In this document: one piece after another, positions 1-43,306 of the stretch | How positions within the stretch are numbered: the stretch's first letter is position 1 | Layout of the letters: each line of letters opens with the position of its first letter | IMG/VR virus record: IMGVR_UViG_3300025133_000025 | DNA from: a virus | Lineage: Duplodnaviria > Heunggongvirae > Uroviricota > Caudoviricetes | Length of the DNA stretch: 43,306 bases | Direction: 5' to 3' (one strand) | Notes under the pieces: generated by a model | What the model was told of the DNA's origin: nothing | Seen by the model: only the letters and a program-made list of their open reading frames with translations | Databases searched by the model: none | Program-made: the position numbers and the translations under genes

Positions 1-279
1 CTTGATGAAATCTGCTTTATTCTCTAAGTGAAGTCCCGCTATTGTTGCTTCACCACTATTTCGTGAGCCATAATGAAGATTTGGATCGATTCTATAAAGA
101 GAATACGCATCATATCCTGTATCACGAAAAATAACAATATTGCGGGTCTTAAATGTATCAGGGTCTGGCACGTTAAGAACTGCCAGAACTTCAGGCGCAT
201 CTAACTCAGCTGTTCTGTCGCCTCTATTGACACTGATCTCACAGACCTCTTTTCGCTTGCCTGCTGACAAATTAATCAT
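1..279 (-). CDS. Hypothetical protein, 5' part only; the gene continues past the window start
   Basis: The minus-strand frame is open from the ATG at 279-277 down to position 1 (MINLSAGKRKEVCEISVNRGDRTAELDAPEVLAVLNVPDPDTFKTRNIVIFRDTGYDAYSLYRIDPNLHYGSRNSGEATIAGLHLENKADFIK...). The ATG overlaps the TGA of the upstream gene (ATGA coupling). Confidence 0.4.
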   Translation of the reverse strand, partial: MINLSAGKRKEVCEISVNRGDRTAELDAPEVLAVLNVPDPDTFKTRNIVIFRDTGYDAYSLYRIDPNLHYGSRNSGEATIAGLHLENKADFIK

Positions 280-608
280 GTGGCTCCCACTAAGACTATG
301 TCAGTCAGCAGTGCTGAAGACCTATTTCCAGCTGCATCAATTCCAACAATTGAAAATTGCAAGGCATGACCAATCTGTGCGCCCTCATCAACATAGCGCA
401 TGCTGTCTCCTGACGAGATGATTGAGCCCGCGTATTGGAAATATTTATGCCCCAAATTGAAATTCCGCTTGTGAATCTCATACATTACAAAACGCTTATC
501 ATGTACTTCAATTATAACGATAGCTTCAACTGCTGATTCATCTTTCACACTTACAATTGGTGTCAATGTTGCGAGTGCAAGGAGATGCGCTGACGATTTC
601 TGGATCAT
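276..608 (-). CDS. Hypothetical protein, distal end of the tail/baseplate module
   Basis: 110-aa ORF, co-directional with and tightly packed against its neighbours (4-nt overlap with the next gene). Confidence 0.45.
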   Translation of the reverse strand: MIQKSSAHLLALATLTPIVSVKDESAVEAIVIIEVHDKRFVMYEIHKRNFNLGHKYFQYAGSIISSGDSMRYVDEGAQIGHALQFSIVGIDAAGNRSSALLTDIVLVGAT

Positions 609-1336
609 TCTAACTCAAACTCGATCATTTCTACGTCATTATAAACAACACGAAAAACAGTATCACTCACCCTTTTCAACGTATAAATATCGCCGTTGGC
701 CATGCTTACTGTGTTATTTAGCTCAAGTCTAATAAATTGTTCAACAGTGTCGCCTGCGCCAGGTGACGATTCAGCCCCAAGTACGCGCTTGAAGACTTTT
801 ATGACAAATCCACCAGCAGGATCGTAGTAATGTGGAATAATATCAACTACCTGTTCTGCTACAGAATCGCGTGAAAACTCAATAAGATCGTTTGCCAATT
901 CAACATCAGCAACCTGATCAACCTCTGCATGCTGGCTGAAGAGTATTCCTGAATGTAAACCCTTTTGAAGATCAACGACACGACGGGTAGTACTTCCTCC
1001 AAGATGAATCTCATTAAACTCTGTTGTTACATTGTTACTTACACCGATGGAGCCTGACTGGATTTGTGCCATGTTGGACGAATCATCTAGCGTGCCCAAA
1101 GGCATGTCATGCGCTTCAAAGATCGGCGTTTCCAAGATTCTTGCTTGCGCTTCTGCTGGCAATCGTTTTCTAAGCTCAGTTTCTCCTATTGGCAAAATCT
1201 TGTCAGTATAGAATGTATAGTCAATCTCAGCATCACCAAAATTGTAAAACGAAAACTTAAGCTTACCCTGGGCGAGAAGCTCGCGGCCTCGTGCAGTTAG
1301 CTTAAAATCAATGACTTCTTGTTCAGAATTTAGCAT
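605..1336 (-). CDS. Hypothetical structural protein (tail-fibre module)
   Basis: 243-aa ORF whose start overlaps the upstream gene's stop by 1 nt; it sits inside the fibre/baseplate gene block. Confidence 0.55.
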   Translation of the reverse strand: MLNSEQEVIDFKLTARGRELLAQGKLKFSFYNFGDAEIDYTFYTDKILPIGETELRKRLPAEAQARILETPIFEAHDMPLGTLDDSSNMAQIQSGSIGVSNNVTTEFNEIHLGGSTTRRVVDLQKGLHSGILFSQHAEVDQVADVELANDLIEFSRDSVAEQVVDIIPHYYDPAGGFVIKVFKRVLGAESSPGAGDTVEQFIRLELNNTVSMANGDIYTLKRVSDTVFRVVYNDVEMIEFELE

Positions 1337-2661
1337 TACGCTCCTGTAACTACAGCGGCTGGAACTGCCATGGCAAATTCCCGGGCGGCGGTCGGATCAA
1401 TATCAGCTGGAGCACTCAACTTGTGATGAAAAATAGCATGAACTTTAATAGCAAGTGAATTTGCCGACGCGTATCCAGAATTACCAAGGCCCTGATCAAG
1501 TGCTCCAGTTGCTACAAGACTGAGACGCATATTGTTTCCAAAGTCGTTATCTTCATCGTCATTGAACGTGAAGTTAAACATGAAACGCGGTTCTTTTGTG
1601 ATATAATCTGCTACCGAGGAGATCGACACATTCGGCACTGCACCATTTCCAGATCCACTTATTGTCCACCTCTTTATTGCAAGCACACTTCCAAGGTTAT
1701 CTGCGCGCTGGCGTTGATTTGATACATCAACTGCACCACTAGTTTCTAGAATAACGTTAGCATCAAACCACTCATGCCCCCTTGAGGGCCTTTGTTGTAC
1801 TGCGATGCCGATGCCCAACCAATTAATCGGACTTGCGGCAAGGCCATTGTTGACAGTGACATTTTCACCATTGTCAAGCAATTCAACAAACACTGACATG
1901 CCAGCGTACTGCGCTGCATCAAAATCGCGGGTCGGAAGAGGACGATCATCAGGAAGTGTAACGTAAGATGATACGTCTGTGTTTGTCTTTCCACTATACA
2001 AAAGCAACTTGTAATCAGTTTTTCCGCCGACTTGTGTAACAGGCGAAATAATTGGCGAAGATGAAACAGTCGTTCCAGTCCACATGGCATATTGCATAGT
2101 TCCTCGCGCGGAACCAAAATCAACGCGGCGCCAACCTGTCTCACCAATGAATTGTGATGGTAAAACCTGCGCTGACGATTGCAATACACCCTTATAATAA
2201 AAATTCTGATAGTCTTTCGTAGACGACGATACAAGCAGGCCTATTCCTGAATCTAGTTCTTGAAACTCATCTGTTCCCAGTGGGCCACGCTTAAAGAGAT
2301 TTACTGAGTTTAAGGAAATCTCCTGAAACTCGACGGTGTACTCTTCTGGTCCACCTAGATAGTCTGTCGTTGAAAAGATGGGCCTTTCGGCACTTCCTGT
2401 GTCAATACTTTGAACTACAGTTGATGGCCCAGGAAAATTGTCGTTCCTATGCTGCCTCTCAAATTGCGGCATCCCAGATGCATTTCCGAATCCTGGGGTT
2501 GCAATTTGTTGTGATGAATTTGCTGTCCCATCCTTAACAGGAAATGGTGTCAACGTAACAGTTATATTTTCTTCTGCTTGCACAGCTGGTGCAACGGCAA
2601 CCTCAGCGTTCTGTGCTACAAAATAATCAGCTGACGCGCTATAAAATGTAGTTCTTGCCAT
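1336..2661 (-). CDS. Putative tail-fibre / fibre-associated structural protein
   Basis: 441-aa ORF rich in Ser/Thr/Gly/Asn, immediately downstream of the large fibre gene; the overlapping +/- ORFs at 1746-2234 and 2438-2626 are nested and rejected. Confidence 0.5.
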   Translation of the reverse strand: MARTTFYSASADYFVAQNAEVAVAPAVQAEENITVTLTPFPVKDGTANSSQQIATPGFGNASGMPQFERQHRNDNFPGPSTVVQSIDTGSAERPIFSTTDYLGGPEEYTVEFQEISLNSVNLFKRGPLGTDEFQELDSGIGLLVSSSTKDYQNFYYKGVLQSSAQVLPSQFIGETGWRRVDFGSARGTMQYAMWTGTTVSSSPIISPVTQVGGKTDYKLLLYSGKTNTDVSSYVTLPDDRPLPTRDFDAAQYAGMSVFVELLDNGENVTVNNGLAASPINWLGIGIAVQQRPSRGHEWFDANVILETSGAVDVSNQRQRADNLGSVLAIKRWTISGSGNGAVPNVSISSVADYITKEPRFMFNFTFNDDEDNDFGNNMRLSLVATGALDQGLGNSGYASANSLAIKVHAIFHHKLSAPADIDPTAAREFAMAVPAAVVTGA

Positions 2662-5600
2662 TATGTCACCGTGAAGAATGTTTCAATTACTGCTTCAATG
2701 ACGTTCGATGAAGCCAAGTAATCTTCACCAGCATCTAGTTCAGCAAGATAAGTATCATTAAATGTTGTACTTCCATCAGGTCTAAAAATCGCTGGTCGGC
2801 GCTGCACTTTCTGCCTGTTGAGAGGGTGGTTCTCAATAGTGAATGCAATTTCACTAAAGTTTGCTAGCGCTGGAATCAATTGTGAAACAAGCCTTGAAAA
2901 TGTTGCATCAATAACACGATATGCATTCATGAAATATTCGAATGAAATTGCCTGACGAAGACGAGCTCCTCCTACACGCTTGAAATAAATTGCGCGATAC
3001 TCTTCTAAATCGCTGTAGTCAGCCCACCATTTCATAACAGGCCTGCCGATTGTTCTATTGAAATCTTCAAAATCTACAAACAGATTCAGCAGCTCTTCAG
3101 AGAGTTCATCAACCATATTCATTTCAACAGTTACAAGCGGAACATCACCAAACTGCTCTTCATCATCAAGCTCTGTTAGATCACCAATATCATTACGAAT
3201 TCGTGTTTTGAATTGTGTATCAAGCAGACCCACACTTGTTCCGTAGGGAAAATATTCTATTTCACGATATTGTGCAATAGATGATTTGCCTGGAATCTGC
3301 CAAGTGTGCTGACTGCCAGTTACAATATCAAAGATTGTACTTCCTGTGTCATAAAGTTGTGCATGTAAACTAAGCAATTCATAACTTGATGTTACGTTTG
3401 TTGAACCAAAACTTTTATAGTTTGATGCGTGTGTAAATGACTCTTGTAGAGAAACAGATTTTTCCCAAACACGAACCTCATGAAAATAACCCTCTGAAGA
3501 TGTTAGCACAATCTTGGCAGGATTAACGACAGGACCTAGGATTAGCTCATCAGTGTCTCTCATAAAAAATGAGTCCGTGGCCGAGTATGTTCCTGTTACA
3601 TGCGCTGTTCTTTCAACCTCACCTCGACGAACAGTGTGTACTGTCAGATAATCTTCACTTCCTGTCAAGAACTCTGTTCCACCTCGACCATGTGTAATAT
3701 GCACATAGGTATCATCACCAAATAAACGAATTGTTGGTGTCGAAAATGATTCAGATCCAGATGTAAAGTGCAATTTTCCATAACTTGATGTCAGTGAACT
3801 TGACATTCTTGTTGTATAGATTCTTGGTAGCAGAGGATCTGGATTTCCTGAGGACTTCAATTCAACATTCCAAATTGAAGCAGTTACAATTGACGCAGTA
3901 GACGGGAAGTGCCCAATAACTTCAAGCGCAAAACCATCAGTGGCATTTACTTGTGGAAAGAATTCGCTGGCACCCGTATTGTCAAAGTGCGCCTGCCACT
4001 CTTGTGAAGAAGAAATATATGGGATTAACTTTGTGTCACGCATACGCAACGAGCCAGATCCGATCTGGGTTGGATTAACAACATATTCCTTAATGCGAAC
4101 AAGAGACTCATCAACACCAAAAACGTTTAAAACTTTACGCAGTGCTTCTCTTGTTCCTTTGCTTTTGTGAATGCCCGGTTGCGCGTTGTAGAGGCGCCTA
4201 AGAAATTCCTCACGAACTTTAACAGGCGTTAACGGCGCTTCAATACACGATGTTGCATCAATTCCGTAGAGTTGCTCTTCTGCAGAGAGTGTTAAGAACT
4301 GAAAGGCAGTATCGATACCATTTACGCGAAGCATTTCTGACAGCATCTCTGCTGGAATACGATTAAATCCCGTCAGTCTATCATTTTCCAATGCAGTCAT
4401 GCCATCAATGGCTGCTTTTGCTTCATCAAACATTTGGCCAATTGTGAATAAGAAATCACGCATTGCGTCTTGTGCAAAATCTTGATCATCTTGTAGATGA
4501 AGGACATGGTCTGTTATGCCTGACCCTGACGCATTATTTCCATAATCGCTAACAACGCTGCGCACAATATCATCAGTTACTAGATGCGCTGGCAACAATC
4601 GTGTAATGAGATTTGGATTTCGTGAATCGTAAATCGTTCCTGACGTAATTAAGGCGTCAGCAAAATCAACAACCTGTCTATTCTGCACAAACATAACAGG
4701 CGTTGGCACTTCATAATTTAGTAACGATGAGCTAGCGGCAACAAGTTGTAGGCCATCAAAAACAGTATCTGTAGTAGTTACAACTTTTGCATTAGACGTG
4801 AAGACGTATTCGCCTGTTCGATTATTTGCTGCATATGAAGTAAAAGCTCCGTGGTTTTCATTTCCTGAATAATCAGCAACAATTTGGTCAAATCCGGAAG
4901 TTCCAGTAATCCCCTCATTAAAGCGGTAATAAAGTGTTAATCCAGGTTGCGCAAAGATGTTTACATTATATGAGCATGACATCTCAGACAGGGGGCGCGC
5001 ATAATTAAAAATTCGAATTTCATCAAGTGATCCAGAAAACCCGAAATTTGAAAAACCAGCCGGAAATGAGCCTGCAAGACTTCCAGAGGCAATCTCAAGT
5101 GCTCCGCCAATATTATTGATATCTCCAAAGAAATCTGGCTCAACAGTCTTCGTTGCTTTTTTAACACCATCTACATAAATCGCTATTTCATTTGCGTTTC
5201 TGGAGAAAACAGCGTGTGTATAAAAAGAATCAATTGTGGGTGTATGCGTCACACTCTTTAAGAAAGATCCTGACACAACAGTGAATTCAAGCTCACCACT
5301 TGTTGTAGTAAGTGACCACCCCATATTATCTGACTGCGTTAGGTGCGAAATAATCTTTTTCTGCGCAGCAGATTGTATTCTTGATACTGCAACACCAACC
5401 GTTAAAGAACCTGTCCCGATGTAACCTGCAGTGCCAGACGCTTCATAGTTATTTACAGTTACTTGATCATTTTCATGAAAGTGCGCAATTCCTGCAAACT
5501 TTGGATATTTTTGATAAATATGCTCTTGATATTGTGATGAACTTGCGTGAAATTTCTCAATATCGACTGCAGAACCAAGAACAGGATATCGATTTAGTAT

Positions 5601-5777
5601 TCGTGCAATTCCAACATCTACCTGATGTGCAGCTGAACCAAAGAACACAAATTGACTATAGGACTCAAAATCAACATCGAAACTTGCTGTTAGCGCGCGA
5701 GCGTCGCGAATTGCCAATGATGTCACATTATGAACAGAACCTGTTACAGTGCTAAGCGTTCCATATATTGTTGACAT
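2661..5777 (-). CDS. Large tail fibre / baseplate-attached protein with a LamG (concanavalin-A-like lectin) domain
   Basis: 1038-aa ORF. The motif GSLDEIRIFNYARPLSEM matches the LamG/Laminin_G_3 signature (xLDEVRIYNRALS). Long beta-rich Ser/Thr/Gly composition is typical of fibres. Confidence 0.6.
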   Translation of the reverse strand: MSTIYGTLSTVTGSVHNVTSLAIRDARALTASFDVDFESYSQFVFFGSAAHQVDVGIARILNRYPVLGSAVDIEKFHASSSQYQEHIYQKYPKFAGIAHFHENDQVTVNNYEASGTAGYIGTGSLTVGVAVSRIQSAAQKKIISHLTQSDNMGWSLTTTSGELEFTVVSGSFLKSVTHTPTIDSFYTHAVFSRNANEIAIYVDGVKKATKTVEPDFFGDINNIGGALEIASGSLAGSFPAGFSNFGFSGSLDEIRIFNYARPLSEMSCSYNVNIFAQPGLTLYYRFNEGITGTSGFDQIVADYSGNENHGAFTSYAANNRTGEYVFTSNAKVVTTTDTVFDGLQLVAASSSLLNYEVPTPVMFVQNRQVVDFADALITSGTIYDSRNPNLITRLLPAHLVTDDIVRSVVSDYGNNASGSGITDHVLHLQDDQDFAQDAMRDFLFTIGQMFDEAKAAIDGMTALENDRLTGFNRIPAEMLSEMLRVNGIDTAFQFLTLSAEEQLYGIDATSCIEAPLTPVKVREEFLRRLYNAQPGIHKSKGTREALRKVLNVFGVDESLVRIKEYVVNPTQIGSGSLRMRDTKLIPYISSSQEWQAHFDNTGASEFFPQVNATDGFALEVIGHFPSTASIVTASIWNVELKSSGNPDPLLPRIYTTRMSSSLTSSYGKLHFTSGSESFSTPTIRLFGDDTYVHITHGRGGTEFLTGSEDYLTVHTVRRGEVERTAHVTGTYSATDSFFMRDTDELILGPVVNPAKIVLTSSEGYFHEVRVWEKSVSLQESFTHASNYKSFGSTNVTSSYELLSLHAQLYDTGSTIFDIVTGSQHTWQIPGKSSIAQYREIEYFPYGTSVGLLDTQFKTRIRNDIGDLTELDDEEQFGDVPLVTVEMNMVDELSEELLNLFVDFEDFNRTIGRPVMKWWADYSDLEEYRAIYFKRVGGARLRQAISFEYFMNAYRVIDATFSRLVSQLIPALANFSEIAFTIENHPLNRQKVQRRPAIFRPDGSTTFNDTYLAELDAGEDYLASSNVIEAVIETFFTVT

Positions 5778-7252
5778 TAGTCACTTACCTTAAAAACAAA
5801 GCTGTCTTTAAGAATACGCCTGTAGCCATTCTCATCAAGCAAAAATTCAATCCTATATGCATTTCCAGGAATAAGCATTGACATATGCAATTCTAAGAAG
5901 TTGGTTGCACCATCATAGCTCAACTTTGTATACTCTTCACTTGAGCCTGTGTAAAATGGAACGATGATTGTGCCTGAATCGGCCTCCTTGATTCTCCAAT
6001 AAGCTTTTTCAAGATAGTTATTCTTTATGCCAGCTGACCCAGTTGATTGTACAGAGGGTTTCCAGTTATCTTGTCGCGCAATAATGTTAATACGGGCATA
6101 CTCAGCTGCACCATACCACTTTCTCATATTTGTTGCTTCAAGTGCATACTCAACTGGATTAATGGTTGCAGTAAAATTCTCAATAGAGCCAGTAAATGCA
6201 GATCCTGTAAAAAACAATGTCGCAGATGGGTCTGGAGCAAGTAAGCCGTGACTACCAGAGAACCAAACTTCATGCAGAATGTTTCCTGTGGTTGCACTTC
6301 TAATAGCTGACGATGTCATTGTTGTTTGCCAATTATAAACACCTGGGCGCACATAAGAACCTGTGAAAAACGCCACGTGCTGTCCATTAAGTGCGTCCTT
6401 TAGCTGGACTTTTACATCTTTCAGCACAGAGCCTGTTGCTAGATTAGTTAATTGCCCTCTTACAATGTTATAACCATAAACTGTTGATGATTCATCAAAC
6501 AAAAAATCGTCACGTTGATCACGAATATTAGTTTCAAAACGCGCCTCAACATAAGGGCGTCGATCAAGGAAATGTGTAGTACGACTATGAAACTTCTTCA
6601 TGTAAAGTGAAGTTGAATTTGCAGCCTCTTGTGACGCTGTAATCTTTAGAAGTAATCCGTTATTTGGAATATTTCCAGACAGCCAATTGTTCACAATTTC
6701 TGTCACATCAATTTCTAGATTTTCATTTCCAATATCAAAAAACTGCGATCCAGATCCATAGTAGTCTGGATCGCCAGGGTTGCTAGTGTAGTAATCACCT
6801 CCATCCGCAACCCAATCAAGTGTTGTTGAGGCTGTTCCCCAATTAGCAACACCCGGATCACCAAGGGTGTCGTTATCAAAACCTGCACCCTCAACCCAAA
6901 TTTTACTTGAACCAGCTGATGAAGAAACTGGAAAAACCTTTAATGTGAACTGCTCTGCTTGTTGGTTGCCATGCGGAGCGTCAGTCATCTTAAGAAAATA
7001 TTTTACACCAATGCCTGTGGAAGGCAGTAGTTCGTCATCAATTAAATCCTGAAATGGTTGATGATTTAGATACACAAGCGCCCTCGCCCGCTCTTCACCT
7101 TGTGAACCTGTTCTGTAGAAGACATCAATTATCTCAGATCTGCCCAAGTTAGAGCCTGTTGCACGTGTAGATCTACCTTGCCTATACGGCTTTGGATCCA
7201 TAAATGCATCAGTAATAGACGTGTCGCGATCAAAAAATTTTCTAAACAGCAT
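5777..7252 (-). CDS. Baseplate / tail-fibre-associated protein (gpI-like position)
   Basis: 491-aa ORF directly downstream of the Baseplate-J-like gene, the position held by gpI in P2-like baseplate operons; no motif recognised. Confidence 0.45.
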   Translation of the reverse strand: MLFRKFFDRDTSITDAFMDPKPYRQGRSTRATGSNLGRSEIIDVFYRTGSQGEERARALVYLNHQPFQDLIDDELLPSTGIGVKYFLKMTDAPHGNQQAEQFTLKVFPVSSSAGSSKIWVEGAGFDNDTLGDPGVANWGTASTTLDWVADGGDYYTSNPGDPDYYGSGSQFFDIGNENLEIDVTEIVNNWLSGNIPNNGLLLKITASQEAANSTSLYMKKFHSRTTHFLDRRPYVEARFETNIRDQRDDFLFDESSTVYGYNIVRGQLTNLATGSVLKDVKVQLKDALNGQHVAFFTGSYVRPGVYNWQTTMTSSAIRSATTGNILHEVWFSGSHGLLAPDPSATLFFTGSAFTGSIENFTATINPVEYALEATNMRKWYGAAEYARINIIARQDNWKPSVQSTGSAGIKNNYLEKAYWRIKEADSGTIIVPFYTGSSEEYTKLSYDGATNFLELHMSMLIPGNAYRIEFLLDENGYRRILKDSFVFKVSD

Positions 7253-9060
7253 TATCGCACGACTCCTCTAACATCTGTTTCATCAAACTTAATCTCAAGT
7301 AATGAATTAGCAGGTACATGAATTATACCACCATGCGTAACACTTTGAATTGACAATGCATCACGTGAATATTCACGACCCTCAATTGTACCTGCCAGAT
7401 TGCGAAGATTAACAGATGCGACTGCAAGCGTGCCGGGCATTCCTGCAAGGATTCCTATAATATTTGATAGAATAACATTCTGCCCCATTTGCCATCTTGA
7501 AGTGTCAAAATAATCAAGCACGCGTTGAATTGCTGACGCCAGGAGCGCATTTTTATTAACGCCGGATCGTGCTACAAGCTCAAAATCAACACCAACGTTA
7601 ACGATTTTGCCATCAAGAATATCGATTCCTGACGAAAGCATCTTATATTTGCTAATGTACTTTTTCAGATTTTCTTTCAATGCTGGTGTTGGTACTACCA
7701 GCGTTCCTGCTGCATCTTTTGAGATTGCCCACAAAGAAACTGAATTTCTATTGCCTTCATTTTGCGCTGCCCGAGCACGAAAAACAGAACCAAGTGAGGC
7801 AGGCATTGACATTGCTCTTACAACAAAATCTTCAGAAGTAACAACGCGATCTTGTGCTGCTTGATGCGCAGGAATCATACGTGCAAGTTCATTAATTGTT
7901 AAGCCGTCATCGCCTCCAATGATTGGCTTTGCATTTTGGACAGAAACAGAATTTTTTACAGTTGTAATAATTGTTGCATCGTAAAAAGGATCAGGCATCT
8001 CAATATCAAGTGAAACTGGACTCTGTAATTGGCCAGCTCCAATATTTGAATTAAACCCTCCACCAACTCTATATTGCACCGTCAATGTTGTATTTGCTGG
8101 ACCAACTCCAAAACTTGTTGTTTGAAGAAAGTTTTGTGGATCTATAGAAACGCTTGGAAATTGTGTCCTACCCGCTAGTGGTAATGCAAGCTCATTGACA
8201 TCTGGAATAATTACTTGATCAAACCTTGAGCCATCAGCACCACCAAATGTTAGCTTAGTTAGCTTAGTTAATGGATCATACTCCTTCATGAATCTACGGG
8301 GTGCGCGCACTAATTTAAGCACACTTGGCACTGTTGCAGAATCTGCCCCTACATTTTGTTCAATAACAAAAACCATATCCTGCGAAAGATTTTCAACTTC
8401 ATAAAAGCGGTTGCCGGCAGAATCAAAAACATCAATTATATCAGTTACATTCAAGTCTTGCAGTGTTATTTGATGAAATTTCTTGAAAGAACCAATAATA
8501 TGCTGCTTTTTAACAGTTTTTCCTGCTACACAAGGTACATTTTGCTTAAGAACGATCAAATCTGTGAATGATCCAACAGCAGCTGGTAAAATCTTTCTGT
8601 TAACTGAATTGGCAAAATCGCAGTTTTCAACTGTTTCTACGCTTGATCCTGCCCCAGAAAACCGAGATCCTGCCCTCAGATTCATTAAAAGGTTAGGAAC
8701 GGGCACAATTTCACCATCTATGACTGTGGATGGTACAATAATGGCAATATCAATGAAGCCAGACGCAGCTGCACCTGGTCGAATAGAATAGCCTTGTCGG
8801 CGACCCATATTAATCACGTTTTTAGCTTCGCGAGCAGCAAGAGTGCGTTCACGTACCTGATGATCGATATAGAAATTTAACACATCGGTTGCTGTCGCCA
8901 TTAATTCAATCAGCATCATACCTGACGAGGCTTCATTGAAGTCTTGGTACGTCTCGGGGAAATTCTGCCGAATATACTCAATCAGGCGGGCGCGTGTTTG
9001 ATCAAAATCACGATCTAAATATTTTACGCCTACAGGAAGATTGTCATCATTTACAGTCAT
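7252..9060 (-). CDS. Baseplate wedge protein, Baseplate_J / gp6-like
   Basis: 602-aa ORF immediately downstream of the gp25/GpW-like gene (W-J order as in P2/T4). The N-terminal region (DFDQTRARLIEYIRQNFPETY...ELMATATDVLNFYID) resembles Baseplate_J N-termini. Confidence 0.5.
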   Translation of the reverse strand: MTVNDDNLPVGVKYLDRDFDQTRARLIEYIRQNFPETYQDFNEASSGMMLIELMATATDVLNFYIDHQVRERTLAAREAKNVINMGRRQGYSIRPGAAASGFIDIAIIVPSTVIDGEIVPVPNLLMNLRAGSRFSGAGSSVETVENCDFANSVNRKILPAAVGSFTDLIVLKQNVPCVAGKTVKKQHIIGSFKKFHQITLQDLNVTDIIDVFDSAGNRFYEVENLSQDMVFVIEQNVGADSATVPSVLKLVRAPRRFMKEYDPLTKLTKLTFGGADGSRFDQVIIPDVNELALPLAGRTQFPSVSIDPQNFLQTTSFGVGPANTTLTVQYRVGGGFNSNIGAGQLQSPVSLDIEMPDPFYDATIITTVKNSVSVQNAKPIIGGDDGLTINELARMIPAHQAAQDRVVTSEDFVVRAMSMPASLGSVFRARAAQNEGNRNSVSLWAISKDAAGTLVVPTPALKENLKKYISKYKMLSSGIDILDGKIVNVGVDFELVARSGVNKNALLASAIQRVLDYFDTSRWQMGQNVILSNIIGILAGMPGTLAVASVNLRNLAGTIEGREYSRDALSIQSVTHGGIIHVPANSLLEIKFDETDVRGVVR

Positions 9061-9458
9061 AGCTTCACTGTTACCTCATCGAAGATGTTATTGTTGAATG
9101 TATATGTAAAGCGCACAAAAACTTTCATCTCATTAGCGAGAAGATCAGGCTCTTCATCTTTTGTTGTGATTCTTAAGTCAACAATGGAAACGAATGACAT
9201 ATATTTCCCAACAGATGATTTGATGCGATCTGCAACATTCAACTTCATATCCTGCGTCATTTGCTCAAATAAGAGGCCGCGGATGCCGGCGCCGAAATCA
9301 GTGAACATCAATCGTTCACCTGGGTTTGTTAGAAGTAAGTTGATGATATTATCACGAACTGCAGAGCGTGAATCACGATTCATCGCAAAATATGAACCAT
9401 CACCTGTACGTTGGAATGGAAGCTTGAAATTTAACCCTGGAATGTTTCGCCTTGCCAT
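9057..9458 (-). CDS. Baseplate wedge protein gp25 / GpW family
   Basis: 133 aa. The motif VRDNIINLLLTNPGERLMFTDFGAGIRGLLFEQ matches the GPW_gp25 signature (xNIxxILxTxPGERxMxPxFGxxLxxLLFEP). Confidence 0.75.
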   Translation of the reverse strand: MARRNIPGLNFKLPFQRTGDGSYFAMNRDSRSAVRDNIINLLLTNPGERLMFTDFGAGIRGLLFEQMTQDMKLNVADRIKSSVGKYMSFVSIVDLRITTKDEEPDLLANEMKVFVRFTYTFNNNIFDEVTVKL

Positions 9459-9466
9459 GTTAGTAA

Positions 9467-10429
9467 CTAGTCAACGAATACATTTTCTGACGTGAGATTT
9501 TCAGCTGCAGTTTCTGCATTTACAATATCTGCGCTTGCAACAGGCGTTGCAATTCCAACAGCAGCACCGGTCACTGTTGTTACTTTTTGAGCGTCTAAAC
9601 GCTGGACGGCATTTATCAAGCTGTCAATGGTTGCCTTCAATTGGTTACCTAGAACAACTGGCTCTTGAGCATTCTCTGGATCAAAACCAACAGAAACTGA
9701 GTTTCCGCCAATATTAACATCACCTGCTGCAATTGCGTTTAATTGACCGCCGACCTCTGCAGTCATATCGCCATCAACTGCTAGTGCTATATCACCTTTG
9801 CATGTGATATTGATTTTTGCACCTTCTGTCTTACCAACAACAAGATTGACCTCATTGGCTACCAGAATGTTGAGTGTTCCACCATTTTCGCTATTACCAA
9901 CAACAACTGTGTAGTCACCCTCAACGACATCTTGCCTAATGCCAGCCGTGAGTGTAAGGACTTGATCCTCACCATCATCTGATATTTCTATTACAGATGT
10001 TTTCCCATCACGCTGTGCAACTCCGAGGCGCGCGTACGTCTTTCCAGCAACTTCATTCAAGTCTAGATATGCTCGTAGTTTACCATCTTTTACAAGTGTA
10101 ATTGCACCTTCTGGCTTTGCACGCAATGTAATATACTCAGTTGAAACAATAGCACCGGGCCCCTCGAGCTTATCTGTATCTGAGAAGAGATATTCCTTCA
10201 CAAGCCTATCTGTTATTAGCTTCTTCTGCTCCTCAGTTAGAAATTTCAAATCATCCTGAATTGTGATTTCAAGTTCATTAGCAATATTTCTAATAAAATC
10301 AGCAGGCTGCGCTGCTCTAAGTAATGCTATAAAGCTAGAGGCTGTTAAGTGCTCTGCAACATTTCTTGGATTGAGCGACAACTCAATCCCTTCTTCACTA
10401 ACAAGCAGGCCCTCTGCAAGAACAACCAT
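9467..10429 (-). CDS. Baseplate central spike / hub-like protein with beta-helix repeats
   Basis: 320 aa with short repetitive beta-strand segments (VVVGNSENGGTLNILVANEVNLVVGKTEGAKINITCKGDIALAVDGDMTAEVGG), typical of gpV/gp5-type spike beta-helices; it sits upstream of gp25-like, as in P2 (V-W-J). Confidence 0.45.
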   Translation of the reverse strand: MVVLAEGLLVSEEGIELSLNPRNVAEHLTASSFIALLRAAQPADFIRNIANELEITIQDDLKFLTEEQKKLITDRLVKEYLFSDTDKLEGPGAIVSTEYITLRAKPEGAITLVKDGKLRAYLDLNEVAGKTYARLGVAQRDGKTSVIEISDDGEDQVLTLTAGIRQDVVEGDYTVVVGNSENGGTLNILVANEVNLVVGKTEGAKINITCKGDIALAVDGDMTAEVGGQLNAIAAGDVNIGGNSVSVGFDPENAQEPVVLGNQLKATIDSLINAVQRLDAQKVTTVTGAAVGIATPVASADIVNAETAAENLTSENVFVD

Positions 10430-12069
10430 TACATTAACCTCCCTTGTTTGTTTAGCGCCCGAATTTTGGCATATGTCAATTGGCTGTAAATATCGCTATA
10501 CTCATCAATGAACTCTGCTGCAAAGTCAGCAATCCCTGCTGACTCAACATCATTATCATCCGATAGTTCTAGTAAATGTACACGCTTAATTGGTCTGCGA
10601 ACTGTATTGTCAGTTTCACGTAGGAATGCACTCTCTGTTGTAAATTTCTGCCCCACTTGCTTTGGAGCTTTGCGCGCAGGAGGTCGTTCATTGCGGGCGC
10701 GAATAATACGCAAAAGAAAATACACACGCATAAACTTCAAAATGTCAATATCTGTTAAAAGCTCCGGGGTGAATGTCTTCTTATAGCGCTCTTTATATAA
10801 TTCGTGTGCAAGGTTCCAATGTGAATCAGCGCCGGTGTGGCCTTGCTCAACATCACGATCAAACTCAATACGCTCGTATAACAACTTAAGCTTCTCGCCC
10901 AGGGATTTAATATTTTTCCTAGATGGCAGTAAATAGCCATTAATGGCTGCAGACACCTGGAAGGCTTGTGCGGCGGTCCCCTCGTCGGTGGTGCCGTCGA
11001 AGACTTCTTTATAAAACTCTTTCCATTTTCTTTTAAATGGTGAGCGTGTATCCGAGATCTTCTCTGCCCCAAGCTCTGCTTCTCTTGCAAAGATTACTGG
11101 CATGAAAATTCGAGTTTCAAACGTATATGTTCCCCCAAGATGACCATTTACTGCATACTTTATACGATCAATTATTGTGCCGTCGCCAAGCGAGTCGTTA
11201 TCAACTGCATTATCATGCGTCTCTTCGTATTGCGCACGTAATGTTCCTGGAGCGTCGGGACCTATCTTTTCAAACTCTGACCTGGCTTCTTCAAGTGTAA
11301 ATGAATATTTCCTTGATGCAGCTGCAATTCTTCTTTTCTGCTTCTCATTGTTCATCATTGTTGTCATCAGCGGTTTATATCCACCTTGACTGTTGGGGAA
11401 AAACTGAATTATTCCGACAGCTCCCTGAGGATTGAGGGCCCAAAAATTTGACCATGTTTTTGTATCAAGCTGACCTGTCTCGAGCCTAATAGTTGGCAGC
11501 ATAACAGCAATATCATGGGCATTAAGGTTTGCAAAACGTTGCTGGAATGCTGCAATATCGTCTGTGACTTTAACCTCACTGGGGATATTTACTTGCCCAA
11601 AAATCGTATCACTGTCGTTATTTAACGCCTTACACATTATCTCAGTCATGTAGATAATTGTATTAACGTCATATGATGTTTGCGCAGATGAAAATGATGC
11701 ATGCGAATCATAGCTATACGCAATTACAGGAGGAAGCTCAATGAGCTTCTTGTCTAATTTCATGAAACTATTAAGCGTCTTAAGCGTGCCGTGATCTGCT
11801 TTGCTATATTCAAAGACAGGAATGCAGACTGCCGTAACATCTCTGCGCTCAATTACATTTCGAGACAATTGCTGCATATCTCGAATTCCCTCAATAGGAT
11901 AAACAACTACGTAATTAACACCTGCGCCAAGATATGCGAATGAGTTCTTTAGTGCAATTAATTGTTCTTCTGGTACATCAGTTGAAAGTAGAATTGGGAT
12001 TCCATAGAATGTGTCAACACGAGTTCGCTTCCCACTGTGCCTACTGATACTATCATTAAAGAGCTTCAT
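10429..12069 (-). CDS. Hypothetical protein (546 aa) in the morphogenesis block
   Basis: Long ORF with no recognisable motif; its start overlaps the upstream small acidic gene. Confidence 0.45.
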   Translation of the reverse strand: MKLFNDSISRHSGKRTRVDTFYGIPILLSTDVPEEQLIALKNSFAYLGAGVNYVVVYPIEGIRDMQQLSRNVIERRDVTAVCIPVFEYSKADHGTLKTLNSFMKLDKKLIELPPVIAYSYDSHASFSSAQTSYDVNTIIYMTEIMCKALNNDSDTIFGQVNIPSEVKVTDDIAAFQQRFANLNAHDIAVMLPTIRLETGQLDTKTWSNFWALNPQGAVGIIQFFPNSQGGYKPLMTTMMNNEKQKRRIAAASRKYSFTLEEARSEFEKIGPDAPGTLRAQYEETHDNAVDNDSLGDGTIIDRIKYAVNGHLGGTYTFETRIFMPVIFAREAELGAEKISDTRSPFKRKWKEFYKEVFDGTTDEGTAAQAFQVSAAINGYLLPSRKNIKSLGEKLKLLYERIEFDRDVEQGHTGADSHWNLAHELYKERYKKTFTPELLTDIDILKFMRVYFLLRIIRARNERPPARKAPKQVGQKFTTESAFLRETDNTVRRPIKRVHLLELSDDNDVESAGIADFAAEFIDEYSDIYSQLTYAKIRALNKQGRLM

Positions 12070-12364
12070 CCTGCGGGTTTTCCTCGTCGTAGATATCTAA
12101 ATCTTGTGCAAGACCATCTAGATCATCGTCATCATTTTCAGGCTGCATTTTTTCAAGGATTCTAGCAATTGCCATTAATTGATCAACCGTCTTTGCACGA
12201 GCAGCGTACATCTTTGGAAGCTCTTTCATATATGCTGCAGCACTGCCAGGCTCAGAATCGATGCCTTGTTCAATGTAGCCAAGTACGACAGTTATTGATT
12301 CTCTATCTTCCTCAGCCTGCTTATAAGCCTGCTTAAGCAGTGCTTCAACATCAAGTTCATTCAT
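12056..12364 (-). CDS. Small acidic hypothetical protein
   Basis: 102 aa, D/E-rich (DDDDLDGLAQDLDIYDEE); ATGA-type overlap with the sigma-like gene upstream. Confidence 0.4.
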   Translation of the reverse strand: MNELDVEALLKQAYKQAEEDRESITVVLGYIEQGIDSEPGSAAAYMKELPKMYAARAKTVDQLMAIARILEKMQPENDDDDLDGLAQDLDIYDEENPQDEAL

Positions 12365-13116
12365 GGCGCTCTATAACCCTCTTCAAACCTTTTCAATGAA
12401 TAAGTATAGCGTACCTTGAGTTTGCTGATTGCGTTCGTTATCTTTTTAGTCTCTAGTCCCGTTATCTCTCTAAGATATACATATACAGCTCTCTTACTGA
12501 GTATTTCAAGGCCATCAGCCTCTTTGAACAACTCAATTACAGCAGAGATAACAATCTTATCATTCTCCTTTGCAGCTTCAGTAAGCCATCTTGTTTGCGC
12601 TTCAAATACAATAAATCTAACAAGCTCTGCCCGCTCAAACTCATCTTCACTTGTTGCAATCTGGTTCGTACCTTCATTTGCCCTTGTCTTAATGACATCG
12701 TCATAACAGAGATTGCGTGATGAATCGCGTTGCTGGCGCCTATAGGCTGCAATGAAAAAGTTCTTGGTAATCTGATTGAAGTATGAAAATGCCTTGGTGC
12801 CGCGGGTTGGATCAAACCTTACAAGTGCCTTGTAGATGTGAACGAGACACTCTTGCTCTGCTTGCTCAATATCATGAATGGTTCTTCGAAACTTATACAC
12901 ATTGATGACATTTTCAATTAGCTTTGAAACAGCTGGATGAATTTCTTTTGTGTAAATTCTTTCACGCTCTGATGGATTTTCGCTTGTATTAAAGCGAACA
13001 ATTGCAGCATCAACTTCTGGTCCAAAATATAATTTCTTTGTTGAATTCTTTTTACGCCTGCCCATCATCTTCTCCCATATTTGATGTAATATGCCCGCCA
13101 TCAATGACAATTTCAA
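12361..13116 (-). CDS. Putative phage late sigma factor (T4 gp55-like, sigma-70 region-2 related)
   Basis: 251 aa. The segment ECLVHIYKALVRFDPTRGTKAFSYFNQITKNFFIAAYRRQQR aligns by eye to T4 gp55 [35 protein letters not shown], the conserved sigma region-2-like core. Confidence 0.45.
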   Translation of the reverse strand: MKLSLMAGILHQIWEKMMGRRKKNSTKKLYFGPEVDAAIVRFNTSENPSERERIYTKEIHPAVSKLIENVINVYKFRRTIHDIEQAEQECLVHIYKALVRFDPTRGTKAFSYFNQITKNFFIAAYRRQQRDSSRNLCYDDVIKTRANEGTNQIATSEDEFERAELVRFIVFEAQTRWLTEAAKENDKIVISAVIELFKEADGLEILSKRAVYVYLREITGLETKKITNAISKLKVRYTYSLKRFEEGYRAP

Positions 13117-13378
13117 GAGACTCGCATGAACTAATTATTGTATGCTCAAGAAATCGCCATGTTGCAAACATAGCACGGAGCTTTGGCGTGTCAAAGAAAA
13201 GCTGTTGCTCATTTACTTCTTCAACAAATCTATTAAACTTCAAAATATCAGCTGAAATATCGCCGACGACGCCTGAATAATTGTCAAGCTTGATGAGTGC
13301 TCTGTATAGCAGCACAGAGACAATTCCCAAACACGCAAGTGCTGCAAGTAAGGCGCCTCCTAAAATCCATGGCATCAT
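13052..13378 (-). CDS. Small membrane protein
   Basis: 108 aa with an N-terminal hydrophobic helix (MMPWILGGALLAALACLGIVSVLLY); it overlaps the sigma-like gene by 65 nt, so the start is uncertain. Confidence 0.35.
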   Translation of the reverse strand: MMPWILGGALLAALACLGIVSVLLYRALIKLDNYSGVVGDISADILKFNRFVEEVNEQQLFFDTPKLRAMFATWRFLEHTIISSCESLEIVIDGGHITSNMGEDDGQA

Positions 13379-13584
13379 GTTAAATCGTCAAAGGAATCAT
13401 CATCTAGGTCGACATCACTTGATTCGTTTGCATCATCAATTAATTGCGGATACAGTTCACCATCAACAGCATTATAACGAACACTTCGCAAGTATTCAGA
13501 TACGTCGGTTCCATTTAGCAGTGCGCTCTGCAGCGCTAAAACAAATTGTGCTGTCGCCTCTGACGATAGCTTTAAGTCAGTCAT
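13375..13584 (-). CDS. Small acidic hypothetical protein
   Basis: 69 aa, D/E-rich C-terminus; 4-nt overlaps with both neighbours. Confidence 0.4.
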   Translation of the reverse strand: MTDLKLSSEATAQFVLALQSALLNGTDVSEYLRSVRYNAVDGELYPQLIDDANESSDVDLDDDSFDDLT

Positions 13585-13931
13585 TCTTTAAGTCCTGGTA
13601 GAGAATCTAAATCTTCTGGGTTATCAAAACAAAAACCCTTATCATCAATGTATATGTCAGCTGACACTTTCCCAAAAAAGATTGAATCATAGGGCACATC
13701 CCATTCATCCATTTGGGAAAGTGTCAGCTCTTTAATTGCTTCTGGAATATTCTTTACATTATCTTTTGTTCGGCCCATTCCTCGAGCCGTTTGTAGTTTT
13801 ATTGTGTTCCCTTTATTATAAAGAGCCCGCATTCGCTCAATAACAGCCTCATTTGGCACAGAATTTTCATAATTGCTGTCCTTTGTAGCACAAACAACTC
13901 CATCAATGTCAAAACAATAGGTTTTAATCAT
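13581..13931 (-). CDS. HAD-superfamily phosphatase, GmhB-like (heptose 1,7-bisphosphate phosphatase type)
   Basis: 116 aa. HAD motif I CFDIDGVVC (DxDGV) near the N-terminus and IYIDDKG late; small size and context beside heptose kinase/nucleotidyltransferase genes. Confidence 0.55.
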   Translation of the reverse strand: MIKTYCFDIDGVVCATKDSNYENSVPNEAVIERMRALYNKGNTIKLQTARGMGRTKDNVKNIPEAIKELTLSQMDEWDVPYDSIFFGKVSADIYIDDKGFCFDNPEDLDSLPGLKE

Positions 13932-14380
13932 AACGTAGTCCCCCGCATTATGCGGTATGAGTCCTCATCAAAGTGTTCTGTGGAGAACTCGAATAGCTCC
14001 AGACCGCTGCGAGAGATGATCTGGTGCACAGTTCTGGGTGGAATTGGGATGATTTCGCCCGCAAATAGCGGTATAACCTGCAAATCTAAAATTTCTTTTG
14101 CCCTCGACCACGTATCAGTGAACTCTGTTCCTTTGAGGCTATCGATGCGCAAACCCTTCGGGAAATGAACATCAAGTTGGCCCGGGGCAAATTGTCGAGA
14201 AATAAGAAGAAGGCCCTCACCGCCCTGGATGTAAAATGTCTCGTTCTTCTTCTCATGATAATGAAGAGAACACTTGGTGCCAGGACTAAATACAAGCTTT
14301 TTACCGCAGTAAAGAGACGAATTTGCCGCCCAAAGCTCATAGCCCCACCCCTTTGCTACACGCACTGGTTCAAACGTCAT
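13928..14380 (-). CDS. Cupin-fold protein (possible sugar-phosphate isomerase/epimerase)
   Basis: Cupin motif HYHEKKNETFYIQGGEG. The likely start is the internal Met (MTFEPVRVAKGWGYELW) at 14380, which is preceded by AAGGA; the longest ORF extends to 14452 and would overlap the kinase gene by 83 nt. Confidence 0.45.
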   Translation of the reverse strand: MTFEPVRVAKGWGYELWAANSSLYCGKKLVFSPGTKCSLHYHEKKNETFYIQGGEGLLLISRQFAPGQLDVHFPKGLRIDSLKGTEFTDTWSRAKEILDLQVIPLFAGEIIPIPPRTVHQIISRSGLELFEFSTEHFDEDSYRIMRGTTL

Positions 14381-15293
14381 TTGATGTCCTTGGTAAGGCA
14401 ACTGCCTTTGTTGCAGCAGCCTCAGCAATTCGAGCGGCCCATTTAAAATCATCCTGAAATGTCAAAGCATACGCGAACACCGCTGTCACTACATCACCTG
14501 CTCCGACAACACTTCTTACTGGTCCAGCTGTTGTTTTTAGGCGCTCAGTTTCATTACCCAACTCAAATACTGCTAGGCCATCAGCTCCCATTGAAACAAT
14601 TGCAACAGGGATGTCTTGTTTATTATCTAGAGCAGTCCACTCTGCAAAATTTACTGTAATATACACATCAAAATCACGTGATAGAAAACCATCATAATCT
14701 TGAAAATTAGCTTTCTTGGTATCAATTACAATTTTTGCTGTTTCTGGAAGGCGGGTGGCAATCTCATCAATGAGCTCACGTGTAACAATTCCCTTTGCAT
14801 AATCAGACACGATTACTACATCTGCTATATCAAGAATATTACATTTCTGCGCATTCATAGATTTCACTGACTGCAGAACAAGATTACTATCTTGCGGTGA
14901 GAATGACTTACCGGTGTCAACACGAAGAAGTGTTACGTCACCATTCATATAACGTGTCTTCAACAGCATCTTGTCGATTTCGCCGTCTATAAACATAACT
15001 GTTGGAGCTAGATATCGCAAGTGACTATTTACAGGGCCAATGAAACTTGTTGAGCAATGAAGCCTGCTAATTATTTTTGCAACGTTTGCAGCTCCGCCAG
15101 CCTGCTCTACAGTGTCATTGACATCAAGCAGTAGGCTCGGGGCTTCAGGGTTCACCCTGCTTACGTCACCGTAAATGTAGCGATCAACCATTGGATCACC
15201 GATAACAACAACATTAGGCATTAATACGCCCGCGAATTGCTGTTGAACTAAATCCCTCGACTGTTGGAAAAATTGCGATTGACGCATATTCAT
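14370..15293 (-). CDS. hldE: D-beta-D-heptose 7-phosphate kinase-like (HldE/RfaE domain I, PfkB family)
   Basis: VVVIGDPMVDRYIYGDVSRVNPEAPSLLLDV matches the RfaE domain-I N-terminus (VLVVGDVMLDRYWYG...EAPVPV); GAGD near the C-terminus is PfkB motif 2. The start was chosen at the Met about 20 aa before the motif; the longest ORF runs to 15356. Confidence 0.65.
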   Translation of the reverse strand: MNMRQSQFFQQSRDLVQQQFAGVLMPNVVVIGDPMVDRYIYGDVSRVNPEAPSLLLDVNDTVEQAGGAANVAKIISRLHCSTSFIGPVNSHLRYLAPTVMFIDGEIDKMLLKTRYMNGDVTLLRVDTGKSFSPQDSNLVLQSVKSMNAQKCNILDIADVVIVSDYAKGIVTRELIDEIATRLPETAKIVIDTKKANFQDYDGFLSRDFDVYITVNFAEWTALDNKQDIPVAIVSMGADGLAVFELGNETERLKTTAGPVRSVVGAGDVVTAVFAYALTFQDDFKWAARIAEAAATKAVALPRTSNDV

Positions 15294-15726
15294 GTCCAAC
15301 AACATCTTCTGGTTTATAATCACCACCTTTAACGATGATATCAGGTTCAACAGCAAGAATAAGATTTAATGGTGTGTCTTCACTGAAGGGAATCGTTACA
15401 AGATATTTTACTGGGTTGGTCGCAATGTTTTCAATCATGAAACATCTTTCATCAATTGGCACAAAGGGCCGATCGCTACCTTTGTAGCGGCGCACACTGC
15501 TATCACTGTTTACACCAACAACTAATGCGCCATATGGGCCTGCAAGCGCCGCGGCATATTGAATAATCTTTACATGGCCAGGATGTAGAATATCAAAGCA
15601 CCCATTTGTAAATACAACTCGTGATGGTAGAGGAATTCTGCGAAGTTGTACAATCTTTTGCTCCAGTGAATATCCTGTTCTTGGCTTAATAGCTGTAGCA
15701 TAACTTTTCTTTACTCTACGATCCAT
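15214..15726 (-). CDS. Heptose 1-phosphate adenylyltransferase-like (RfaE domain II, cytidylyltransferase fold)
   Basis: VVFTNGCFDILHPGHVKIIQYAA is a near-exact RfaE-II / HIGH-motif nucleotidyltransferase signature. Confidence 0.7.
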   Translation of the reverse strand: MDRRVKKSYATAIKPRTGYSLEQKIVQLRRIPLPSRVVFTNGCFDILHPGHVKIIQYAAALAGPYGALVVGVNSDSSVRRYKGSDRPFVPIDERCFMIENIATNPVKYLVTIPFSEDTPLNLILAVEPDIIVKGGDYKPEDVVGHEYASIAIFPTVEGFSSTAIRGRINA

Positions 15727-16325
15727 GCGATTTGGCCCCCCTTTTCATGGGCAGAGGCAAACAGTGGTTCGATACCAATCGCGTTGAAGTACTCCTGCAC
15801 CAGCTCAGGCTTGCTTGCTCCCTCGCGGTGGTAGTCGTCAACCATGACGATGACAGCACGAGGGAAGCGGCCAGTTACGACGGGCCAGATGGCTGTCAGC
15901 TCCTTGAGGTGGTGAATCGCAGCGGCTTGGCCCTCCAGGGGGTTGTAATCGTAGGAATCGAGGTATACGAGGTCAGGAAGTGTGCCCTGGGCCGCGATTC
16001 TGTGCAGTTCTGCCACGGAATCCGCAGTAATTGCGGTTACGTATTTGGAATCGCACACCTTTCGGGCAAGCTCAGTAGCTGCCGGATCGATGTCAATTGT
16101 GATCACCTGGCCGCCCGTTTGGGCCACGAACCACTCCCAAACACGTGTAGACTGCCCGTCCCACGTCCAATTATCATACTGGCGCACGGTTCCTGTCTCG
16201 ATGATGATATGACCAGTATCTCGCTCTTCTAACATAGCAGCAATGGCCTTACGAAACGTAGCAAATCTACGGCCTAAGCGCTTATCCATGAAAAACTTGT
16301 CATACTCTGCAAGAATGTTGGTCAT
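15711..16325 (-). CDS. Class I SAM-dependent methyltransferase, TylF/macrocin-O-methyltransferase-like (Methyltransf_24)
   Basis: 204 aa; IIETGTVRG glycine-rich SAM motif I; overall resemblance to TylF-type sugar O-methyltransferases; it lies in the GC-rich island. Confidence 0.45.
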   Translation of the reverse strand: MTNILAEYDKFFMDKRLGRRFATFRKAIAAMLEERDTGHIIIETGTVRQYDNWTWDGQSTRVWEWFVAQTGGQVITIDIDPAATELARKVCDSKYVTAITADSVAELHRIAAQGTLPDLVYLDSYDYNPLEGQAAAIHHLKELTAIWPVVTGRFPRAVIVMVDDYHREGASKPELVQEYFNAIGIEPLFASAHEKGGQIAWIVE

Positions 16326-16372
16326 CCTGCCTCCAATATGTACATTGTATCACGCAGTTAAGGGCGTGGAAC

Positions 16373-16780
16373 CTATTTTGCGGCTGCAGCCAGAGCGCTG
16401 GACGACTGGACCTTGCCACCGCGACCGACATTCCAGAGGAGACCCACATTCATGTCGTTACAGAGGTTGACCTCAGGCGTGTTGTCGCTGACACGATCTC
16501 CACCATTGGCGAAGTAGTCAGGCTTGAACCGCTTGATTGCGTCACAGGCAGTGTCATCAGAGTCGTCAAAGGCAACCACCTGTGAGACGCCGCGGATGGC
16601 CATCAGAATCTCCTTGCGCTCTTCAAACGGCATGAAAACGAAGCCCTTCTTGCGGAGCAGCCATGCGTCTGAATTGAGGGCGACAATCACCGGGCCCATC
16701 CGGTTCGCCTGCAGGATCATCCTCACATGCCCGATGTGAATTGGGTCGAAGCCTCCGGATACCATGATTCGCTCATTCAT
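16373..16780 (-). CDS. Cytidylyltransferase-fold nucleotidyltransferase (second RfaE-II/TagD-like paralog)
   Basis: MVSGGFDPIHIGHVRMIL is a HIGH-motif nucleotidyltransferase signature; 135 aa; GC-rich codon usage unlike the 15214 copy. Confidence 0.6.
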   Translation of the reverse strand: MNERIMVSGGFDPIHIGHVRMILQANRMGPVIVALNSDAWLLRKKGFVFMPFEERKEILMAIRGVSQVVAFDDSDDTACDAIKRFKPDYFANGGDRVSDNTPEVNLCNDMNVGLLWNVGRGGKVQSSSALAAAAK

Positions 16781-16791
16781 CTCAACACTCT

Positions 16792-17043
16792 CTATTCTGG
16801 CACAAAGCAGAAGCGCATGACGGGGACCAATCGATCACCCTTCTCGTACATGTCAAAGTTTGACGTGCTCTTGCAGAAGAGCTTCCCCCGGAGGCCGGCA
16901 AAAGCCCTCTCATCTCCGGGCCAGGCGTACTCTGACGTGAGATGGCGTGATACCTCACCATCAAGAAACTGCGGTGTCTCTACCTCAACCACCTCGATGC
17001 CAGGGTAATCCGCGAAGAACGCTCTAACTTCGTCAACCGTCAT
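16792..17043 (-). CDS. Hypothetical protein
   Basis: 83-aa ORF in the GC-rich island; 4-nt overlap with the upstream gene. Confidence 0.35.
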   Translation of the reverse strand: MTVDEVRAFFADYPGIEVVEVETPQFLDGEVSRHLTSEYAWPGDERAFAGLRGKLFCKSTSNFDMYEKGDRLVPVMRFCFVPE

Positions 17044-17315
17044 GGGCGGTTGGCGTCCATCTCCGCCAGCAGCTCATCAGCGTCGTAGCCACACATTGGG
17101 GCGGCATCACGAATCTGCTTCTCGGTGATCTTTCCATTGACGAATGGCAACACGACTAGGGTCTCGCCATCCTCGGCGAGTAGAAATACTCCCCCGCCTC
17201 GCTCCTTGAAGAGCGCCTGCATGTTGTTCCAGCCTGGGATAGGTTCTTCAGTTGCCAAGGGAAAAAGCCCTTCTGGTGTGCACTGGATGCTGTCCAGTGA
17301 ACTCGTAGATGCCAT
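17040..17315 (-). CDS. Hypothetical protein
   Basis: 91-aa ORF, co-directional and tightly packed. Confidence 0.35.
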   Translation of the reverse strand: MASTSSLDSIQCTPEGLFPLATEEPIPGWNNMQALFKERGGGVFLLAEDGETLVVLPFVNGKITEKQIRDAAPMCGYDADELLAEMDANRP

Positions 17316-18048
17316 AATCGCCCGTAGTGGTGGCTTTTCCGTCCTCTACAGCCCAATCGTAGGTGAATTCCCGGTCTCCGAACCGTGTATTCCACCAATC
17401 GATCTTGGACTGGATACGCTCTGGAGGCCGCATAAATGAGTAGTGGAAGTAGGAAATCGGCAGCTTGAGGTGCTGCGCGTTGCCCGAGAACCATCCAGCG
17501 TACTCCCAATCCATGTAGTTGTCGTTTACGAAGCGGCAACCAGGCGTCATCCTGAAGAAGCGAGGAAATTCATGCCACGTGTACGTGTCGAAGTCGTTCA
17601 CGAACGTCCTGGACTTGACGTGCACGCAGTCGACAGGAGTCACGTCCAGATTCCTTGTCAGGACCTTAGCAGCAATGGCCAGCTGGTCATCCTCCCACAC
17701 CTCATCGCCATCAACGATGAAGAGATAGTCCTCAACGCCATCACCGAAGTTGCAGAGGTTGTCACGAATGTAGTTCAGGCCCGCGTTTCGCTGGTGTGTG
17801 TCAGACTCCTGGTTGGTCTGCAGCATGGCCACCTTGTCGTGTGCCTCAGCAGCATCGACAATGCTCATGATGAGACCAACGGTGCCATCAGTGGAGCGAG
17901 CGGAGCGTCCAATGCGGATGAACTCCTGGTACGCACCTTCCACGATCGTGATGGAGGCGACGTGGGGCGACTCGATCATTGCTGGAAGGGAGGCAGGAAT
18001 GAACTCCGCCTCGTTGTACACTGTCATGAGAACGTGGATTCTAGCCAT
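17248..18048 (-). CDS. Glycosyltransferase family 2
   Basis: N-terminal VLMTVYNEAEFI (GT2 signature) and a DXD motif, FIVDGDEVW. Confidence 0.6.
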   Translation of the reverse strand: MARIHVLMTVYNEAEFIPASLPAMIESPHVASITIVEGAYQEFIRIGRSARSTDGTVGLIMSIVDAAEAHDKVAMLQTNQESDTHQRNAGLNYIRDNLCNFGDGVEDYLFIVDGDEVWEDDQLAIAAKVLTRNLDVTPVDCVHVKSRTFVNDFDTYTWHEFPRFFRMTPGCRFVNDNYMDWEYAGWFSGNAQHLKLPISYFHYSFMRPPERIQSKIDWWNTRFGDREFTYDWAVEDGKATTTGDYGIYEFTGQHPVHTRRAFSLGN

Positions 18049-18280
18049 TTTCTGCGGCCCTTCGCATTGCGTCCCACTCCTGCCCAGCAGTAAACATCAT
18101 TGTCGCCAGCAGAGTGTTTGACAAGCCAAACTCATCAAACTCTTCAGCGACACTCATGACAAATTTGGCCTGCATGTCTGGGGCGTCCATGACCATTGTC
18201 TGGCCGCTCTTGAATTCTGCGTAAACTGCCCTCATGTTGCGGCACAATATTTCGTAAGCGATTACTTCTGCATTATCCAT
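18041..18280 (-). CDS. Hypothetical protein
   Basis: 79-aa ORF overlapping the GT2 start by 8 nt. Confidence 0.35.
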   Translation of the reverse strand: MDNAEVIAYEILCRNMRAVYAEFKSGQTMVMDAPDMQAKFVMSVAEEFDEFGLSNTLLATMMFTAGQEWDAMRRAAENG

Positions 18281-19094
18281 CTTCTACCCAGAGAATGTCA
18301 TTGATCTGGCCAGTCTTGGGGAGCTCAATTGTCTTCAAGACCTCACCATTCATTGTAACCAAATGTAGGTGAGATGGAACCTCACCATGCCTCTCGCCTC
18401 GTGAAGCGCGGAAACTTTCACCAACCCAGAGGTTCCCATTGGGGAGCTGGGCAATGCCACGAATGAAGCCAGACAGCTTGACGAGTGGCTCATGGCCGCC
18501 GACGAGCCAGACCTCGCTGTCGTGAGACGAGCAGTAGGCGATGGTGCCATCGTGGAGGACTTCGATGTCGTGGGTGTGCGTTCCACCCTGGCTGACTGGA
18601 TGCATCTCGCTGATCTGGATGACGTCACCATGCGAGGCTTCGTCAATCCAGCTCCAGGGGATGAGCCCAATCTGACTTGTCTGCCCGCGGTTGTTGAGGC
18701 CGACCATGAGGCCATGCTCAGTCGCCGCCAGGGCGTTGATGTGGTTGATGTCAGCTCGGCGCTGGCCAATGTTGATCCGCCACTCTCTTTCCACTTCCGC
18801 CACTACGATGGAGTTGTCCTTCGTGCTCGTGAGGAACATCTGGTTGGCTTGCCTGAAGGCGATTTGGTGGCAGTCCAGCACATTGGGAATCCGGATGAAC
18901 ACCGCAGGGTCGTCGCTGGAGTAGATCCGCACGCCTGTGGCACCCTCATCACGACCTGTCGCAGCTACAACACCGGAGTCGTCTGTGATCAGACCAAACC
19001 AGTTGCTGCAATTGCTGTCATGGAAATAGAGCTCCGCCCGCGTTCCTTCATCATTTACCTGGAGGACGCCGGCGGTTGTTGCTACATAGAGCAA
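18273..19094 (-). CDS. Hypothetical protein, possibly beta-propeller fold
   Basis: 273 aa with repeated short beta-rich segments and H/D-rich motifs (THTHDIEVLHDGTIAY, NGNLWVGESF); no confident family assignment. Confidence 0.4.
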   Translation of the reverse strand: MLYVATTAGVLQVNDEGTRAELYFHDSNCSNWFGLITDDSGVVAATGRDEGATGVRIYSSDDPAVFIRIPNVLDCHQIAFRQANQMFLTSTKDNSIVVAEVEREWRINIGQRRADINHINALAATEHGLMVGLNNRGQTSQIGLIPWSWIDEASHGDVIQISEMHPVSQGGTHTHDIEVLHDGTIAYCSSHDSEVWLVGGHEPLVKLSGFIRGIAQLPNGNLWVGESFRASRGERHGEVPSHLHLVTMNGEVLKTIELPKTGQINDILWVEDG

Positions 19095-19097
19095 GCT

Positions 19098-19352
19098 CTA
19101 CTCCGCTTCTTTGTCTGCTGTCTTCGGCTTGCGCTTCCTGCTACTCGGCTTGCGCTTTGAAGGTAGGCGCTTCTCAGCAAGTGAAGGTAAGGCTGGTGCT
19201 GGTGCTAAATCTACAGGCTTAGCTTCAACAGGCTCAGGCTTAGCTTCAACAGGCTCAGGCTTGGCTTCAACAGGCTCAGGCGTTGGAAGAACCCAACCTG
19301 CTTGCCTCTCACGCTGTGAACGCTTAATTCGTGCTCGTGAACGTTTACTCAT
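19098..19352 (-). CDS. Small basic protein with (PEPVEAK)x3 repeat
   Basis: 84 aa, Lys/Arg-rich termini; the central triple PEPVEAK is encoded by a 21-bp tandem repeat; SD AGGAGA upstream. Confidence 0.45.
   Translation of the reverse strand: MSKRSRARIKRSQRERQAGWVLPTPEPVEAKPEPVEAKPEPVEAKPVDLAPAPALPSLAEKRLPSKRKPSSRKRKPKTADKEAE
19214..19276. repeat. 21-bp tandem repeat x3 (CAGGCTTAGCTTCAACAGGCT), coding
   Basis: Three consecutive near-identical 21-mers inside ORF 19098-19352; one substitution in copy 3. Confidence 0.8.
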
Positions 19353-19363
19353 CTTTGTGTCTC

Positions 19364-20269
19364 CTAGTTTTCAAGTGCTGCAACAATTCTGTTGACAACA
19401 CGTTCTGGTGTATAAGTAGCCGCAATCTTGCTTGCAGGCCCAAGATCCCACTCAAAATGACTCTGTATAAGGGCTTCAACTACGCTAACAAAATCTTCGA
19501 TATTATCTGGCTCAAACATTGGAATAGTATCACCCCACACTTCTTGCATCACGGATGTAGCAGCTACAACAGGAACTGCTCCACACAAAACAGCTTCAAT
19601 CGGGATAAGGCCTAGACCCTCGCGCACTGAAGGGGCGAGCACGCACTTGGACGCACAGAGTATGTTCGTCAGTGACATGCTATTCAAAAAGCCTAGGCCG
19701 CGGGCGCAGCCGTACTTTCCTGGCTTAATTGCTGGGCCTGCGACCATATATGTAAAGCTCTTATCATAGATAGTATTCAGCGTTCTTACAGTTTCCTCAG
19801 CTAGTCGAAACCTCTTTGCTTCATCTTCAAGACGACCATAGGAAAAAAAGTCAGCTGTGCCACGTGGAATCTTTCCAGCGATTGCAGAAGCAACCGTGAG
19901 GTTCACGTTGACTGGGTCACCCACTACGTGATATGCTCCTTCATAGCCCAACTCACGAATCTGCTTACCCACAAATTCAGTATTAACAAGAACGCAATCA
20001 GCAAGATCGAGGCGCCACATATGCTCCTTAGCTCTTGCGTCTTCAGCCTCTGCAGCCCAATTCATATCGAGCACTTTAGCTACAACCTTTGTCTTTCCTT
20101 GCAAAATTGCAGTATTGTACTTCACATCAAGCAATGCTTGGGGATCATGGCAGTATACCCAATCGGCTTCACTACTATCTGTAGCAAGCATTCCGCGTTT
20201 ATGCAGCTCAGTAGCCAATGTTGGTACCTGCCCCCAAGGGCCTGCAAACCCTGTTAACTTAATCTTCAT
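19364..20269 (-). CDS. Glycosyltransferase family 4 (GT-B, group 1)
   Basis: LAPSVREGLGLIPIEAVLCGAVPVVAAT matches the GT4 E-x7-E region (PSxxEGFGLxxLEAMAxGxPVIAT). Confidence 0.55.
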   Translation of the reverse strand: MKIKLTGFAGPWGQVPTLATELHKRGMLATDSSEADWVYCHDPQALLDVKYNTAILQGKTKVVAKVLDMNWAAEAEDARAKEHMWRLDLADCVLVNTEFVGKQIRELGYEGAYHVVGDPVNVNLTVASAIAGKIPRGTADFFSYGRLEDEAKRFRLAEETVRTLNTIYDKSFTYMVAGPAIKPGKYGCARGLGFLNSMSLTNILCASKCVLAPSVREGLGLIPIEAVLCGAVPVVAATSVMQEVWGDTIPMFEPDNIEDFVSVVEALIQSHFEWDLGPASKIAATYTPERVVNRIVAALEN

Positions 20270-20838
20270 CTATGATCCTCAAATTTATAACCAAAATATT
20301 CAAAATCTTCTGCAAAGCGGTCATAGATAATTCTTATTAAATCATCACTATCATAGTAGAGGCTATAATGTGGAAGCCTTTTACTCGCGACTTTATTATT
20401 ATTTTTGTGTGGCAACAAAGTTGTTATACCAATCGCTTCACCAGCAATGGCCCAATCAGCTGTAAGGTTTTCAAACCTCCCAATAAAATCTGCTGCTATT
20501 TCTCCACTGTTGTCGCGAAAGAAATCTAGCTGATGTTGCTTCTCTGTTGGATGAACCTGAAAGGTGGTGGTGTGTTTAAATGCATGCACAAAATCATGAA
20601 ATGTATTTTTCTTGTGCAGGCCTTTTCGATTAGCGTACAATGATACAGCGCGATCAAACGGATTCCTAACAAAGCCAAATTTATAAAAGCTTGAAAATTC
20701 TTCAGCAGTTATTTCACTTTGATATTGTTTTAGATCTTTGTGGGGATTTTTCTCATCACCAAGAATTGTGCGTATTGATTGTGATGCTGTTTTTGGAACA
20801 GCTACAAAAATAGTCCTATGCTTATAATTAACGCTCAT
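20266..20838 (-). CDS. Carbohydrate sulfotransferase (Sulfotransfer_2-like)
   Basis: 5'-PSB-like VAVPKTASQSI and 3'-PB-like RNPFDRAVSLY motifs; 190 aa. Confidence 0.55.
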   Translation of the reverse strand: MSVNYKHRTIFVAVPKTASQSIRTILGDEKNPHKDLKQYQSEITAEEFSSFYKFGFVRNPFDRAVSLYANRKGLHKKNTFHDFVHAFKHTTTFQVHPTEKQHQLDFFRDNSGEIAADFIGRFENLTADWAIAGEAIGITTLLPHKNNNKVASKRLPHYSLYYDSDDLIRIIYDRFAEDFEYFGYKFEDHR

Positions 20839-23800
20839 CGAGAAAGCCTCGAATACTTTGTGCCAGTCATGATTTCAGGCTGCTTGAAGCCCATACGCTC
20901 TAAATCATACTTTGGATAAACCACTTCTTCACCAATCCCAGCGAACTCATGACCAACCCGGAAGATTGTATTTGCAAGCTCTGCAATCTCTTCATCAGTT
21001 ACGTCATTCCAGTCCTTATCCTTGAAAAATCGCTTCTTGCCTTGCTCTTGCTCAAGATAGAGGCATGACCATTGCTTATCCCACATATCACGAAATTGCT
21101 TAACTTTCGCAGGGATGTCAGCCCATGAATAATGCCACACGCATGGCATATCTTCGATGATTCGCTGCACAACACTCTCATATGCAATTGGATCTGTCAG
21201 GCGCAAGCGTTCAATATCAGCTGTCCAGAAATTTTGTGTCGGTGTTGATTGATAAGTATACGAATTAACATACTCACATCCATCACTCATGCCTGTTGCA
21301 GCATAAATTCTGCCATCAGGAGCCTGCCGACGTGCTCCAGCGTTAATTCCGTGTGTAATTAATGGATCGTTCTTGGAAAGGCGCCACTTCCATAGGTGCC
21401 TATCTCCACGGAGGTGCTTAGTGTCGCCCCAAAGTTCAACAACAGGCAACGCAAGGACACCAAAATCAGAAGAAAACGTCTTTGTTAGCTTCTTAATCTT
21501 AAGATAGTCATTTTCGTGCACAATTTCGTCACCATCCATTTGCCAGAGGTAGTCTCCTGTGCATAAAGCACGTGCAAATGCCTTCTGTTGGCCATCAATG
21601 CCTGGCTCGTTGAAGTCCCACTCCTTTTGATAAAGTTGTACTCTATCATCATTTCCGAACGCTTCTTGCAGTTTTTCCCATGTTCCATCGGTAGAAATGC
21701 CATCTACTACAACAACTTCATCACAGAAGCCCAGCATTGATGTAATTGACTGTTCAAAAGGGTACTTCAGGGCATTAAATGTTGTTGTATAGCCTGAAAT
21801 GGACGGAAACTGCTCTTCAAACGGTTTTCTTAAAACGGCCAGTACTCTGTCATCGGGCTGCACATCCAAACTAACTGCGGGTTCCCAGATATCCATCACA
21901 TTGTTATACACAGTAGCAGCTGCAATGTTGTTAATACAAGGATTGTCTTTATCAACAACACACTGGTCCTTGTAGCAGGGTGCTGCGCAACCCTTTCGGT
22001 CAACTGCTTCAATAATAGTAAGCCTGTCAGAACCATATTCTGTATGGATCAATTTGCCAGTACACTCAGGGTTTGATGATCCAAAAAGCGCAACGCCAGG
22101 CACATCAAGGTGATTTGCGACGTGCATCGGGAATGAATCAATTCCTACAAATGCTGTTGCATCACCAATGATTCCGGCAGCTTCTGTAAATGTTGTTTTT
22201 CCGCGTAGGTCTTCCACACTGCGATACTCTGGATCGTCAGGGCCACCAATTTGAACAACCCTGACACCATTTGATCTAAGATTATCAATGACATCTTGCC
22301 AATAAGCATAGTGGCGTGCATGACCCTTCTTATAGCCTGGATGAATCACTACATATGGCGAAGCATTGCTAAAACCTTCCAGGGGATCAGTCACAATCCT
22401 GGGAAGAAGAGGGCCAGGCTCGAGACCGCAGTGCGCTGCAAACTCTTCAGCCAGATGCCGCTTGTTTCTGCGGTTGACCCAATTTGAGCCCTGATACTGG
22501 ACAAACAGGTCTGGTGTGTACACTTCGTCCCAAATCTTATTTGTCAGGTCTGGTGTATGCATCCACGGCTGGAATTCAATCCAGTTATACCCAAGATCCT
22601 TAACTACACCCTTGAAAACTGGTTTTGTGGCGATATAGGCTTCAACAGCATCTGCAGCTAGGCCAGTATCACTTATGAGATTATCAATCACACCAGTTGA
22701 TAAGAAGATGTCACCAGCAGATTGCGGCATGGTATAAAGAATCTTATGTTTGTCACCTGGAAGTATGTTATTTGCTACCCAATATTCAACACTGTTTTTC
22801 TGGAAAAACTCATGCGCAGATGCCTGCACTAAGTCAACAAATTTTCTGCCCAGTACCCCTGGATTATAATTTTCTGCAATTTCCTTACTGAGCTTTTTTG
22901 CCCATGCGGTGGGTGTTGAAGCTTTGCTATAGAAGCGACGCATGATAATCTTGGCATCGTCCAATGACGGCTCTGCCCACATTACACCCTCAGGGATAAC
23001 GCCTTGCCAAACGAATGATGCAGGAACTGGCACAGGTGTAACAGGAACTGGTAACCAACGACGCTTTGCTTCACCAAGAAATGTAAGGTGTCCTGACCAG
23101 TTAGTCGCAATTACAGGAAGTCCGCATGCAGCAGCTTCAATAATCGGCAAACCATATCCTTCACCGTGCGTTAGTGAAACAAATGCTTTAATCTTGGGAT
23201 GGTTGTAAAGTGCAGCAAGCTCTTTATCTGTTGCAAAACCAGAAACAAGATAGAGCTTACACTTTGGCTCATGGCCAACTTGCTGAGTAATCTCTTTTAC
23301 CAGAAGTTCTTTAAGTTCTGCTAATCGTGCTTGCACAATAAAGCGATCTGGAATACTATTTCGAATTGCCGCAATCTTAAGAACTAAACCAACATCTTCG
23401 TCATTATGAAACTCTTCATAGAAAGCTTTAATTGTGTTGGTGATATTCTTTCTATCCTGCCCAAAATTAACGTTTACACCCCACTGGCCAACAACAAGAA
23501 AATTAAAATCTGTTGAAAACAGTTCATCTGTAATAGATTCTGCTTGGGCACCAGGGAAAAAAGTATCAATCTTAACAGATTCTTCTACAATTACAATTGG
23601 TGTTGTAATTTGAATCTCATGCTCTTTACCAGCTTTATGATCGTAAACCTCATACCTAGTCTGCTCCATGACATTCTTGGAATGTTCTGACGGAACAACA
23701 ATCAGGTCCATTAGATTACACTGTGGAATCCACTCAGGCGCAATTCTATCAGTCTCGATTCCTGCAGTTACACCGATATTGAATTTTGCCCGACGGGCAA

Positions 23801-24077
23801 ATTCATTTGGAATCGTCACCTGCACAGACACATCAAACACAGCGTTAAACTGGTCTTCTGCTACCTGTGATTTAAGATTCTCCATCTTCCCGCATGCATT
23901 TGCATATCTGCTAAAGGCATGATCAGTGACGGGCAGCCAACTGCATTGTCCCCACGGAATTTGGTCAGCATATATGTCATACTGGCCTGCTTCCATCAAC
24001 GCATCAAGAATCTGGCGGGCGTGAACGCCGTAGCCGCTTGCTGTTAAAACTGGTCCGCGAAAATGCAGTCGTGTCAT
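20835..24077 (-). CDS. Multidomain glycosyltransferase: GT4 + GT9 (ADP-heptose heptosyltransferase-like) + GT2-like
   Basis: 1080 aa. GT4 motif FVSLTHGEGYGLPIIEAAACGLPVIATN. GT9 C-terminal motif AAGIIGDATAFVGIDSFPMHVANHLDVPGVALFG (compare GNDSGPMHLAAALGxPxVALFG). GT2-like segment with VVVVDGISTDGT and DGDEIVHEND (DXD). Confidence 0.65.
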   Translation of the reverse strand: MTRLHFRGPVLTASGYGVHARQILDALMEAGQYDIYADQIPWGQCSWLPVTDHAFSRYANACGKMENLKSQVAEDQFNAVFDVSVQVTIPNEFARRAKFNIGVTAGIETDRIAPEWIPQCNLMDLIVVPSEHSKNVMEQTRYEVYDHKAGKEHEIQITTPIVIVEESVKIDTFFPGAQAESITDELFSTDFNFLVVGQWGVNVNFGQDRKNITNTIKAFYEEFHNDEDVGLVLKIAAIRNSIPDRFIVQARLAELKELLVKEITQQVGHEPKCKLYLVSGFATDKELAALYNHPKIKAFVSLTHGEGYGLPIIEAAACGLPVIATNWSGHLTFLGEAKRRWLPVPVTPVPVPASFVWQGVIPEGVMWAEPSLDDAKIIMRRFYSKASTPTAWAKKLSKEIAENYNPGVLGRKFVDLVQASAHEFFQKNSVEYWVANNILPGDKHKILYTMPQSAGDIFLSTGVIDNLISDTGLAADAVEAYIATKPVFKGVVKDLGYNWIEFQPWMHTPDLTNKIWDEVYTPDLFVQYQGSNWVNRRNKRHLAEEFAAHCGLEPGPLLPRIVTDPLEGFSNASPYVVIHPGYKKGHARHYAYWQDVIDNLRSNGVRVVQIGGPDDPEYRSVEDLRGKTTFTEAAGIIGDATAFVGIDSFPMHVANHLDVPGVALFGSSNPECTGKLIHTEYGSDRLTIIEAVDRKGCAAPCYKDQCVVDKDNPCINNIAAATVYNNVMDIWEPAVSLDVQPDDRVLAVLRKPFEEQFPSISGYTTTFNALKYPFEQSITSMLGFCDEVVVVDGISTDGTWEKLQEAFGNDDRVQLYQKEWDFNEPGIDGQQKAFARALCTGDYLWQMDGDEIVHENDYLKIKKLTKTFSSDFGVLALPVVELWGDTKHLRGDRHLWKWRLSKNDPLITHGINAGARRQAPDGRIYAATGMSDGCEYVNSYTYQSTPTQNFWTADIERLRLTDPIAYESVVQRIIEDMPCVWHYSWADIPAKVKQFRDMWDKQWSCLYLEQEQGKKRFFKDKDWNDVTDEEIAELANTIFRVGHEFAGIGEEVVYPKYDLERMGFKQPEIMTGTKYSRLSR

Positions 24078-25345
24078 ACCTCAAAAACCTCAAGCTGTGT
24101 AGTGCGCTCACCATGTGTAACAACAGTTCGTTGAATTGCTGCATCCCACTTGCTAATCATTGTATCAATATCAAAGCGACGGCGGGCAGAGGCAGCAGCC
24201 TCAATGCCCATTGCTTTAAATTCTTCTGGACCATCATTCCACATATTGTACATGTATTCCATGGCATCACAAATTTGCTCATGCGATACATTATCTTCAA
24301 AGACATATGGAACAGGCTGCGTGCCAACGCAAGAAACTGCGGCAGGCCGTAAAAGAAGACCATTCAGTTTTCCAGTCTCCTTATCAGCTAACTGCTCTGT
24401 CATTCCGCCTGTCATTGTTGCAACAACAGGATTACCCGCCATCAGGCTTTCCAGTACAGACAGGCCAAAGCCTTCGGCATTTGAAATGTTGAATGTCACG
24501 TCAGTGGCGTTAATGAGATCGTTTATCTGCTCGCGGGACACAAAATTTGATGAAAGAATAACATCATCCTGCAATCCCAAGCGCTCTACGACGTTAATAA
24601 GATTTGGTCCCTCTTGGTCAAGAGGATTTGTATGCAAGAAGAGTTGAACCTTTCCCTGCACACCATCGACAGTGTCAATAAATTCACGAAATCCGAAAAG
24701 CAAGTCAGACGCTTTCTTGCGGCGGGCATTGCGGTTCATCCAGAAGATTGTGAATTTATCCTTATTTGGTCCAAGAATTTGAGCCCTGAGCTCACTTCTA
24801 CGTTCATCAGGGAGTCGCTTGAAGAGATCACTGGGTACTGCATGCGGCATGTACTCTGCGCGCTCAGCAAATCCAAGCTCTTCGACGACGGAGTGTGTAA
24901 GCTTGGAGATACACCCGATGAAGTCTGTTGACTCGTAAAAAGGCTTGTTGAATTCGGGAGCCGGGTTGTTATCCCAGACGTGCCAATAAAGGAGTGGTGC
25001 CACTGCTCGTACTTCATTTTCCATCTCCCAAAGCCATACGTAGAAACGTGGATCTGTGATGAACAAAACAGCATCAGGCCTGAAGTTCATGAGCATTGTT
25101 CTGATTACATTGGGGTCGCCGTAATTATTTACGGGATGCACAATCAGATCAGTCCCAAACTCTGGACTCTGGGTCGGTGTATAATCTCGATGAGCCTTCG
25201 CGCCTCCGAGATTCAAAACACTATAGCGTCCTGTTTTTACTAGACCCTCTGCAAGTAATTTTGCTTGCGTTCCAACACCTGAGGGTGATTCAATATGATC
25301 GCTAATTAAAAGCAATCGTGTCTTAGGCTGTTCTGTCATACTCAT
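24074..25345 (-). CDS. Glycosyltransferase family 4
   Basis: FNISNAEGFGLSVLESLMAGNPVVATMTGG matches the GT4 E-x7-E motif; 423 aa. Confidence 0.65.
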   Translation of the reverse strand: MSMTEQPKTRLLLISDHIESPSGVGTQAKLLAEGLVKTGRYSVLNLGGAKAHRDYTPTQSPEFGTDLIVHPVNNYGDPNVIRTMLMNFRPDAVLFITDPRFYVWLWEMENEVRAVAPLLYWHVWDNNPAPEFNKPFYESTDFIGCISKLTHSVVEELGFAERAEYMPHAVPSDLFKRLPDERRSELRAQILGPNKDKFTIFWMNRNARRKKASDLLFGFREFIDTVDGVQGKVQLFLHTNPLDQEGPNLINVVERLGLQDDVILSSNFVSREQINDLINATDVTFNISNAEGFGLSVLESLMAGNPVVATMTGGMTEQLADKETGKLNGLLLRPAAVSCVGTQPVPYVFEDNVSHEQICDAMEYMYNMWNDGPEEFKAMGIEAAASARRRFDIDTMISKWDAAIQRTVVTHGERTTQLEVFEV

Positions 25346-25739
25346 CTACCAGCATTTCTTCAAGCAGTTCTTTTTCTTCAAGCATTCCAAGTGTATTTGC
25401 AAGCTCAATGCCCCACTCAAAGCGAGTATCAAACCCGTGAACAGAATCAAGCTCTCTAATGACAGCAGCATTCGTTGCGACTTGCAATGGTTTATTTGGA
25501 TACGCTGCCTTGATCTTCTTGCTGCTCACATAAAAGATTGCAGTTTTAGGATCAGAGGTTGACATAAAGACCAATTGGTCAGACATGTCATTCAAAGCGT
25601 CATGCATGGCTACAAGTGACGGTGAAAGATCACTCATCATATCTAAATCAACAATGCTGGCAAAACTTTCAACAGGAACCATTTGTGGTGTTGTTGTCAT
25701 GATTAATTGTACAATGCTGCCAGAACTTTGTAACATCAC
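25323..25739 (-). CDS. Hypothetical protein
   Basis: 138-aa ORF with 4-nt coupling to the nuclease gene upstream. Confidence 0.4.
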   Translation of the reverse strand: MMLQSSGSIVQLIMTTTPQMVPVESFASIVDLDMMSDLSPSLVAMHDALNDMSDQLVFMSTSDPKTAIFYVSSKKIKAAYPNKPLQVATNAAVIRELDSVHGFDTRFEWGIELANTLGMLEEKELLEEMLVDEYDRTA

Positions 25740-26614
25740 TTACAAAACTTTGTTTGCTTAAATGGGCAGAAGAAGCACGCATCTTGCCCAAATTTTGTTT
25801 TTCCAAGCGGAGGGGCAAAACCTCGACGCATTGCTTGCAGAGCTTTTTCTAGTTTGATAAGAAGATTGTCAACCTTCCGTTTTGTGAATTTTGCTTGAAA
25901 AATTTCAATAGGATGTTGCTTCCCTGGCTCACGCTTAAGCAGCATAAAGAATGTCCTGATATTCTCGAATGGAATTCCTGCGGCAACTGAATAGAAATAT
26001 CTGTACAGCATTAACTGGGCTTGCATCCAGTAATCGTTTTTCTTTTTGGACTGCCAACCCCAACCGCATGTCTTCTGATCAAGGATTATTGTCATTCCTG
26101 CTGTCAATAATTCACCGTCTGGGGTAACATGATCCTCAGTCATTTCAACAATCGTATCGATGAATCCCTTAAATTTGAAGTCATCAAACTGGTCACCCTT
26201 AAGGTGACCCTGCAGTGGAACCATCAGTGGATATTCGTTCTGCACAAACTTCCACTTTCCTTCACCAAAATACCTGTTGAACCCTTCGAGTGATGTCGCT
26301 ACAATTTCTTTTCCAGCTCCCAGAAGTTTTCTATTTGGATTTTGGCCGTACGGATTAACGCATTGCTTGCGCGATTCAGTAATAAACGTTTCCCGAAAGA
26401 GATCAACACTCTCAGAAAGTGCACCTCCTGCAAGGATAGCCTGCACTCCTTCGTGCGCTCCAGTTCCAAATGGAGCTGCCCATTCCCACTTTGTATTATG
26501 GGAAGTTCCTTCGGCATCATTCAAGCCGAGAATGTAACCGAGCTTGTGACGCTTTGGACATTCACTGTGCACACGGAATTCCGAAAAACTAATCGTTAGA
26601 TCATTAAAAGACAT
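25736..26614 (-). CDS. PD-(D/E)XK nuclease, Cas4/RecB-like, with a C-terminal Cys cluster
   Basis: GFIDTIVEM...IILDQKT fits the D...(D/E)xK core; the C-terminal CFFCPFKQTKFC Cys cluster resembles the Fe-S module of Cas4/AddB-type nucleases. Confidence 0.5.
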   Translation of the reverse strand: MSFNDLTISFSEFRVHSECPKRHKLGYILGLNDAEGTSHNTKWEWAAPFGTGAHEGVQAILAGGALSESVDLFRETFITESRKQCVNPYGQNPNRKLLGAGKEIVATSLEGFNRYFGEGKWKFVQNEYPLMVPLQGHLKGDQFDDFKFKGFIDTIVEMTEDHVTPDGELLTAGMTIILDQKTCGWGWQSKKKNDYWMQAQLMLYRYFYSVAAGIPFENIRTFFMLLKREPGKQHPIEIFQAKFTKRKVDNLLIKLEKALQAMRRGFAPPLGKTKFGQDACFFCPFKQTKFCK

Positions 26615-26643
26615 ACTTACCTTGAGGTTTAATTTGTAAGATT

Positions 26644-26652
26644 ATTATACCA
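26644..26652 (-). promoter_or_regulatory. Extended -10 promoter element TGGTATAAT (minus strand) for the nuclease gene
   Basis: The reverse complement of 26644-26652 is TGGTATAAT, about 30 nt upstream of the ATG at 26614; it is the same extended -10 as in the cassette promoters but lacks the TTTCCG upstream box. Confidence 0.4.
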
Positions 26653-26695
26653 CGCAGTTCGTTTAAATGAATAAGAAAAGTCACAGGAGCTAGCA

Positions 26696-27004
26696 ATGGA
26701 ACCAATTACAATCAGCATCGGAGCAGGAGTATTTGCAATTGTTAGTGCAATAGGCACGGGCATCACTGTTTATTACAAGCTCAAGATGTCTTTTGACACA
26801 GATCTAGATGACGCCATTGAAAAGCGTGTGAAAGAATCAGAAGCGAAAAACGAACTTCGAATGCAAGCGATTGAAATCAAACACAGCGCGCTGGCTAGTG
26901 TCAGTGTTAAAAAAGAAGATCTTGCTACCGTCAGCGCAAATATCGCTCACCTAACTACGTTAGTTGAAGACCTTAAGCGCATGATTCAGAACAATAATAA
27001 CTAA
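26696..27004 (+). CDS. Small membrane / coiled-coil protein
   Basis: 102 aa; N-terminal hydrophobic helix ITISIGAGVFAIVSAIGTGITVYY; SD AGGAG 8 nt upstream. Confidence 0.5.
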   Translation: MEPITISIGAGVFAIVSAIGTGITVYYKLKMSFDTDLDDAIEKRVKESEAKNELRMQAIEIKHSALASVSVKKEDLATVSANIAHLTTLVEDLKRMIQNNNN

Positions 27005-27100
27005 CCGAGTAGAAGTGGTCCAGTGCGGCCATTCTTTGTCTCTACCCTACCTTGCCTTGCACAACTGCAAGTATGATTTACAGTAACAATTTCTGAATTG

Positions 27101-27520
27101 TCATCCTTCTTCTGTGGCAAGCTTCGTGTCTCGTAGATCGGCGCTCCACAATTTGGACACTGACTCGCGCGCTTTGCGCCTGCTGTTAGGACTGTTTGGT
27201 TTTCCGGCATTTCCTGCTCTTCTCCATAATTCTTCTCTGTTGTTTGACCAGCGCTTATATTCGCTGTTGACAACATTTGCTTTAAGCCACAGTTCATCTC
27301 CGCGATGTAGTAACTCTTTATTTGGGCTATCATAAACTCCGCAATGCCCAATAACTTCAACCTTATAAGCTTTAAGAGCAAAGTCATACTCAACAAGCTT
27401 CAAAGTTACATAGATTGCAAAACCGCGGTTTGATGACTTTCTAGGTGATTTAATGATGTCGTGATATGAAACGTTATCAATGACAAATGTTTCGCCGTCA
27501 GAAATGTTGTGGCGGTTCAC
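27101..27520 (-). CDS. Hypothetical protein (possible frameshift partner of the 27001-27396 frame)
   Basis: 139 aa; ATGA coupling to the upstream gene at 27517-27520; see the finding on overlapping frames. Confidence 0.45.
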   Translation of the reverse strand: MNRHNISDGETFVIDNVSYHDIIKSPRKSSNRGFAIYVTLKLVEYDFALKAYKVEVIGHCGVYDSPNKELLHRGDELWLKANVVNSEYKRWSNNREELWRRAGNAGKPNSPNSRRKARESVSKLWSADLRDTKLATEEG

Positions 27521-27810
27521 TGACCTGGTAAGATGATGCGACTCCGATTGTCGCGTTGCTCAGCTAGTAAAAGATTATCTTGAACGCGGTCGTAAATAAT
27601 TCCAATAACATTCTCAGCCTTAATGGCTCTTGTGGCTTCTATAACAAATTCAACTGCAGTTTGAAACGCATCCATGAGATTTTCATCTGAGTGCTGTTTT
27701 ACAATTTCGTCAGCAGTATATTCAAATTTTGGATCAATCCGCGCCATCATTGCAGAGAGGATTACATTCTCAAGTTCCATTTCAATCTGTGTCTTTTCAA
27801 CTGTAGCCAT
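27517..27810 (-). CDS. Hypothetical protein
   Basis: 97 aa; first gene leftward of the AT-rich divergent region. Confidence 0.5.
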   Translation of the reverse strand: MATVEKTQIEMELENVILSAMMARIDPKFEYTADEIVKQHSDENLMDAFQTAVEFVIEATRAIKAENVIGIIYDRVQDNLLLAEQRDNRSRIILPGQ

Positions 27811-28076
27811 AAATCGTATGTCCTTCTATAATTCCATTGTATAACAAGCAGCCAGATGTGTAACAAGACTTTATTTTCATCAAAGTTTGTTTCCATATTC
27901 CTGTCAGTAATGCAACAATATAAAAAGTAAAGTAAAGCACTTCAATTATCTGTTGATTCATTATCCTTAAATACTAAATCTGAATTGGTATTACATCTAC
28001 TCACTTTATAGTTCCAACACTTTCAATTTGTATTACAATATCAATATGAATCTATTAACTCATAGGAGTCTTTAAA
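27811..28076. promoter_or_regulatory. AT-rich divergent intergenic control region
   Basis: 266 bp of about 25% GC between the leftward (27810) and rightward (28077) gene blocks, with multiple TATAAT/TACAAT-like hexamers on both strands. Confidence 0.45.
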
Positions 28077-28349
28077 ATGACTGAAGGTCTGATCAACGAA
28101 CTCGCGCAGCATGACGCAGAAAATGAAATCAAAAAGATTATAAATGTCAGTAGAGACGATGTAATCGGCATTGTAACCGAAAGGCTTATGAAGACCTTTG
28201 CAGCACAAGATGTAGTTGACTGCCCAAAATATTTTGTAAATATTACTGAGGATCCGAAGAAGTTTATGCAGTTTATTTTTGCAGGTGACCCTGTAGGATC
28301 TACTGAAAACTTTGGGGAAGTGCGCGACCTTTTGCAGGATGAATCGTAG
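28077..28349 (+). CDS. Hypothetical protein
   Basis: 90 aa; SD TAGGAG upstream. Confidence 0.5.
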   Translation: MTEGLINELAQHDAENEIKKIINVSRDDVIGIVTERLMKTFAAQDVVDCPKYFVNITEDPKKFMQFIFAGDPVGSTENFGEVRDLLQDES

Positions 28350-28545
28350 ACATTTTGTGCATTCTTCGGCGGATTTTGGCCCGAATCCTCTCTTCAGGAC
28401 TCTTTGATTCATCAAATGCCTCTTCGCCGTGAAATTGCAGCCATTCTTCCTCAGTTGAGGGTGGCGAAACATACTGTTTCCCACCATAATCTCGAACTGT
28501 TCCCAGAACTTCATTCATACAATAGGTAGTGAAAAAAGTATGCAA
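28300..28545 (-). CDS. Questionable small ORF (antisense to a plus-strand block)
   Basis: 81-aa ORF starting with TTG; protein-like composition but no RBS; it fills a 190-nt gap between plus-strand genes. Confidence 0.2.
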   Translation of the reverse strand: MHTFFTTYCMNEVLGTVRDYGGKQYVSPPSTEEEWLQFHGEEAFDESKSPEERIRAKIRRRMHKMSTIHPAKGRALPQSFQ

Positions 28546-28845
28546 GAGGCCGCCAAATGTGAATGGTGCAGTGAAATACTGCCAAAACCAAGCTTGACCG
28601 AGTGTAAAACGTGTACAGAGCTTATTAAAGACATGGATTTGACAATGTTTGCCGGTCCAGATCCTCGGCCAGTTCTTCGAGAATTTCGAAAAGGAAATGC
28701 TGTTAGCGTTACCTTTGGTAAACCCAGCAAAGGCGAAACTCTTGGTGAAAGACTGACAAGAAATCTTTACGCAGCTGAATTTGAAAAGCTTTTAAACGAA
28801 AGCGATCTACCATTTACCATTGAAAGGATCGGAAATGACACCTGA
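28540..28845 (+). CDS. Zinc-ribbon protein
   Basis: CEWC...x13...CKTC N-terminal Cys4 pattern; 101 aa. Confidence 0.5.
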   Translation: MQEAAKCEWCSEILPKPSLTECKTCTELIKDMDLTMFAGPDPRPVLREFRKGNAVSVTFGKPSKGETLGERLTRNLYAAEFEKLLNESDLPFTIERIGNDT

Positions 28846-29413
28846 CTTTTATATCTTGATTGATCTTGAGGCAACATGCTGGAGAGGCGGAAAGCCAAGG
28901 AGGTCGGAGATTATTGAGATTGGCGCCACCTGTATTGATTCAAAAACGCTCGATGTTGTCGATAAATTTCAGACATTTGTAAAACCCGTTGTTAACCCGA
29001 TTTTAAGTGAGTTCTGTAATGAGCTGACGACCATCGAGCAGACTGACGTAGACAATGCACCAGAATTCTCTGTGGCAATGTCGATGTTTTATGGCTGGGT
29101 TGACGAGAAAGAAGGAAGCTGGCTGTGGGGCTCTTGGGGAGATTATGACCGTAGGATGTTTGAGCGTGATTGCCAATTTAAGAAGGTTGAATATTTATTC
29201 CCCGCCCACTTCAACGTGAAAGTTGAATTTGGAGAATGGGAAAGAAATGTCTTCAGGCCAGACGGGAAAACGAAGGGGTGGGGAATGGCAAAAGCACTTG
29301 CAAAGCTAAACATGACCCTGGAGGGTGTCCCCCACCGCGCAGACTCTGACGCACTTAATATTTCACGTATCTTCAAGCATATTCGAACGCGGACTGATCT
29401 ACTTAAGGCGTAA
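28820..29413 (+). CDS. DEDDh 3'-5' exonuclease (DnaQ/ERI-1-like)
   Basis: Exo I motif ILIDLEATCW (D-x-E), and GVPHRADSDALN (H-x4-D Exo III of DEDDh). Confidence 0.65.
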   Translation: MKGSEMTPDFYILIDLEATCWRGGKPRRSEIIEIGATCIDSKTLDVVDKFQTFVKPVVNPILSEFCNELTTIEQTDVDNAPEFSVAMSMFYGWVDEKEGSWLWGSWGDYDRRMFERDCQFKKVEYLFPAHFNVKVEFGEWERNVFRPDGKTKGWGMAKALAKLNMTLEGVPHRADSDALNISRIFKHIRTRTDLLKA

Positions 29414-29697
29414 TGGACACCATGCAACACATTGTACAACAGCTGCGTAATCTCGGCCTCCCAGCCGATGTTACTGACAGGGGTGAGTTCATTATGGAAG
29501 GTGGTATTATTCTTCGAACTGCAGTTCCTGGGAAGGGTCTTCTTGAGACTTATCGCCAAATTTATCCGGCCGGGCTTGACATTCTTGTTGATGAGCTGGC
29601 GTCAGCTGTTCACAATGAGGTTGATGAAATTCGGAGATCTGGGAATGCAGGGCGGCCAATGTTTTCAGATCTGCTTAAGCAACTTAACCTTAAGTAA
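29413..29697 (+). CDS. Hypothetical protein
   Basis: 94 aa; ATG overlaps the preceding TAA (TAATG). Confidence 0.5.
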   Translation: MDTMQHIVQQLRNLGLPADVTDRGEFIMEGGIILRTAVPGKGLLETYRQIYPAGLDILVDELASAVHNEVDEIRRSGNAGRPMFSDLLKQLNLK

Positions 29698-29826
29698 AAT
29701 ATATCACTTCCTGCCATCTAGAAGCAGAAACACTTGGCAGAATTTGAATGTTTAAAATCATTAATAAAGAGACAACCAGCTAGTAATTTCGTTAAACATT
29801 TTCGCTAATTAGAAAGGCTTTGTATC

Positions 29827-30108
29827 ATGCAAGATATTGAAACAAAAACAACACGCATTCCAATTCGAGAAGCCCGCAAGGTGATCGGTCTCACAGAAAA
29901 AATTCCAATCTTTGATAATGGTGATGGAATTGTTCTTGTAAGTAAATTCATTCTGGATGAAAATTTGCTTCCAAATGACAGCCATGCGCTGCAAGCAAAA
30001 AGCCTTATTGACTTGATGGCTCGTCGCCGCCCAACTGACACAGTTGATATTCCAGAGCGAGGGTGGGATGCAATCATGGTTGAATACAAAAAGTGGACTG
30101 ACCCGTAA
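29827..30108 (+). CDS. Hypothetical protein
   Basis: 93-aa ORF after a 129-bp AT-rich spacer. Confidence 0.5.
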   Translation: MQDIETKTTRIPIREARKVIGLTEKIPIFDNGDGIVLVSKFILDENLLPNDSHALQAKSLIDLMARRRPTDTVDIPERGWDAIMVEYKKWTDP

Positions 30109-30152
30109 TACTTTTAAATTTCTGAGCAATTAAGAAAGTATTACAATTAAAT

Positions 30153-30578
30153 ATGGGAACACCATTAATCCAATTGATCACACTGTTTGCCTGCTTGGTG
30201 GGCTTTATAGTTTTTATCCTCTACCTTCGTGGAGAAACTGAGGAAGAAACTGGTGAAGTTGTTGCGCTTCCAATACTCAAAGCACGATTTCCACCACTGT
30301 TGACCGCTGCTGAGATTATCTCTGCGGTCCAGCCGATGATGACTGGTACACCGGGTCACTTCTATTTTGTGGATGAGGCGGGTGAACCAATTGGTGATCG
30401 CGATTCACCAAAATCTGTTGAAGAGTTAGAACTTGAGTATCTACAAAAATCTGCAGATAGAGAGCGCCACAGTCACTGGGCATATTGCGTTAGCTGTGAC
30501 TGGAATGATGAAGGTTACCAAGCCTTAACAGATGATGGTGAGTATGCTTGCCCGCTTTGCGGCAGTAATATAACATGA
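30153..30578 (+). CDS. Membrane-anchored protein with a C-terminal zinc ribbon
   Basis: N-terminal TM helix LIQLITLFACLVGFIVFILYL; C-terminal CVSC...x19...CPLC. Confidence 0.5.
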   Translation: MGTPLIQLITLFACLVGFIVFILYLRGETEEETGEVVALPILKARFPPLLTAAEIISAVQPMMTGTPGHFYFVDEAGEPIGDRDSPKSVEELELEYLQKSADRERHSHWAYCVSCDWNDEGYQALTDDGEYACPLCGSNIT

Positions 30579-30676
30579 AAATTCGCTGGACAACACTCTT
30601 TTGCTGGAGTATGATTGTTCTTTGGATTTTAACATTCTTTGGAGGTTGTTTCATAGCAGCCTTCCTAGCAGCCTAG
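30575..30676 (+). CDS. Possible 33-aa hydrophobic peptide
   Basis: ATGA overlap with the preceding stop; encodes MKIRWTTLFCWSMIVLWILTFFGGCFIAAFLAA; not in the ORF track because it is under 60 aa. Confidence 0.3.
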   Translation: MKIRWTTLFCWSMIVLWILTFFGGCFIAAFLAA

Positions 30677-30682
30677 GCCAAT

Positions 30683-30895
30683 ATGCAACCTGTAGCAATC
30701 TATAAATGCTCGCATTGTAGTTATGAGTGGTCTGCCGTTGTCCAACAGGGCTTTTCGCCGCAAAATTGCCCAAAATGTAAGTTAAATTACTTCGAATGGG
30801 TGAATTATGACGATCTGGAGGCCTCTGGTATCTTTGAGATGAGTCCAGATGAAATTTCTGGTGAACCTTCATGTAAAATAAAGATTGGCACTTAA
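30683..30895 (+). CDS. Zinc-ribbon protein
   Basis: 70 aa; CSHC...x17...CPKC. Confidence 0.45.
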   Translation: MQPVAIYKCSHCSYEWSAVVQQGFSPQNCPKCKLNYFEWVNYDDLEASGIFEMSPDEISGEPSCKIKIGT

Positions 30896-30904
30896 GGAAT
30901 AGAG

Positions 30905-31144
30905 ATGACATATACAATTTTGAGAAAGCAAGAAAGTGCTGAGTTTACTCGTATTATTGAATTTCGCTTCGCGTTTTCATCATTTACACACACAGAGGAT
31001 ATTGAGAATGCAATTGAAGAAGCATTGTATCACATTCGTTGTCACGGGCAAGCAGGGCAGATCGGCGAAGAGGGGCGAATTAATGCGGCGTTTGACAAGA
31101 TCAAAATCAGCGAATTGGCAAGTGCCAGTTGGGAAAAGCAGTGA
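30905..31144 (+). CDS. Hypothetical protein
   Basis: 79 aa; SD AAGGAA upstream. Confidence 0.5.
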   Translation: MTYTILRKQESAEFTRIIEFRFAFSSFTHTEDIENAIEEALYHIRCHGQAGQIGEEGRINAAFDKIKISELASASWEKQ

Positions 31145-31294
31145 GTCCTGAAACGGAGCAATTGCTGGCCATTTTAAAAGAAATTGCCAGTACGGGTGAT
31201 TTACAAGAAGTTTATGATATTATGCCTGACTGCGGAGCTCCGCTGGACGCGGCGGTATGGAATTGGATTGAGGCAGGTTGCCCAGACGCTGATT
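31141..31294 (+). CDS. Possible small ORF (GTG start)
   Basis: GTGA overlap with the preceding stop; 51 aa ending at the TAG at 31292-31294, convergent with the kinase operon end. Confidence 0.25.
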
Positions 31295-32600
31295 AGTGAA
31301 AGCGAAACAGGCCAAGGTCAGCTGCGACAATTGCTCTGTCTGTCGGGCGAATAAGAACATTACCTCTATGCAAATCAACGAAGCGCATTCCATGTTTTTC
31401 GTACATGTAGTGAAGTGCATTCACAAGACCTGAGAGTCCTGACTTCTCCGCAGTTTTTTTCTGCATTTTCAAGATTGCATCCTGCGTTTCTGGATCTTTA
31501 CTTCCTTTAAAGTCTCTAGCAAAATACGCGCCAGCCTTATCAGCAATGCCATGTGCCTTCCAAGTTTGATGCTTGTCGTAACCCTTTGGCACAATCCCAG
31601 TTCGGACGCCAATCTTAACAGAGGCGTCCAGCCACTTTTTAAATTTAGGTATACCCTGTTCATTTTGCGACAGATCAGCAAATTTCCGCATATGCTGCGC
31701 GAAAGTCTCGGCGACCTTGTCACTAAGATTTAATGATTTGTAAAGCGCCTTAAGGATGATTGCAACCTTATCATCATCTTTCATTGCAATCCATAATAGA
31801 TCTTCTTTTGCTTCGCCATGCGGATTCTTTGGCCCCTTTGGGGCTTTTGGAATTTCCCATGGCTTTTCAATGCGTTTCAAATATTCACCAGCCTTGACAG
31901 CACCTGGAAGTTCATCAAGCTTCTCCATTAGAACAATGGGAAATTCTTTTCCAGTTCGCCTGATAAGCCAGACGCCATAAATCTTCGGAAAGTGTTTAGC
32001 GACATCTGGTGGCAATTGTTCATACAGGTTAGCAATGGTCTTATACGGTTCGATGTTGTCAGCACGGTTCGATGTGGGAATTTTTAATGCCATGGCCTGG
32101 CCGTTGTCAGGCATAAATTCAAAGACTGTGCCAAATGCACCGATGCCAAGAAAGGCGCCGACATCACCGGGCGGAAGAATCTTTTGCATGTGCCCTGAAA
32201 AAGCTTCGCCCTTTTCTTGACTAAAATATGTAGATGACGCACGCTTCAAGAAATCGTTTGAAAGATTAGCAGGGTTTTTCTTTGACGGCGTTTCAAGATC
32301 CGGATCGACGTAGATGGCGACTGCAGTCGGTTCCTGACCATGCTTTGTATCCAGGCTTCCACCCCTCCGCCGCCTCCTTCCGCCTACAGGCACTGTAGCT
32401 GGAAGTTCCTCTGCATTGATTGGACCGTGTGATGTAGGCGGCGTCTCAGGCCAGTCTTCCTTTTCTGCAACAAGGCCTGAATATTCCTTAACAACAGTTA
32501 CTGATATACTGTCAACATCATCATCTTCCTGATCATAGATATTTTCAATTACGCGATTGTAATTTTCAAGTGCGAGGAGCTGTGTTATTGTTGGAAACAT
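31293..32600 (-). CDS. Protein-kinase-like fold protein K1 (truncated ePK-like; ends 6 aa after the DLG)
   Basis: Gly-loop LGIGAFGTVFEF, AMALKI (VAIK-like Lys), catalytic loop VDLHRGNVLI, Mg-binding VAADLGLFRFH at the extreme C-terminus. Confidence 0.6.
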   Translation of the reverse strand: MFPTITQLLALENYNRVIENIYDQEDDDVDSISVTVVKEYSGLVAEKEDWPETPPTSHGPINAEELPATVPVGGRRRRRGGSLDTKHGQEPTAVAIYVDPDLETPSKKNPANLSNDFLKRASSTYFSQEKGEAFSGHMQKILPPGDVGAFLGIGAFGTVFEFMPDNGQAMALKIPTSNRADNIEPYKTIANLYEQLPPDVAKHFPKIYGVWLIRRTGKEFPIVLMEKLDELPGAVKAGEYLKRIEKPWEIPKAPKGPKNPHGEAKEDLLWIAMKDDDKVAIILKALYKSLNLSDKVAETFAQHMRKFADLSQNEQGIPKFKKWLDASVKIGVRTGIVPKGYDKHQTWKAHGIADKAGAYFARDFKGSKDPETQDAILKMQKKTAEKSGLSGLVNALHYMYEKHGMRFVDLHRGNVLIRPTDRAIVAADLGLFRFH

Positions 32601-33349
32601 TAGCGGAAAAGTCCAATATCTGAGACAACAAGCGATTTGTCAGTCGGGCGCACCATTATATTGCCGTGGTGCAGATCGTCAGGTTCGATATTCTGAAAAT
32701 CGATTAAATCTTCCATGGCATGATAGAACGTCGCCACACCTATGAACTCTGCAGTTGCAGCGTCAACATTTGACGTAAGGCTATAATCTGGTAGTTTGCC
32801 GGTTATAATCGCTTTACGCAGTAATTTCTCCATTTTGATCGGGAGAGGTTCAAGATATTCCATAAGGGTAATGACAAGACCTGAGTCAGGAATAAGCCAC
32901 GCTGCAGAAGGTCGACCTGATTCAGGAATAAGCCACGCAGCATAGATTTTCGGGAGGTGGCGGGCAGTTCCAGGCTTCGACGTGCCCTTTGCACGGGCCA
33001 CAAGTTTGTAAGCATCCGGCTCATCCTCACTGATTTTCAACGCCATCCTCGGCCCATGATCGGGAACGAAGTCCCAAACAACACCATAGGACCCCTGTCC
33101 AAGTACATCCTTGATTGTTCCTGCAGGCAAAAGTTGCTCCAGAGCAGACCTTACGTCAGCAGTGAAAATGCTATCGCGCGGAATACCATCAACATGCCCG
33201 GGTTCTGCAAGGGTCGGATCAACATAGATTTCTTTATATGCAAGATTTTGCACATGACCTGTTCGGGCACCTTGTTGTTCAAGCAATTGAACCATTGTAG
33301 GAAGCAGATCAATCATATTTGTAGAAGTTACCGATGTCAGCAACAACAA
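32600..33349 (-). CDS. Protein-kinase-like fold protein K2 (paralog; ends right after the DIG)
   Basis: LGQGSYGVVWDF, RMALKI, HLPKIYAAW, ITLMEYLEPLP, DDLHHGNIMVRPTD, VVSDIGLFR-stop. Confidence 0.6.
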   Translation of the reverse strand: MLLLTSVTSTNMIDLLPTMVQLLEQQGARTGHVQNLAYKEIYVDPTLAEPGHVDGIPRDSIFTADVRSALEQLLPAGTIKDVLGQGSYGVVWDFVPDHGPRMALKISEDEPDAYKLVARAKGTSKPGTARHLPKIYAAWLIPESGRPSAAWLIPDSGLVITLMEYLEPLPIKMEKLLRKAIITGKLPDYSLTSNVDAATAEFIGVATFYHAMEDLIDFQNIEPDDLHHGNIMVRPTDKSLVVSDIGLFR

Positions 33350-34283
33350 GGTGCCCGTCAGATTTACGAACCATTACATTATCATCATGCAAGTCCTGCC
33401 AGCTTATGCCATATCTTTCATGAATCTCTCTCAGCGCTTCGTAAAATGGCAGGATACCGAGAGATTCAAGTTTATCGTCACCTTCATCACCCAGGTTCTT
33501 CCAATGCGCACGAGATGTTGGAGTTATAGTGAGCATCGCCCGGTTATAATCAAACACATCAAGTGAGTTGTGCATTCTTGGCCCGGGCCTAATTCCAACC
33601 TCCTTGGCGGAATCAATAATCGCATCACGCAATCGAGCAGCCTGAGCATCATCCTCAAAATCATGGGGAGCGTTGAGGTTGTATGTTCGGCGAAGTCCTG
33701 CCACAGCGTGAGGCAATCGCTCTACCAATTCCGGCCGTGTTTCTGTATCAAGCAGGCCGAGGGTGATTCGCATAAGCCGGCCAACACGTTTATCACTTTG
33801 CACAAATTCTTCCCATGACATCCTATTTTCAGGATCCCCGCGGACCATGGCTGTCTTAATATTCTTTGGAAGCGGCGACAGGATTTCCATAAGCGTTATA
33901 ACAGTTTCTGTATCGACAGACCAAATGCCATAGATTTTCGGGAGGTGGCGAATCAGTTCCCGCGGCGCTGTGTCGTAAATCTTTTGAATTTCTTCGTAGG
34001 CCTCCGGCTCATCCTCACTGATTTTCAATGCCATCATAGGTCCATCGTCAGGCTTGAAACGGTAGACAGTACCAAATGAACCAGCGCCGAGGCGGGTCTC
34101 TACAACCCCGGGTGGCAGCACGTCAGCAAGGGGCGCCGGGGCGAGCCGATGTCCCCGAAGAAGACGAAGATCAACAGATCCTGGACCCTTGTTAATTTCC
34201 AGTTCTGGTGACACAAAGATTTCCTTTGTTGAAGCTGCCTTTGCAGCTTCAACAACCAGGGTTTTCATTGTGGGAAATGTCAT
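33309..34283 (-). CDS. Protein-kinase-like fold protein K3 (paralog)
   Basis: LGAGSFGTVYRF (canonical GxGxFGxV), MMALKI, HLPKIYGIW, ITLMEILSPLP, QDLHDDNVMV, VVADIGNFYKYD-stop. Confidence 0.6.
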   Translation of the reverse strand: MTFPTMKTLVVEAAKAASTKEIFVSPELEINKGPGSVDLRLLRGHRLAPAPLADVLPPGVVETRLGAGSFGTVYRFKPDDGPMMALKISEDEPEAYEEIQKIYDTAPRELIRHLPKIYGIWSVDTETVITLMEILSPLPKNIKTAMVRGDPENRMSWEEFVQSDKRVGRLMRITLGLLDTETRPELVERLPHAVAGLRRTYNLNAPHDFEDDAQAARLRDAIIDSAKEVGIRPGPRMHNSLDVFDYNRAMLTITPTSRAHWKNLGDEGDDKLESLGILPFYEALREIHERYGISWQDLHDDNVMVRKSDGHLVVADIGNFYKYD

Positions 34284-35326
34284 ACAAATTCACCGATGTC
34301 AGACACAACAACGTCGTTTGTTCCAGCGCGCATCATGATGTTATCTGTTTTAAGGTCATGCCAATCAACATTATGCTTACTTGATATATATTCGAGCGTC
34401 GCGTAAAATGTACGAAGACCTGTTTTGGAGAGATAGTCAAAGTGCCTTTCCATTTCCCTTGAATCCGTTGGTTTCGATGTAGGAAGCATAACAGCTGTGG
34501 CAGCAGCAGAAGTCCAGGTGTGGGACATGAACTGCGTTAAGCGTTTAATCTCACTCGCATGCTCGGGATGTAGTTGAACAAGGAGATTGGCGATGAGTCC
34601 GGCGAAGGCCTCGGCTTGGGCCTGTGTTGGAGGTGTTTCTGAAAATCTCCAGCGTTTTCGAATTTGCGGAATGAGCTCATCTGCAACGACAGCATAGAGG
34701 TTTGGAATGATGCTGTGTAGTCGAAAAATTCCCTCGTAAACGTATGCTGCAATATTTGCATCATCAGCAATCCATTTTGACCAGTCAGGTTCATGACCAT
34801 GATATTCTTCATATTCAAAGAATCCGTCAAGGGCGTTCTGAATGGAGATGGGGAGTTTGCTGAGATGTTCCATCAAAATTACTGTTAGGGTTGTATTCTG
34901 CAGGGCCAATTCCCAGACGCCGAAAATCTTTGGGAGGTGCCTGCTGTGCAGTTCAGGGAGTTGCCCACGAATGGCATATACGTCGTCGTATGGTTTGGTA
35001 TCGTCGTCACCGATTTTCACAACCATAAGCGGTCCGAAATCCGGTTTAAATTCAAAAACAGAGCTGTGCGCTCCAGCACCTACATATTCACCCACATCAC
35101 CTGGTGGTAAAACGTTTTGTAAGGTCTGGAACACTATTTTATCAACCCTGGGAACACCCAGGTGGTCAGTGGCCCGATCGGCTGTGCGAAGTGCGTCCTG
35201 GATGCTAACAGTGGATTTCGTGCCAGCTGGACGGATCTCGTCGCGGATAATTTCCTTGACCGCAATTTTGTTGTTGTCACCCCTGGGCGACAGTTCTGTC
35301 AACAGGTTATGCATTGTGGGGAGCAT
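34280..35326 (-). CDS. Protein-kinase-like fold protein K4 (paralog; start uncertain)
   Basis: VGAGAHSSVFEF, LMVVKI, HLPKIFGVW, VILMEHLSKLP, HDLKTDNIMM (compare HRDLKPEN), VVVSDIGEFV-stop. The start was set at the Met (MLPTMHN) at 35326; the open frame continues to 35806, but that part translates tandem DNA repeats. Confidence 0.5.
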   Translation of the reverse strand: MLPTMHNLLTELSPRGDNNKIAVKEIIRDEIRPAGTKSTVSIQDALRTADRATDHLGVPRVDKIVFQTLQNVLPPGDVGEYVGAGAHSSVFEFKPDFGPLMVVKIGDDDTKPYDDVYAIRGQLPELHSRHLPKIFGVWELALQNTTLTVILMEHLSKLPISIQNALDGFFEYEEYHGHEPDWSKWIADDANIAAYVYEGIFRLHSIIPNLYAVVADELIPQIRKRWRFSETPPTQAQAEAFAGLIANLLVQLHPEHASEIKRLTQFMSHTWTSAAATAVMLPTSKPTDSREMERHFDYLSKTGLRTFYATLEYISSKHNVDWHDLKTDNIMMRAGTNDVVVSDIGEFV

Positions 35327-35402
35327 AACATATATAGTGTCCACGCTGCCATCTATGCCATGGTGTTTCGTGGCAACGATTTTTTCCAGAAATTTTTGTG
35401 CT

Positions 35403-35486
35403 GGCAGGGCTGTTCTGGTGGTGCAATCCTGGCAGAGCTGTTCTGGTGGTGCAATCCTGGCAGAGCTGTTCTGGTGGTGCAAATTC
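35403..35486. repeat. 28-bp tandem direct repeat x3 (GGCAGAGCTGTTCTGGTGGTGCAATCCT)
   Basis: Three head-to-tail copies; copy 1 has 1 mismatch and copy 3 diverges in its last 5 nt. Confidence 0.85.
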
Positions 35487-35698
35487 TCGAGAAGTTGTGC
35501 AGAGGCGTTGCGCGGCTTCGAGGCCTTTCTAAATCTCCAACAACCTATCTGAGGCCTTTCCGCAGGCCCTCGCCGGCCCGAGCTGGGTTGCGCCGACGGG
35601 CGGCTAGAAGGTCCCAACCTGGTATGGAAAGGCCCTGAGGGTGGTGTGGGGCAGGCCTTTCCATGGCGCCAGCACCAAGGCATGCCGTGCCGGCGAGG

Positions 35699-35806
35699 GC
35701 CTATCTTTCCGCAGGGCCTCCGACCACAAGATAGGTCTATCTTTCCGCAGGGCCTCCGACCACAAGATAGGCCTATCTTTCCGCAGGGCCTCCGACCACC
35801 AACCAC
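35699..35806. repeat. 36-bp tandem direct repeat x3 carrying the CTTTCCGCAG promoter upstream box
   Basis: GCCTATCTTTCCGCAGGGCCTCCGACCACAAGATAG x3. A fourth partial unit continues into promoter P1. Further degenerate copies of GGCCTTTCC(G/A) lie at 35554 and 35656. Confidence 0.85.
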
Positions 35807-35814
35807 GGTCTAGC

Positions 35815-35843
35815 TTTCCGCAGCACCACCGCCTTGGTATATT
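35815..35843 (+). promoter_or_regulatory. Cassette promoter P1: TTTCCG-N17-TATATT with TGG upstream (extended -10)
   Basis: gcTTTCCGcagcaccaccgcctTGGTATATT; 17-nt spacer; about 65 nt upstream of the ATG at 35910. Confidence 0.6.
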
Positions 35844-35909
35844 AATAACATAAGGGGCACGGACCAACCGGCAATAAAGCTGGAAGGCCGGCCCCCTGGA
35901 GATACTATC

Positions 35910-36299
35910 ATGGCCAAGTGGAACCCCAGCTCGAAGGTGAACCAGAGCCACCTCCTGACCATCCTGCGCCGCGGCGGCAACGAGTACCTCGACATCGTCG
36001 AGCGCCTCTCCCACCGGGCCCAGAAGCCCAACGGTCCTGACGGCCTGAACGTGACCATCATCCGGGATGCGATCGAGCAGGGCTACCTCGCTACGGATGC
36101 TGAGGCCATCCTGTTCCCCTCCGAGGAGAACGTGAACAAGGCCAAGGTGGCCGCGGCCGAGGATGCCAAGGCGACGATGATCGACAACCTCCTGGAGCTC
36201 GGGCAGCAGGGAGCGGTCAACGCGATGATCCAGGCGGGGACGGTCAGCGCGGAGCTGGTCGCCGGCATCGAGGCCAGCCGGGCCGCCGAAGAGGCCTAG
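35910..36299 (+). CDS. MAK-family small protein, paralog 1 (unknown function)
   Basis: 129 aa; MAKWNPSSKVNQSH N-terminus shared with 3 other cassette ORFs; SD GGAGA 9 nt upstream; about 65% GC. Confidence 0.65.
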   Translation: MAKWNPSSKVNQSHLLTILRRGGNEYLDIVERLSHRAQKPNGPDGLNVTIIRDAIEQGYLATDAEAILFPSEENVNKAKVAAAEDAKATMIDNLLELGQQGAVNAMIQAGTVSAELVAGIEASRAAEEA

Positions 36300-36307
36300 G
36301 CCTGACA

Positions 36308-36336
36308 GGGCCGGCGGGGGCAACACCCGCCGGCCC
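36308..36336 (+). terminator. GC-rich hairpin (11-bp stem) after cassette 1
   Basis: GGGCCGGCGGG-gcaacac-CCCGCCGGCCC; no U-tract, so this may be an intrinsic-terminator variant or a processing/recombination site. Confidence 0.4.
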
Positions 36337-36393
36337 ACCCGTCTGGAGCTGGTCTCACCGGTCCTCAACCTCTCGGCTCCTCCACCCGGAGGG

Positions 36394-36413
36394 CCGAAGG
36401 TCCGGACCTTCGG
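36394..36413. repeat. Perfect 20-bp palindrome CCGAAGGTCCGGACCTTCGG
   Basis: Exact inverted repeat with no loop, in the inter-cassette spacer. Confidence 0.8.
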
Positions 36414-36469
36414 AGCCTAGGCTTTCCGCAGCCCTGCTGCCTAGGCCTTACAGCGTGGGCTGAGCTGGC

Positions 36470-36498
36470 TTTCCGCGGCACCACTGAAATGGTACAAT
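36470..36498 (+). promoter_or_regulatory. Cassette promoter P2: TTTCCG-N17-TACAAT with TGG upstream
   Basis: ggcTTTCCGcggcaccactgaaaTGGTACAAT; a near-duplicate of P3 including the downstream AAGGACGG(A/T)GGCCA. Confidence 0.6.
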
Positions 36499-36556
36499 AT
36501 AATTACAAGGACGGAGGCCATCATACAGATGGGCTGCCGATCCGACTGGAGCCACC

Positions 36557-36967
36557 ATGGCCAAGAAGAACCGCTGGAACCCCTCCTCCAAGGTCAACTG
36601 CAACCACGTCACGGGCATGCTCGCCAAGGGCACGGCGGAGTACAAGGACTGGGTCGGCCGGGCCTTCTCCGTCCCCGCCGACGCCGACGCCGAGTACTTC
36701 GAGGACATCATCCGCGAGGGCCACGAGGACGGCTACCTCACCGATGAGAATGTGGACACCCTGCTGGGTACGGGCCCCTCGACGAAGGACGTCCAGGCCG
36801 CCGCCGCCGGCAACGCCCAGGCCCAGATGATCTCCGGGCTGGCCAACGCCGGGCAGCACAGCGCGGTGGCCTCCATGATCGGCACGACCGTCTCGCAGGA
36901 CCAGGTCGACCAGGTCTACGAGGCGCTCAACCTGGACTTCGCCGCCTTGACCGCGCCGGAGGCCTAG
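36557..36967 (+). CDS. MAK-family small protein, paralog 2
   Basis: 136 aa; MAKKNRWNPSSKVNCNHVTGMLAKG...; the overlapping +/- ORFs at 36489-37024 are rejected as GC artefacts. Confidence 0.65.
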   Translation: MAKKNRWNPSSKVNCNHVTGMLAKGTAEYKDWVGRAFSVPADADAEYFEDIIREGHEDGYLTDENVDTLLGTGPSTKDVQAAAAGNAQAQMISGLANAGQHSAVASMIGTTVSQDQVDQVYEALNLDFAALTAPEA

Positions 36968-37049
36968 CCGGCCCAACCCTTCGCCCCGAGCACCATCGAA
37001 GCCATCGGCTACTAGCACCACCACAGTCGGCCTAGCAGGGAGGAGACTC

Positions 37050-37088
37050 TCTGTTAGGCCGGCCTAACAGCGACTGAGCAGCTCAGTC
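37050..37088. repeat. Two adjacent perfect palindromes (CTGTTAGGCCGGCCTAACAG; CGACTGAGC-a-GCTCAGTCG)
   Basis: A 20-bp exact palindrome followed directly by a 19-bp one, in the spacer after cassette 2. Confidence 0.8.
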
Positions 37089-37097
37089 GATTTAAGG

Positions 37098-37126
37098 TTT
37101 CCGCCGCACCACCGACTTGGTATAAT
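37098..37126 (+). promoter_or_regulatory. Cassette promoter P3: TTTCCG-N17-TATAAT with TGG upstream
   Basis: ggTTTCCGccgcaccaccgactTGGTATAAT. Confidence 0.6.
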
Positions 37127-37187
37127 TTAGGTATAAGGACGGTGGCCACCAAAACGGTGAATCACTGCTCCCGTTGGAGAATGAGAC

Positions 37188-37622
37188 ATGGCCAAGAAGA
37201 ACCGCTGGAATCCTGCCTCGCGTGTCAACTGCAACCACCTCACGGGGATGCTCCTGAAGGGCGACGACGCGTACCGGGACTTCGTCTCCCGCGCCTTCTC
37301 CGCCGCCCCCGAGGAGTTCGAGGCGATCGTCCAGGAGGGCCTCGACTGGGGGTACTTCACCTCGGACAACCGGGACGCCTTGCTCGGCACCGGCCCCTCC
37401 ACGGCCGCGATCTCGGAAGCCGCGGCGGGCAACGCCCAGGCGACGATGATCTCCGGCCTCGCCAACGCCGGCCAGCACAGCGCGGTGGCCTCCCTCGTCG
37501 CCGCCGGGACCTGCACCCAGGACCAGGTCGACCAGGTGTACGGCGCCTTGGAGCTGGACTACGCGGCCCTGATCGCCCCGCCGGCCCCCAAGGCGCCCAA
37601 GGCCAAGAAGGCCGCCAAGTAG
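37188..37622 (+). CDS. MAK-family small protein, paralog 3
   Basis: 144 aa; MAKKNRWNPASRVNCNHLTGMLLKG...; SD GGAGA upstream; Lys-rich C-terminal tail PKAPKAKKAAK. Confidence 0.65.
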   Translation: MAKKNRWNPASRVNCNHLTGMLLKGDDAYRDFVSRAFSAAPEEFEAIVQEGLDWGYFTSDNRDALLGTGPSTAAISEAAAGNAQATMISGLANAGQHSAVASLVAAGTCTQDQVDQVYGALELDYAALIAPPAPKAPKAKKAAK

Positions 37623-37642
37623 CCTAGCCGGCTGCCACTGAC

Positions 37643-37667
37643 GGACCGGCCCCTCCTGGGCCGGTCC
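37643..37667 (+). terminator. GC-rich hairpin (10-bp stem) after cassette 3
   Basis: GGACCGGCCC-ctcct-GGGCCGGTCC; followed by GGCCTTACAGCG and GGCCTAACAGCG half-site copies. Confidence 0.4.
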
Positions 37668-37767
37668 ACCGGCTGGGCCTTACAGCGTGAGCTGCGCGAA
37701 CGCTGATAGTCCTCTCTGAGCCGGCCTAACAGCGCGGGCTGAGCCCGCCGTCACAGTGCCACGAGGC

Positions 37768-37796
37768 TTTCCGCAGCAGGCCAACCATGGTATAAT
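37768..37796 (+). promoter_or_regulatory. Cassette promoter P4: TTTCCG-N17-TATAAT with TGG upstream
   Basis: ggcTTTCCGcagcaggccaaccaTGGTATAAT. Confidence 0.6.
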
Positions 37797-37829
37797 TTAG
37801 GTACCGGAATTGACCGGCTGGAGAACCCC

Positions 37830-38531
37830 ATGATCGATGCACTTACAATCTTCAACGCTTCCACGGATCGGCGGACCTACTGGCGCCTGAATCGTGAGGC
37901 GGGCGCTGCTACCCTGGATGAGGCGATCGCCTTGACCTGGGAGGACTTCTACCCGTACGAGCACATGCCCCAGGATGACGCCATCAACATGGATGGCATG
38001 GACGACATCTTCGAGGTCGGTGGACCGGAGAACATGGAGATCGTGACCCACGGCGGCGGGTGGTTCACCGTGGAGTACAAGAACGGTTGCTCCCAGGAGG
38101 AGGACACCCGCGACCACCCGGAGGAGTGGAACCAGTGGGAACAGGTCACCCGCCTCGTCAGCCAGGACTACCTCACCTTGGAGCGTGGGTTCACCGTCCT
38201 GGACGATACCCCGGCCGGCCACGGCGACGAGTTCGGTCGGATCTACTGGGTGATCGGCGACACCACGGAGCCGGGGACGGTCGATCGGAAGCCCAAGGTG
38301 CTCACCGGTGATGAGGTCATCGAGCGGTCGATCAAGGAGGGCATCCGGTCCGACCTCGAGTTGGAACAGCAGGTCCTGCCGCCGGTCGATCACCGGTGGA
38401 ACGACATGATGATGCAGAGCGCCGCCCTGGACATCCTGGCTGGTGTGACCATGGCCAGCATCCGCTACCACAGCTACGACGCCTGGGAGGATGTGGAGAT
38501 GCTGACCCGCCACTTCCACGGCAAGATCTAG
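37830..38531 (+). CDS. Acidic hypothetical protein (233 aa) in the cassette array
   Basis: SD GGAGAA upstream; D/E/W-rich; no family recognised; the antisense ORF 37797-38555 is rejected. Confidence 0.6.
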   Translation: MIDALTIFNASTDRRTYWRLNREAGAATLDEAIALTWEDFYPYEHMPQDDAINMDGMDDIFEVGGPENMEIVTHGGGWFTVEYKNGCSQEEDTRDHPEEWNQWEQVTRLVSQDYLTLERGFTVLDDTPAGHGDEFGRIYWVIGDTTEPGTVDRKPKVLTGDEVIERSIKEGIRSDLELEQQVLPPVDHRWNDMMMQSAALDILAGVTMASIRYHSYDAWEDVEMLTRHFHGKI

Positions 38532-38576
38532 AAGCCTCACCAGCTGGCTCAGCACCTGCGGCCTGGGGTAGCCTGG

Positions 38577-38598
38577 GCCGTAAGGCCGGCCTTACGGC
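38577..38598. repeat. Perfect 22-bp palindrome GCCGTAAGGCCGGCCTTACGGC
   Basis: Exact inverted repeat centred on GGCCGGCC, in the spacer after cassette 4. Confidence 0.8.
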
Positions 38599-38653
38599 GA
38601 AGAACAGCTCAGCCCCTCCCTTTCCTCCATACTTGGAAGCACAGACCGGCATG

Positions 38654-38682
38654 TTTCCGATGCATGACCGCCATGGTATAAT
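38654..38682 (+). promoter_or_regulatory. Cassette promoter P5: TTTCCG-N17-TATAAT with TGG upstream
   Basis: gTTTCCGatgcatgaccgccaTGGTATAATatattAGGAACCCC; a near-duplicate of P8. Confidence 0.6.
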
Positions 38683-38763
38683 ATATTAGGAACCCCGGCC
38701 GGTTGAATCAATGCCATGGCAGATGGCTGTCATGGCAACTGGCCACCTACTACAGGAAGTGAC

Positions 38764-39591
38764 ATGAACTGGAATAGCATCGCAAATGACCTTGACATCT
38801 GGAACAGTGGTGGGAAGATGAAGGCGACGATCTCGCTCTTCTTGAACAGCCCCGGCATCAGCCACGCCCTGTACATCATCTTCCTCGCTGTCTACGGTGG
38901 CTGGAACATGTTGTCGACCGCCGCGCTCCGCCAGGAGCCTGGCCCGTCGGCGTCCCAGAAGTACGAGTTGACCGACTACGTCAACAAGGACACCATCCTC
39001 AGCATCGTCAACGACGCCCGTCAGAAGGCCTGGAGCGATCTGGAGATCAGTGGTATCATGCCCGAGTGGAAGGTGGGCGGCATGGCGGAGCCGGCCTGCG
39101 CGATCCGGCCGGGCGAGGACAATCCAACCCTTGTCTTCAACAAGATCCAGTTCATCAAGCAGGTGCGTGAGGCCCACGGCTTGGGACTGAAGGAAGCGAA
39201 GAAGGCTGTGGAAGACATGTTGGTGCAGGCTTCCGGGCTCGTCGCCTTCCGTGGAGTCCGTGGGAAGCTCATTGAGCACATGCCGACGACTTTCCTCCAC
39301 ATCACGAACGTCCACATCAATCTCGACGAGCTCGTCTCCCTGCCCATCAACTATCGGCCGCATGCCTACGAAGGAGAGCGCAGGTCGCGTGACAACTCGA
39401 CCAGCGATGACACCTTCTACACGGTGGGGTGGTACTGGGAGAACGTGCTCTCCTTCGAGAACAAGCGACTCTTCCGGAGCTTGGACCACTTCCGAAGCAC
39501 GTCCATCGCAGTGAAGCGGCGCGCCCAGTACCTCAACCACGAGGGTGCCTGGGTTTACGTCGATGATGTCGCCACCGAAATCCTTGCCTGA
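38764..39591 (+). CDS. Membrane-anchored protein with a ribosomal bL12 (L7/L12) C-terminal-domain-like segment
   Basis: The start was chosen at MNWNS (SD AGGAAG 5 nt upstream); the longer frame starts at 38716. TM helix [45 protein letters not shown] aligns to E. coli bL12 [26 protein letters not shown] (GLGLKEAK identical). Confidence 0.55.
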   Translation: [275 protein letters not shown]

Positions 39592-39613
39592 GTGAAGGGG
39601 TTCCTCGGCGAGG

Positions 39614-39653
39614 GGCCCTGGGCCTGCTGTCTTCGGATGGCAGGCCCAGGGCC
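39614..39653 (+). terminator. GC-rich hairpin (14-bp stem) after cassette 5
   Basis: GGCCCTGGGCCTGC-tgtcttcggatg-GCAGGCCCAGGGCC. Confidence 0.45.
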
Positions 39654-39693
39654 TATTAGCGCTTCGCGCCGAAGGCCCCAAGACGCAGCTGGC

Positions 39694-39722
39694 TTTCCGC
39701 CGATCTACCGTGTTTGTATAAT
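39694..39722 (+). promoter_or_regulatory. Cassette promoter P6: TTTCCG-N17-TATAAT (TG adjacent)
   Basis: ggcTTTCCGccgatctaccgtgtttgTATAAT; downstream ATAAGGGGCGC resembles the P1 leader. Confidence 0.55.
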
Positions 39723-39743
39723 AATACTATAAGGGGCGCAGGT

Positions 39744-39759
39744 GCTGAAATATTTCAGC
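39744..39759. promoter_or_regulatory. Perfect 16-bp palindrome GCTGAAATATTTCAGC in the P6 leader (operator-like or leader hairpin)
   Basis: Exact inverted repeat about 15-30 nt downstream of the predicted TSS and 25 nt upstream of the SD; a second CTGAAA...TTTCAG palindrome lies at 40265. Confidence 0.45.
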
Positions 39760-39794
39760 AGTTGTTATAAACAGCCCCGACATGGAGAGAAGAC

Positions 39795-40190
39795 ATGGCT
39801 AAGAACCGCTGGAACCCTTCGAGCAAGGTCAACTGCAATCACATCACCGGGATGATCGCCAAGGGTGACGCCGAGTACAAGGACTGGGTCGCCCGGATCT
39901 TCGGCTCGAACAACGACACCTTCGCCGACCTGGTGACCGAGGGCAAGACCGCGGGCTACCTCACCGCCGAGAACTCCAACTTCCTGCTGGGCACGTCGGC
40001 CAGCACCCCGGCTGTGAAGGCGGCCGCCGCGGCCGACGCCAAGCGCAGCATGGTCATCGGCCTGCTGGGTGCGGGACAGGACACGGCGGTCGATTCGCTG
40101 ATCCAGTCCGGGCAGGTGGACCAGGAGTTCGTCGACAGCATCCGCGCGGAAATCGTGGATGCTGAGGAAGCTCGCCGCTCGTCGAAGTAG
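39795..40190 (+). CDS. MAK-family small protein, paralog 4
   Basis: 131 aa; MAKNRWNPSSKVNCNHITGMIAKGDAEYKDWVARIFG...; SD GGAGAG upstream. Confidence 0.65.
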   Translation: MAKNRWNPSSKVNCNHITGMIAKGDAEYKDWVARIFGSNNDTFADLVTEGKTAGYLTAENSNFLLGTSASTPAVKAAAAADAKRSMVIGLLGAGQDTAVDSLIQSGQVDQEFVDSIRAEIVDAEEARRSSK

Positions 40191-40198
40191 AGAAACGC

Positions 40199-40226
40199 CA
40201 GGCCGGGGGCTTCGGTCCCCGGCCGT
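40199..40226 (+). terminator. Hairpin GGCCGGGGGC-TTCG-GTCCCCGGCC (UUCG-type loop) after cassette 6
   Basis: 8-10-bp GC stem immediately after the stop; a CCGTACGG palindrome and a GCTGCTTTT run follow. Confidence 0.5.
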
Positions 40227-41238
40227 ACGGCGCTGCTTTTCAAAGCTCTTCGGCGCAGCCAGCGCTGAAAGACCGGTCTTTCAGAGAAAGCAGCTGAGCC
40301 CGCAGTCCTGGCCACAGCTCCCTGCCTGGCAACATTCCGACGCTGTCCAGCTTTCGGCAGCCTACATCACCTTCCGATGCGGCTCAGCACTGCAATGTGC
40401 TGAAAAGACTGCAATTTTGCTGCCCACTGCCCTGCCGATGCTGAATGTGAGATTCGAGGCATCTGCTCTTCGCTGCAGCAATCATATGAATACTATGCCC
40501 ATCCCGGTTTTTCACTATACCCGCCGGGATAGAAAGCAGGCTGGCCCATGCGCTGGCCTCGGCAGCCCATCGATGCAGCGGAAGCAGACGGTGTGGCGCT
40601 ATGATATCATTCCCAGCAAAACGCCACCAGACCTGCCGTGCCGCGACGCTCTGCGCTCTCCCTTCGCAACTCTGCTCCCGGCTTCTGGCGCTGCGCTCTG
40701 TAGTTGCGGGCACCACTCCACCCATTCTTGTTAGGCTTGAAAACCTTATCAGGCCATCTCGTCAGCTCCCATTTTGTGAGTTTGCATATGAATCAGTAGC
40801 GCCAGCTGTTCTTCCCTATTTGCAATGTGAAGAGCTGCTCAGTGTTGTCCGAGCTGTAGACATTTTGTTGTGTGATGTTAAAGGCTTAGGGCTCTGCTGC
40901 TGTCCCTGCAGCGTTGCTCCACCCCGCAGCGCCAAAGCAGGGAAACAGCATATGCTGATATCATAAAGCACACAGAGCTTACAGCACCAGCAGAGAAACG
41001 AGGTTTAGGAGTTGGGAGTTGTGGTATAGAACCTATCCTATTGGAGTCTATTGGTTTATCTGTTAGTTAGTTGTTGGTTCTGATACCATCAAAGGCACGT
41101 TGTATTGTAGCAAGAGTATATGAATGAGGCTGCCCAGCATTTCCGGCTGACCAAATTGGTAGGCTGCAGGGCAAGCCGCGTGAGTTCGGACTGTTGGATT
41201 GCAGTCCTGATGATATCTTCTGGCAACATCCACAGTAA
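40227..41238. other. About 1-kb apparently non-coding region with palindromes (candidate structured RNA or decayed cassettes)
   Basis: Only low-complexity R/S/P/C-rich ORFs on either strand (40159-40734, 40601-40966, 40384-40725). Contains the CTGAAAGACCGGTCTTTCAG palindrome and several short hairpins. GC is intermediate. Confidence 0.4.
40265..40284. repeat. Perfect 20-bp palindrome CTGAAAGACCGGTCTTTCAG
   Basis: Exact inverted repeat; shares CTGAAA/TTTCAG arms with the 39744 palindrome. Confidence 0.8.
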
Positions 41239-41266
41239 TTTCCGTGTATGAATTCACTGTTATAAA
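41239..41266 (+). promoter_or_regulatory. Cassette promoter P7: TTTCCG-N16-TATAAA with TGT upstream
   Basis: aaTTTCCGtgtatgaattcacTGTTATAAAat; AT-rich context. Confidence 0.5.
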
Positions 41267-41304
41267 ATAGAAATAGGTGAGAATGTTCCACCGAGGAGAT
41301 AAGC

Positions 41305-41604
41305 ATGAGCGATAACAGGGACTTCCCAACGATTCGTCGCCTGATTGGTGTCATTGAGGACGCATCTTCTGCTGAGCAGATTATCCTCAACAACAGGGTT
41401 TTGGGCGATCACCTCGGCGGAATTATCCGCATTCGGAATGAGGGCGTGATCAGGAATCTCTACTTTGGCAACGCATCCTCCGAAGGCGCCCTCGATGCTT
41501 TGATTGCGCTTGTTGAAGCTATTCGATCCGAAGCTGCCCACGAATTGGCTGGGCAGGGTGTGGATGTCAGGCCGGTTTCAGATGCAACGAAGATTTCCGA
41601 CTAA
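41305..41604 (+). CDS. Hypothetical protein (99 aa)
   Basis: SD GAGGAG 7 nt upstream; the stop overlaps the -35 box of P8. Confidence 0.55.
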   Translation: MSDNRDFPTIRRLIGVIEDASSAEQIILNNRVLGDHLGGIIRIRNEGVIRNLYFGNASSEGALDALIALVEAIRSEAAHELAGQGVDVRPVSDATKISD

Positions 41605-41622
41605 CAACCGCCATGGTATAAT
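41594..41622 (+). promoter_or_regulatory. Cassette promoter P8: TTTCCG-N17-TATAAT with TGG upstream
   Basis: aTTTCCGactaacaaccgccaTGGTATAATatacctAGGAACCCCC; a duplicate of the P5 module. Confidence 0.6.
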
Positions 41623-41657
41623 ATACCTAGGAACCCCCAACCCAAGCGAGTACTAAC

Positions 41658-42032
41658 ATGGCCGCCCGCACACTTTCCGACCGCTTCTCAGAGTTCATCC
41701 ACTTCGAGTACGGTGATGGCAACGGACGACTGAACCTGCTCGAAGAGGCCATCAAGCGAGTAGATGAGCCCCATTACGCGCAGAACAACTCACACTACTA
41801 TGTGCGACCCGACGGATCATGGGGAGCTCGCCCGCCGCTCTCGATGGGGCCGCGCGACTCGTACGAGTCGCGCGGCGGGATGCCGGCTTTGACATACGAT
41901 CCGAAGTATGTCTTCTGGCCCGAGGACGGATTCGTGTACGTGCGGTCGCGTGAGGCTGCTATCGAGCTCGTGACGATCATGGTCCTCCACAACGCCCGCA
42001 TCGCGGTGCGGGTGCTGGAAATCATGTCCTGA
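41658..42032 (+). CDS. Hypothetical protein (124 aa), GC-rich
   Basis: ORF directly downstream of P8; about 58% GC; weak SD. Confidence 0.5.
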   Translation: MAARTLSDRFSEFIHFEYGDGNGRLNLLEEAIKRVDEPHYAQNNSHYYVRPDGSWGARPPLSMGPRDSYESRGGMPALTYDPKYVFWPEDGFVYVRSREAAIELVTIMVLHNARIAVRVLEIMS

Positions 42033-42331
42033 TGAACTATAATCCACTGAACGAAAACCCGGAGTACTGGCGCATGGATAGTGTGAGACTTCGAAGAGGC
42101 GATTTGGTAAGCGTTACTTACAACGGACGCAATGGATCAACTGTAGGGTTTTTTAAGGCAGAAATCCTTAGCGTATTTAAGAATACTTCTCTGGTTCGCT
42201 TTGAAGATAAGATTGCTCCGGACTATCCAGACGACACTTGGAACCCAGACCTTGGCTACCACTTTGTCGATTCAGACCGAGGCTATGTGGACGAAGTTAC
42301 GAACGATTCACTCATCCGCGTTGGGCTATAA
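42032..42331 (+). CDS. Hypothetical protein (99 aa)
   Basis: TGATG stop/start overlap with the preceding gene. Confidence 0.5.
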   Translation: MNYNPLNENPEYWRMDSVRLRRGDLVSVTYNGRNGSTVGFFKAEILSVFKNTSLVRFEDKIAPDYPDDTWNPDLGYHFVDSDRGYVDEVTNDSLIRVGL

Positions 42332-42335
42332 GATT

Positions 42336-42482
42336 ATGGATAACTGGGGAAGTTACGTCGCGCATTACAAGGATGGAACAACCTGGATTTTTGCGGCTCG
42401 CCATTGGCGCGAAGCATGGGAACGAGCAACATACCATTACCCCGACCTTGATAAAGTAGAAACAAAGAAGGAAGCACAATGA
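42336..42482 (+). CDS. Small hypothetical protein (48 aa)
   Basis: ATG 4 nt after the preceding stop; the longer listed frame from 42201 overlaps 42032-42331, so it is trimmed here; weak RBS. Confidence 0.35.
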   Translation: MDNWGSYVAHYKDGTTWIFAARHWREAWERATYHYPDLDKVETKKEAQ

Positions 42483-42790
42483 ACCGTCGCAAGTTTTTTG
42501 CCCAGCTTAAGAAGCATGGGTTCTCTAAGTCCGACCTACAGATGACCCGAGTTGGACTCACCTATGATAGGCCTCATAACGGAGGCCGCATCAGGGTAAC
42601 GGTCCCTAAATCTCATAGCGAAACCTTTACCATTCTTGGTCCTGTTAACTACAGCGGAATCTTTGTCAATGGTGATCTAAAGCAGTGTAACTGGGGCAGC
42701 GTCGTTAAGCCTTCCGAATTCGGAATGGAAAATATGCTGGAGGTTTGTATCGCACTTATCTCTGGCGACTTGGCGATGGTAGAGGCATGA
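42479..42790 (+). CDS. Hypothetical protein (103 aa)
   Basis: SD AAGGAAG upstream; ATGA overlap with the preceding stop. Confidence 0.5.
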   Translation: MNRRKFFAQLKKHGFSKSDLQMTRVGLTYDRPHNGGRIRVTVPKSHSETFTILGPVNYSGIFVNGDLKQCNWGSVVKPSEFGMENMLEVCIALISGDLAMVEA

Positions 42791-42839
42791 CACATCCGCC
42801 AGGAAGAGATTCTGACTGAAGAGTCTCAGCGGTTCGAAA

Positions 42840-42878
42840 GGCGAAACAGCAAGGTGATTTTGCCTTTGCTGTTTCGCC
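42840..42878. terminator. Hairpin between convergent genes (about 15-bp stem, 1 bulge)
   Basis: GGCGAAACAGCAAGG-tgattttg-CCTTTGCTGTTTCGCC, between the plus-strand block end (42790) and the minus-strand gene end (42936). Confidence 0.5.
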
Positions 42879-42935
42879 TTATAAAGCTTGTGAAGTTTTT
42901 GCCCCGAAGGGCTGAGTTCACTACTCAAACTTTCC

Positions 42936-43265
42936 CTACCACGACGATGAATAGATAATCTCATATCCATCTTGGAGATACTTTTCGGCCTTGGACAGAA
43001 AATCCCAAGTATCTTCGTTCTGCTCAGGACGCGATTCGCCCCAGAAAAACCCTGCGGCTTTGGTCAAGCCGAGATATTCATCGGTCAACTTATCGAGGTC
43101 TGCCCTGGTAAGCCTCAACTCAATACAGTTGAAATCCCACTTGCCACCGCGCCGAGCATAAAGATCGGCCATCCAACCTTCAAGATTTGCGTGCTTACGC
43201 CAGTACATAATTTCGGTATCTTCTTCGCCGCTCTTTCGAGCGAAAGCATATTGATCAAGTCCCAT
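42936..43265 (-). CDS. Hypothetical protein (109 aa)
   Basis: SD AGGAGA 6 nt upstream (reverse complement of 43268-43275). Confidence 0.55.
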   Translation of the reverse strand: MGLDQYAFARKSGEEDTEIMYWRKHANLEGWMADLYARRGGKWDFNCIELRLTRADLDKLTDEYLGLTKAAGFFWGESRPEQNEDTWDFLSKAEKYLQDGYEIIYSSSW

Positions 43266-43306
43266 CTCTATCTCCTATTCAACAGGGTTCTTCTCTCACG
43301 TGACGT

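What the first reader, a model, noticed from the sequence alone, without database searches (positions are those of the whole stretch)
13581..25345. Phage-borne heptose-glycan toolkit: nucleotide-heptose pathway, a GT4-GT9-GT2 fusion, sulfotransferase and methyltransferase
The motifs indicate these enzymes:
- HldE/RfaE domain-I kinase
- two RfaE domain-II nucleotidyltransferase paralogs
- a GmhB-like HAD phosphatase
- a GT9 ADP-heptose heptosyltransferase signature (GIDSFPMHVANHLDVPGVALFG) fused between GT4 and GT2-like domains in a single 1080-aa protein
- two more GT4s and a GT2
- a CHST-like sulfotransferase
- a TylF-like sugar O-methyltransferase

No GmhA-like SIS isomerase is seen, so sedoheptulose-7-P isomerisation presumably relies on the host.

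Such a set could build a methylated and/or sulfated heptose-containing glycan. Candidate targets are the host surface (superinfection exclusion or receptor masking), virion proteins, or conceivably DNA. Sulfotransferases and tri-domain GT fusions are rare in phages.
Basis: partly seen in the sequence, partly recalled or inferred. Interest (0 to 1): 0.65.

Follow-up and report, generated by a model that had tools for sequence, protein, structure and literature searches.

The report
Phage heptose-glycan gene island
A large uncultured marine phage carries a tightly packed operon that can make an activated seven-carbon sugar and build a methylated, sulfated glycan from it.

Summary
Window 13581-25345 (minus strand) is one compact operon of 16 ORFs, 11 with a glycan-related assignment. 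It encodes:
- a PfkB kinase, closest to HldE domain I;
- an HldC-like nucleotidyltransferase;
- a small HAD phosphatase;
- a metal-binding cupin;
- a second cytidylyltransferase;
- a class I methyltransferase;
- a Sulfotransfer_2 enzyme;
- two GT4s and a weak GT2;
- a DUF4915-like protein;
- a 1080-aa GT4-GT9-GT2 fusion.

It is phage DNA, not host DNA. It lies on ~175-179 kb contigs from several samples, between baseplate/sigma-factor genes and nuclease genes.

The interpretation needs four corrections:
- The missing isomerase is probably the cupin, a D-lyxose/D-mannose-isomerase relative. It travels with the kinase, nucleotidyltransferase and phosphatase in cyanophages that lack GmhA, and it is strongly linked to GT9.
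- The fusion is not a rarity. More than 500 metagenomic homologues were found; the best 120 listed are full-length, many on 140-210 kb contigs.
- The island sits in a conserved slot (PD-(D/E)XK nuclease, GT4, GT4) with variable sugar cargo.
- DNA is an unlikely target.

No membrane, flippase or polymerase genes are present, so I favour cytoplasmic glycosylation of a phage-encoded acceptor such as a virion protein. The target is not shown.

The parts
13581..13931 (-). Small HAD-superfamily phosphatase (116 aa). Proposed heptose-1,7-bisphosphate 7-phosphatase.
   Evidence: TIGR01689 EcbF/BcbF capsule phosphatase 1.7e-13; phrog_1238 1.2e-22. DxD motif FDIDGV and IDD are visible in the translation. 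37-40% identical to the cyanophage cassette gene.
13928..14380 (-). Metal-binding cupin (150 aa). Proposed sedoheptulose-7-phosphate to D-glycero-D-manno-heptose-7-phosphate isomerase, replacing GmhA.
14370..15221 (-). PfkB-family sugar-phosphate kinase (283 aa). Proposed heptose-7-phosphate 1-kinase.
   Evidence: PfkB 1.2e-17. TIGR02198 rfaE_dom_I 1.5e-39, 136 bits, below the 345-bit equivalog cut-off. GAGD motif in the translation.
15214..15726 (-). HldC-like nucleotidyltransferase (170 aa). Proposed heptose-1-phosphate nucleotidyltransferase.
   Evidence: CTP_transf_like 1.3e-15. TIGR02199 rfaE_dom_II 1.4e-36. Best PDB match 5x9q at 6.6e-23. CFDILHPGH motif.
15711..16325 (-). Class I SAM-dependent methyltransferase (204 aa), probably a metal-dependent O-methyltransferase acting on the sugar.
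   Evidence: No significant Pfam hit of its own. Homologues carry PF13578 Methyltransf_24. AlphaFold pLDDT 92.9. Foldseek matches COMT, MnmM, TrmR and MycE. Adjacent to the heptose cassette also in relative L011.
16373..16780 (-). Second cytidylyltransferase-fold enzyme (135 aa). It may activate an alcohol phosphate (ethanolamine-P, glycerol-P or similar) rather than heptose.
   Evidence: CTP_transf_like 4.5e-13. PDB: ethanolamine-phosphate cytidylyltransferase 1.9e-13 and TagD 3.2e-8. Homologues of 53-61% identity lie outside the sugar island in about 18 marine relatives.
16792..17315 (-). Two small ORFs (83 aa, and 72-91 aa) of unknown function inside the GC-rich stretch.
   Evidence: No family hits. 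Called as genes on L001.
17248..18048 (-). GT2-like (GT-A) protein, 266 aa; weak assignment.
   Evidence: Glycos_transf_2 E 0.0016, 18.8 bits, below the 23.3 cut-off. A 66.5% identical homologue lies next to the methyltransferase and heptose cassette in L011.
18041..18280 (-). 79-aa ORF of unknown function.
   Evidence: No family hits.
18273..19094 (-). DUF4915-like protein (273 aa). A real family, linked to glycan synthesis by a domain fusion.
   Evidence: 92 cluster representatives at E<=1e-3. 8 of 23 homologues hit PF16261 DUF4915. In one 1761-aa homologue this domain is fused to GT9, a GT and methyltransferase domains.
19098..19352 (-). 84-aa basic protein with three PEPVEAK repeats; function unknown.
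   Evidence: Translation. 21-bp x 3.2 tandem repeat at 19214-19281.
19364..20269 (-). GT4-type glycosyltransferase (301 aa).
   Evidence: Glyco_trans_1_4 1.2e-8; Glycos_transf_1 1.3e-7.
20266..20838 (-). PAPS-type carbohydrate sulfotransferase (190 aa).
   Evidence: Sulfotransfer_2 1.3e-17, 65.2 bits. phrog_3347 2e-16. PKTAS and RNPFDRAVS motifs in the translation. Only 4 phage records carry a homologue.
22818..24077 (-). Fusion protein, domain 1 (residues ~1-420): GT4. It is the lineage-conserved anchor glycosyltransferase.
   Evidence: Glycos_transf_1 2.6e-9. Present in 78 of 78 related loci. 36% identical to stand-alone genes in phages Mel-JY01 and immuto. HGEG...E motif invariant.
21888..22790 (-). 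Fusion protein, domain 2 (residues ~430-730): GT9, heptosyltransferase family.
   Evidence: Glyco_transf_9 4.9e-15, 55.9 bits against a cut-off of 22. PDB WaaF (1psw) 2.3e-5. Invariant G455-D456 and D647...H652.
20838..21845 (-). Fusion protein, domain 3 (residues ~745-1080): GT2 (GT-A) plus a conserved C-terminal extension.
   Evidence: Glycos_transf_2 4.9e-8. Invariant D848, D850 and E851.
24074..25345 (-). GT4 glycosyltransferase (423 aa), the second lineage-conserved anchor enzyme.
   Evidence: Glycos_transf_1 1.5e-13. Present in 77 of 78 related loci at 36-45% identity.
25736..26614 (-). PD-(D/E)XK nuclease. It is the conserved neighbour that marks the slot and is probably not part of the glycan chemistry.
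   Evidence: PDDEXK_1 1e-13. Next to the anchor GTs in 69 of 78 loci and in Mel-JY01 and immuto.

Best explanation
This is the sugar island of a ~175-179 kb marine myovirus distantly related to Flavobacterium phage immuto and Microcystis phage Mel-JY01.

Two glycosyltransferases are fixed in the lineage, always next to a PD-(D/E)XK nuclease gene. One is a 423-aa GT4. The other is a second GT4, which here is fused to GT9 and GT2 domains. Downstream of them the cargo varies from phage to phage.

In this phage the cargo is a self-sufficient nucleotide-heptose module. The proposed steps are:
1. The cupin isomerises sedoheptulose-7-phosphate to D-glycero-D-manno-heptose-7-phosphate. This step is inferred.
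2. The PfkB kinase makes the 1,7-bisphosphate.
3. The small HAD phosphatase removes the 7-phosphate.
4. The HldC-like enzyme makes NDP-heptose. Steps 2-4 are inferred from homology.
5. The GT9 domain transfers the heptose.

The GT4 and GT2 domains and the additional GTs add other sugars. The methyltransferase and the PAPS-type sulfotransferase tailor the glycan. The second cytidylyltransferase may add a phospho-alcohol group.

All locus proteins are predicted soluble, and no lipid-carrier, flippase, polymerase or ligase genes are present. I therefore infer that the glycan is assembled directly in the cytoplasm on a phage-encoded acceptor, most likely virion proteins. The variable cargo would then give different phages different surface glycans. 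The target is the least certain step.

Operon structure:
- Most neighbouring ORFs overlap by 4 to 23 nt, and the largest gap is 47 nt.

Phage origin:
- Baseplate wedge protein 31-32% identical over its full length to Mel-JY01 and immuto.
- The exact 1080-aa fusion protein occurs on 8 contigs from different samples, up to 175,726 bp in the loci fetched and 179,159 bp on record.

Conserved slot:
- The order nuclease, GT4, GT4 occurs in immuto and Mel-JY01 and in 69-78 of 78 IMG/VR loci.
- The cargo differs between loci: dTDP-sugar genes, radical SAM, transaldolase sets and others.

Fusion family:
- 555 hits. The best 120 are ~1030-1180 aa with the same three Pfam domains.
- Catalytic motifs are invariant in all three domains.

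Cupin as the isomerase:
- Best solved relatives are D-lyxose/D-mannose isomerases and phosphomannose isomerase.
- Metal ligands are invariant.
- The same four-gene cassette occurs in P-SSM2 and Sf-CH8.
- SIS-type GmhA was found in only 13 phage records, none of them a cyanophage.
- Cyanobacterial LPS lacks heptose (PMC4515613).
- The cupin is present in 18 of 22 GT9-positive loci against 5 of 56 GT9-negative loci, p = 8e-10. After de-replication, p = 1.5e-7 at 90% identity and 6e-4 at 70%.
- In four marine loci a stand-alone GT9 directly adjoins the cassette.
- In soil and freshwater relatives the cupin sits next to transaldolase, RpiB and PfkB.
- Saccharibacteria have the order GT4, GT9, cupin, PfkB.

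Soluble machinery:
- No transmembrane proteins in the locus, and no polytopic membrane protein in the window.

Against a DNA target:
- Immuto DNA analysis.
Against: - No enzyme activity or glycan has been measured.
- The kinase and nucleotidyltransferase score below NCBIfam equivalog cut-offs, so the substrate could be a hexose such as mannose.
- In Binataceae genomes the cupin sits next to GDP-mannose dehydratase and not next to heptose genes. Only 6 of 80 cellular loci have a kinase nearby and none has GT9 by the same search. Some family members are therefore probably phosphomannose isomerases.
- Most GT9-fusion loci from soil and freshwater lack a nucleotidyltransferase and a phosphatase within 10 kb.
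- The GT9-cupin association is partly phylogenetic. It is not significant at a 60% clustering level.
- Nothing in the sequence identifies the acceptor.
- The anchor locus is not next to structural genes in immuto or Mel-JY01.
Confidence: 0.5

Rival explanations
1. The island remodels the host cell envelope during infection. It would add heptose and other sugars, methyl and sulfate groups to LPS core, O-antigen or capsule. The benefit would be receptor masking or exclusion of competing phages.
For: - This is the usual reading for similar genes in cyano- and pelagimyophages, where glycosyltransferases and rfaE lie in the 'host recognition cluster' next to tail fibre genes (PMC7029224).
- The best solved relative of the GT9 domain is the LPS heptosyltransferase WaaF.
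- The locus lies about 1.5 kb from a sigma-factor gene and a few kb from baseplate and tail genes.
Against: - No initiating phosphoglycosyltransferase, flippase, polymerase, ligase or ABC exporter is present. No polytopic membrane protein occurs in the 43-kb window.
- The two anchor GTs are conserved across phages from marine, freshwater and soil samples. Their cultured relatives infect Flavobacterium and Microcystis. A host acceptor would have to be conserved across very different envelopes.
- The heptose cassette occurs in cyanophages whose hosts' LPS lacks heptose (PMC4515613).
Confidence: 0.3
2. The cassette makes an activated hexose, for example NDP-mannose by the route fructose-6-P, mannose-6-P, mannose-1,6-bisP, mannose-1-P. 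Alternatively, the cupin is a nucleotide-sugar epimerase and not the first-step isomerase. In that case heptose synthesis, if it occurs, still depends on a host GmhA.
For: - The kinase and nucleotidyltransferase fall below equivalog cut-offs.
- Cupin relatives in Binataceae adjoin GDP-mannose 4,6-dehydratase.
Against: - The best family matches of the kinase and nucleotidyltransferase are the heptose enzymes (rfaE dom I, dom II and HldC).
- The cassette is tightly linked to GT9 domains and, in relatives, to transaldolase, which supplies sedoheptulose-7-phosphate.
- The highest sequence identities among the fold matches are to aldose-ketose isomerases, at 28-31%.
Confidence: 0.15
3. The glycosyltransferases hypermodify the phage DNA with a complex glycan to evade restriction.
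For: - Phage GTs can build glycans on DNA (Pyle et al. 2024, as cited in PMC12619734).
- The anchor GTs always sit next to a nuclease gene.
- There are weak hits to the 'GT4-conflict' Pfam family.
Against: - Phage immuto has the homologous anchor locus plus further GTs. Its digested DNA showed only dA, dC, dT and fdPreQ1 (PMC10516641).
- No hydroxymethylase-type gene was seen in the ORFs scanned.
- Seven or so GT domains plus methyl and sulfate tailoring exceed any known DNA glycan.
Confidence: 0.04
4. The region is host DNA carried by a defective prophage, or an assembly chimera.
For: - The composition is mosaic. GC is 0.54-0.56 at 15.7-19.4 kb against about 0.42 overall, and 0.36 for the sulfotransferase and the phosphatase.
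Against: - Phage genes flank the region on both sides.
- The same arrangement is found on independent assemblies from different samples.
- The slot is syntenic in 78 viral contigs and two cultured lytic phages.
- The GC-rich genes have 67-69% identical homologues, at ordinary GC, in the same order in a related phage contig.
Confidence: 0.01

Closest known systems
ADP-L-glycero-beta-D-manno-heptose pathway and LPS inner-core heptosyltransferases of Gram-negative bacteria (GmhA, HldE or HldA+HldC, GmhB, HldD; WaaC/WaaF)
   Same: It has a PfkB-type kinase, an HldC-type nucleotidyltransferase, a HAD phosphatase and a GT9 transferase. The order of the chemistry is probably the same.
   Different: - No SIS-type GmhA; a cupin is there instead.
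- The phosphatase is a 116-aa TIGR01689-like protein, not GmhB.
- No HldD epimerase, so the product would be the D,D-heptose.
- The kinase and transferase are separate and divergent.
- GT9 is fused between a GT4 and a GT2.
- There is no link to lipid A-core genes.
Carbohydrate ('LPS') gene cassette of T4-like cyanophages, e.g. P-SSM2 PSSM2_309-312 and Sf-CH8 gp156-161
   Same: The same four genes (nucleotidyltransferase, PfkB kinase, small HAD, cupin) are adjacent, at 26-40% identity.
   Different: - It is a different phage lineage (Kyanoviridae).
- The gene order of the HAD and the cupin is swapped.
- There is no tri-domain fusion.
- In the records the genes carry misleading names: 'phosphoheptose isomerase' for the HAD and 'cysteine dioxygenase' for the cupin.
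- I found no paper characterising the function in the library searches I ran.
Mycobacteriophage virion glycosylation (Freeman et al. 2023, as cited)
   Same: Phage-encoded glycosyltransferases modify phage structural proteins in the cytoplasm, without lipid-carrier machinery.
   Different: - Here the target is not shown.
- The island is much larger.
- It includes its own nucleotide-sugar pathway and a sulfotransferase.
- It is not adjacent to capsid or tail-tube genes in the cultured relatives.
Chlorovirus PBCV-1 capsid glycosylation, including the three-domain enzyme A064R (from my own knowledge, not checked here)
   Same: A virus-encoded multi-domain glycosyltransferase, with methylation, builds a virus-specific glycan on a structural protein.
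   Different: - The host is eukaryotic.
- The domains are unrelated in detail (two rhamnosyltransferases plus a methyltransferase).
- No heptose is involved.
- Only one chlorovirus GT (B736L) appears among weak PDB hits of the 423-aa GT4.
Host recognition cluster of pelagimyophages and cyanomyophages (PMC7029224)
   Same: It is a hypervariable region with tail fibre genes, many glycosyltransferases and rfaE-type genes.
   Different: - That cluster belongs to T4-like phages and was interpreted as O-chain modification.
- Here the slot is anchored by two conserved GT4s and a nuclease, in a different myovirus lineage.
Cupin-type aldose-ketose isomerases (D-lyxose/D-mannose isomerase 2y0o and 7nzo; archaeal phosphomannose isomerase 7zvm and 7zvy)
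   Same: Single cupin barrel, His-His-Glu-His metal site, and 28-31% identity in structural alignments. The chemistry gives the manno/lyxo configuration at C2.
   Different: - It is a distinct, tightly conserved family of ~110-150 aa with extra invariant residues (K27, K45, S133, T134, R143) that could bind a phosphate.
- The substrate has not been tested.

Membership tests
ADP-heptose pathway (GmhA/HldE/GmhB/HldD) | SIS-domain sedoheptulose-7-phosphate isomerase (GmhA) | tested here: not met
   No SIS hit in any locus ORF, nor in any non-overlapping window ORF of 150 aa or more.
ADP-heptose pathway (GmhA/HldE/GmhB/HldD) | PfkB-type heptose-7-phosphate 1-kinase (HldE domain I / HldA) | tested here: inconclusive
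   The best NCBIfam match is TIGR02198 at 1.5e-39, but 136 bits is below the 345-bit equivalog cut-off. The substrate is not testable here.
ADP-heptose pathway (GmhA/HldE/GmhB/HldD) | Heptose-1-phosphate adenylyltransferase (HldE domain II / HldC) | tested here: inconclusive
   TIGR02199 1.4e-36, but 125.5 bits is below the 181.5 cut-off. The best solved relative is 5x9q at 6.6e-23.
ADP-heptose pathway (GmhA/HldE/GmhB/HldD) | GmhB-type HAD phosphatase | tested here: not met
   No GmhB model hit. The protein is 116 aa and matches TIGR01689 (EcbF/BcbF) below its cut-off. HAD catalytic motifs are present.
ADP-heptose pathway (GmhA/HldE/GmhB/HldD) | HldD (SDR) 6-epimerase | tested here: not met
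   No epimerase or SDR domain in the locus. Relatives L008 and L010 do have one next to the fusion.
Glycosyltransferase family 9 | Match to the GT9 model above the curated threshold, with conserved catalytic and donor-binding motifs | tested here: met
   PF01075 55.9 bits against a cut-off of 22. G-D in the N-terminal half and D-x4-H in the C-terminal half are invariant across 21 family members. It aligns to the WaaF donor-binding region. Calling these residues catalytic rests on my recollection of E. coli WaaC.
Glycosyltransferase family 9 | Use of ADP-heptose as donor | not testable with these tools
   Supported only indirectly, by linkage to the kinase/cupin cassette.
GT4 (Glycos_transf_1) | Model match above threshold, with the E-x7-E region | tested here: met
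   Fusion N-terminus 37.3 bits, 423-aa protein 51.1 bits and 301-aa protein 31.8 bits, against a cut-off of 26.4. HGEGxGLPxxEA is invariant.
GT2 (Glycos_transf_2) | Model match above threshold, with a DxD motif | tested here: met
   Fusion C-terminal domain 33.5 bits against 23.3. D848-x-D850-E851 is invariant. The separate 266-aa protein does not meet the threshold, at 18.8 bits.
Sulfotransfer_2 (carbohydrate sulfotransferases) | Model match above threshold, with 5'-PSB and 3'-PB PAPS-binding motifs | tested here: met
   PF03567 65.2 bits against 22. PKTAS and RNPFDRAVS were read in the translation. The motif assignment rests on my own knowledge.
TylF-family sugar O-methyltransferases (PF05711) | Match to the TylF model | tested here: not met
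   No TylF hit even at E<=10. Homologues carry Methyltransf_24. The fold is class I SAM methyltransferase, with COMT best and MycE at rank 24.
Cupin aldose-ketose isomerases (D-lyxose/D-mannose isomerase, type-II-like PMI) | Cupin barrel with a His-His-Glu-His metal site and sequence relationship to the isomerases | tested here: met
Cupin aldose-ketose isomerases (D-lyxose/D-mannose isomerase, type-II-like PMI) | Isomerase activity and substrate (sedoheptulose-7-P versus fructose-6-P) | not testable with these tools
   Only context is available. It is linked to GT9, PfkB and transaldolase in phages and Saccharibacteria, but to GDP-mannose dehydratase in Binataceae.
Lipid-carrier polysaccharide pathways (Wzx/Wzy, ABC-transporter or synthase dependent O-antigen/capsule) | Initiating phosphoglycosyltransferase, flippase or exporter, polymerase or ligase (polytopic membrane proteins) | tested here: not met
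   No such Pfam hits. A hydropathy scan finds no polytopic protein in the locus or the window.
Phage virion glycosylation systems (mycobacteriophage type) | Glycans attached to capsid or tail proteins | not testable with these tools
   No virion data exist for this lineage in the sources searched.

The most novel reading that the evidence does not exclude
A widespread lineage of large uncultured phages decorates its own virions with serotype-like, variable glycans. These would be built from a conserved two-GT4 core. In this phage and its relatives the heptose would come from a portable five-gene module (nucleotidyltransferase, kinase, phosphatase, cupin, GT9). In that module a cupin-fold enzyme is a previously unrecognised sedoheptulose-7-phosphate isomerase that replaces GmhA. 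The same module would explain the long-unexplained 'LPS genes' of marine cyanophages whose hosts have no heptose.
Probability: 0.25. Interest if true: 0.8.

Novelty: new variant of a known kind. Interest (0 to 1): 0.6.

Why it matters
Phage glycosyltransferase clusters are usually written off as 'LPS modification genes'. Here the comparative data give three concrete, testable points.

1. A candidate new enzyme family for the first step of heptose synthesis. It would make phage heptose synthesis independent of the host and would correct widespread misannotation.
2. A conserved, undescribed three-domain glycosyltransferase that marks a large group of uncultured 140-210 kb phages.
3. A conserved slot with variable cargo, resembling bacterial O-antigen loci. 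This suggests that phages of this lineage diversify a surface glycan.

If the glycan is on the virion, it bears on how marine phages evade defence, adsorb, or persist. Two cultured relatives, immuto and Mel-JY01, make that testable.

Tried and rejected
- Nucleotide search of the island against 50,697 phage records: no match.
- Protein search of the 1038-aa tail protein: no match.
- 'Moraphage' lineage paper (PMC12619734): four core GTs are reported, but the genomes are 200-307 kb and I could not link that lineage to this one.
- Promoter and terminator scan of 12-28 kb: counts are not above the shuffled expectation, so no operon boundaries could be drawn.
- tRNA scan: none found, so no host clue.
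- Look-up of the ORF at 38686-39681: not on record. It is probably not the true frame.
- DNA-glycosylation reading: set aside on the immuto DNA data.
- Protein heptosyltransferases of the TibC/Aah type did not appear among solved relatives of the GT9 domain at E<=1, so no specific link to protein heptosylation could be made.
- Cellular genomes were searched for the cupin, to see whether the whole cassette exists in bacteria. Most hits (Binataceae) have a different context, which weakens rather than strengthens the heptose reading for the family as a whole. Only Saccharibacteria showed the order GT9, cupin, PfkB.
- The sulfotransferase has no solved sequence relative at E<=0.1.

Full report
**1. 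What is there**

The interval 13581-25345 holds 16 ORFs, all on the minus strand. Together with the two ORFs that follow (to 26614) they form a very tight array. Most neighbouring ORFs overlap by 4 to 23 nt, and the largest gap is 47 nt. In the direction of transcription the genes are:

| Coordinates | Product | Main evidence |
|---|---|---|
| 25736-26614 | PD-(D/E)XK nuclease | |
| 25323-25739 | 138-aa ORFan | |
| 24074-25345 | GT4, 423 aa | Glycos_transf_1 1.5e-13 |
| 20835-24077 | 1080-aa fusion | Glycos_transf_1 (residues 278-342), Glyco_transf_9 (571-676, 4.9e-15, 55.9 bits against cut-off 22), Glycos_transf_2 (774-861) |
| 20266-20838 | Sulfotransfer_2 | 1.3e-17 |
| 19364-20269 | GT4, 301 aa | |
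| 19098-19352 | 84-aa basic protein with three PEPVEAK repeats | |
| 18273-19094 | 273-aa protein | see below |
| 18041-18280 | 79-aa ORF | no hits |
| 17248-18048 | weak GT2-like protein | 18.8 bits, below cut-off |
| 16792-17315 | two small ORFs | no hits |
| 16373-16780 | cytidylyltransferase-fold protein | |
| 15711-16325 | 204-aa protein | see below |
| 15214-15726 | nucleotidyltransferase | rfaE_dom_II 1.4e-36 |
| 14370-15221 | PfkB kinase | rfaE_dom_I 1.5e-39 |
| 13928-14380 | cupin | |
| 13581-13931 | 116-aa HAD phosphatase | TIGR01689 1.7e-13; phrog_1238 |

**2. Items that needed more work**

- *The 204-aa 'methyltransferase'.* It has no significant Pfam hit of its own. Its homologues carry Methyltransf_24 and source names such as 'predicted O-methyltransferase YrrM'. 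An AlphaFold model (pLDDT 92.9) matches class I SAM methyltransferases. COMT, MnmM and TrmR come first, and the sugar O-methyltransferase MycE is at rank 24. It is therefore a methyltransferase, but 'TylF-like' is not supported at family level.
- *The second nucleotidyltransferase.* Its best solved relatives are ethanolamine-phosphate (1.9e-13) and glycerol-3-phosphate (3.2e-8) cytidylyltransferases. The first nucleotidyltransferase instead matches 5x9q at 6.6e-23. I recall 5x9q to be Burkholderia HldC, and that identification is from memory.
- *The 273-aa protein.* It belongs to a real family of 92 cluster representatives. Eight of 23 members hit DUF4915. In one 1761-aa member the domain is fused to GT9, another GT and methyltransferase domains. 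This ties it to glycan synthesis by domain fusion.

**3. It is phage DNA in a conserved slot**

The evidence for a phage origin is as follows.
- The flanks encode a baseplate wedge protein, a lectin-domain tail protein, a sigma factor, the nuclease and an exonuclease.
- The baseplate protein is 31-32% identical over its full length to those of Microcystis phage Mel-JY01 (190 kb) and Flavobacterium phage immuto (160 kb).
- The exact fusion protein occurs on 8 contigs from different samples, up to 175,726 bp in the loci fetched and 179,159 bp on record.

The slot itself is conserved.
- In both cultured relatives the order is the same: nuclease, GT4, GT4 (homologous to the N-terminal third of the fusion), GT2, methyltransferase, then other sugar genes.
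- Among 78 IMG/VR loci retrieved with the fusion family, the anchor GT4 domain is in 78, the 423-aa GT4 in 77 and the nuclease in 69. The downstream cargo differs between loci.
- Examples of other cargo are dTDP-sugar genes, radical SAM and ATP-grasp enzymes. Another set is a second GT9 with class II aldolase, RpiB, PfkB, transaldolase and the cupin.

The host-DNA and defective-prophage alternative is therefore rejected.

**4. The fusion is a family, not a one-off**

- No sequenced phage has a full-length homologue.
- The metagenomic protein search found 555 hits. The best 120 are about 1030-1180 aa, 39-43% identical, and carry the same three Pfam domains. Many sit on contigs of 140-210 kb.
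- An alignment of 21 members keeps the signature residues of all three domains invariant: HGEGxGLPxxEA in GT4; G455-D456 and D647...H652 in GT9; D848-x-D850-E851 in GT2.
- All three domains therefore look catalytically competent.
- In IMG/VR, 18 of the 78 loci have the fused form, and the rest have the GT4 domain alone.

**5. The heptose module and the cupin**

A 150-aa cupin sits between the kinase and the phosphatase. Several lines point to it as the isomerase.

- *Conservation.* Its family is tightly conserved, with invariant H40, H42, E47 and H119. This is the classical cupin metal site. K27, K45, S133, T134 and R143 are also invariant.
- *Cyanophage cassette.* The same four genes are adjacent in T4-like cyanophages such as P-SSM2 (PSSM2_309-312) and Sf-CH8, at 26-40% identity.
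- *No GmhA in those phages.* A search with E. coli GmhA found SIS-type homologues in only 13 of 50,697 phage records, none of them a cyanophage.
- *Hosts without heptose.* Cyanobacterial LPS is reported to lack heptose (PMC4515613).
- *Linkage to GT9.* The cupin is present in 18 of 22 loci with a GT9 domain against 5 of 56 without, Fisher p = 8e-10. The kinase is present in 12 of 22 against 2 of 56, p = 1e-6. After de-replicating the loci by anchor identity, the cupin association remains at p = 1.5e-7 (90% clusters) and 6e-4 (70% clusters). It is lost at 60%, where only 9 clusters remain.
- *Adjacent stand-alone GT9.* In four marine loci without the fusion (L044, L046, L052, L058), a stand-alone GT9 gene directly adjoins the four-gene cassette.
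- *Transaldolase neighbours.* In soil and freshwater relatives the cupin lies next to transaldolase, the enzyme that makes sedoheptulose-7-phosphate.
- *Saccharibacteria.* A Saccharibacteria genome has the order GT4, GT9, cupin, PfkB.
- *Literature.* Two full-text searches, 'sedoheptulose 7-phosphate isomerase' with 'cupin' and 'GmhA' with 'cupin', found no paper making this link.

Against this reading:
- In Binataceae genomes the cupin sits between a GT4 and GDP-mannose 4,6-dehydratase, with no heptose genes nearby. Some members are therefore probably phosphomannose isomerases.
- The kinase and nucleotidyltransferase score below NCBIfam's equivalog cut-offs.

I rate 'the cupin is the first-step isomerase of a heptose pathway' at about 0.55. 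A hexose (mannose) version or an epimerase role are the alternatives.

**6. What the glycan is put on**

- None of the 18 ORFs from 13581 to 26614 has a transmembrane segment, and the 43-kb window holds no polytopic membrane protein.
- No initiating phosphoglycosyltransferase, flippase, polymerase, ligase or exporter was found.
- A DNA target is unlikely. Immuto has the homologous anchor locus plus more GTs, and LC-UV-MS of its DNA showed dA, dC, dT and fdPreQ1 only (PMC10516641).
- That leaves host envelope molecules at the inner face of the membrane, or a phage-encoded soluble acceptor.
- The two anchor GTs are conserved across phages from marine, freshwater and soil samples, whose cultured relatives infect a flavobacterium and a cyanobacterium. 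A conserved phage-encoded acceptor is therefore the more economical inference. This is inference only.
- Virion glycosylation by phage GTs is established in mycobacteriophages (Freeman et al. 2023, as summarised in PMC12619734).
- The common reading for marine myophages is O-chain modification (PMC7029224), and it remains a serious rival.

**7. Composition**

- The stretch 15.7-19.4 kb has GC 0.50-0.56, against about 0.42 for the window outside its two GC-rich stretches. The sulfotransferase and the phosphatase are at about 0.36.
- A related contig (L011) has the GT2-like gene, the methyltransferase and the four cassette genes in the same order. They are 41-76% identical at protein level but have ordinary GC of 0.40-0.46.
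- The GC-rich block is therefore the same gene set, probably acquired by exchange with a higher-GC relative, and not a set of unrelated foreign genes.

**8. Rarity claims**

- The sulfotransferase has homologues in only 4 phage records: phiRSL1 (two records), one uncultured huge phage and Stenotrophomonas DLP_6. That claim holds.
- The tri-domain fusion is rare only among cultured phages.

**9. Verdict**

The finding is real and mostly correctly read. It is a new variant of a known kind, namely phage-encoded glycan gene clusters. Three undescribed features stand out:
- a conserved GT4-GT9-GT2 enzyme family;
- a conserved slot with variable cargo;
- a candidate cupin replacement for GmhA.

The target of the glycan is open.

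Noticed in passing
window 35910-40190 (+ strand): A GC-rich stretch (0.60-0.67 against about 0.42) holds four paralogous small genes. All begin MAK(K)NRWNPSSKVNCNH... and they lie at 35910-36299, 36557-36967, 37188-37622 and 39795-40190. I did not scan three of the four + strand frames against any family library; the one scanned, 37142-37627, had no Pfam hit. The long minus-strand ORFs listed there are probably not genes.
   Followed up: partly
window 35401-35482 and 35701-35823: There are two tandem repeats: 28 bp x 2.9 (98% matches) and 36 bp x 3.4 (90% matches). They lie at the 5' end of the nominal 508-aa ORF 34280-35806. Its repetitive N-terminus (GRRPCGKI...) looks non-coding, so the true start is probably downstream.
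   Followed up: no
window 31293-35806 (- strand): Three adjacent ORFs of 435, 324 and about 508 aa lie here. Two have faint protein-kinase-domain hits (Pkinase 3.3e-5 and 1.1e-6, below threshold). The third ends in a kinase-like motif (HxDLKxxN). This may be a set of phage protein kinases.
   Followed up: no
L005 (P-SSM2) 7713-8394; L004 (Sf-CH8) 9582-10257; PHROGs phrog_1238 and phrog_7851: The annotations in public records are misleading. The small HAD phosphatase is called 'phosphoheptose isomerase'. The cupin is called 'cysteine dioxygenase', or in Sf-CH8 'putative nucleotidyltransferase'.
   Followed up: yes
window 15700-19400 compared with L011 225-1909: The window's GT2-like and methyltransferase genes have GC about 0.54-0.55. 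Their 67-69% identical homologues in a related contig have GC 0.40-0.46. This points to allelic exchange between related phages of different base composition.
   Followed up: partly
L041, L043, L054, L057, L060, L062, L064, L073, L075, L077, L088 (about 1-5 kb in each locus): Homologues of the second cytidylyltransferase (53-61% identical) sit at a conserved position 5-9 kb upstream of the nuclease in many marine relatives. That is outside the sugar island. In the window the gene is inside the island.
   Followed up: partly
P0405 (1761 aa): A giant multidomain protein combines GT9, a Glyco_trans_1_2 domain, SAM methyltransferase domains, TPR repeats and the DUF4915-like domain. It links DUF4915 to heptosyltransferase chemistry by domain fusion.
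   Followed up: no
window 13052-13584 and 12361-13116 (- strand): Two small conserved ORFs (69 and 108 aa) and a sigma-70-region-2 protein follow the island directly. The same order recurs in relative L011. The sigma factor matches phage late sigma factor families (phrog_234, phrog_1740).
   Followed up: partly
L096 4600-8495 (Binataceae chromosome): Cellular members of the cupin family sit between a GT4 and GDP-mannose 4,6-dehydratase. This suggests a small cupin phosphomannose isomerase in polysaccharide loci of Binatota.
   Followed up: partly

Follow-up and report, generated by a model that had tools for sequence, protein, structure and literature searches.

The locus considered here raises the question of how a block of conspicuously GC-rich genes came to lie among the AT-richer glycan genes of a phage. 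The window (the whole stretch of DNA that was analysed, 43,306 nucleotides) belongs to a 175.7-kb metagenomic T4-like myovirus of ~42% GC, whose best gp6 match is Microcystis phage Mel-JY01 at 32% identity. The block sits between a late sigma/baseplate module and a PD-(D/E)XK nuclease, and among the flanking genes rfaE domain I and rfaE domain II are each matched by a gene of its own. An earlier note on this DNA had proposed that the block is a separate horizontal acquisition, grafted in frame-precisely. We favour instead, at a probability of roughly 0.6, the view that a glycan-tailoring module already present at this site was replaced and enlarged by its homologue from another phage of the same group with a higher GC content. 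The features on which the argument draws are the following, where L003 denotes the close relative described below.

15214 to 15726, minus strand: flanking, AT-type RfaE-II/HldC-like adenylyltransferase, 170 amino acids (TIGR02199, E = 1.4e-36; GC3 0.26)
15711 to 15789, minus strand: left compositional boundary, holding a 16-nt gene overlap (15711-15726) and, at 15739-15755, 17 consecutive nt identical in L003
15711 to 16325, minus strand: class I SAM-dependent methyltransferase, 204 amino acids (GC3 0.60; PHROG 24975 match; homologues carrying PF13578)
16373 to 16780, minus strand: second small nucleotidyltransferase, cytidylyltransferase-like, 135 amino acids (PF01467, E = 4.5e-13; PHROG 7878; GC3 0.70)
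16792 to 17043, minus strand: small ORF, 83 amino acids (GC3 0.66, island-type codons; called by two gene callers)
17040 to 17258, minus strand: small ORF, 72 amino acids, or 91 from a start at 17315 (island-type codons)
17248 to 18048, minus strand: GT2-like glycosyltransferase, 266 amino acids (PF00535, E = 0.0016; DGDE motif)
18041 to 18280, minus strand: small ORF, 79 amino acids (GC3 0.59; log-likelihood ratio -0.08 per codon, borderline)
18273 to 19094, minus strand: predicted six-bladed beta-propeller protein, 273 amino acids, TTG start (AlphaFold2 pTM 0.83; Foldseek)
19098 to 19352, minus strand: basic (PEPVEAK)x3 protein, 84 amino acids, backbone-type (GC3 0.39; log-likelihood ratio -0.27 per codon)
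19214 to 19281, no strand assigned: 21-nt tandem repeat encoding PEPVEAK (direct-repeat family D1; three copies, 96-100% identity)

The compositional contrast is pronounced. Positions 15711-19094 have a GC content of 0.550 (0.548 if the block is taken as 15711-19352), compared with 0.416 and 0.437 in the 5-kb flanks within the window, and backbone windows of 3.4 kb average 0.425 (sd 0.017, maximum 0.478), which places the island at z = 7.2. The greater GC-richness that had been claimed is therefore confirmed, although the accompanying figure of 55-58% per gene was slightly high (measured range 0.50-0.56). A maximum-likelihood change-point model of GC3 yields 0.667 inside the island versus 0.353 outside (lnL gain 160), and individual values range from 0.59 to 0.70 in the seven island genes versus 0.26-0.50 in neighbouring genes. 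Synonymous codon usage likewise separates island from backbone (summed chi2 = 508, df 41, p ~1e-81), and six of the seven genes are classified as island-type by leave-one-out codon classification, the 79-residue ORF being borderline. Composition-normalised tetranucleotide signatures of the island correlate with those of backbone segments at r = 0.47-0.60, compared with 0.69-0.83 for backbone segments among themselves. The earlier note had named GC, codon-usage and tetranucleotide analyses among the means of checking the island, and no significant GC or codon difference as the outcome that would speak against it; all three analyses set the island apart.

This difference is almost entirely synonymous. 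GC1 and GC2 of the island lag behind GC3, which fits AT-type proteins that have spent time in a GC-rich genome and is the reverse of the pattern expected when a GC-rich gene ameliorates in an AT-rich genome. Two patches within the island, at the 5' end of the methyltransferase gene (16170-16394) and at 18230-18444, show intermediate GC3, and its history may therefore comprise more than one event.

The sole close relative, L003, is 7.7 kb long and ends at its PEPV gene, so that the comparison covers the left flank and the island. Its genes run in the order PEPV-repeat protein, GT2, a 68-residue N-terminal methyltransferase fragment, methyltransferase and RfaE-II. Five of the seven island genes (the nucleotidyltransferase, the propeller and the three small ORFs) are absent, but AT-type orthologues of the other two are present in the same order: the methyltransferase (69% identical, GC3 0.46) and the GT2 protein (66% identical, GC3 0.375). 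In the comparison of orthologue pairs, the island genes are as conserved as the flanking ones, with amino acid identities to L003 of 69-73% and 44-79%, respectively, and nucleotide identity is ~68-70% in island and flanks alike. The 68-residue fragment looks like the scar of an earlier exchange or recombination. Of the proposed separate acquisition, then, the distinct compositional history stands, on the evidence of GC, GC3, codons, tetranucleotides and sharp edges, whereas insertion of foreign genes does not, since orthologues are already in place in L003.

The identities of the island proteins bear on where the block came from. The methyltransferase is not specifically TylF-like, as had been suggested. 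It has no Pfam match at E <= 0.1, many of its 261 homologues carry PF13578 (Methyltransf_24), and profile searches of the PDB return only weak matches to family-3 O-methyltransferases and TrmR-like proteins; the assignment as a TylF-type macrocin O-methyltransferase was accordingly rejected. The 135-residue protein had been described as a second RfaE-II/TagD-like nucleotidyltransferase, and its superfamily is upheld, since it passes the models PF01467 and TIGR00125. However, these are the only models it passes, and its scores of 60.0 bits for TIGR02199 (cut-off 181.5) and 49.6 bits for TIGR01518 (cut-off 165.4) lie far below the equivalog thresholds, so that identity as RfaE domain II/HldC or TagD was set aside. 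It shares the nucleotidyltransferase fold and HxGH motif with HldE/RfaE (domain I kinase, domain II adenylyltransferase) and with TagD-type cytidylyltransferases, but it belongs to a large marine-phage family of stand-alone proteins of ~135 residues. Thousands of homologues, 62-69% identical, occur in AT-type marine phage-like contigs, where their neighbours are also phage-like (Hsp20, PhoH, UvdE, TK, ClpP).

The GT2-like protein scores 18.8 bits against PF00535, below the gathering cut-off of 23.3, but its N-terminal YNE and its DGDE motif are invariant in three phage homologues, and many further columns are conserved. The beta-propeller anticipated by the earlier note is borne out: the predicted structure superposes on solved six-bladed propellers of the LRP6/LDLR YWTD, NHL and SGL types (Foldseek TM 0.6-0.7, E down to 5e-9), and by this predicted fold the protein is a six-bladed beta-propeller, with no catalytic assignment. 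A search of 5.8 billion proteins yielded no more than three homologues, all of them distant (30-31% identity). The small ORFs number three rather than two; those of 83 and 72/91 residues match no Pfam or PHROG family, and the 79-residue ORF likewise has no family match. Judged from these family assignments, the island probably provides extra tailoring of a heptose-containing glycan made by the flanking genes, which would consist of methylation, one further sugar transfer and one further nucleotide-activated precursor.

Genes of this kind are typical of LPS and capsule loci, and it has to be weighed whether the block, as a cassette of glycan genes, was captured from a bacterial host of high GC or from another cellular genome. 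Some distant methyltransferase homologues derive from Betaproteobacteria, Burkholderiales and Gemmatimonadaceae MAGs, and one distant propeller homologue sits in a cluster with sulfatase-domain, GT2 and GT9 genes that could be bacterial, although its contig has only 32% GC. We nevertheless consider such an origin unlikely. The nearest homologues of the island genes lie in phage-like rather than bacterial contexts, as for the nucleotidyltransferase; the best non-phage methyltransferase matches reach 33-44% identity, versus 69% for the syntenic phage orthologue; and the GT2-like protein, which has no match among GenBank phages, finds only 38-41% matches, in viral contigs. A host donor would also need to possess the same two genes in the order found in the phage.

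The donor itself was not found: no closer homologues were detected among 5.8 billion proteins, IMG/VR and GenBank phages, the closest being 31% identical for the propeller and 69% for the nucleotidyltransferase, and no methyltransferase homologue falls between 69% and 100% identity. GC-rich relatives of the phage do exist, namely L006 (64% GC, 185 kb), L030 (60%) and L008 (54%), in which the cupin, RfaE-II, PfkB, sigma, gp25 and gp6 genes are syntenic, with 33-37% amino acid identity. Codon preferences of the island correlate with theirs at r = 0.81-0.85, versus 0.29 with its own backbone, but this agreement is not specific, since nearly every genome of high GC could be expected to show it. 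These relatives lack the island genes, and in L006 the corresponding position is occupied by another set of glycan genes.

A GC-rich cassette might also have been acquired before the window phage and L003 diverged, by their common ancestor, and then ameliorated, with gene loss, in L003 only. The GC3 values of the two L003 orthologues are slightly above those of most of its backbone (0.20-0.39), as this account would predict. However, both lineages have had equal time since their split, and their backbone codon usage is near-identical (r = 0.95). At residues identical between the two phages, GC3 is 0.65 in the window versus 0.32 in L003 for GT2, and 0.59 versus 0.42 for the methyltransferase, whereas eight flanking orthologue pairs give 0.24-0.47 (window) and 0.26-0.40 (L003); GARP and FYMINK contents of the orthologues are nearly unchanged. 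The GT2 difference at conserved residues would require very unequal amelioration rates, and we regard this history as improbable.

The edges of the island are sharp. The GC3 change-point analysis places the left edge at 15714-15789, where the methyltransferase gene stops and RfaE-II starts, and the right edge at 19140-19179, which falls short of the previously proposed 19352 and lies in the 3' end of the PEPVEAK gene. Island-type codons occupy the 3' three quarters of the methyltransferase gene, and the first five codons of the flanking RfaE-II gene are island-type DNA. The 16-nt overlap of these two genes, also noted previously, is real, and it arises because the ancestral RfaE-II start ATG reads AAG in the window, as judged by alignment to L003, so that an ATG upstream, inside the 3' end of the methyltransferase gene, is used instead. 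However, the overlap does not represent a frame-precise graft. In L003 the methyltransferase gene immediately precedes RfaE-II, the stop codon of the one tightly overlapping the start codon of the other (TAATG), and alignment reveals continuous homology through the junction; since L003 has the same junction with AT-type codons, the junction was inherited. The identical 17-nt run within this boundary is a plausible crossover site. At the opposite end, the PEPVEAK gene had been counted as an island member, but its codons are backbone-type and its island-type appearance is confined to the last 15-27 codons; its high GC content results from its Pro, Ala and Glu content. In L003 the position immediately before GT2 is taken by a protein with PEPVVVE repeats, whose C-terminus is unrelated.

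Such edges are difficult to reconcile with a rise of GC3 in place, whether through local mutational or repair bias (for example, GC-biased gene conversion at a recombination hotspot) or through selection for GC-ending codons that tune translation. Such a process would account for a shift that is almost purely synonymous and leaves protein composition unchanged, and the locus is recombination-prone, as judged by the scar in L003 and by a gene content that varies among relatives. Moreover, a second GC-rich segment of the same phage (35.9-40.2 kb) reaches still higher GC3 (0.82-0.98). However, the edges can be placed at a resolution of tens of bases and match the ends of genes, GC3 is doubled over 1,100 codons, for which we know of no precedent as a local process in phages, and in situ drift leaves unexplained the five genes missing from L003. 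The island genes also form one tightly packed, same-strand array with their AT-type neighbours, overlapping or abutting them, which makes a separate expression class unlikely. We judge a rise in place very improbable. A chimeric join of two co-occurring phages of different GC, as might be suspected of a metagenome assembly with break points in or near conserved sequence, is scarcely credible because contigs of other samples span both junctions. The sequence recurs in contigs from ENA, Logan and JGI, seven to nine in number. Logan contig L005 agrees with it at 100% over 20.6 kb that include both junctions. The left junction is covered by L133, and the coverage there includes a 596-bp contig from another sample. 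At the right junction, L136 (JGI) and L137 match across the join at 99.9% identity, and the spanning sequences there, obtained from other samples in JGI and ENA, show SNPs and an indel of their own. All ORFs are intact across both joins.

Under the preferred reading of replacement and expansion, the ancestor would already have carried the PEPV-repeat gene, GT2, methyltransferase and RfaE-II in this order, adjoining the heptose-activation set and the late sigma/baseplate module. Recombination would then have replaced the stretch from GT2 to the methyltransferase with its homologue from a phage that belongs to the same broad group but has higher GC, one crossover lying in the conserved region of the methyltransferase 3' end and RfaE-II start, and the other in or just past the PEPV-repeat gene. 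The incoming version would have brought the five extra genes (the small nucleotidyltransferase, the six-bladed propeller and three small ORFs), and because protein sequences were kept, synonymous sites alone would record the stay in a GC-rich genome.

An integrative genomic island or mobile element was also considered and rejected. The window holds no tRNA, no flanking repeats were found beyond chance-level 18-mers, and Pfam and PHROG searches revealed no integrase or homing-endonuclease domain in any island ORF. Bacterial genomic islands are reportedly recognized by GC and codon deviation and by amelioration, as in the work attributed to Lawrence and Ochman 1997. The same detection logic applies here, with GC3 as the most sensitive marker, but the present block lacks a tRNA target, an integrase and flanking direct repeats, and the replicon is a lytic-type phage.

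The closer parallels are with phages. Mosaicism through recombination between relatives, and compositionally atypical 'morons', are said to have been described by Hendrix and colleagues and by Juhala et al. 2000. The present block similarly has a different history and an atypical composition within a conserved gene order. However, no promoter or terminator of its own was detected (consensus searches, from which the phage's own promoter types may differ, found 15 promoter-like sites versus 9.6 expected and 10 terminator-like sites versus 7.0 expected, none bracketing the block), its genes are translationally coupled to their neighbours, and two of them replace resident orthologues rather than add a new function.

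Hypervariable glycosyltransferase/rfaE regions have been described in marine T4-like phages (PMC7029224), and the present locus fits this pattern: it lies between conserved modules, carries GT and rfaE-type genes and varies among syntenic relatives, its content differing in L003, L006 and L129. Like the glycan/host-recognition regions of pelagimyophages and cyanomyophages (PMC7029224), it is a plastic region beside baseplate and tail genes, with many glycosyltransferases, rfaE-type genes and sugar dehydrogenases whose content varies among syntenic phages. The present phage, however, is only distantly related to the cultured members (32% at gp6), and its variable piece stands out by a doubling of GC3 and shows orthologous replacement in addition to gene gain and loss.

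The exchange is most likely ordinary phage mosaicism, seen unusually clearly, and the island reveals no new mechanism or new kind of element. More tentatively, the GC-rich segments of this phage, of which there are at least two and whose codon usage matches that of the 54-64% GC members of the same clade, could reflect repeated gene flow between T4-like phages with hosts ~20 GC points apart, although we consider this doubtful. If it were true, phages that differ strongly in composition would have had to co-infect one and the same cell, host ranges would far exceed what genome composition implies, and the glycan module would move across that boundary as a unit. The value of the locus lies in offering a clear and quantifiable case of module exchange, in which two related phages have the same two genes at the same place, with equal protein conservation and a two-fold difference in GC3. 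It suggests that glycan-tailoring cassettes of aquatic T4-like phages move between lineages of very different genome composition, and that such exchanges can be dated, and delimited to within tens of bases, from composition alone.

The window lies within a 175,726-bp contig of ENA metagenome assembly ERZ27249139. Baseplate proteins resembling gp25 and gp6 are encoded on this contig, together with a small sigma-70 region-2 protein and a large number of genes on one strand, and its source is therefore assigned to the T4-like myoviruses. The closest cultured phage is Microcystis phage Mel-JY01, with a gp6 identity of only 32%. The window has no tRNA genes, and its single occurrence of the T4 late promoter TATAAATA equals chance expectation. 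At about 27500-28500 minus-strand genes give way to plus-strand genes, GC skew changes sign, and cumulative GC skew reaches its minimum. The glycan locus is arranged as follows.

About 13.5-25.3 kb, minus strand: glycan locus.
Parts before the island, minus strand: capsule-type HAD phosphatase, cupin, rfaE-domain-I kinase and rfaE-domain-II adenylyltransferase.
15711-19094, minus strand: the island, seven GC-rich genes.
Remaining parts, minus strand: PEPVEAK protein (19098-19352), GT4, sulfotransferase, 1080-aa GT4-GT9-GT2 fusion and another GT4.

The earlier note had reported a GC-rich block at this position, and quantitative analysis bears this out: GC is 0.550 across 15711-19094, the 5 kb on either side have 0.416 and 0.437, and no 3.4-kb window of the backbone exceeds 0.478 (island z = 7.2). 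The contrast is located at third codon positions, where GC (GC3) is 0.59-0.70 in island genes versus 0.26-0.50 in their neighbours, with GC1 and GC2 little different. Two further checks that had been proposed agree, in that 14 of the 18 amino acids with synonymous codons differ in codon choice at p < 0.01 (summed chi2 508, 41 df) and the composition-normalised tetranucleotide signature of the island is also distinct. In leave-one-out codon models, six of the seven island genes are classed as island-type, with the 79-aa ORF at the borderline, and all flanking genes as backbone-type.

A two-change-point likelihood scan of GC3 delimits a segment of 0.667 versus 0.353 outside, with its left edge at 15714-15789 and its right edge at 19140-19179, and the limit of 19352 originally proposed thus overshoots on the right by about 200 bases. 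Codons of the PEPVEAK gene are of the backbone type (GC3 0.39), and the gene is GC-rich only because of its Pro, Ala and Glu content; an island-type appearance is confined to its last 15-27 codons. A GC3-rich patch (0.57-0.73) is present at 19586-19763, inside the backbone-type GT4 gene, and two GC3-poorer patches (0.40-0.53) lie within the island at 16170-16394 and 18230-18444. This patchiness may reflect finer mosaicism.

The functions first proposed for the proteins of the island call for some corrections. The methyltransferase belongs to the class I SAM enzymes, of the Methyltransf_24 or family-3 O-methyltransferase kind, and is not specifically TylF-like. The 135-aa protein, described as RfaE-II/TagD-like, is a nucleotidyltransferase of the cytidylyltransferase fold, but it scores below the equivalog cut-offs of both RfaE-II and TagD. 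The 266-aa protein is GT2-like, as had been stated, and the 273-aa protein is predicted to form a six-bladed beta-propeller, consistent with the original description; an exact-sequence look-up of the propeller variant P0001 (99%) returned no record. Three small ORFs are present rather than two. Neither an integrase nor a homing endonuclease is present in the island.

A methyltransferase search returned a single close relative, the 7.7-kb contig L003. From the baseplate side, L003 and the window share sigma (79% amino acid identity), small genes, phosphatase, cupin, kinase and RfaE-II in the same order. Directly upstream of RfaE-II, L003 carries a methyltransferase and a GT2 that are 69% and 66% identical to those of the window, both AT-type, and upstream of GT2 is the end of a PEPVVVE-repeat protein. 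Since the PEPV protein, GT2 and methyltransferase occupy matching positions, the order PEPV protein-GT2-methyltransferase-RfaE-II is ancestral. In the synteny comparison suggested by the earlier note, five of the seven island genes are thus absent from the relative, and orthologues of the methyltransferase and GT2 were already resident. L003 has neither propeller nor 79-aa ORF between its PEPV protein and GT2. Its interval from GT2 to the methyltransferase is likewise without the nucleotidyltransferase and two small ORFs and contains instead an ORF of 68 aa (1048-1254). This ORF represents a copy of a methyltransferase N-terminus that has been truncated and has diverged (33% identity to residues 3-63 of the window methyltransferase), and it is probably the scar of an earlier cassette exchange.

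With a probability of roughly 0.6, we favour homologous exchange with a GC-richer phage from the same group, which would have replaced the resident GT2/methyltransferase module and enlarged it beyond these two genes. Composition, synteny and the structure of the junctions are established directly; that an exchange took place, the kind of donor and the biochemical roles are inferred from them and from the gene families.

The donor was not found in our homology searches. A nucleotide search of GenBank phages with the island gave zero matches, as did a single-protein scan of IMG/VR with the 1080-aa glycosyltransferase. The same type of scan with GT2 gave just one match (38% identity), and an alignment-based scan gave five viral contigs (38-41% identity), all of 30-41% GC. 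Scanning IMG/VR and the JGI metagenomes with the sigma factor recovered relatives at 31-38% only. The nucleotidyltransferase has thousands of homologues that are 62-69% identical; in three distinct contexts inspected, these lie on large phage-like contigs of about 42% GC beside Hsp20, PhoH, UvdE, TK, ClpP or GroEL genes, and one such contig (L129) has a PD-(D/E)XK/GT4/GT arrangement in common with the window. The window protein is an outlier of this family, at 63-69% identity to all members versus a mean of 76% among the members themselves, and its GARP content is slightly raised; homologues in cultured cyanomyoviruses are 37-43% identical. Nearest homologues of the island genes point to phages, and transfer of the block from a bacterial donor is unlikely.

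Distant, GC-rich members of the broad phage group are known: L006 (IMGVR_UViG_3300018089_000001, a 185-kb IMG/VR contig of 64% GC), L030 (60%) and L008 (54%) are syntenic with the window for cupin, RfaE-II, kinase, sigma, gp25 and gp6, at 33-37% identity. In L006 (1-10000), the slot upstream of RfaE-II holds a set of glycan genes different from that of the window: two methyltransferases, GT9, epimerase, cupin, UDP-glucose dehydrogenase and GT1-like genes. Island codon preferences correlate with core genes of these three contigs at r = 0.81-0.85 and with the window backbone at only 0.29, which does not prove a donor because any GC-rich genome would correlate. A GC-rich relative of this kind is a plausible donor.

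A second, much stronger GC-rich region occupies 35900-40200 (plus strand), with six genes of GC3 0.82-0.98 and GC 0.59-0.70, and its codon usage correlates with L006, L030 and L008 at r = 0.89-0.94. Four of the six are paralogues that start MAK(K)NRWNPSSKVNCNH (35910-36299, 36557-36967, 37188-37622 and 39795-40190, plus strand); they match no Pfam family, and searches of GenBank phages, IMG/VR and GTDB genomes recovered no relatives. A 291-aa protein from the same region (38716-39591, plus strand) has a short match to PF00542, the ribosomal protein L7/L12 C-terminal domain, at residues 142-167 (E = 1.5e-7). At 31293-35806 (minus strand), three consecutive genes give weak protein-kinase-like matches, and the last (34280-35806, minus strand) opens from its listed GTG start, which may be wrong, with three GRRPCGKI-type repeats running into the GC-rich region.

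The 16-nt overlap at 15711-15726 is real, and an independent gene caller gave the same call. It had been taken as the mark of a frame-precise graft. However, homology between the window and L003 continues without a break across the stop of the methyltransferase gene and the start of RfaE-II, and it includes 17 consecutive identical nt at 15739-15755. In L003 the two genes share a TAATG stop/start overlap, and the same ATG reads AAG in the window. The only usable start is consequently an ATG 15 codons upstream, inside the 3' end of the methyltransferase gene, which creates the overlap. The close fit thus reflects gene architecture that was inherited, with a moved start codon, and not a precise graft. 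In the window, RfaE-II has acquired an insertion of 10 codons and, at its N-terminus, an extension of 15 residues that begins inside the upstream gene (15660-15730 versus L003 1900-1960). The right boundary lies beyond the threefold 21-nt repeat of the PEPVEAK gene, and past this repeat the proteins of the two phages are not related. At this position each phage has a gene for a small protein with Pro/Glu/Val heptad-like repeats (window 19098-19352, L003 3-221), with PEPVEAK x3 from the 21-nt tandem repeat versus PEPVVVE repeats and unrelated C-terminal halves. Direct or inverted repeats flanking the island amount only to short, chance-level matches.

At residues identical in both phages, GC3 is 0.65 in the window versus 0.32 in L003 for GT2 and 0.59 versus 0.42 for the methyltransferase; for eight flanking pairs it is 0.24-0.47 versus 0.26-0.40. 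GARP and FYMINK content is nearly equal and the island orthologues are conserved as well as the flanks, and thus the shift is synonymous. Backbone codon preferences of the two phages correlate at r = 0.95. Ancestral acquisition of the block followed by unequal amelioration is a slightly poorer candidate than a bacterial source, and compositional bias or selection acting in situ is less probable again.

An assembly artefact in the form of a chimera is very improbable, because the same proteins have the same neighbours on seven to nine contigs (ENA, Logan and JGI), a Logan contig covers both junctions at 100% identity over 20.6 kb, a 596-bp contig of another ENA sample spans the left junction, and the right junction is spanned by one JGI contig and one further ENA contig, which are 99.9% identical and differ by SNPs of their own and a 1-nt deletion. 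A bacterial donor, chimera and in situ drift were all rejected as the main explanation. The two contigs across the right junction, L136 (JGI 3300006789) and L137 (ENA ERZ27249191), come from other samples, and their 1-nt deletion, at 20562, shortens the sulfotransferase (20266-20838) from 190 to 103 aa. A cluster of five SNPs at 16462-16517 is seen in L136 as well; it falls in the nucleotidyltransferase gene, close to the end of the contig.

That phages exchange segments and become mosaics is textbook knowledge. In pelagimyophages and cyanomyophages, hypervariable regions with many glycosyltransferase and rfaE-type genes have been described (PMC7029224). The kind of system is already known, and what distinguishes this example is how large the GC3 contrast is, that a relative has the orthologous module in AT-type form, and how finely the edges are mapped. 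The module probably tailors the heptose-containing glycan of the flanking genes through methylation, transfer of an extra sugar and supply of an extra activated precursor.

Follow-up and report, generated by a model that had tools for sequence, protein, structure and literature searches.

Four overlapping genes and their upstream repeats

The window, a 43,306-nucleotide stretch of DNA from a virus of the Caudoviricetes (IMG/VR record IMGVR_UViG_3300025133_000025), contains four overlapping minus-strand genes, in the order K4-K3-K2-K1. An ORF check of the window confirmed their coordinates, and independent gene calls on ENA/JGI contigs reproduced their products (348, 324, 238, and 435 amino acids for K4, K3, K2, and K1). 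The start codon of K3 overlaps the stop codon of K4 (ATGA, 4 nt), K3 and K2 overlap by 8 nt, and K1 starts on the stop codon of K2 (TAATG, 1 nt). These overlaps at all three junctions fit with translational coupling, so the initial annotation of this DNA, which described four consecutive and coupled genes, agrees with our results. It also described the genes as paralogs, and they are: pairwise identities are 24-36%, and even the most distant pair, K1 and K4, is similar far beyond chance (BLASTP E = 3e-25).

K4 (34280-35326) is the first gene of the operon. It has the glycine loop GAGAHSSV (35057-35080), the β3 motif MVVKI with Lys104, the catalytic loop DLKTDNIM (34334-34357), and DIG (34292-34300). 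It begins with the ATG at 35326, as had been assumed; a long GTG-initiated ORF that reaches 35806 is an artefact, which reads through the upstream tandem repeats. K3 (33309-34283) has the glycine loop GAGSFGTV (34065-34088), Lys87, DLHDDNVM (33372-33395), and DIG (33330-33338). K2 (32600-33316) is the minimal paralog, with GQGSYGVV (33077-33100), Lys94, DLHHGNIM (32654-32677), and DIG (32612-32620). It contains an internal duplication of 12 amino acids (AAWLIPESGRPS/AAWLIPDSG) at 32879-32941. K1 (31293-32600), the last gene, has GIGAFGTV (32124-32147), Lys173, DLHRGNVL (31353-31376), and DLG (31311-31319). Its N-terminus is extended by a segment of about 75 amino acids, in which there are an RRRRR patch and a stretch of acidic residues.

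Two tandem repeats lie upstream of K4. A 28-bp repeat (2.9 copies, 35401-35482) precedes the K4 start codon by 75-155 nt and has no other occurrence within the window. Its copy number varies among near-identical contigs, and it is possible that it regulates the operon. A 36-bp repeat (3.4 copies, 35701-35823) has the palindrome GATAGGCCTATC in each unit and sits between the operon and a divergent GC-rich island, with one further degenerate core at 35556-35569. Its copy number varies among related contigs, and it may also have a regulatory role.

K1-K4 are kinase-like proteins that end just past the DxG

The motifs that were first read in these proteins (glycine loop, β3 Lys, hinge, catalytic loop, and DxG) are all found in K1-K4. 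The β3 motif is MALKI in K1-K3, and all four proteins have H(L/F)PKI(Y/F) and an LME hinge. The catalytic-loop residue after DL is His in K1-K3; K4 is the only paralog with an ePK-like Lys. From N- to C-terminus, the architecture is an extension of about 60 residues, a canonical N-lobe (glycine loop, β3 Lys, and αC), the hinge, αD, αE, D-L-H/K-x-x-N, D-x-G, and the end of the chain.

As had been claimed, K1-K4 lack the C-lobe elements after the DxG (the activation segment, the P+1 loop, the APE motif, and αF-αI), and this truncation characterises the entire family. The chain stops 5, 3, 6, and 3 residues past the DxG in K1, K2, K3, and K4, which is a narrower span (3-6) than the 3-9 residues given previously. 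An insertion of about 150 amino acids had been ascribed to all four proteins, and this requires revision as well. The hinge Glu and the catalytic Asp are 183 residues apart in K1, 164 in K3, and 171 in K4, as expected with the insertion, but only 61 apart in K2, so K2 lacks it. (The corresponding spacing in PKA is about 45 residues.) In K1, K3, and K4, αD and αE are separated by a variable insert of helices, about 120-140 residues long; in K3, it corresponds to residues 140-275 or so.

Several results support the kinase fold. The top Pfam match of K1, K3, and K4 is Pkinase, in each case below threshold, and among 89 family members, 38 match it (best E 4e-12). A PDB profile search returned protein kinases, save for 3niz, which is labelled as rhodanese family; its sequence is near-identical to that of 2qkr, a CDK2/CDC28-like kinase entry. 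The predicted structure of K3 (pLDDT 78.5, with moderate confidence of 50-79 in the helical insert) matched only kinases in PDB. No non-kinase fold appeared in profile or structure searches of K1-K4 and their family.

Across 137 diverse homologs, the β3 Lys, the catalytic Asp, the Asn, and the DxG Asp are each 97% conserved, and the glycine-loop Gly is 98% conserved; A2 and A3 show no variation at the three acidic/amide catalytic residues. All four paralogs have the Lys, both Asp, and the Asn, which is typical of active enzymes. Because these residues are conserved, the ATP-binding decoys that the initial annotation had offered as an option are unlikely. More broadly, K1-K4 could be pseudokinases, decoys, or scaffolds without phosphotransfer, which might sequester nucleotides or the partners of host kinases. 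The missing C-lobe removes αF and the activation segment, which ePKs are usually believed to need for activity, and the glycine loop of K4 (GAGAHS) is degenerate. However, the core of the T7 gp0.7 kinase (T7K) also ends just past its DFG equivalent, and it can be highly active (PMC13645617). Given this and the conserved catalytic residues, we consider pseudokinases to be very unlikely.

The family also has conserved residues of its own with no ePK counterpart: the hinge Glu (0.99), the Pro (0.91) of an FP motif that precedes the catalytic Asp by about 40 residues, and an Arg (0.91) at the fourth position past the catalytic Asn. These residues, together with the atypical architecture, would also suit enzymes that use this fold for a reaction other than phosphotransfer, for instance AMPylation (as in SelO), glutamylation (as in SidJ), or phosphoribosylation. 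But the residues for canonical γ-phosphate transfer are all kept, in canonical order, and profile and fold searches gave no SelO, SidJ, or FAM20-like match, so another chemistry seems highly improbable.

A large family of phage proteins

Judging from sequence comparisons, K1-K4 are members of an undescribed phage family in which truncation is the rule. The family is large: clustering at 50% identity gives at least 649 clusters (E ≤ 1e-3), or 225 at E ≤ 1e-10. The motif is present in 139 of the best 150 representatives, with the chain ending a median of 6 residues past the DxG (9 or fewer in 75%). K1-K4 had no BLAST match in cultured phages. Every homolog locus whose DNA was read looks phage-like or is from a viral collection: the window holds a baseplate wedge gene, and the genes beside homologs include capsid, Gp23, DNA polymerase, gp32, or RecA. 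The initial annotation mentioned neither the size of this family nor its resemblance to T7 gp0.7.

Homologs are mostly single-copy. Among 27 IMG/VR viral loci that contain homologs, the module was detected in 26, and all 26 have a single module within ±6 kb; L006, L007, and L014 are single-copy too. In contrast, 13 of the best 150 representatives fuse two, three, or four modules into one polypeptide (one protein of 1196 aa, for instance, has four modules, and one of 710 aa has three). In four lineages, the modules of an array are each other's closest relatives, so arrays or fusions arose independently in at least four lineages. There is also a natural K3/K2 hybrid. The independent duplications and the hybrid are compatible with the arms-race expansion of paralogs that was suggested originally.

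The arrays might instead reflect stoichiometric assembly, with K1-K4 as subunits of one hetero-oligomeric enzyme in which a neighbouring module covers the face exposed by the missing C-lobe. The start/stop overlaps favour equimolar co-production, and both the fused polypeptides and the independent origins of arrays would fit. On the other hand, the single-copy loci imply that the module works without paralogous partners, perhaps as a homo-oligomer, and the kinase domain of T7K is active alone in vitro (PMC13645617). We therefore think that a hetero-oligomer is unlikely.

Proposed role

We lean towards the view that K1-K4 are kinases with constitutive activity and low specificity, which serve in host takeover or anti-defence and were diversified by duplication. 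Each of these co-transcribed genes would encode a catalytically competent, stripped-down phosphotransferase of protein-kinase-like fold, in which the conserved Lys, Asn, and Asp would hold Mg-ATP. By analogy with T7K, we infer that they are active enzymes that lack regulation and phosphorylate many host (and phage) proteins. Since K1-K4 lack the parts of a kinase that control its activity and recognise the substrate peptide, little sequence preference would be expected. Any targeting would be supplied by the divergent insert and the N-terminal extension, and four diverged copies could broaden or partition the range of targets during host takeover or counter-defence.

Some features run against parts of this proposal. 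First, in three of the four paralogs, His replaces the catalytic-loop Lys of Ser/Thr kinases. This Lys is also missing in small-molecule kinases, RIO, and ABC1. Second, the helical insert, which is modelled at moderate confidence, could form a dedicated substrate pocket or stand in for the missing C-lobe, and either would undercut the inference of no specificity.

Comparison with known kinases

Hanks-type kinases (PF00069 / PF07714) have the same order of elements: the GxGxxG N-lobe, β3 Lys, hinge, αD, αE, catalytic Asp and Asn, and Mg-binding Asp. They differ in having all of the elements after the DxG and the Arg of HRD, which is absent from K1-K4, and in their catalytic-loop Lys, which is His in K1-K3. 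The window's proteins score under the Pfam gathering thresholds for these families. Like K1-K4, the RIO and Bud32 kinases are small and have neither an activation loop nor a substrate-binding subdomain. However, both retain helices past the DFG, their N-terminal elements differ, and they are cellular factors for ribosome biogenesis or tRNA modification rather than phage proteins. A Pfam profile search gave no RIO1 match for K1-K4.

ABC1/UbiB and APH/ChoK share with K1-K3 the kinase-like fold and a catalytic-loop residue that is not Lys (His or other); the loop of ABC1 is D-P-H-P-G-N. All matches to these families are under threshold. In these families, substantial helical domains C-terminal to the DFG form the substrate site (in APH and ChoK, a helical subdomain binds the substrate), and the chains of K1-K4 end where these domains would be. 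Nevertheless, the substrate of K1-K4 might not be a protein but a sugar or glycan, a lipid, an antibiotic, a nucleotide, or modified DNA, and K1-K4 would then resemble APH, choline kinase, WaaP/Kdo kinase, or WbdD. In favour of this, besides the D-L-H-x-x-N loop of K1-K3, are faint precomputed APH and ABC1 matches on one fused homolog, weak ABC1 matches in 4 of 89 members, and two very large glycosyltransferase genes at 20835-25345, 6-10 kb from the operon. But a block of genes on the opposite strand separates the glycosyltransferases from the operon, and there were no glycosyltransferases in the homolog neighbourhoods that we examined. Also, the best sequence and structure matches are to protein kinases, and T7K, a bona fide protein kinase, has the same type of loop, D-M-H-x-G-N (PMC13645617). 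Overall, a non-protein substrate seems improbable.

The low-specificity protein kinases that we propose most resemble T7K. Once purified, the kinase domain of T7K is hyperpromiscuous towards Ser/Thr/Tyr, and it acts against defence systems (PMC13645617; also PMC12345140). T7K has homologues in Autographiviridae (such as JSS1_004) and corresponds to PHROG 15752 and to Pfam PF27024 (Phage_T7_kinase). PHROG 15752 gives weak but recurrent matches, to 26 of 89 family members (best E 2.4e-8), and Foldseek against BFVD matched many Autographiviridae "protein kinase" entries, with about 265 columns aligned. These include A0A7L7SMK1, which figures in an analysis of T7K homologues (PMC13645617). T7K receives 14.3 bits from the A2 HMM (E 8.7e-4 among 724 sequences). 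The hhalign comparison with a T7K alignment is colinear up to the very C-terminus (probability 56%) and places the family consensus W-DLHxxNVMxRP...SDVGLF against the T7K stretch ending in ...TDPVSF.

There are also clear differences. T7K has DPV (residues 213-215 of 359), which is linked to its hyperactivity (PMC13645617), while the family has D-x-G-(L)-F; this counts against a T7K-type reading. K1-K4 lack the basic C-terminal shutoff/DNA-binding domain of T7K. This domain is dispensable for the kinase activity of T7K. Most family members have a helical insert of 120-140 residues that T7K lacks, and the conserved Arg, Pro, and hinge Glu are specific to the family. T7K is from T7-like podoviruses and the family is from large myovirus-like and other uncultured phages; the four-gene array is also unlike T7 gp0.7.

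By these scores (14 bits; hhalign probability 56%), sequence similarity to T7K is weak and too low to assign K1-K4 to its family. It is no better than the similarity to eukaryotic CDKs and AKT in the PDB profile search, so the analogy rests mainly on architecture and phage origin. Both are phage-encoded, with an N-terminal extension of about 60-70 residues before the glycine loop and a catalytic loop of the form D-(L/M)-H-x-G-N-(V/I)-M. The spacer from hinge to catalytic loop is short in both K2 (61 residues) and T7K (59, as counted from its sequence). Finally, the core of T7K, like K1-K4, stops a few residues past the DFG equivalent, with no activation segment, APE, or αF-αI. T7 gp0.7 is thus the closest characterised analogue, and we view the family as a remote relative and architectural twin of its kinase domain.

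The operon and its products

The four kinase-like paralogs are encoded on the minus strand at 31293-35326. K4 comes first (34280-35326, 348 aa), followed by K3 (33309-34283, 324 aa), K2 (32600-33316, 238 aa), and K1 (31293-32600, 435 aa). Genes called independently on near-identical metagenome contigs from ENA/JGI (175.7 kb, 170.4 kb, and 18.5 kb) encode exactly the same four products. The genes overlap at each junction (ATGA for K4/K3, 8 nt for K3/K2, and TAATG for K2/K1), so their initial annotation as a translationally coupled operon is accurate. A 508-aa, GTG-initiated form of K4 that reaches 35806 was rejected, as its N-terminal extension consists of translated 36-bp and 28-bp repeats; the gene callers and the N-termini of the paralogs concur on the ATG at 35326.

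Over their full length, the paralogs are 24-36% identical to K1, and the most distant pair is related by BLASTP with E = 3e-25. When all six-frame ORFs of the window were scanned with an HMM, there was no fifth copy. Only K1 carries an additional N-terminal segment of about 75 residues (K1 residues ~15-90; window 32200-32560), with a run of acidic residues (DQEDDDVD) and an arginine patch (GGRRRRRGG). In K2, about 12 codons are duplicated in tandem and in frame (32879-32941; AAWLIPESGRPS / AAWLIPDSG); this duplication lies in the beta4-beta5 region, where model confidence is low.

The same motifs occur in the same order in all four proteins: the glycine loop, (M)(A/V)(L/V)KI, H(L/F)PKI(Y/F), LME, DL(H/K)xxN(V/I)(M/L), and D(I/L)G. 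These include the N-lobe marks of the PKL fold (GxGxx(G/S) and the ATP-anchoring beta3 lysine within (A/V)(L/V)KI) and its catalytic marks (DL(H/K)xxN and then D(I/L)G, the Mg-binding equivalent of DFG, or DxG). The beta3 lysines of K1-K4 are K173, K94, K87, and K104, and their catalytic aspartates are D409, D214, D297, and D324. The catalytic loops are VDLHRGN in K1, DDLHHGN in K2, QDLHDDN in K3, and HDLKTDN in K4. Compared to the Hanks-type HRDLKxxN, only K4 has the lysine at D+2, and none of the four has the arginine of HRD.

In contrast to Hanks-type eukaryotic protein kinases, K1-K4 lack the activation segment, the APE motif, and helices alphaF-alphaI. The chains stop 3-6 residues past DxG (5 residues in K1, 3 in K2, 6 in K3, and 3 in K4), and the Pkinase profile matches of K1, K3, and K4 reach only about position 145 of 263. 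The initial annotation also placed a large insertion between the hinge and the catalytic loop of all four proteins. This holds for K1, K3, and K4, in which the hinge glutamate and the catalytic aspartate are 183, 164, and 171 residues apart, but the spacing in K2 is only 61 residues, so K2 has no large insertion. In PKA this distance is about 45 residues.

A kinase fold that ends after DxG

Pkinase (PF00069) is the top Pfam match for K3, K1, and K4 (28.7, 23.8, and 14.1 bits), all below the gathering threshold of 31.7; K2 has no match to it. Some of the homologs described below exceed this threshold (for example, P0033 at 34.5 bits). Among the 89 sequences of the family alignment A2, 38 match Pkinase (best E = 4e-12) and 16 match PK_Tyr_Ser-Thr. 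When we compared a profile of the four paralogs to the PDB sequence set, we found essentially protein kinases only.

We built AlphaFold2 models of K3 and K2 from alignments of 89-96 homologs. The K3 model (pLDDT 78.5, pTM 0.72) is weakest in the insert (pLDDT 50-79), and the K2 model has a pLDDT of 84.8 and a pTM of 0.79. In a Foldseek comparison to the PDB, the K3 model was similar to solved kinases, and the matches listed were kinases only, mostly via the N-lobe. Past the hinge, the K2 model contains only alphaD, a short helix, alphaE, the catalytic loop, two short strands, and DIG. The K3 model has about eight additional helices between alphaD and alphaE. Since neither the profile searches nor the fold searches placed these proteins in a non-kinase fold, we exclude that possibility, and the proposed kinase fold stands.

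K1-K4 are not matched by the Pfam profiles for RIO1 or Bud32, and they have neither a match to APH/choline kinase (PF01636) nor the helical substrate-binding subdomain that follows DFG in that family. ABC1/UbiB (PF03109) matches K1 below its gathering threshold (15.8 bits, E = 0.0077, threshold 22.9 bits) and weakly matches 4 of the 89 family members. Against the defense-system kinases of PADLOC there was no significant match, just sub-threshold similarity to generic kinase domains (mad6, E = 0.0036; PD-T4-6, E = 0.011), and the matches to named kinases in NCBIfam were likewise to the generic domain and far under the cut-offs. The resemblance to APH and ABC1, together with the histidine at the lysine position of the catalytic loop and the glycosyltransferase genes nearby, could suggest that the substrates are not proteins. 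We consider this unlikely and favor protein substrates.

A large family from uncultured phages

The family was uncovered when 1.84 billion cluster representatives were searched exhaustively by HMM: 649 proteins match at E <= 1e-3, with 225 of them at E <= 1e-10. These are mostly 300-400 aa. A word-indexed protein search returned only one fragment besides the query protein, querying the word index with a profile returned only 7 proteins, and a search for related loci with the A1 alignment confirmed no relatives.

Of the best 150 representatives, 139 have both the catalytic loop and DxG, and their chains continue past DxG for a median of 6 residues (at most 9 in 75% of them). Thus the truncation reported for K1-K4 is real, and it is a hallmark of the family rather than an accident of the window phage.

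Over 137 single-module representatives, the conservation of the core residues is 0.98 for the glycine-loop glycine, 0.97 for the beta3 lysine, 0.99 for the hinge glutamate, 0.97 for the catalytic aspartate, 0.97 for the catalytic asparagine, and 0.97 and 0.96 for the aspartate and glycine of DxG. The histidine at D+2 is conserved at 0.84 and the phenylalanine two residues past the DxG glycine at 0.83. Two family-specific positions, an arginine at N+4 and the proline of an "FP" motif that lies about 40 residues N-terminal to the catalytic aspartate, are each at 0.91. In the alignments of 89 and 96 sequences, the catalytic-loop aspartate and asparagine and the DxG aspartate are invariant. The motif residues that were expected to be conserved across homologs (the beta3 lysine, catalytic aspartate, and DxG aspartate) are therefore conserved. 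This speaks for selection on catalysis and against the suggestion that these proteins are ATP-binding decoys: judging from the alignments, family members look like enzymes. For the same reason we think it very improbable that K1-K4 are pseudokinases. That they perform some alternative chemistry also seems highly unlikely.

The window phage is large and myovirus-like, with a baseplate wedge protein that is 31-32% identical to its counterparts from Microcystis phage Mel-JY01 and Flavobacterium phage immuto. Its other genes include an RNase T-type exonuclease, a PD-(D/E)XK nuclease, and giant glycosyltransferases. Homologs of K1-K4 are found on 27 IMG/VR viral contigs of 5-360 kb, and contigs that carry homologs encode phage hallmark genes (a capsid gene on L008; Gp23 on L010; DNA polymerase A, gp32, RecA, and DnaB on L009). 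When we compared the DNA of the operon to 50,697 phage records, there was no match, nor did K3 or P0009, a central member of the family, match any of these cultured-phage records by tblastn. At BLAST sensitivity, and for the phage records searched, the family is therefore confined to uncultured phages.

Two homologs at L006:3824-4474 and L007:4173-4835 are single-copy, each with a gene for an AhpC/TSA peroxiredoxin no more than about 1-2 kb away. Because their kinase cores are 89% identical, they represent one lineage. Two six-frame ORFs from distant homologs have long C-terminal extensions past the kinase core: L016:2313-5486 (1058 codons, with the module at residues 6-333) and L036:1872-3872 (667 codons, with the module at residues 71-402). 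These extensions parallel the layout of T7 gp0.7, in which a kinase is joined to an effector domain.

Arrays and fusions of kinase modules

In 13 of the 150 best representatives, two to four modules are fused in a single polypeptide; we checked the DNA for three of these 13. In L009, four modules are fused in one ORF of 1196 aa; in L011 and L012, three modules form a 710-aa ORF; and in L008, a double module of 656 aa precedes two genes with a single module each. Tandem genes are also found on L010, from a relative of the window phage (at least three genes, of which one pairs best with K3 and next with K2, another with K4, and a third with K1, in a different order), and on L013 (at least two genes). 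Across 92 core columns, modules within an array are 40-54% identical to each other and at most 35% identical to outsiders. As they are each other's closest relatives, duplications in at least four lineages produced the arrays independently.

Among 27 unselected IMG/VR loci, the module was detected in 26, and all 26 are single-copy within 6 kb on either side. There is also just one copy at L006, L007, and L014. Arrays thus recur but are in the minority, and an operon of four genes is unusual for the family. Because the unselected sample is entirely single-copy, we rejected the ideas that arrays are the rule and that four is a special number (as in the window, L008, and L009); the four-module cases were chosen for their length.

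One homolog, P0002 (231 aa, from a JGI/ENA contig of 1136 bp), is an exact hybrid: it is K3 up to RHLPKIY and K2 from AAWLIP on. The junction lies at the RHLPKIY motif, in a 22-nt stretch that is identical in the K3 and K2 genes. This is either unequal recombination that contracted the array or an assembly chimera. The three-module kinase of L011 is directly preceded by a 219-aa ORF (L011:5947-6606; L012 has the same gene) that looks like a degenerate fourth module. It retains IGKGAFAVAY and HLPAVERFG, has FSPRNL in place of DLHxxN and DVL in place of DxG, and is not detected by the family HMM; its product may be a pseudokinase.

The fusion of modules and the coupling of the genes would fit an obligate hetero-oligomer of K1-K4, but most family members are encoded by single-copy genes, and we doubt this explanation. 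A broader scenario, which we view as speculative and improbable, is that the module without a C-lobe is a phage-specific block that repeatedly evolves into "kinase batteries" (tandem genes and fusions of two to four modules). The modules might assemble so that each covers its neighbor's exposed face, and the resulting hetero-oligomeric multi-kinase machine, with its differently decorated sites, could hit a broad panel of host defense and housekeeping proteins. If so, such an assembly would be a new quaternary solution to the problem of a kinase without a C-lobe, and a new type of broad-spectrum counter-defense system in large uncultured phages.

Surroundings of the operon

Directly upstream of K4 are two tandem repeats, one of 28 bp (35401-35482, 2.9 copies) and one of 36 bp (35701-35823, 3.4 copies) with the palindrome GATAGGCCTATC; a degenerate extra core lies at 35556-35569. 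Neither repeat occurs elsewhere in the window. Copy numbers vary among contigs that are otherwise 99.2-99.8% identical (L001-L003), so the repeats behave like a variable-number repeat, in a putative control region between the operon and a divergent island.

The island (about 35800-41000) is GC-rich (56-67%, versus about 40-47% elsewhere) and contains plus-strand orphan ORFs; its gene content is different in contig L002. The first two of these ORFs (35910-36299 and 36557-36967) have a common N-terminus, MAK(K)(NR)WNPSSKVN, and the ORF at 38716-39591 has a short match to the C-terminal domain of ribosomal protein L7/L12 (E = 1.5e-7). A second region of raised GC (54-56%) lies at about 16000-19000, inside a block of structural genes with about 40% GC. 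Two large and adjacent glycosyltransferase genes at 20835-25345, which are unusual in a phage, encode products of 1080 aa and 423 aa; the longer one combines GT1/GT4, GT9, and GT2 domains. These enzymes may be relevant to surface or DNA glycosylation. A link between the kinases and phage 5-hmdU DNA kinases (PMC5889632) is unsupported, as nothing in the window points to genes for thymidine hypermodification.

Proposed activity and comparison with the T7 kinase

We infer the following activity and biological role for K1-K4. Each protein would bind Mg-ATP through the conserved lysine, asparagine, and aspartate, and the catalytic aspartate would transfer the gamma-phosphate to a protein. With no activation segment, P+1 loop, or alphaG, these enzymes are expected to be unregulated and to have little selectivity for peptide sequence, like the T7 gp0.7 protein kinase (T7K). 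Targeting, if any, would reside in the helical insert, which is divergent, and in the N-terminal extension, with the acidic and RRRRR segment of K1 as one candidate element. Its basic patch is somewhat like the basic tail that binds nucleic acids and targets T7K. Four diverged copies could give a wider or partitioned set of targets in host takeover or counter-defense.

The sequence of T7 gp0.7 runs GFKMLGNGHFSAAY...IKV...GIPNVYDV...VVLDAL..., followed by a linker and the basic shutoff (SO) domain. Its DFG-equivalent is DPV at residues 213-215 (of 359), and the kinase is active without the C-terminal SO domain (PMC13645617). From the positions of these motifs, T7K itself appears to be a natural kinase without the C-lobe that follows DFG. 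The purified kinase domain phosphorylates serine, threonine, and tyrosine with no motif preference, and T7K counteracts multiple defense systems (PMC13645617); the same has been reported for JSS1_004 against DndFGH (PMC12345140). In these papers of 2025-2026, T7K's own family is described as small and nearly limited to T7-like phages, with about 190 viral homologs (PMC13645617), "almost exclusively in Autographiviridae" (PMC12345140).

The sequence link between the two families is weak. The T7 gp0.7 family, PHROG 15752, matches K1 (E = 0.0039), K3 (0.017), and K2 (0.1) but not K4; 26 of the 89 family members match it at E <= 1e-3 (best 2.4e-8), and 36 of 89 match phrog_18305 ("kinase"). The family profile (A2 HMM) scores about 14 bits against T7K (E = 8.7e-4), which is no better than the roughly 20 bits that it obtains against CDKs or AKT. 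By hhalign, the family and the T7K alignment are colinear to the family's C-terminus, with a probability of 56% and a pairwise E of 1e-4. Pfam PF27024 has a "faint" precomputed match on the homolog P0086. In a Foldseek search of BFVD, the K3 model matched many Autographiviridae "protein kinase" entries as well as A0A7L7SMK1, with about 265 columns aligned; A0A7L7SMK1 figures in the homolog analysis of the 2026 T7K paper (PMC13645617).

Our literature searches turned up no description of a phage kinase family that lacks the C-lobe, or of phage kinase arrays. What is new here is a metagenomic family that is large and has a signature of its own, the helical insert found in most of its members, and a rare array of four genes. 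The family comprises hundreds of sequence clusters with a stripped-down architecture like that of T7K, on contigs from uncultured phages or phage-like contigs. It illustrates the grafting of specificity modules (the N-terminal extension and the insert) onto a minimal catalytic core, as well as the evolution of kinase gene arrays and fusions, and the four-gene operon is an exceptionally rich and compact test case. K2 and the fused modules of ~230 residues, with a core of ~165 residues, offer a test of how small a kinase can be. If the family works like T7K, then the strategy of wholesale host phosphorylation would be widespread among phages and not a peculiarity of T7, which would generalize a very recent discovery in phage counter-defense.

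K1-K4 resemble T7K in that the chain, or in T7K the aligned region, ends shortly past the DFG-equivalent with no canonical C-lobe, and in having an N-terminal extension and a D-(L/M)-H-x-G-N loop. They differ in that T7K has DPV where the window proteins have DLG or DIG (across the family, the third-position glycine is at 0.96 and the phenylalanine that follows is at 0.83), and in that T7K has a basic SO/DNA-binding domain while K1-K4 have nothing past the kinase core. Given the weak sequence link, DxG instead of DPV, and the missing SO domain, we do not file the family as a member of the T7K family. By analogy, we have moderate confidence that it works like T7K, and K1-K4 are best classed as phage-encoded minimal kinases of the T7K type.

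Follow-up and report, generated by a model that had tools for sequence, protein, structure and literature searches.

In a window of 43,306 nucleotides, the whole stretch of phage DNA analysed here, a row of small GC-rich genes lies between genes of much lower GC content. This raises the question of how these genes are expressed, and whether their composition reflects import from a high-GC donor, as an earlier note had proposed, or a property maintained at this locus.

The genome, with a size of about 175 kb and a GC content of about 42%, is that of an uncultured, myovirus-like phage. Its closest cultured relatives, Microcystis phage Mel-JY01 and the Flavobacterium 'immuto' phages, share 31-36% protein identity; strictly speaking, the phage is not T4-like. 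Upstream, a kinase-like gene on the minus strand is separated from the array by a divergent intergenic region, while ordinary operon organisation resumes after ORF 8. The array appears to be the beginning of a rightward early-gene block.

Promoters, leaders and hairpins

The motif TTTCCG-N14-18-GTAYAAT has six exact matches, all on the plus strand between 36.4 and 41.6 kb (0.01 expected by chance), and P1 and P7 raise the promoter total to eight. Thus, eight promoter modules of the type TTTCCG-N17-TATAAT are present, all on the plus strand and each followed by a leader and a small ORF, as described earlier (Table 1). Calling them near-identical was an overstatement, since identity over 40 nt is 63-73%. 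The proposed pairs were recovered: P2 and P3 have the leader ATAAGGACGG(A/T)GGCCA in common, P1 and P6 share ATAAGGGGC, and P5 matches P8 (19 identical bases plus the leader start TAGGAACCCC). When spacers are compared in pairs, their longest exact matches are 7-19 nt; identity of this length between modules is a weak substrate for homologous recombination.

The TTTCCG box agrees with TTGACA at only three of six positions, and a standard sigma-70 scan detected none of the eight array promoters. In 10 sources, which represent at least five phage lineages, the class was found 37 times, without exception on the strand of the early genes. At other places in the same phage (L021), early genes of ordinary GC content are also under its control; the promoter class is therefore the phage's own and not restricted to the array. 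Additional boxes with a -35 sequence only suggest a dedicated recognition factor; in the relatives L001 and L012, the box ahead of the subtype II promoter is conserved. The natural variant L006 has lost 134 nt exactly between two CTTTCCGCAGG boxes, and one end-point of this deletion is the first CTTTCCGCAGG box. The -35 element of P1 represents a fourth CTTTCCGCAGGGCCTC box in register with the 36-nt repeat (spacing 36, 36, 37), which is present in 3, 2 or 1 copies across samples; of the 28-nt repeat, a further sample of this phage (L004) has two copies.

A GGAG-type Shine-Dalgarno sequence precedes seven of the eight starts, whereas none is convincing at P8. Of 17 leaders, 14 have a predicted 5′ stem-loop at the same position, with z values mostly from -2 to -5 and with differing stem sequences. 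The stem-loop of leader 1 starts about 5 nt past the putative start of transcription, and the GGAGA sequence stays free.

Regarding the hairpins or palindromes noted after the six GC-rich ORFs, a strong GC hairpin follows all six; however, compared with shuffled sequences only four spacers beat every shuffle (z -3.8 to -4.5), while two fold marginally or not at all better (z -1.9 and -0.05). What follows each of these ORFs is a GC hairpin lacking a U-tract, a GGCCTWAC(A/G)GCG palindrome or half-site, or both. Half-sites are indeed shared: GGCCTWACRGCR has five exact copies, all on the plus strand inside the array, and ten matches versus 0.77 expected when one mismatch is allowed. Because of the missing U-tracts, a standard terminator scan did not detect the array hairpins, and termination at them is uncertain. 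The gene-free segment upstream of P7 showed no reading-frame signal, contains the inverted repeat TATGATATCA (40600-40609) / TGATATCATA (40956-40965), and may be a conserved RNA or DNA element.

Table 1. Features of the cassette array in window coordinates.
Feature	Position	Strand	Remarks
28-nt tandem repeat, 3 copies	35401..35484	.	divergent intergenic region before array
First CTTTCCGCAGG box	35556..35571	+	-35 element sequence without -10
36-nt tandem repeat, 3 copies	35698..35805	+	each with CTTTCCGCAGGGCCTC box
Promoter P1	35815..35843	+	TTTCCG-N17-TATATT
5′-proximal stem-loop, leader 1	35854..35895	+	-27.4 kcal/mol, z -4.0
ORF 1, 129 aa	35910..36299	+	paralogue subtype I (MAKWNPSSKVN...), GC3 0.93
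GC hairpin after ORF 1	36308..36336	+	11-bp stem, no U-tract
Perfect palindrome CCGAAGGTCCGGACCTTCGG	36394..36413	+	same type in L001, L009, L012
-35-only CTTTCCGC box, then half-site GGCCTTACAGCG	36422..36455	+
Promoter P2	36470..36498	+	TTTCCG-N17-TACAAT, TGG in front
5′-proximal stem-loop, leader 2	36509..36543	+	GGACGGAGGCCAUC... type, z -2.4
ORF 2, 136 aa	36557..36967	+	paralogue subtype II, GC3 0.98
17-bp hairpin, palindrome, half-site GGCCTAACAGCG, second hairpin GACTGAGCAGCTCAGTC	37026..37089	+	z -4.3
Perfect palindrome CTGTTAGGCCGGCCTAACAG	37051-37070	+	overlapped by 17-bp hairpin
Promoter P3	37098..37126	+	TTTCCG-N17-TATAAT, extended -10 TGG
5′-proximal stem-loop, leader 3	37137..37171	+	z -2.0
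ORF 3, 144 aa	37188..37622	+	paralogue subtype II, GC3 0.97
GC hairpin and direct half-sites	37643..37734	+	hairpin 37643-37667; GGCCTTACAGCG (37676), GGCCTAACAGCG (37723)
Promoter P4	37768..37796	+
ORF 4, 233 aa ('X')	37830..38531	+	ORFan, GC3 0.88
GC hairpin and palindrome CCGTAAGGCCGGCCTTACGG	38557..38597	+	palindrome 38578-38597
Promoter P5	38654..38682	+
ORF 5, 275 aa from SD-preceded ATG	38764..39591	+	291 aa from 38716; ORFan, GC3 0.82
GC hairpin after ORF 5	39613..39654	+	19 bp, no U-tract, z -4.5
Promoter P6	39694..39722	+
5′-proximal stem-loop, leader 6	39733..39778	+	z -5.4
ORF 6, 131 aa	39795..40190	+	paralogue subtype III, GC3 0.90
GC hairpin GGCCGGGGGC-TTCG-GTCCCCGGCC, then GTACGGCG	40201..40232	+	GTACGGCG: half-site tail variant
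Gene-free segment, ~1 kb	40233..41238	.	conserved in L001 and L012
Promoter P7	41239..41266	+	weaker variant, TTTCCG-N16-TATAAA
ORF 7, 99 aa	41305..41604	+	ORFan, GC3 0.57
Promoter P8	41594..41622	+	-35 within ORF 7 end; no hairpin upstream
ORF 8, 124 aa	41658..42032	+	ORFan, GC3 0.77; ATGA overlap with next ORF

Cassette proteins and related arrays

Four of the six GC-rich ORFs (ORFs 1, 2, 3 and 6) are paralogues of one all-helical ORFan family with the signature MAK..WNPxSxVNxxHL..., which is confined to this phage clade. At the DNA level, the paralogues are only 65-78% identical. ORF 3, 67% identical to ORF 2, is a lineage-specific tandem duplicate. The N-terminal ~80-115 residues of ORF 4 and its leader type ACCGG..CCGGCTGGAG are conserved in L001, L009 and L012, and a short motif of ORF 5 matches a portion of the C-terminal domain of ribosomal L7/L12. 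No cargo homologue, including members of the paralogue family, was found among 185,579 species genomes of bacteria and archaea, cultured phages and IMG/VR. Among 5.8 billion proteins, neither the family nor the 233-aa and 275-aa proteins have relatives outside the phage clade, the latter two matching only themselves. An exhaustive profile search of 1.84 billion representatives yielded about 15 full-length family members; all those traced are located on related phage contigs. By position and architecture, we infer that the cassette proteins may be immediate-early products with a role in host takeover or anti-defence.

Three diverged relatives (L001/L009, L012 and L026) have the same promoter class and also a GC jump, while their cassette sets differ by whole-cassette duplications and indels. 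The arrays of L001, L009 and L012 share promoter, leaders and palindromes with that of the window, but cassette order and content differ. Module-level differences, as anticipated for related genomes, were thus seen between diverged relatives but not among genomes with 99.7-99.98% identity, in which only tandem-repeat copy number varies and cassette indels are absent. The paralogue subtypes I, II and III are common to several lineages and are older than the lineage split; because subtype orthology spans lineages, the family diversified inside the clade.

In PeSL units, a stem-loop directly precedes a -35/N17/-10 promoter, behind which come a Shine-Dalgarno sequence and ATG, and the units recur between small ORFan genes (PMC4122927, PMC2839356). 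This matching anatomy, together with the whole-cassette differences between relatives, supports the suggested PeSL-like architecture; in the PeSL arrays of T4-type phages, too, whole units are duplicated, lost and inserted during evolution.

Base composition and the origin of the GC-rich DNA

Sliding 500-nt windows revealed a sharp contrast between 58-67% GC at 35.5-40.5 kb and 36-49% for most of the window. The rest does not uniformly have the value of about 40% given earlier, because of a second, milder island at 15.7-19.1 kb in a glycan module; nor does that value apply to the promoter segments (41-52% GC). The promoter cores remain AT-rich. The GC3 bias was confirmed, with 0.82-0.98 in ORFs 1-6 (35910-40190) versus 0.26-0.54 in backbone ORFs. 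In the array, the third codon position is occupied by C (0.53), G (0.37), T (0.07) and A (0.02). The AAA codon accounts for 0% in the array versus 46% in the backbone; a tRNA-Lys(UUU) reading it is present in a related phage. The only T-ending codons left are GAT, GGT, CGT, AAT, CCT and GCT, and their depletion is very uneven across amino acids (GAT 0.27 vs TTT, TCT and TGT 0.00), a pattern resembling a cellular high-GC codon dialect rather than a uniform bias. Non-coding spacers between cassettes are also GC-rich (0.62-0.71 vs 0.18-0.49 in backbone gaps), and codon positions 1 and 2 are slightly GC-enriched. The paralogues have the highest GC3 within arrays at any position, and traced family members are more GC-rich than their neighbours wherever neighbours are present; a further family copy in the same genome has a backbone-like GC3 of 0.49.

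The discontinuity occurs at the same locus across lineages with 36-58% protein identity. GC3 reaches 0.75-0.96 in the L001 and L012 arrays (L012 flank 0.47), 0.77-0.88 in the family members of L026/L027 (flank 0.40-0.60) and 0.68 in that of L028 (flank 0.31-0.54). Identity between flanking proteins of the window and those of L012 is only 36-45%; synonymous sites are therefore saturated, yet the GC contrast persists.

Recent horizontal acquisition of unameliorated cargo from a high-GC bacterium or phage would agree with the sharp step and with a codon usage as expected of a cellular genome of ~65-70% GC; moreover, the glycan-module island shows that this phage does hold atypical DNA, and the early region has more scattered GC-rich cassettes farther along (L021 2775-3756, 5674-5952). 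Still, such an import is improbable in view of the lack of outside homologues in the genomes and protein sets searched, the restriction of traced family members to related phages, the diversification inside the clade and the copy with low GC3. Because the discontinuity is old and conserved, the proposed high-GC donor is unsupported. A GC-rich fragment of another organism, mis-joined into the phage contig, has next to no probability: in several cases, public assemblies do end at or close to the borders of the array (L005 covers exactly 35742-42103), and a long contig terminates inside it, but both junctions were assembled independently from different ENA, Logan and JGI samples with different pipelines (99.7-99.98% identity), so that the array is not a chimera. 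Furthermore, AT-rich phage promoters are interleaved with the GC-rich ORFs and continue into ordinary-GC genes, and relatives show the same arrangement, which refutes a chimeric assembly.

The consensus sequences of integron core and inverse-core sites are GTTRRRY and RYYYAAC. Palindrome CTGTTAGGCCGGCCTAACAG holds both 7-mers, and the palindromes lie between small ORFs of one orientation, as in an integron-like array or CALIN (attC cluster without integron integrase) with GTTAGGC/GCCTAAC palindromes serving as tyrosine recombinase sites. This reading is very improbable, since each cassette carries a promoter, unlike the usually promoterless cassettes of integrons, the 7-mers adjoin each other as R'-R'' instead of lying 50-130 nt apart as R''...R', GCCTTAC, the sequence at half of the sites, does not fit RYYYAAC, the bulged L-box structure was not seen, and no integrase gene is present in the 43-kb window or the next 17 kb. 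GC-biased gene conversion at a recombination hot spot, with repeated modules, paralogues or co-infecting relatives as partners, would push all sites towards G/C, in line with the GC-rich spacers and codon positions 1 and 2, the multi-copy paralogues being the most GC-rich genes, and the tandem duplications and repeat-mediated length variants of the locus. We consider it unlikely as the explanation, because a uniform process does not predict the uneven depletion of T-ending codons, the diverged paralogues are a poor conversion substrate and promoter cores stay AT-rich; to our knowledge, there is no established case in phages.

A row of putative early transcription units

Altogether, an array of autonomous early transcription units with PeSL-like evolution, whose GC3 has long been maintained rather than recently imported, is the explanation we favour, with somewhat better than even confidence. 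Each self-contained unit would begin with the phage-specific promoter (C)TTTCCG(C)-N17-(TGG)TATAAT, presumably read by host RNA polymerase via the extended -10, while sigma region 4 or an accessory factor may recognise the TTTCCG box. The transcript would open with AUAA about 7 nt downstream and continue with the 5′-proximal stem-loop, which may protect the 5′-end; next would come a GGAG Shine-Dalgarno sequence that is left free and the small ORF. The GC hairpin without U-tract, ending GGCC-TTACAGCG, may act as terminator or 3′-end stabiliser and insulate the unit. We infer transcription starts, timing and termination from the sequence. The cargo would comprise the helical ORFan family in four of six units and otherwise clade-specific ORFans, one with the L7/L12-like motif, and whole units would be duplicated, lost and inserted.

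The extreme GC3 is a long-maintained property of the locus, strongest in the paralogues, rather than a mark of recent import. Candidate maintaining forces are host-matched codon usage, properties of immediate-early mRNA, or biased gene conversion. Codon selection alone is insufficient, because other early genes under the same promoter class have a GC3 of 0.43-0.6 and the array spacers are GC-rich. Precedents for codon adaptation of early or leading regions exist (PMC5683454; bioRxiv 10.1101/2025.04.03.647016). We tentatively prefer selection for codon usage and/or mRNA properties matching a putative GC-rich host, by which the GC-matched first genes would be translated efficiently before the rest of the genome, which is AT-rich, takes over.

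Genome, composition and expression signals of the array

The array at 35.4–42 kb is a real and well-delimited feature, a PeSL-like series of putatively autonomous cassettes with predicted early genes in a new phage lineage. Clade-restricted paralogous ORFans predominate in it, and it lies in a conserved GC3-rich domain with sharp borders; what surprises most is that this compositional discontinuity has been maintained over the long term. Window sequence was found at 99.7–99.98% identity in independent assemblies (two contigs each from ENA, Logan and JGI, the ENA pair being k141_178795 of ERZ27249139 with 175,726 bp and another with 170,388 bp). Because these agree, an assembly chimera was ruled out, and the genome is that of a real phage of ~175 kb. 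Its closest cultured phages, Microcystis phage Mel-JY01 and the Flavobacterium 'immuto' phages, share just 31–36% protein identity. The baseplate wedge protein matched T4-like PHROGs just weakly, and PHROG matches were absent for most structural ORFs. Judged from these comparisons, the phage represents a distinct myovirus-like lineage that is not T4-type in the strict sense. Against a collection of 50,697 phage records, megablast with the array and tblastn with one paralogue and one kinase-like neighbour gave zero matches.

The window consists of a long minus-strand block, which encodes a baseplate-wedge homologue, large glycosyltransferases, a PD-(D/E)XK-type exonuclease and four kinase-like paralogues, and of a plus-strand block with small genes. 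The kinase-like genes (weak protein-kinase-like matches) are arranged in tandem immediately left of the array and form a second paralogous family bordering the divergent intergenic region. Two such genes, 36–45% identical to those of the window, are located at the corresponding place in L012, a diverged relative.

The compositional contrast described in the earlier note was confirmed, as 500-nt windows at 35.5–40.5 kb contained 58–67% GC compared to 36–49% elsewhere. Also, the GC3 bias proposed for the cargo was found in the six GC-rich ORFs at 0.82–0.98, as compared to 0.57 and 0.77 for the last two ORFs of the array and 0.26–0.54 for the backbone. Third codon positions in the array were C 0.53, G 0.37, T 0.07 and A 0.02, and in the backbone C 0.17, G 0.19, T 0.37 and A 0.28. 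The T-ending codons left in the array are mostly GAT, GGT, CGT, AAT, CCT and GCT, while TTT, TCT, TGT, ATT, GTT and ACT are nearly lacking, and lysine is encoded by AAG in 100% of cases. The spacers are GC-rich too (0.62–0.71), hairpin stems making up much of that, and codon positions 1 and 2 show a slight GC increase. The uniform GC content of ~40% assumed for the remaining window did not hold, since a second, milder GC island is present. This island shows intermediate codon usage shifted in the direction of the array and belongs to a sugar-nucleotide/glycan module with a cupin, a PfkB kinase, two cytidylyltransferase-like genes, a GT1/GT4 glycosyltransferase, a sulfotransferase and two large ORFs (423 and 1,080 aa) with glycosyltransferase PHROG matches. 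For its 266-aa ORF, searched with regard to host or donor, no close relative was found in GTDB genomes.

The promoter pattern TTTCCG-N14-18-GTAYAAT had six exact matches, all on the plus strand in the array, versus 0.01 expected. Together with P1 (TATATT) and P7 (N16, TATAAA), the eight promoters proposed before were thereby obtained. Seven of the eight modules combine an N17 spacing with a TG-extended TATAAT −10, and a GGAG-type SD is located 6–9 nt before the ATG in seven of the eight units. The −35 TTTCCG agrees with TTGACA at 3/6 positions, and a sigma-70 consensus scan missed all eight promoters. The module pairs P2/P3, P1/P6 and P5/P8 were recovered; P5 and P8, which precede unrelated ORFs, have promoter and leader in common. 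'Near-identical', the term used for the modules in the earlier note, was too strong; they are 63–73% identical over 40 nt with exact spacer matches of 7–19 nt, and conservation is at the motif level. With a relaxed pattern, 37 instances were detected across ten sources, every one on the early-gene strand, with the consensus cTTTCCGc.gc.c..CCG.c.t.G-TATAAT-a.a..tA.aAGG. Seven instances precede ordinary-GC early genes in L021, the continuation of the same 175-kb contig, and in the more distant relative L026 the family is served by the variant ATTCCG-N17-TATAAT. The TTTCCG promoter class thus distributed is the phage's own. A DNA pattern of promoter plus leader had 0 matches in IMG/VR.

For folding of the leaders, a transcription start ~7 nt after the −10 was assumed. 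Given this start, 14 of 17 leaders begin with AUAA and carry a stem-loop directly after it (z mostly −2 to −5); its distal stem sequence varies by cassette, its position is constant and the GGAG is unpaired. These structures were seen when leaders were folded singly, and RNAalifold gave no consensus for the aligned leaders because the hairpins are out of register. In bacterial mRNA decay, 5′-terminal stem-loops guard against 5′-end-dependent attack by RNase E/J, and the leader stem-loops may provide such protection.

All six GC-rich ORFs have a strong GC hairpin after them, as had been noted. The shared half-sites also stood, with five exact copies of GGCCTWACRGCR, all on the plus strand in the array, and ten matches versus 0.77 expected when one mismatch was allowed. 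U-tracts are absent from the hairpins. Hairpins or palindromes are located 30–160 nt upstream of the −35 at P2–P6, and P1, P7 and P8 are without one; a terminator role is putative. The hairpin tail reads GGCC-TTACAGCG. In L001, an array of a diverged relative from the FUCH22-1 metagenome, the ATG of one cassette lies 6 nt past the TATAAT box, so that its mRNA would be leaderless. Taken with strong GGAG SDs, extended −10 promoters and U-less hairpins, this is reminiscent of actinobacterial gene expression, a likeness that is no more than a lead to the host.

Another element is extra −35-type boxes that lack a −10. The box sequence CTTTCCGC occurs nine times; three of these copies are located inside a 36-nt tandem repeat in register with the −35 of P1, and one precedes the subtype II promoter by ~48 nt, a position kept in L001 and L012. 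The box suggests reading by a protein, beyond sigma region 4 alone. Among near-identical phages from other samples (L003, L004, L006, L007; 99.7–99.98% identical), differences are confined to two repeat regions. The copy number of the 36-nt repeat is 3, 2 or 1 and that of a 28-nt repeat 3 or 2, and L006 has a 134-nt deletion with end-points exactly at two CTTTCCGCAGG boxes, assembly collapse being possible in these cases.

Locations of the features in the window and in related loci
Feature	Location	Strand	Remark
Minus-strand block	window 0.6–26.6 kb, 31.3–35.3 kb	minus	
Sugar-nucleotide/glycan module	window 13.6–25.3 kb		
Second GC island	window 15711–19094	minus	GC3 0.60–0.70
266-aa ORF in second GC island	window 17248–18048		no Pfam match
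Kinase-like paralogues	window 31293–35326	minus	n = 4
Repeat regions with population variants	window 35401–35484, 35556–35805		
CTTTCCGC boxes	window 35.55–39.7 kb	plus	
Block of small genes	window from 35.9 kb	plus	
Six GC-rich ORFs	window 35910–40190		GC3 0.82–0.98
Paralogues among these	ORFs 35910, 36557, 37188, 39795		
Genes replaced by antisense calls	window 36557–36967, 37188–37622		
Antisense calls	L003 10612–11112, 11183–11569 (= window 36521–37024, 37092–37478)	minus (window)	
275-aa ORF	window 38764–39591		
L7/L12-like motif FNKIQFIKQVREAHGLGLKEAKKAVED	window 39136–39216		residues 125–151
Gene-free segment	window 40191–41238; L001 5009–5777; L012 5880–6815		
Inverted-repeat arms	window 40600–40609, 40956–40965		~350 nt apart
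Cassette with ATG close to −10	L001 2463–2477		
Extra GC-rich genes	L021 2775–3756, 5674–5952		GC3 0.76–0.89
Fifth paralogue	L021 7100–7498		GC3 0.49
Sixth, distant paralogue	L021 13963–14388		GC3 0.66
tRNA-Lys(UUU)	L028 2393–2468		among early genes

Cargo proteins, related arrays and gene-free segment

Of the six GC-rich ORFs, four form a paralogous family with 33–67% identity and the invariant N-terminal signature M-A-..-W-N-P-x-S-x-V-N-x-x-H. An AlphaFold2 model of a paralogue was confident (pLDDT 87) and all-helical, and no informative structural neighbour of it was found. A word-indexed search of 5.8 billion proteins yielded eight family members, and an exhaustive profile search of 1.84 billion representatives about 15 full-length members. 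In IMG/VR, JGI metagenomes and GTDB species genomes only the phage's own contig was hit, no member was found in cultured phages, and all members traced are located on related phage contigs. Also, no relatives outside the clade were obtained for the 233-aa ORFan X and the 275-aa protein. Pfam, PHROG and PADLOC scans of the eight cargo ORFs gave only a partial L7/L12 motif above threshold. By these searches, all cargo proteins are ORFans outside the clade.

The L7/L12-like motif of the 275-aa protein is identical to residues 68–94 of Thermotoga L7/L12 at 18/27 positions and matches Pfam PF00542 (bL12 C-terminal domain) with an E-value of 1.5e-7 and 32.1 bits (cut-off 25.9). It is kept in the L012 homologue. 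Unlike bL12, the protein matches only profile positions 11–36 of 67, and the motif is set in an otherwise unrelated ORFan without the N-terminal stalk-binding domain. An interaction of this protein with the translation machinery would be speculation.

Further along the early region in L021, which lies at the start of the 175-kb contig, a fifth paralogue with a TTTCCG-class promoter immediately upstream, a sixth, distant paralogue with such a promoter ~100 nt upstream and extra GC-rich genes were detected. Two long proteins with L(V)xxGTITQEQAD-type repeats (P0019, P0020) weakly match the C-terminal part of the family profile, which hints that the C-terminal helix pair of the family could be a short, widespread repeat module. 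In L003, the recorded gene calls are antisense ORFs in place of two true GC3-rich genes, an error that can leave genes of this kind out of protein databases.

The arrays of L001, L009 (both FUCH22-1) and L012 are homologous to that of the window; the left border, the promoter, three leader types and the palindromes GCTGTTAGGCCGGCCTAACAGC, CCGTAAGGCCGGCCTTACGG and GAAGGACCGGTCCTTC are common to them. Their cassette sets are not the same, the order being I-II-II'-X-L12-III in the window, I-II-X-IV-L12-III-[100 aa] in L012 and I-I'-[104]-[68]-[67]-X-II-II'-[87] in L001 (Roman numerals, paralogue subtypes; L12, the 275-aa protein). Because cassette orders differ, subtypes I, II and III occur across lineages and tandem duplicates are lineage-specific (II/II' with 67% identity in the window, I/I' in L001), the array evolves as entire units from promoter to hairpin are duplicated, lost or inserted. 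Such whole-unit differences were seen only between deeply diverged genomes, and genomes with 99.7–99.98% identity have the same cassette content.

After the last paralogue, a gene-free segment of ~1 kb is conserved in three lineages with no reading-frame signal. It contains an inverted repeat kept via compensatory changes (TATGATATCA/TGATATCATA in the window, CTCTACGATATCAA/TTGATATCGTAGAG in L001) and an AT-rich tail with GAGTT(T)AG repeats. MFE z-scores were inconsistent (−1.8, −3.3 and +0.6), and therefore a structured RNA is not claimed. Rfam gave no match over the window at gathering thresholds or over 40150–41320 at E ≤ 1, and an nhmmer search of all fetched loci, started from the alignment of the three sequences, added no homologues. 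L025, the single IMG/VR contig matching the DNA pattern of the segment, was rejected as a chance match in a coding region of a high-GC prophage. L026 and L028, a further locus with a family member, have long gene-free stretches of different sequence after the family gene, with (T)GATATCA palindromes. For the conserved segment, two readings are possible: a structured RNA, which could be a read-through 3′ region, and a DNA element, for example an operator or an origin.

Comparison with known systems

PeSLs are defined by a stem-loop just upstream of a −35/N17/−10 promoter followed by SD and ATG, located between small ORFans, and their −35 hexamers are phage-specific, with TTTACW in T4/PST and TTGYVH in KVP40/nt-1 (Arbiol et al. 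2010, PMC2839356; Comeau et al. 2014, PMC4122927). The PeSL-like architecture proposed in the earlier note agrees with this definition in motif order, clustering between ORFans and association with indels. At P2–P6 the stem-loop is upstream of the promoter in the same intergenic motif, SD and start codon of a small ORFan gene form the 3′ end of the motif, and the motifs are clustered in a variable region in a single orientation together with −35-only 'half' elements. Whole-cassette differences between related genomes and a phage-specific −35 are further common traits; the −35 hexamers published for PeSLs likewise depart from TTGACA. In contrast to PeSLs, the array is not located in a T4-type (Tevenvirinae-like) genome, its −35 TTTCCG comes with conserved positions in the spacer and an extended −10, and its predicted transcripts have a conserved 5′ stem-loop leader. 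Also, long GC hairpins or perfect palindromes with the GGCC-TTACAGCG tail take the place of the stem-loop, an AT-rich upstream block is absent, inter-module identity is just 7–19 nt, and a cargo GC3 of 0.8–0.98 in a genome at 0.3–0.45 is not a described PeSL feature. Indirect signs bearing on recombination between motifs are the deletion in L006, the copy-number variants of the repeats and the common promoter and leader of P5 and P8. By this comparison, the array would work like a PeSL array outside the T4-type PeSL set, with putative recombination at the motifs.

An integron/attC array or CALIN was considered due to GTTAGGC/GCCTAAC. Small co-oriented ORFs with imperfect or perfect palindromes between them and GTTRRRY/RYYYAAC-like 7-mers are common to both. 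An attC site comprises ~57–141 nt with R''(RYYYAAC) and R'(GTTRRRY) inverted at both ends and bulged L boxes, whereas the 7-mers of the array are adjacent in perfect palindromes of 20–22 nt or occur as single direct half-sites, several of them reading GCCTTAC. Integron cassettes are promoterless and rely on a common Pc, with integrase and attI close by in a full integron, whereas every array cassette has its own promoter, and neither the scanned ORFs of the window nor those listed for L021 include a recombinase or integrase. This candidate was rejected on architecture, promoters and the lack of an integrase.

Codon usage unlike that of the remaining element is described for early phage genes (Mioduser et al. 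2017, PMC5683454) and for the first-entering leading regions in conjugative plasmids (Shaw et al., bioRxiv 10.1101/2025.04.03.647016), and was read as adaptation to the translation of a naive host and as a means of fast anti-defence expression. The array resembles them in that the codon usage of the putatively first-expressed genes is unlike the rest. It differs in a far larger and sharply bounded contrast (GC3 difference ~0.5) that includes the spacers and is limited to part of the early region.

Origin, upkeep and meaning of the GC-rich state

An import of the cargo from a high-GC donor, as suggested in the earlier note, is not supported, given the lack of homologues outside the clade and the presence of the island with the same composition in diverged relatives. 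Array GC3 is 0.81–0.96 in L012 compared to 0.47 in two flanking genes, and 0.75–0.95 in L001. The family has 0.77–0.88 in L026 and L027 (another family locus) versus 0.40–0.60 downstream, and the lone member in L028 has 0.68 against a background of 0.31–0.54. Between window and L012, array orthologues are 44–58% identical, as compared to 36–45% for the flanking kinase-like proteins. Orthologous DNA is only ~65–70% identical, so that synonymous sites are saturated, and the discontinuity appears to be old. The contrast is kept in every lineage, where a relic of import should decay, which indicates either a persistent force on the locus or recurrent import from a never-sampled reservoir.

For a persistent force, host-matched expression of the first-expressed genes would be the likeliest cause, although the preference is weak. 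Selection on expression is favoured by the paralogues being the strongest-biased genes within each array regardless of position, by leftover T-ending codons that look like a cellular high-GC codon dialect instead of a uniform bias, and by the published precedents of early versus late phage codon differences (PMC5683454) and plasmid leading regions (bioRxiv 10.1101/2025.04.03.647016). The tRNA-Lys(UUU) of the related phage L028 points the same way when set beside the exclusive AAG of the array, as it fits an AT-rich phage topping up a host pool poor in A-ending decoders. However, the GC-rich spacers, the slightly raised GC at codon positions 1 and 2 and the other early genes, which are not GC3-rich under the same promoter class, argue against pure codon selection, and GC-biased conversion at a recombination-prone multi-copy locus therefore stays a serious rival to host-matched expression. 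Regional causes are also possible; the locus may evade AT-directed silencing or defence, or its transcripts may resist AU-directed RNases.

A broader reading is put forward tentatively, and we regard it as rather doubtful as a whole. According to it, a low-GC marine and freshwater myovirus clade would keep a sharply bounded 'isochore' with GC3 of ~0.9–0.98 around its first early genes in the long term by selection and not by import, the MAK..WNPxSxVN proteins would be a new immediate-early host-takeover/anti-defence class, the promoters would be a new class with a dedicated TTTCCG factor, and the 1-kb segment would be a new structured RNA or origin-like element of the same module. The benefit of such an isochore could be translation from the GC-adapted tRNA pool of a naive host, mRNAs withstanding AU-directed decay, or DNA evading AT-targeted silencing or defence.

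As a practical lesson, the antisense calls for two GC3-rich genes imply that such arrays are under-represented in protein databases. The new promoter class with its conserved 5′ stem-loop leader may be of use for early-gene annotation in this uncultured clade, and the ORFan paralogue family and the L12-motif protein are candidates for host takeover. The PeSL idea of self-contained promoter-terminator cassettes as shuffling units would reach past T4-type phages. If the GC-rich state is selected, the locus would be an unusually clean natural experiment on an early-gene 'dialect': one genome carries the same family at GC3 0.49, 0.66 and >0.9, which makes translational matching, mRNA stability and escape from AT-targeted silencing or defence directly testable alternatives.

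Follow-up and report, generated by a model that had tools for sequence, protein, structure and literature searches.

The GC-rich island and its control region

The stretch of DNA analyzed here (43,306 nucleotides, referred to as the window) comes from the genome of a large marine myovirus that is uncultured. The protein of the baseplate wedge was 31–32% identical to homologues of large myoviruses, namely Microcystis phage Mel-JY01 and some Flavobacterium phages. The window also encodes glycosyltransferases, an exonuclease and a protein with a sigma region 2, and related contigs of 170–179 kb were present in marine metagenomes. The GC content was ∼42% in the backbone and 58–67% in an island from 35.5 to 41 kb. 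At the left edge of this island lies a divergent spacer of 583 bp, which separates the kinase-like operon of the minus strand (ATG at 35326) from the cassette array of the plus strand (ATG of its first gene, A1, at 35910). This is the setting that had been given in a first-pass annotation made from the sequence alone. The features of the spacer and its surroundings are listed in Table 1.

Weak Pkinase matches were obtained for the genes neighboring the 348-aa kinase-like gene. On its plus strand the island carries a series of small ORFan genes, and each of them has a promoter of its own together with GC-rich hairpins. No tRNA genes were found, and the PfkB-like gene had no relative in GTDB genomes. 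Protein searches recovered the A-family genes in only two further lineages, L011/L012 (∼52% amino acid identity) and L132–L137 (∼51%). Both L011 and L132 have GC-rich islands with the same class of promoters. Synteny is kept in L132, whose first gene on the minus strand shares 33% identity with the 348-aa protein and which also shows the step in GC content (0.49 vs 0.65). The island lies in a mosaic, replaceable region, as to the right of position 42035 contigs L138–L140 are 99.3% identical to the window, and on the left side they are unrelated. Among 50,697 phage records no match was found, either by megablast of positions 33000–39000 or by tblastn of an A-family protein. In IMG/VR the 36-bp unit, the conserved inverted-repeat element and the kinase-like protein described below were all without a match, and the promoter pattern gave three single matches, which is the chance level. 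A metagenome scan with the promoter pattern returned, among the matches listed, single chance matches and one related contig that was already known.

Table 1. Coordinates of genes, repeats, promoters and box copies in and around the divergent control region (positions in the window unless a contig is named)
Feature	Position	Strand	Description
First gene of the divergent operon	34280–35326	−	348 aa, kinase-like, HxDLKxDN motif
28-bp tandem array	35401–35484	+	28 bp × 2.9, unit CTGGCAGAGCTGTTCTGGTGGTGCAATC; adjoins the minus-strand operon
Distal box copy	35522–35530	+	GGCCTTTCT
Distal box copy	35553–35562	+	GGCCTTTCCG; CCTATCT upstream, as in the units
Conserved inverted-repeat element	35564–35702		Outer arms 35564–35580 and 35686–35702
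36-bp unit 1	35698–35733	+
36-bp unit 2	35734–35769	+	97% identity to unit 1
36-bp unit 3	35770–35805	+	89% identity to unit 1
Promoter P1	35806–35843	+	Lead-in GGTCTAGC; TTTCCG 35815–35820; CCG 35829–35831; TG 35835–35836; TATATT 35838–35843
A1, first gene of the GC-rich island	35910–36299	+	One of four paralogues of an ORFan family
Box-only copy	36423–36439	+	TTTCCGCAGCCCTGCTG; 47 bp upstream of P2
Promoter P2	36470–36498	+	TTTCCG-N17-TACAAT
A-family paralogue	36557–36967
A-family paralogue	37188–37622
Box-only copy	38620		Degenerate; 34 bp upstream of P5
A-family paralogue	39795–40190
Box-only copy, L011	946		36 bp upstream of a promoter
Box-only copy, L011	3457		47 bp upstream of a promoter
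Box-only copy, L132	2124		45 bp upstream of a promoter
Box-only copy, L132	3979		34 bp upstream of a promoter

A promoter class with an invariant TTTCCG box

Seven promoters of the window share the signature TTTCCG-N8-CCG-N6-TATAAT, with TGG before the -10 element and a spacing of 17 bp (TTTCCG starts at 35815, 36470, 37098, 37768, 38654, 39694 and 41594). The last five each precede a small plus-strand gene. Fifteen further promoters of the class were found in the distant lineages, 7 in L011 and 8 in L132, where they are paired with different genes. TTTCCG was invariant in all 22 promoters of the three lineages while the 8-nt spacer segment varied, which suggests that the hexamer is read specifically. 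Its place is that of the -35 element, always 17 bp from a -10 element of the host type. A sigma-70 scan missed promoters of this class, in which the -10 element is consensus and has an extended TG but the -35 element is non-consensus. The literature searched contained nothing relevant on TTTCCG promoters, and TTTCCG-N8-CCG-N6-TATAAT is defined here as a new promoter signature for a group of uncultured marine phages.

Promoter P1, which precedes A1, is conserved in L011 and L132. The spacer between its TTTCCG and TATATT is 17 nt, the extended -10 TG lies one base upstream of TATATT, and transcription would start near position 35850.

Anatomy of the 36-bp array

The first-pass annotation had described a 36-bp sequence that is repeated three times in tandem upstream of P1. 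Tandem Repeats Finder (TRF) confirmed it at 35701–35823, with a period of 36 bp, 3.4 copies, 90% matches and a score of 195. The units contain, in this order, TTTCCG, CAGGGCCT, CCG, ACCACA and AGATAG, and read TCTTTCCGCAG rather than the GCTTTCCGCAG given at first, a minor correction to a repeat that is itself real. The TTTCCG boxes start at 35706, 35742 and 35778 in the units and at 35815 in P1, a spacing of 36, 36 and 37 bp. The array thus runs into P1 as a fourth copy (GGTCTAGCTTTCCGCAG), as had been proposed, and the first 16–18 nt of this copy match the units before it diverges into the -10 region.

Comparison of units and promoters showed that GGYCTAKCTTTCCGCAG and the bipartite TTTCCG-N8-CCG are common to both. 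Each unit corresponds to the upstream half of the island promoter signature, with TTTCCG retained along with the CCG that follows it after 8 nt, in agreement with the earlier description of the promoter's upstream box in every unit. The -10 element is absent; as had been noted, the units lack TATAAT, and AAGATAGG stands at the -10 position in place of the TGGTATAAT of the promoters.

The inverted repeat CTATCTT...AAGATAG (arms CCTATCTT and AAGATAGG) had been said to flank each unit. Only units 1 and 2 bear this out; CCAACCACGG closes unit 3, which has no right arm. The junctions between units form a 16-bp palindrome (AAGATAGGCCTATCTT), which is perfect at 35764–35779 and has one mismatch at 35728–35743. 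As the units abut directly, with no unique spacers between them, the array is not a CRISPR array.

The array is a real, non-random feature and chance is excluded as its origin. CTTTCCGCAG with at most one mismatch occurred 14 times vs 3.07 ± 1.73 in shuffles, and all seven exact matches were on the plus strand within 35556–37776. TTTCCG-N8-CCG occurred eight times vs 0.26 expected, always on the plus strand and always in the array or in promoters.

Copy number among near-identical genomes

The first-pass annotation had proposed to compare repeat copy number across related genomes, and had held that numbers varying freely among otherwise identical isolates, with no expression phenotype, would speak against its reading of the array. 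The comparison was made with seven contigs from different samples that are 99.3–100% identical to the window over 1.3–18 kb, and copy number, one half of that argument, did vary. The window, L002 and L006 carry three units, L005 carries two, and L001 and L008 carry one, in contigs whose identity of 99.3–100% extends over 6–18 kb, so that in these short-read assemblies the array behaves as a variable-number tandem repeat among genomes that differ by few SNPs. L003 begins inside the array. A deletion of 149 nt between two boxes (35572–35720) fuses unit 1 to the distal box at 35557 in L004, and in L008 the segment 36979–37050 is replaced.

The spacer holds a second tandem array, of 28-bp units, which is polymorphic independently of the first. 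It has three copies in the window, L001 and L004 and two in L002 and L008; the counts of the two arrays combine differently and SNPs shuffle between units. Between L001 and the window, the differences over 16.4 kb amounted to six SNPs, of which the 28-bp array holds three, and a 72-nt deletion of two 36-bp units. L002 differed over 11 kb only by a 28-nt indel and two SNPs, all in the 28-bp array. Together, the two comparisons indicate that nearly all variation in 16 kb sits in the two intergenic tandem arrays.

The alleles were all read from contigs of short-read assemblies (MEGAHIT, JGI or Logan), which can collapse tandem repeats. The variation in number, as distinct from the array itself, might therefore be an artefact of a fixed three-unit array that was collapsed or expanded by the assemblers, and contigs that break at a repeat typically begin as L003 does, inside the array. 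We consider this explanation quite improbable. The array of 108 bp is shorter than the final k of 141 that is implied by the contig name 'k141_', yet the three contigs so named disagree (3, 1 and 1 units). The two arrays also vary in different combinations, and the exact stretch shared at the L004 junction is only ∼10 nt, which appears too short for a de Bruijn-graph artefact.

The array in distant lineages and the conserved inverted-repeat element

An alignment of the control regions of the window, L011 and L132 showed conserved blocks at ∼35503–35549, in the outer repeat GCCCTCGCCGGC...GCCGGCGAGGGC, in GCGCCGACGGGC..TAGAAGG, in the GGAAAGGCC motifs and in P1. The variable part is the stretch from the inverted repeat to P1. 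It holds one to three units in the clade of the window, two degenerate, dispersed TATCCG copies at a spacing of 65–74 bp plus a hairpin in L011, and that hairpin only, with zero units, in L132. The array is thus replaced by dispersed degenerate copies in one lineage and missing in the other, and both keep the flanking inverted-repeat element and P1. Scored in blocks of 12 columns, the array had no invariant positions among the three lineages and its flanks had 6–9 of 12. The TATCCG copies of L011 further show that the box is not strictly kept there. In the window and in L011 the first unit abuts the outer inverted repeat (GCGAGGG...ATCT[T/A]TCCGCA), so the unit is probably older than the split between them. 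The 28-bp array is also absent from L132.

The array is under no constraint of length, and L132 dispenses with it entirely. Its occurrence in one to three copies in near-identical genomes and its absence from one lineage identify it as a dispensable add-on to a conserved control region, and the tandem arrangement as a polymorphic, lineage-specific embellishment of that region.

A coding function for the array was rejected. A 70-aa ORF with a GTG start (35641–35853) would contain a 12-residue repeat, but a 36-bp period is trivially in frame and long ORFs are expected at such GC content; moreover, the upstream part of the ORF is not conserved in L011 and the units are missing in L132.

The inverted-repeat element that adjoins the array is a conserved control element in its own right and is likewise defined here. 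The core of its outer arms (GCCCTCGCCGGC/GCCGGCGAGGGC) is invariant in the three lineages. The arms enclose ∼105 nt with two GGCCTTTCC motifs, one on the minus strand at 35627–35635 and one on the plus strand at 35654–35662. The orientation of these motifs is −,+ in the window, +,− in L011 and −,− in L132, and motifs that persist while their orientation switches are more readily reconciled with a turnover of sites for protein binding than with conservation of an RNA helix. RNAalifold gave a consensus for the element with a few compensatory pairs. Two further copies of the promoter box had been annotated at 35554 and 35656. Both exist (35553–35562 and 35654–35662), but they belong to this separate conserved element and are not decayed array units. 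Two more had been missed, namely GGCCTTTCT at 35522 and the minus-strand GGCCTTTCC motif. The distal box positions (35522..35562) are kept in L011 and L132.

The dyad symmetry of the units might indicate a hairpin element that acts at the level of RNA or single-stranded DNA, transcribed, for example, within a long leader of the minus-strand operon or in the form of a small RNA, with one hairpin with an 8-bp stem per unit. We regard this as improbable. In addition to the arms of units 1 and 2, the DNA fold of 35695–35850 (z-score −2.98) and the good fold of the adjoining 35562–35704 on the minus strand (z-score −4.76) agree with it, and a weak minus-strand sigma-70-like match was recognized by eye back-to-back with P1, although the promoter scan missed it and found no promoter that would transcribe the array. 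Single-unit alleles are without the right arm and hence have no hairpin at all, and there was no Rfam match even at an E-value of 5. The orientation switches of the motifs in the neighboring element argue against a hairpin as well, as does the inner hairpin, which the window and L011 have but L132 apparently lacks, its two inner motif copies being in direct orientation.

A single divergent intergenic region here combines two arrays of direct repeats with a large inverted repeat, and the last repeat overlaps a promoter, which is also reminiscent of a replication origin. In iteron plasmids the rep promoter lies inside the iteron array, and here both arrays might bind an initiator by which P1 would be autoregulated. 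A role as iterons is very improbable for these repeats. Their periods are 36 and 28 bp rather than 17–22 bp at about two helical turns, no DnaA box was found (TTATCCACA with at most one mismatch is absent from 35300–35950), and the only AT-rich run (35376–35398) lies ∼300 nt from the 36-bp array. There is no adjacent initiator-like protein, as A1 and the 348-aa protein had no Rep-like match, and no turning point of the GC skew is located here. The arrays are moreover missing in L132, though the region is otherwise conserved.

Single box copies upstream of other promoters

Box copies that lack a -10 element were not confined to the array but also occurred singly upstream of other promoters in all three lineages (Table 1). 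The copy 45–47 bp upstream of P2 is as well conserved in the three lineages as the promoter itself. When the A1–A2 spacers were aligned, this copy had 16 of 24 invariant columns (8 + 8 in two 12-column blocks), compared with 2–4 of 12 in its flanks and 7 of 12 in the block with the P2 box, and blastn homology between L011 and the window began exactly at the box-only copies. In each lineage, and in single-unit alleles too, the control region was rich in TTTCC-type motifs (4–5 observed vs 0.3–0.45 expected), and the number of CTTTCC motifs observed in the control regions of the three lineages was reached in at most 4 of 1000 dinucleotide shuffles.

The boxes are spaced at 34, 36, 37, 45, 47 and 65–74 bp, with no conserved helical phasing. 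The suggestion that the array works as a cooperative array or as an enhancer is weakened by this result, since spacings out of phase argue against a geometry of the stereospecific cooperative, enhancer or activator type and agree better with a role as decoy or reservoir, or with a neutral one.

Candidate binding proteins

No DNA-binding protein was recognized among the proteins encoded next to the array, all of which are ORFans. The A-family proteins were considered as DNA binders. Their AF2 model is all-helical and confident (pLDDT 86), but no match was found in the PDB (best Foldseek E-value 3.3), and a DNA-binding role obtained no support. The sigma-like protein at 12361–13116, which had been put forward as a candidate, matched sigma factors in region 2 only; region 4, which would read the -35 position, was undetectable, and the protein was rejected as the reader of the box.

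Interpretation of the array

The explanation that we favor, and to which we give about even chances, is that the array is a copy-number-variable tandem amplification of half a promoter, whose units most likely serve as non-productive binding sites that modulate P1. Each unit carries the upstream recognition element that is specific to the class, with TTTCCG located at -35 and CCG 8 nt downstream. Without the extended -10 TGGTATAAT, a unit alone should not allow formation of an open complex. Whatever reads the box, either region 4 of the host sigma factor or some activator, would bind the units genuinely without initiating transcription, and the units would act as auxiliary or decoy sites that tune P1 and are not required for it. 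Units would be gained and lost through slipped-strand mispairing or unequal homologous recombination between identical repeats, and recombination between dispersed boxes may contribute as well.

The anatomical and evolutionary side of this explanation is well supported, by the structure of the array, the homology between unit and promoter, the polymorphism, the presence or absence by lineage and the conservation of other box-only copies; protein binding, an effect on expression and the mechanism of slippage or recombination are inferences. Binding is suggested by patterns in the sequence: the invariance of the box, the enrichment of the motif and the conservation of single box-only copies upstream of other promoters, in particular P2. 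The cluster of binding sites that the first-pass annotation had seen here thus stays plausible; the polymorphism of the array and the unsuccessful search for a binder weigh against it.

The main alternative, which we consider possible but clearly less probable, is that the array is a neutral by-product, in which slippage or unequal crossover of promoter-derived repeats is tolerated in a recombination-prone, replaceable region and the boxes are simply inherited from the duplicated promoter sequence. The lack of any invariant array column and the absence of units from L132 mean that the array could be selectively neutral. A number of units that ranges from one to three among near-identical genomes, the degenerate state in L011 and the missing helical phasing all agree with neutrality, as do the mosaic nature of the region, with its break at 42035, and the presence in the same spacer of a second, unrelated array of 28 bp that is also lineage-specific and polymorphic. 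Against it, every contig of the clade keeps at least one unit and L011 has a copy at the equivalent position. The box-only copies at P2-type promoters form conserved islands in spacers that have otherwise diverged, and the enrichment of TTTCC motifs extends to every lineage. If the array were neutral, it would merely be a marker of high recombination in a replaceable part of the genome.

If, as we favor, the units bind the reader of the box, the alleles form a natural series with 0, 1, 2 and 3 decoy or auxiliary sites before one promoter, in viral genomes that are identical in other respects. It would offer a ready-made test of how the number of sites tunes a phage promoter, and a rare case of repeat-number variation at a viral control region. 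A more far-reaching proposal, which seems rather unlikely to us, is that TTTCCG-N8-CCG is the site of a novel transcription factor or sigma-remodelling system that drives a dedicated island of persistently high GC content in a family of uncultured marine myoviruses, with the arrays forming a viral 'contingency' control region. Two variable arrays would then flank the conserved inverted-repeat element, and within a phage population changes in the number of decoys would diversify how the island and the divergent kinase operon are expressed.

Relation to known systems

In contingency loci, such as the TAAA tract upstream of Neisseria nadA, the number of repeats varies by slippage. The array resembles them in having identical tandem units directly upstream of a promoter, in numbers that vary between near-identical genomes. 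It differs in that the units are 36 bp long rather than 1–7 bp, carry the promoter's own recognition element and are viral.

The iteron arrays of plasmids P1, pSC101 and R6K overlap rep promoters, and extra iteron clusters are thought to titrate the binding protein. Similarly, the last member of the array described here overlaps the -35 region of the promoter of the downstream gene. The 36-bp period sets the array apart from iterons, as do the lack of an adjoining AT-rich unwinding element or DnaA box, the lack of an initiator homologue and its dispensability in a related lineage.

In the middle promoters of T4, the MotA box replaces the canonical -35 element, is centered at -30 and is combined with a host-type -10 element, and transcription depends on sigma appropriation. 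A review of sigma appropriation is given in PMC2988021. The island promoters share with this class a conserved non-sigma-70 box that replaces the -35 element, is joined to a host-type extended -10 element and defines one transcription class. In contrast to the MotA box, the TTTCCG box is located at -35 with a strict 17-bp spacing. No homologue of MotA or AsiA was found among the proteins of the window by Pfam and PHROGs searches, ∼130 kb of the genome lying outside the window. To our knowledge, tandem arrays of box-only copies are not known from T4.

The GC-rich hairpins followed by a TTTCCG-N17-TATAAT promoter in every island spacer, before ORFan genes, recall the PeSL (promoter-early stem-loop) cassettes of T4-type phages. 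These cassettes place a GC-rich stem-loop, a terminator, directly before an early promoter and are repeated before ORFans in a variable, hyperplastic region, and their promoters match the host sigma-70 consensus (Arbiol et al. 2010, PMC2839356; Comeau et al. 2014, PMC4122927); excised mini-circles during infection are a further PeSL feature (PMC2839356). Another likeness is that the repeats of the island act as points of recombination, as seen in the L004 deletion, the gain and loss of units, the replacement in L008, the pairing of promoters with different genes in L011 and L132, and the break in L138–L140. The island differs from PeSLs in its invariant, non-consensus TTTCCG at -35 with a conserved CCG in the spacer, in its tandem copies that lack a -10 element, and in being 20 GC points richer than the phage backbone. 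The words 'tandem' and 'duplication' were absent in a term search of PMC2839356, so tandem copies without a -10 element appear not to be described in that paper. The array can be seen as a variation on known themes of regulatory repeats in phages.

Conserved and variable repeats in the control region

The divergent spacer between the minus-strand kinase-like operon and the first island gene contains an inverted-repeat element that is shared with two distant lineages, L011 and L132 (see the table of features). Across the three lineages the 12-13 bp outer arms of the element showed no change, even though the kinase-like gene beside it was just 33% identical. The GGCCTTTCC motifs within the element were retained between lineages and their orientation was switched. 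A comparison of the element with Rfam gave no match. The inverted-repeat element may constitute the core of the control region.

The spacer also holds a 28-bp tandem array. Its copy number was either 3 or 2 among near-identical contigs, and single-nucleotide polymorphisms within it moved from unit to unit among these contigs. In L132, the 28-bp repeat was not found as an array.

Features of the window and their coordinates (window positions unless a contig is named)
Feature	Position	Description
Sugar-nucleotide and glycosyltransferase gene block	14370-25345	PfkB-type kinase, cytidylyltransferase, several glycosyltransferases (one of 1080 aa, multi-domain)
21-bp tandem repeat, x 3.2	19214-19281	between minus-strand ORFs; 97% matches
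28-bp tandem array, x 2.9	35401-35484	adjoins minus-strand operon
Inverted-repeat element	35564-35702; L011 about 100-246; L132 about 1376-1521	conserved in three lineages
ORFan-family paralogues (four)	35910-36299, 36557-36967, 37188-37622, 39795-40190	N-terminus MAK(K)NRWNPSSKVN
ORFs in gene-poor stretch	40191-41657	99-aa ORF (41305-41604) and a dubious 191-aa call; nothing else

The GC-rich island and its proteins

At the start of the island, the run of small plus-strand genes to the right of the spacer, the GC content rises from about 47% to about 65% (35500-41000). Because the distant L132 has the same step (0.49 vs 0.65, L132 1500-6800), the high GC content of the island seems to have been kept through long divergence and not to mark a recent transfer.

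For the ORFan family encoded in the island, a search of 5.8 billion proteins yielded just 11 clusters. Its AF2 model was confident and showed helices throughout, and a search of this model against PDB folds returned no match. In a 291-aa island protein (38716-39591), residues 142-167 matched the Pfam ribosomal protein L7/L12 C-terminal domain, a short stretch scoring 32.1 bits vs a cut-off of 25.9. No convincing gene was found in the 1.47 kb at 40191-41657; phages rarely have non-coding DNA of this length.

Segment replacement

Between 42035 and the end of the window, contigs of other phages (L138-L140) matched it at 99.3% identity, and to the left of 42035 (position 9560 in these contigs) they were unrelated to it. 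This break places both the island and the kinase operon within a mosaic part of the genome that is replaceable. In the near-identical contig L008, ∼70 nt between the second island gene and the island promoter P3 (36979-37050) were swapped for unrelated sequence, while the identity outside this segment was about 99.3-99.7%.

Other features and the kinase-like operon

Within the glycosyltransferase block the GC content climbs locally to 53-56% (16-19 kb). Two minus-strand gene blocks share a further promoter-like motif, AACTGCGTG(G/A)TA(T/C)AAT, which lies upstream of them on the minus strand at 26652 and 16352 and may mark another transcription class.

Weak protein-kinase signatures were detected in the minus-strand operon of four proteins (31293-35326). 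One of the four faintly matched the T7 gp0.7-type kinase family, whose annotation describes it as a host transcription inhibitor.
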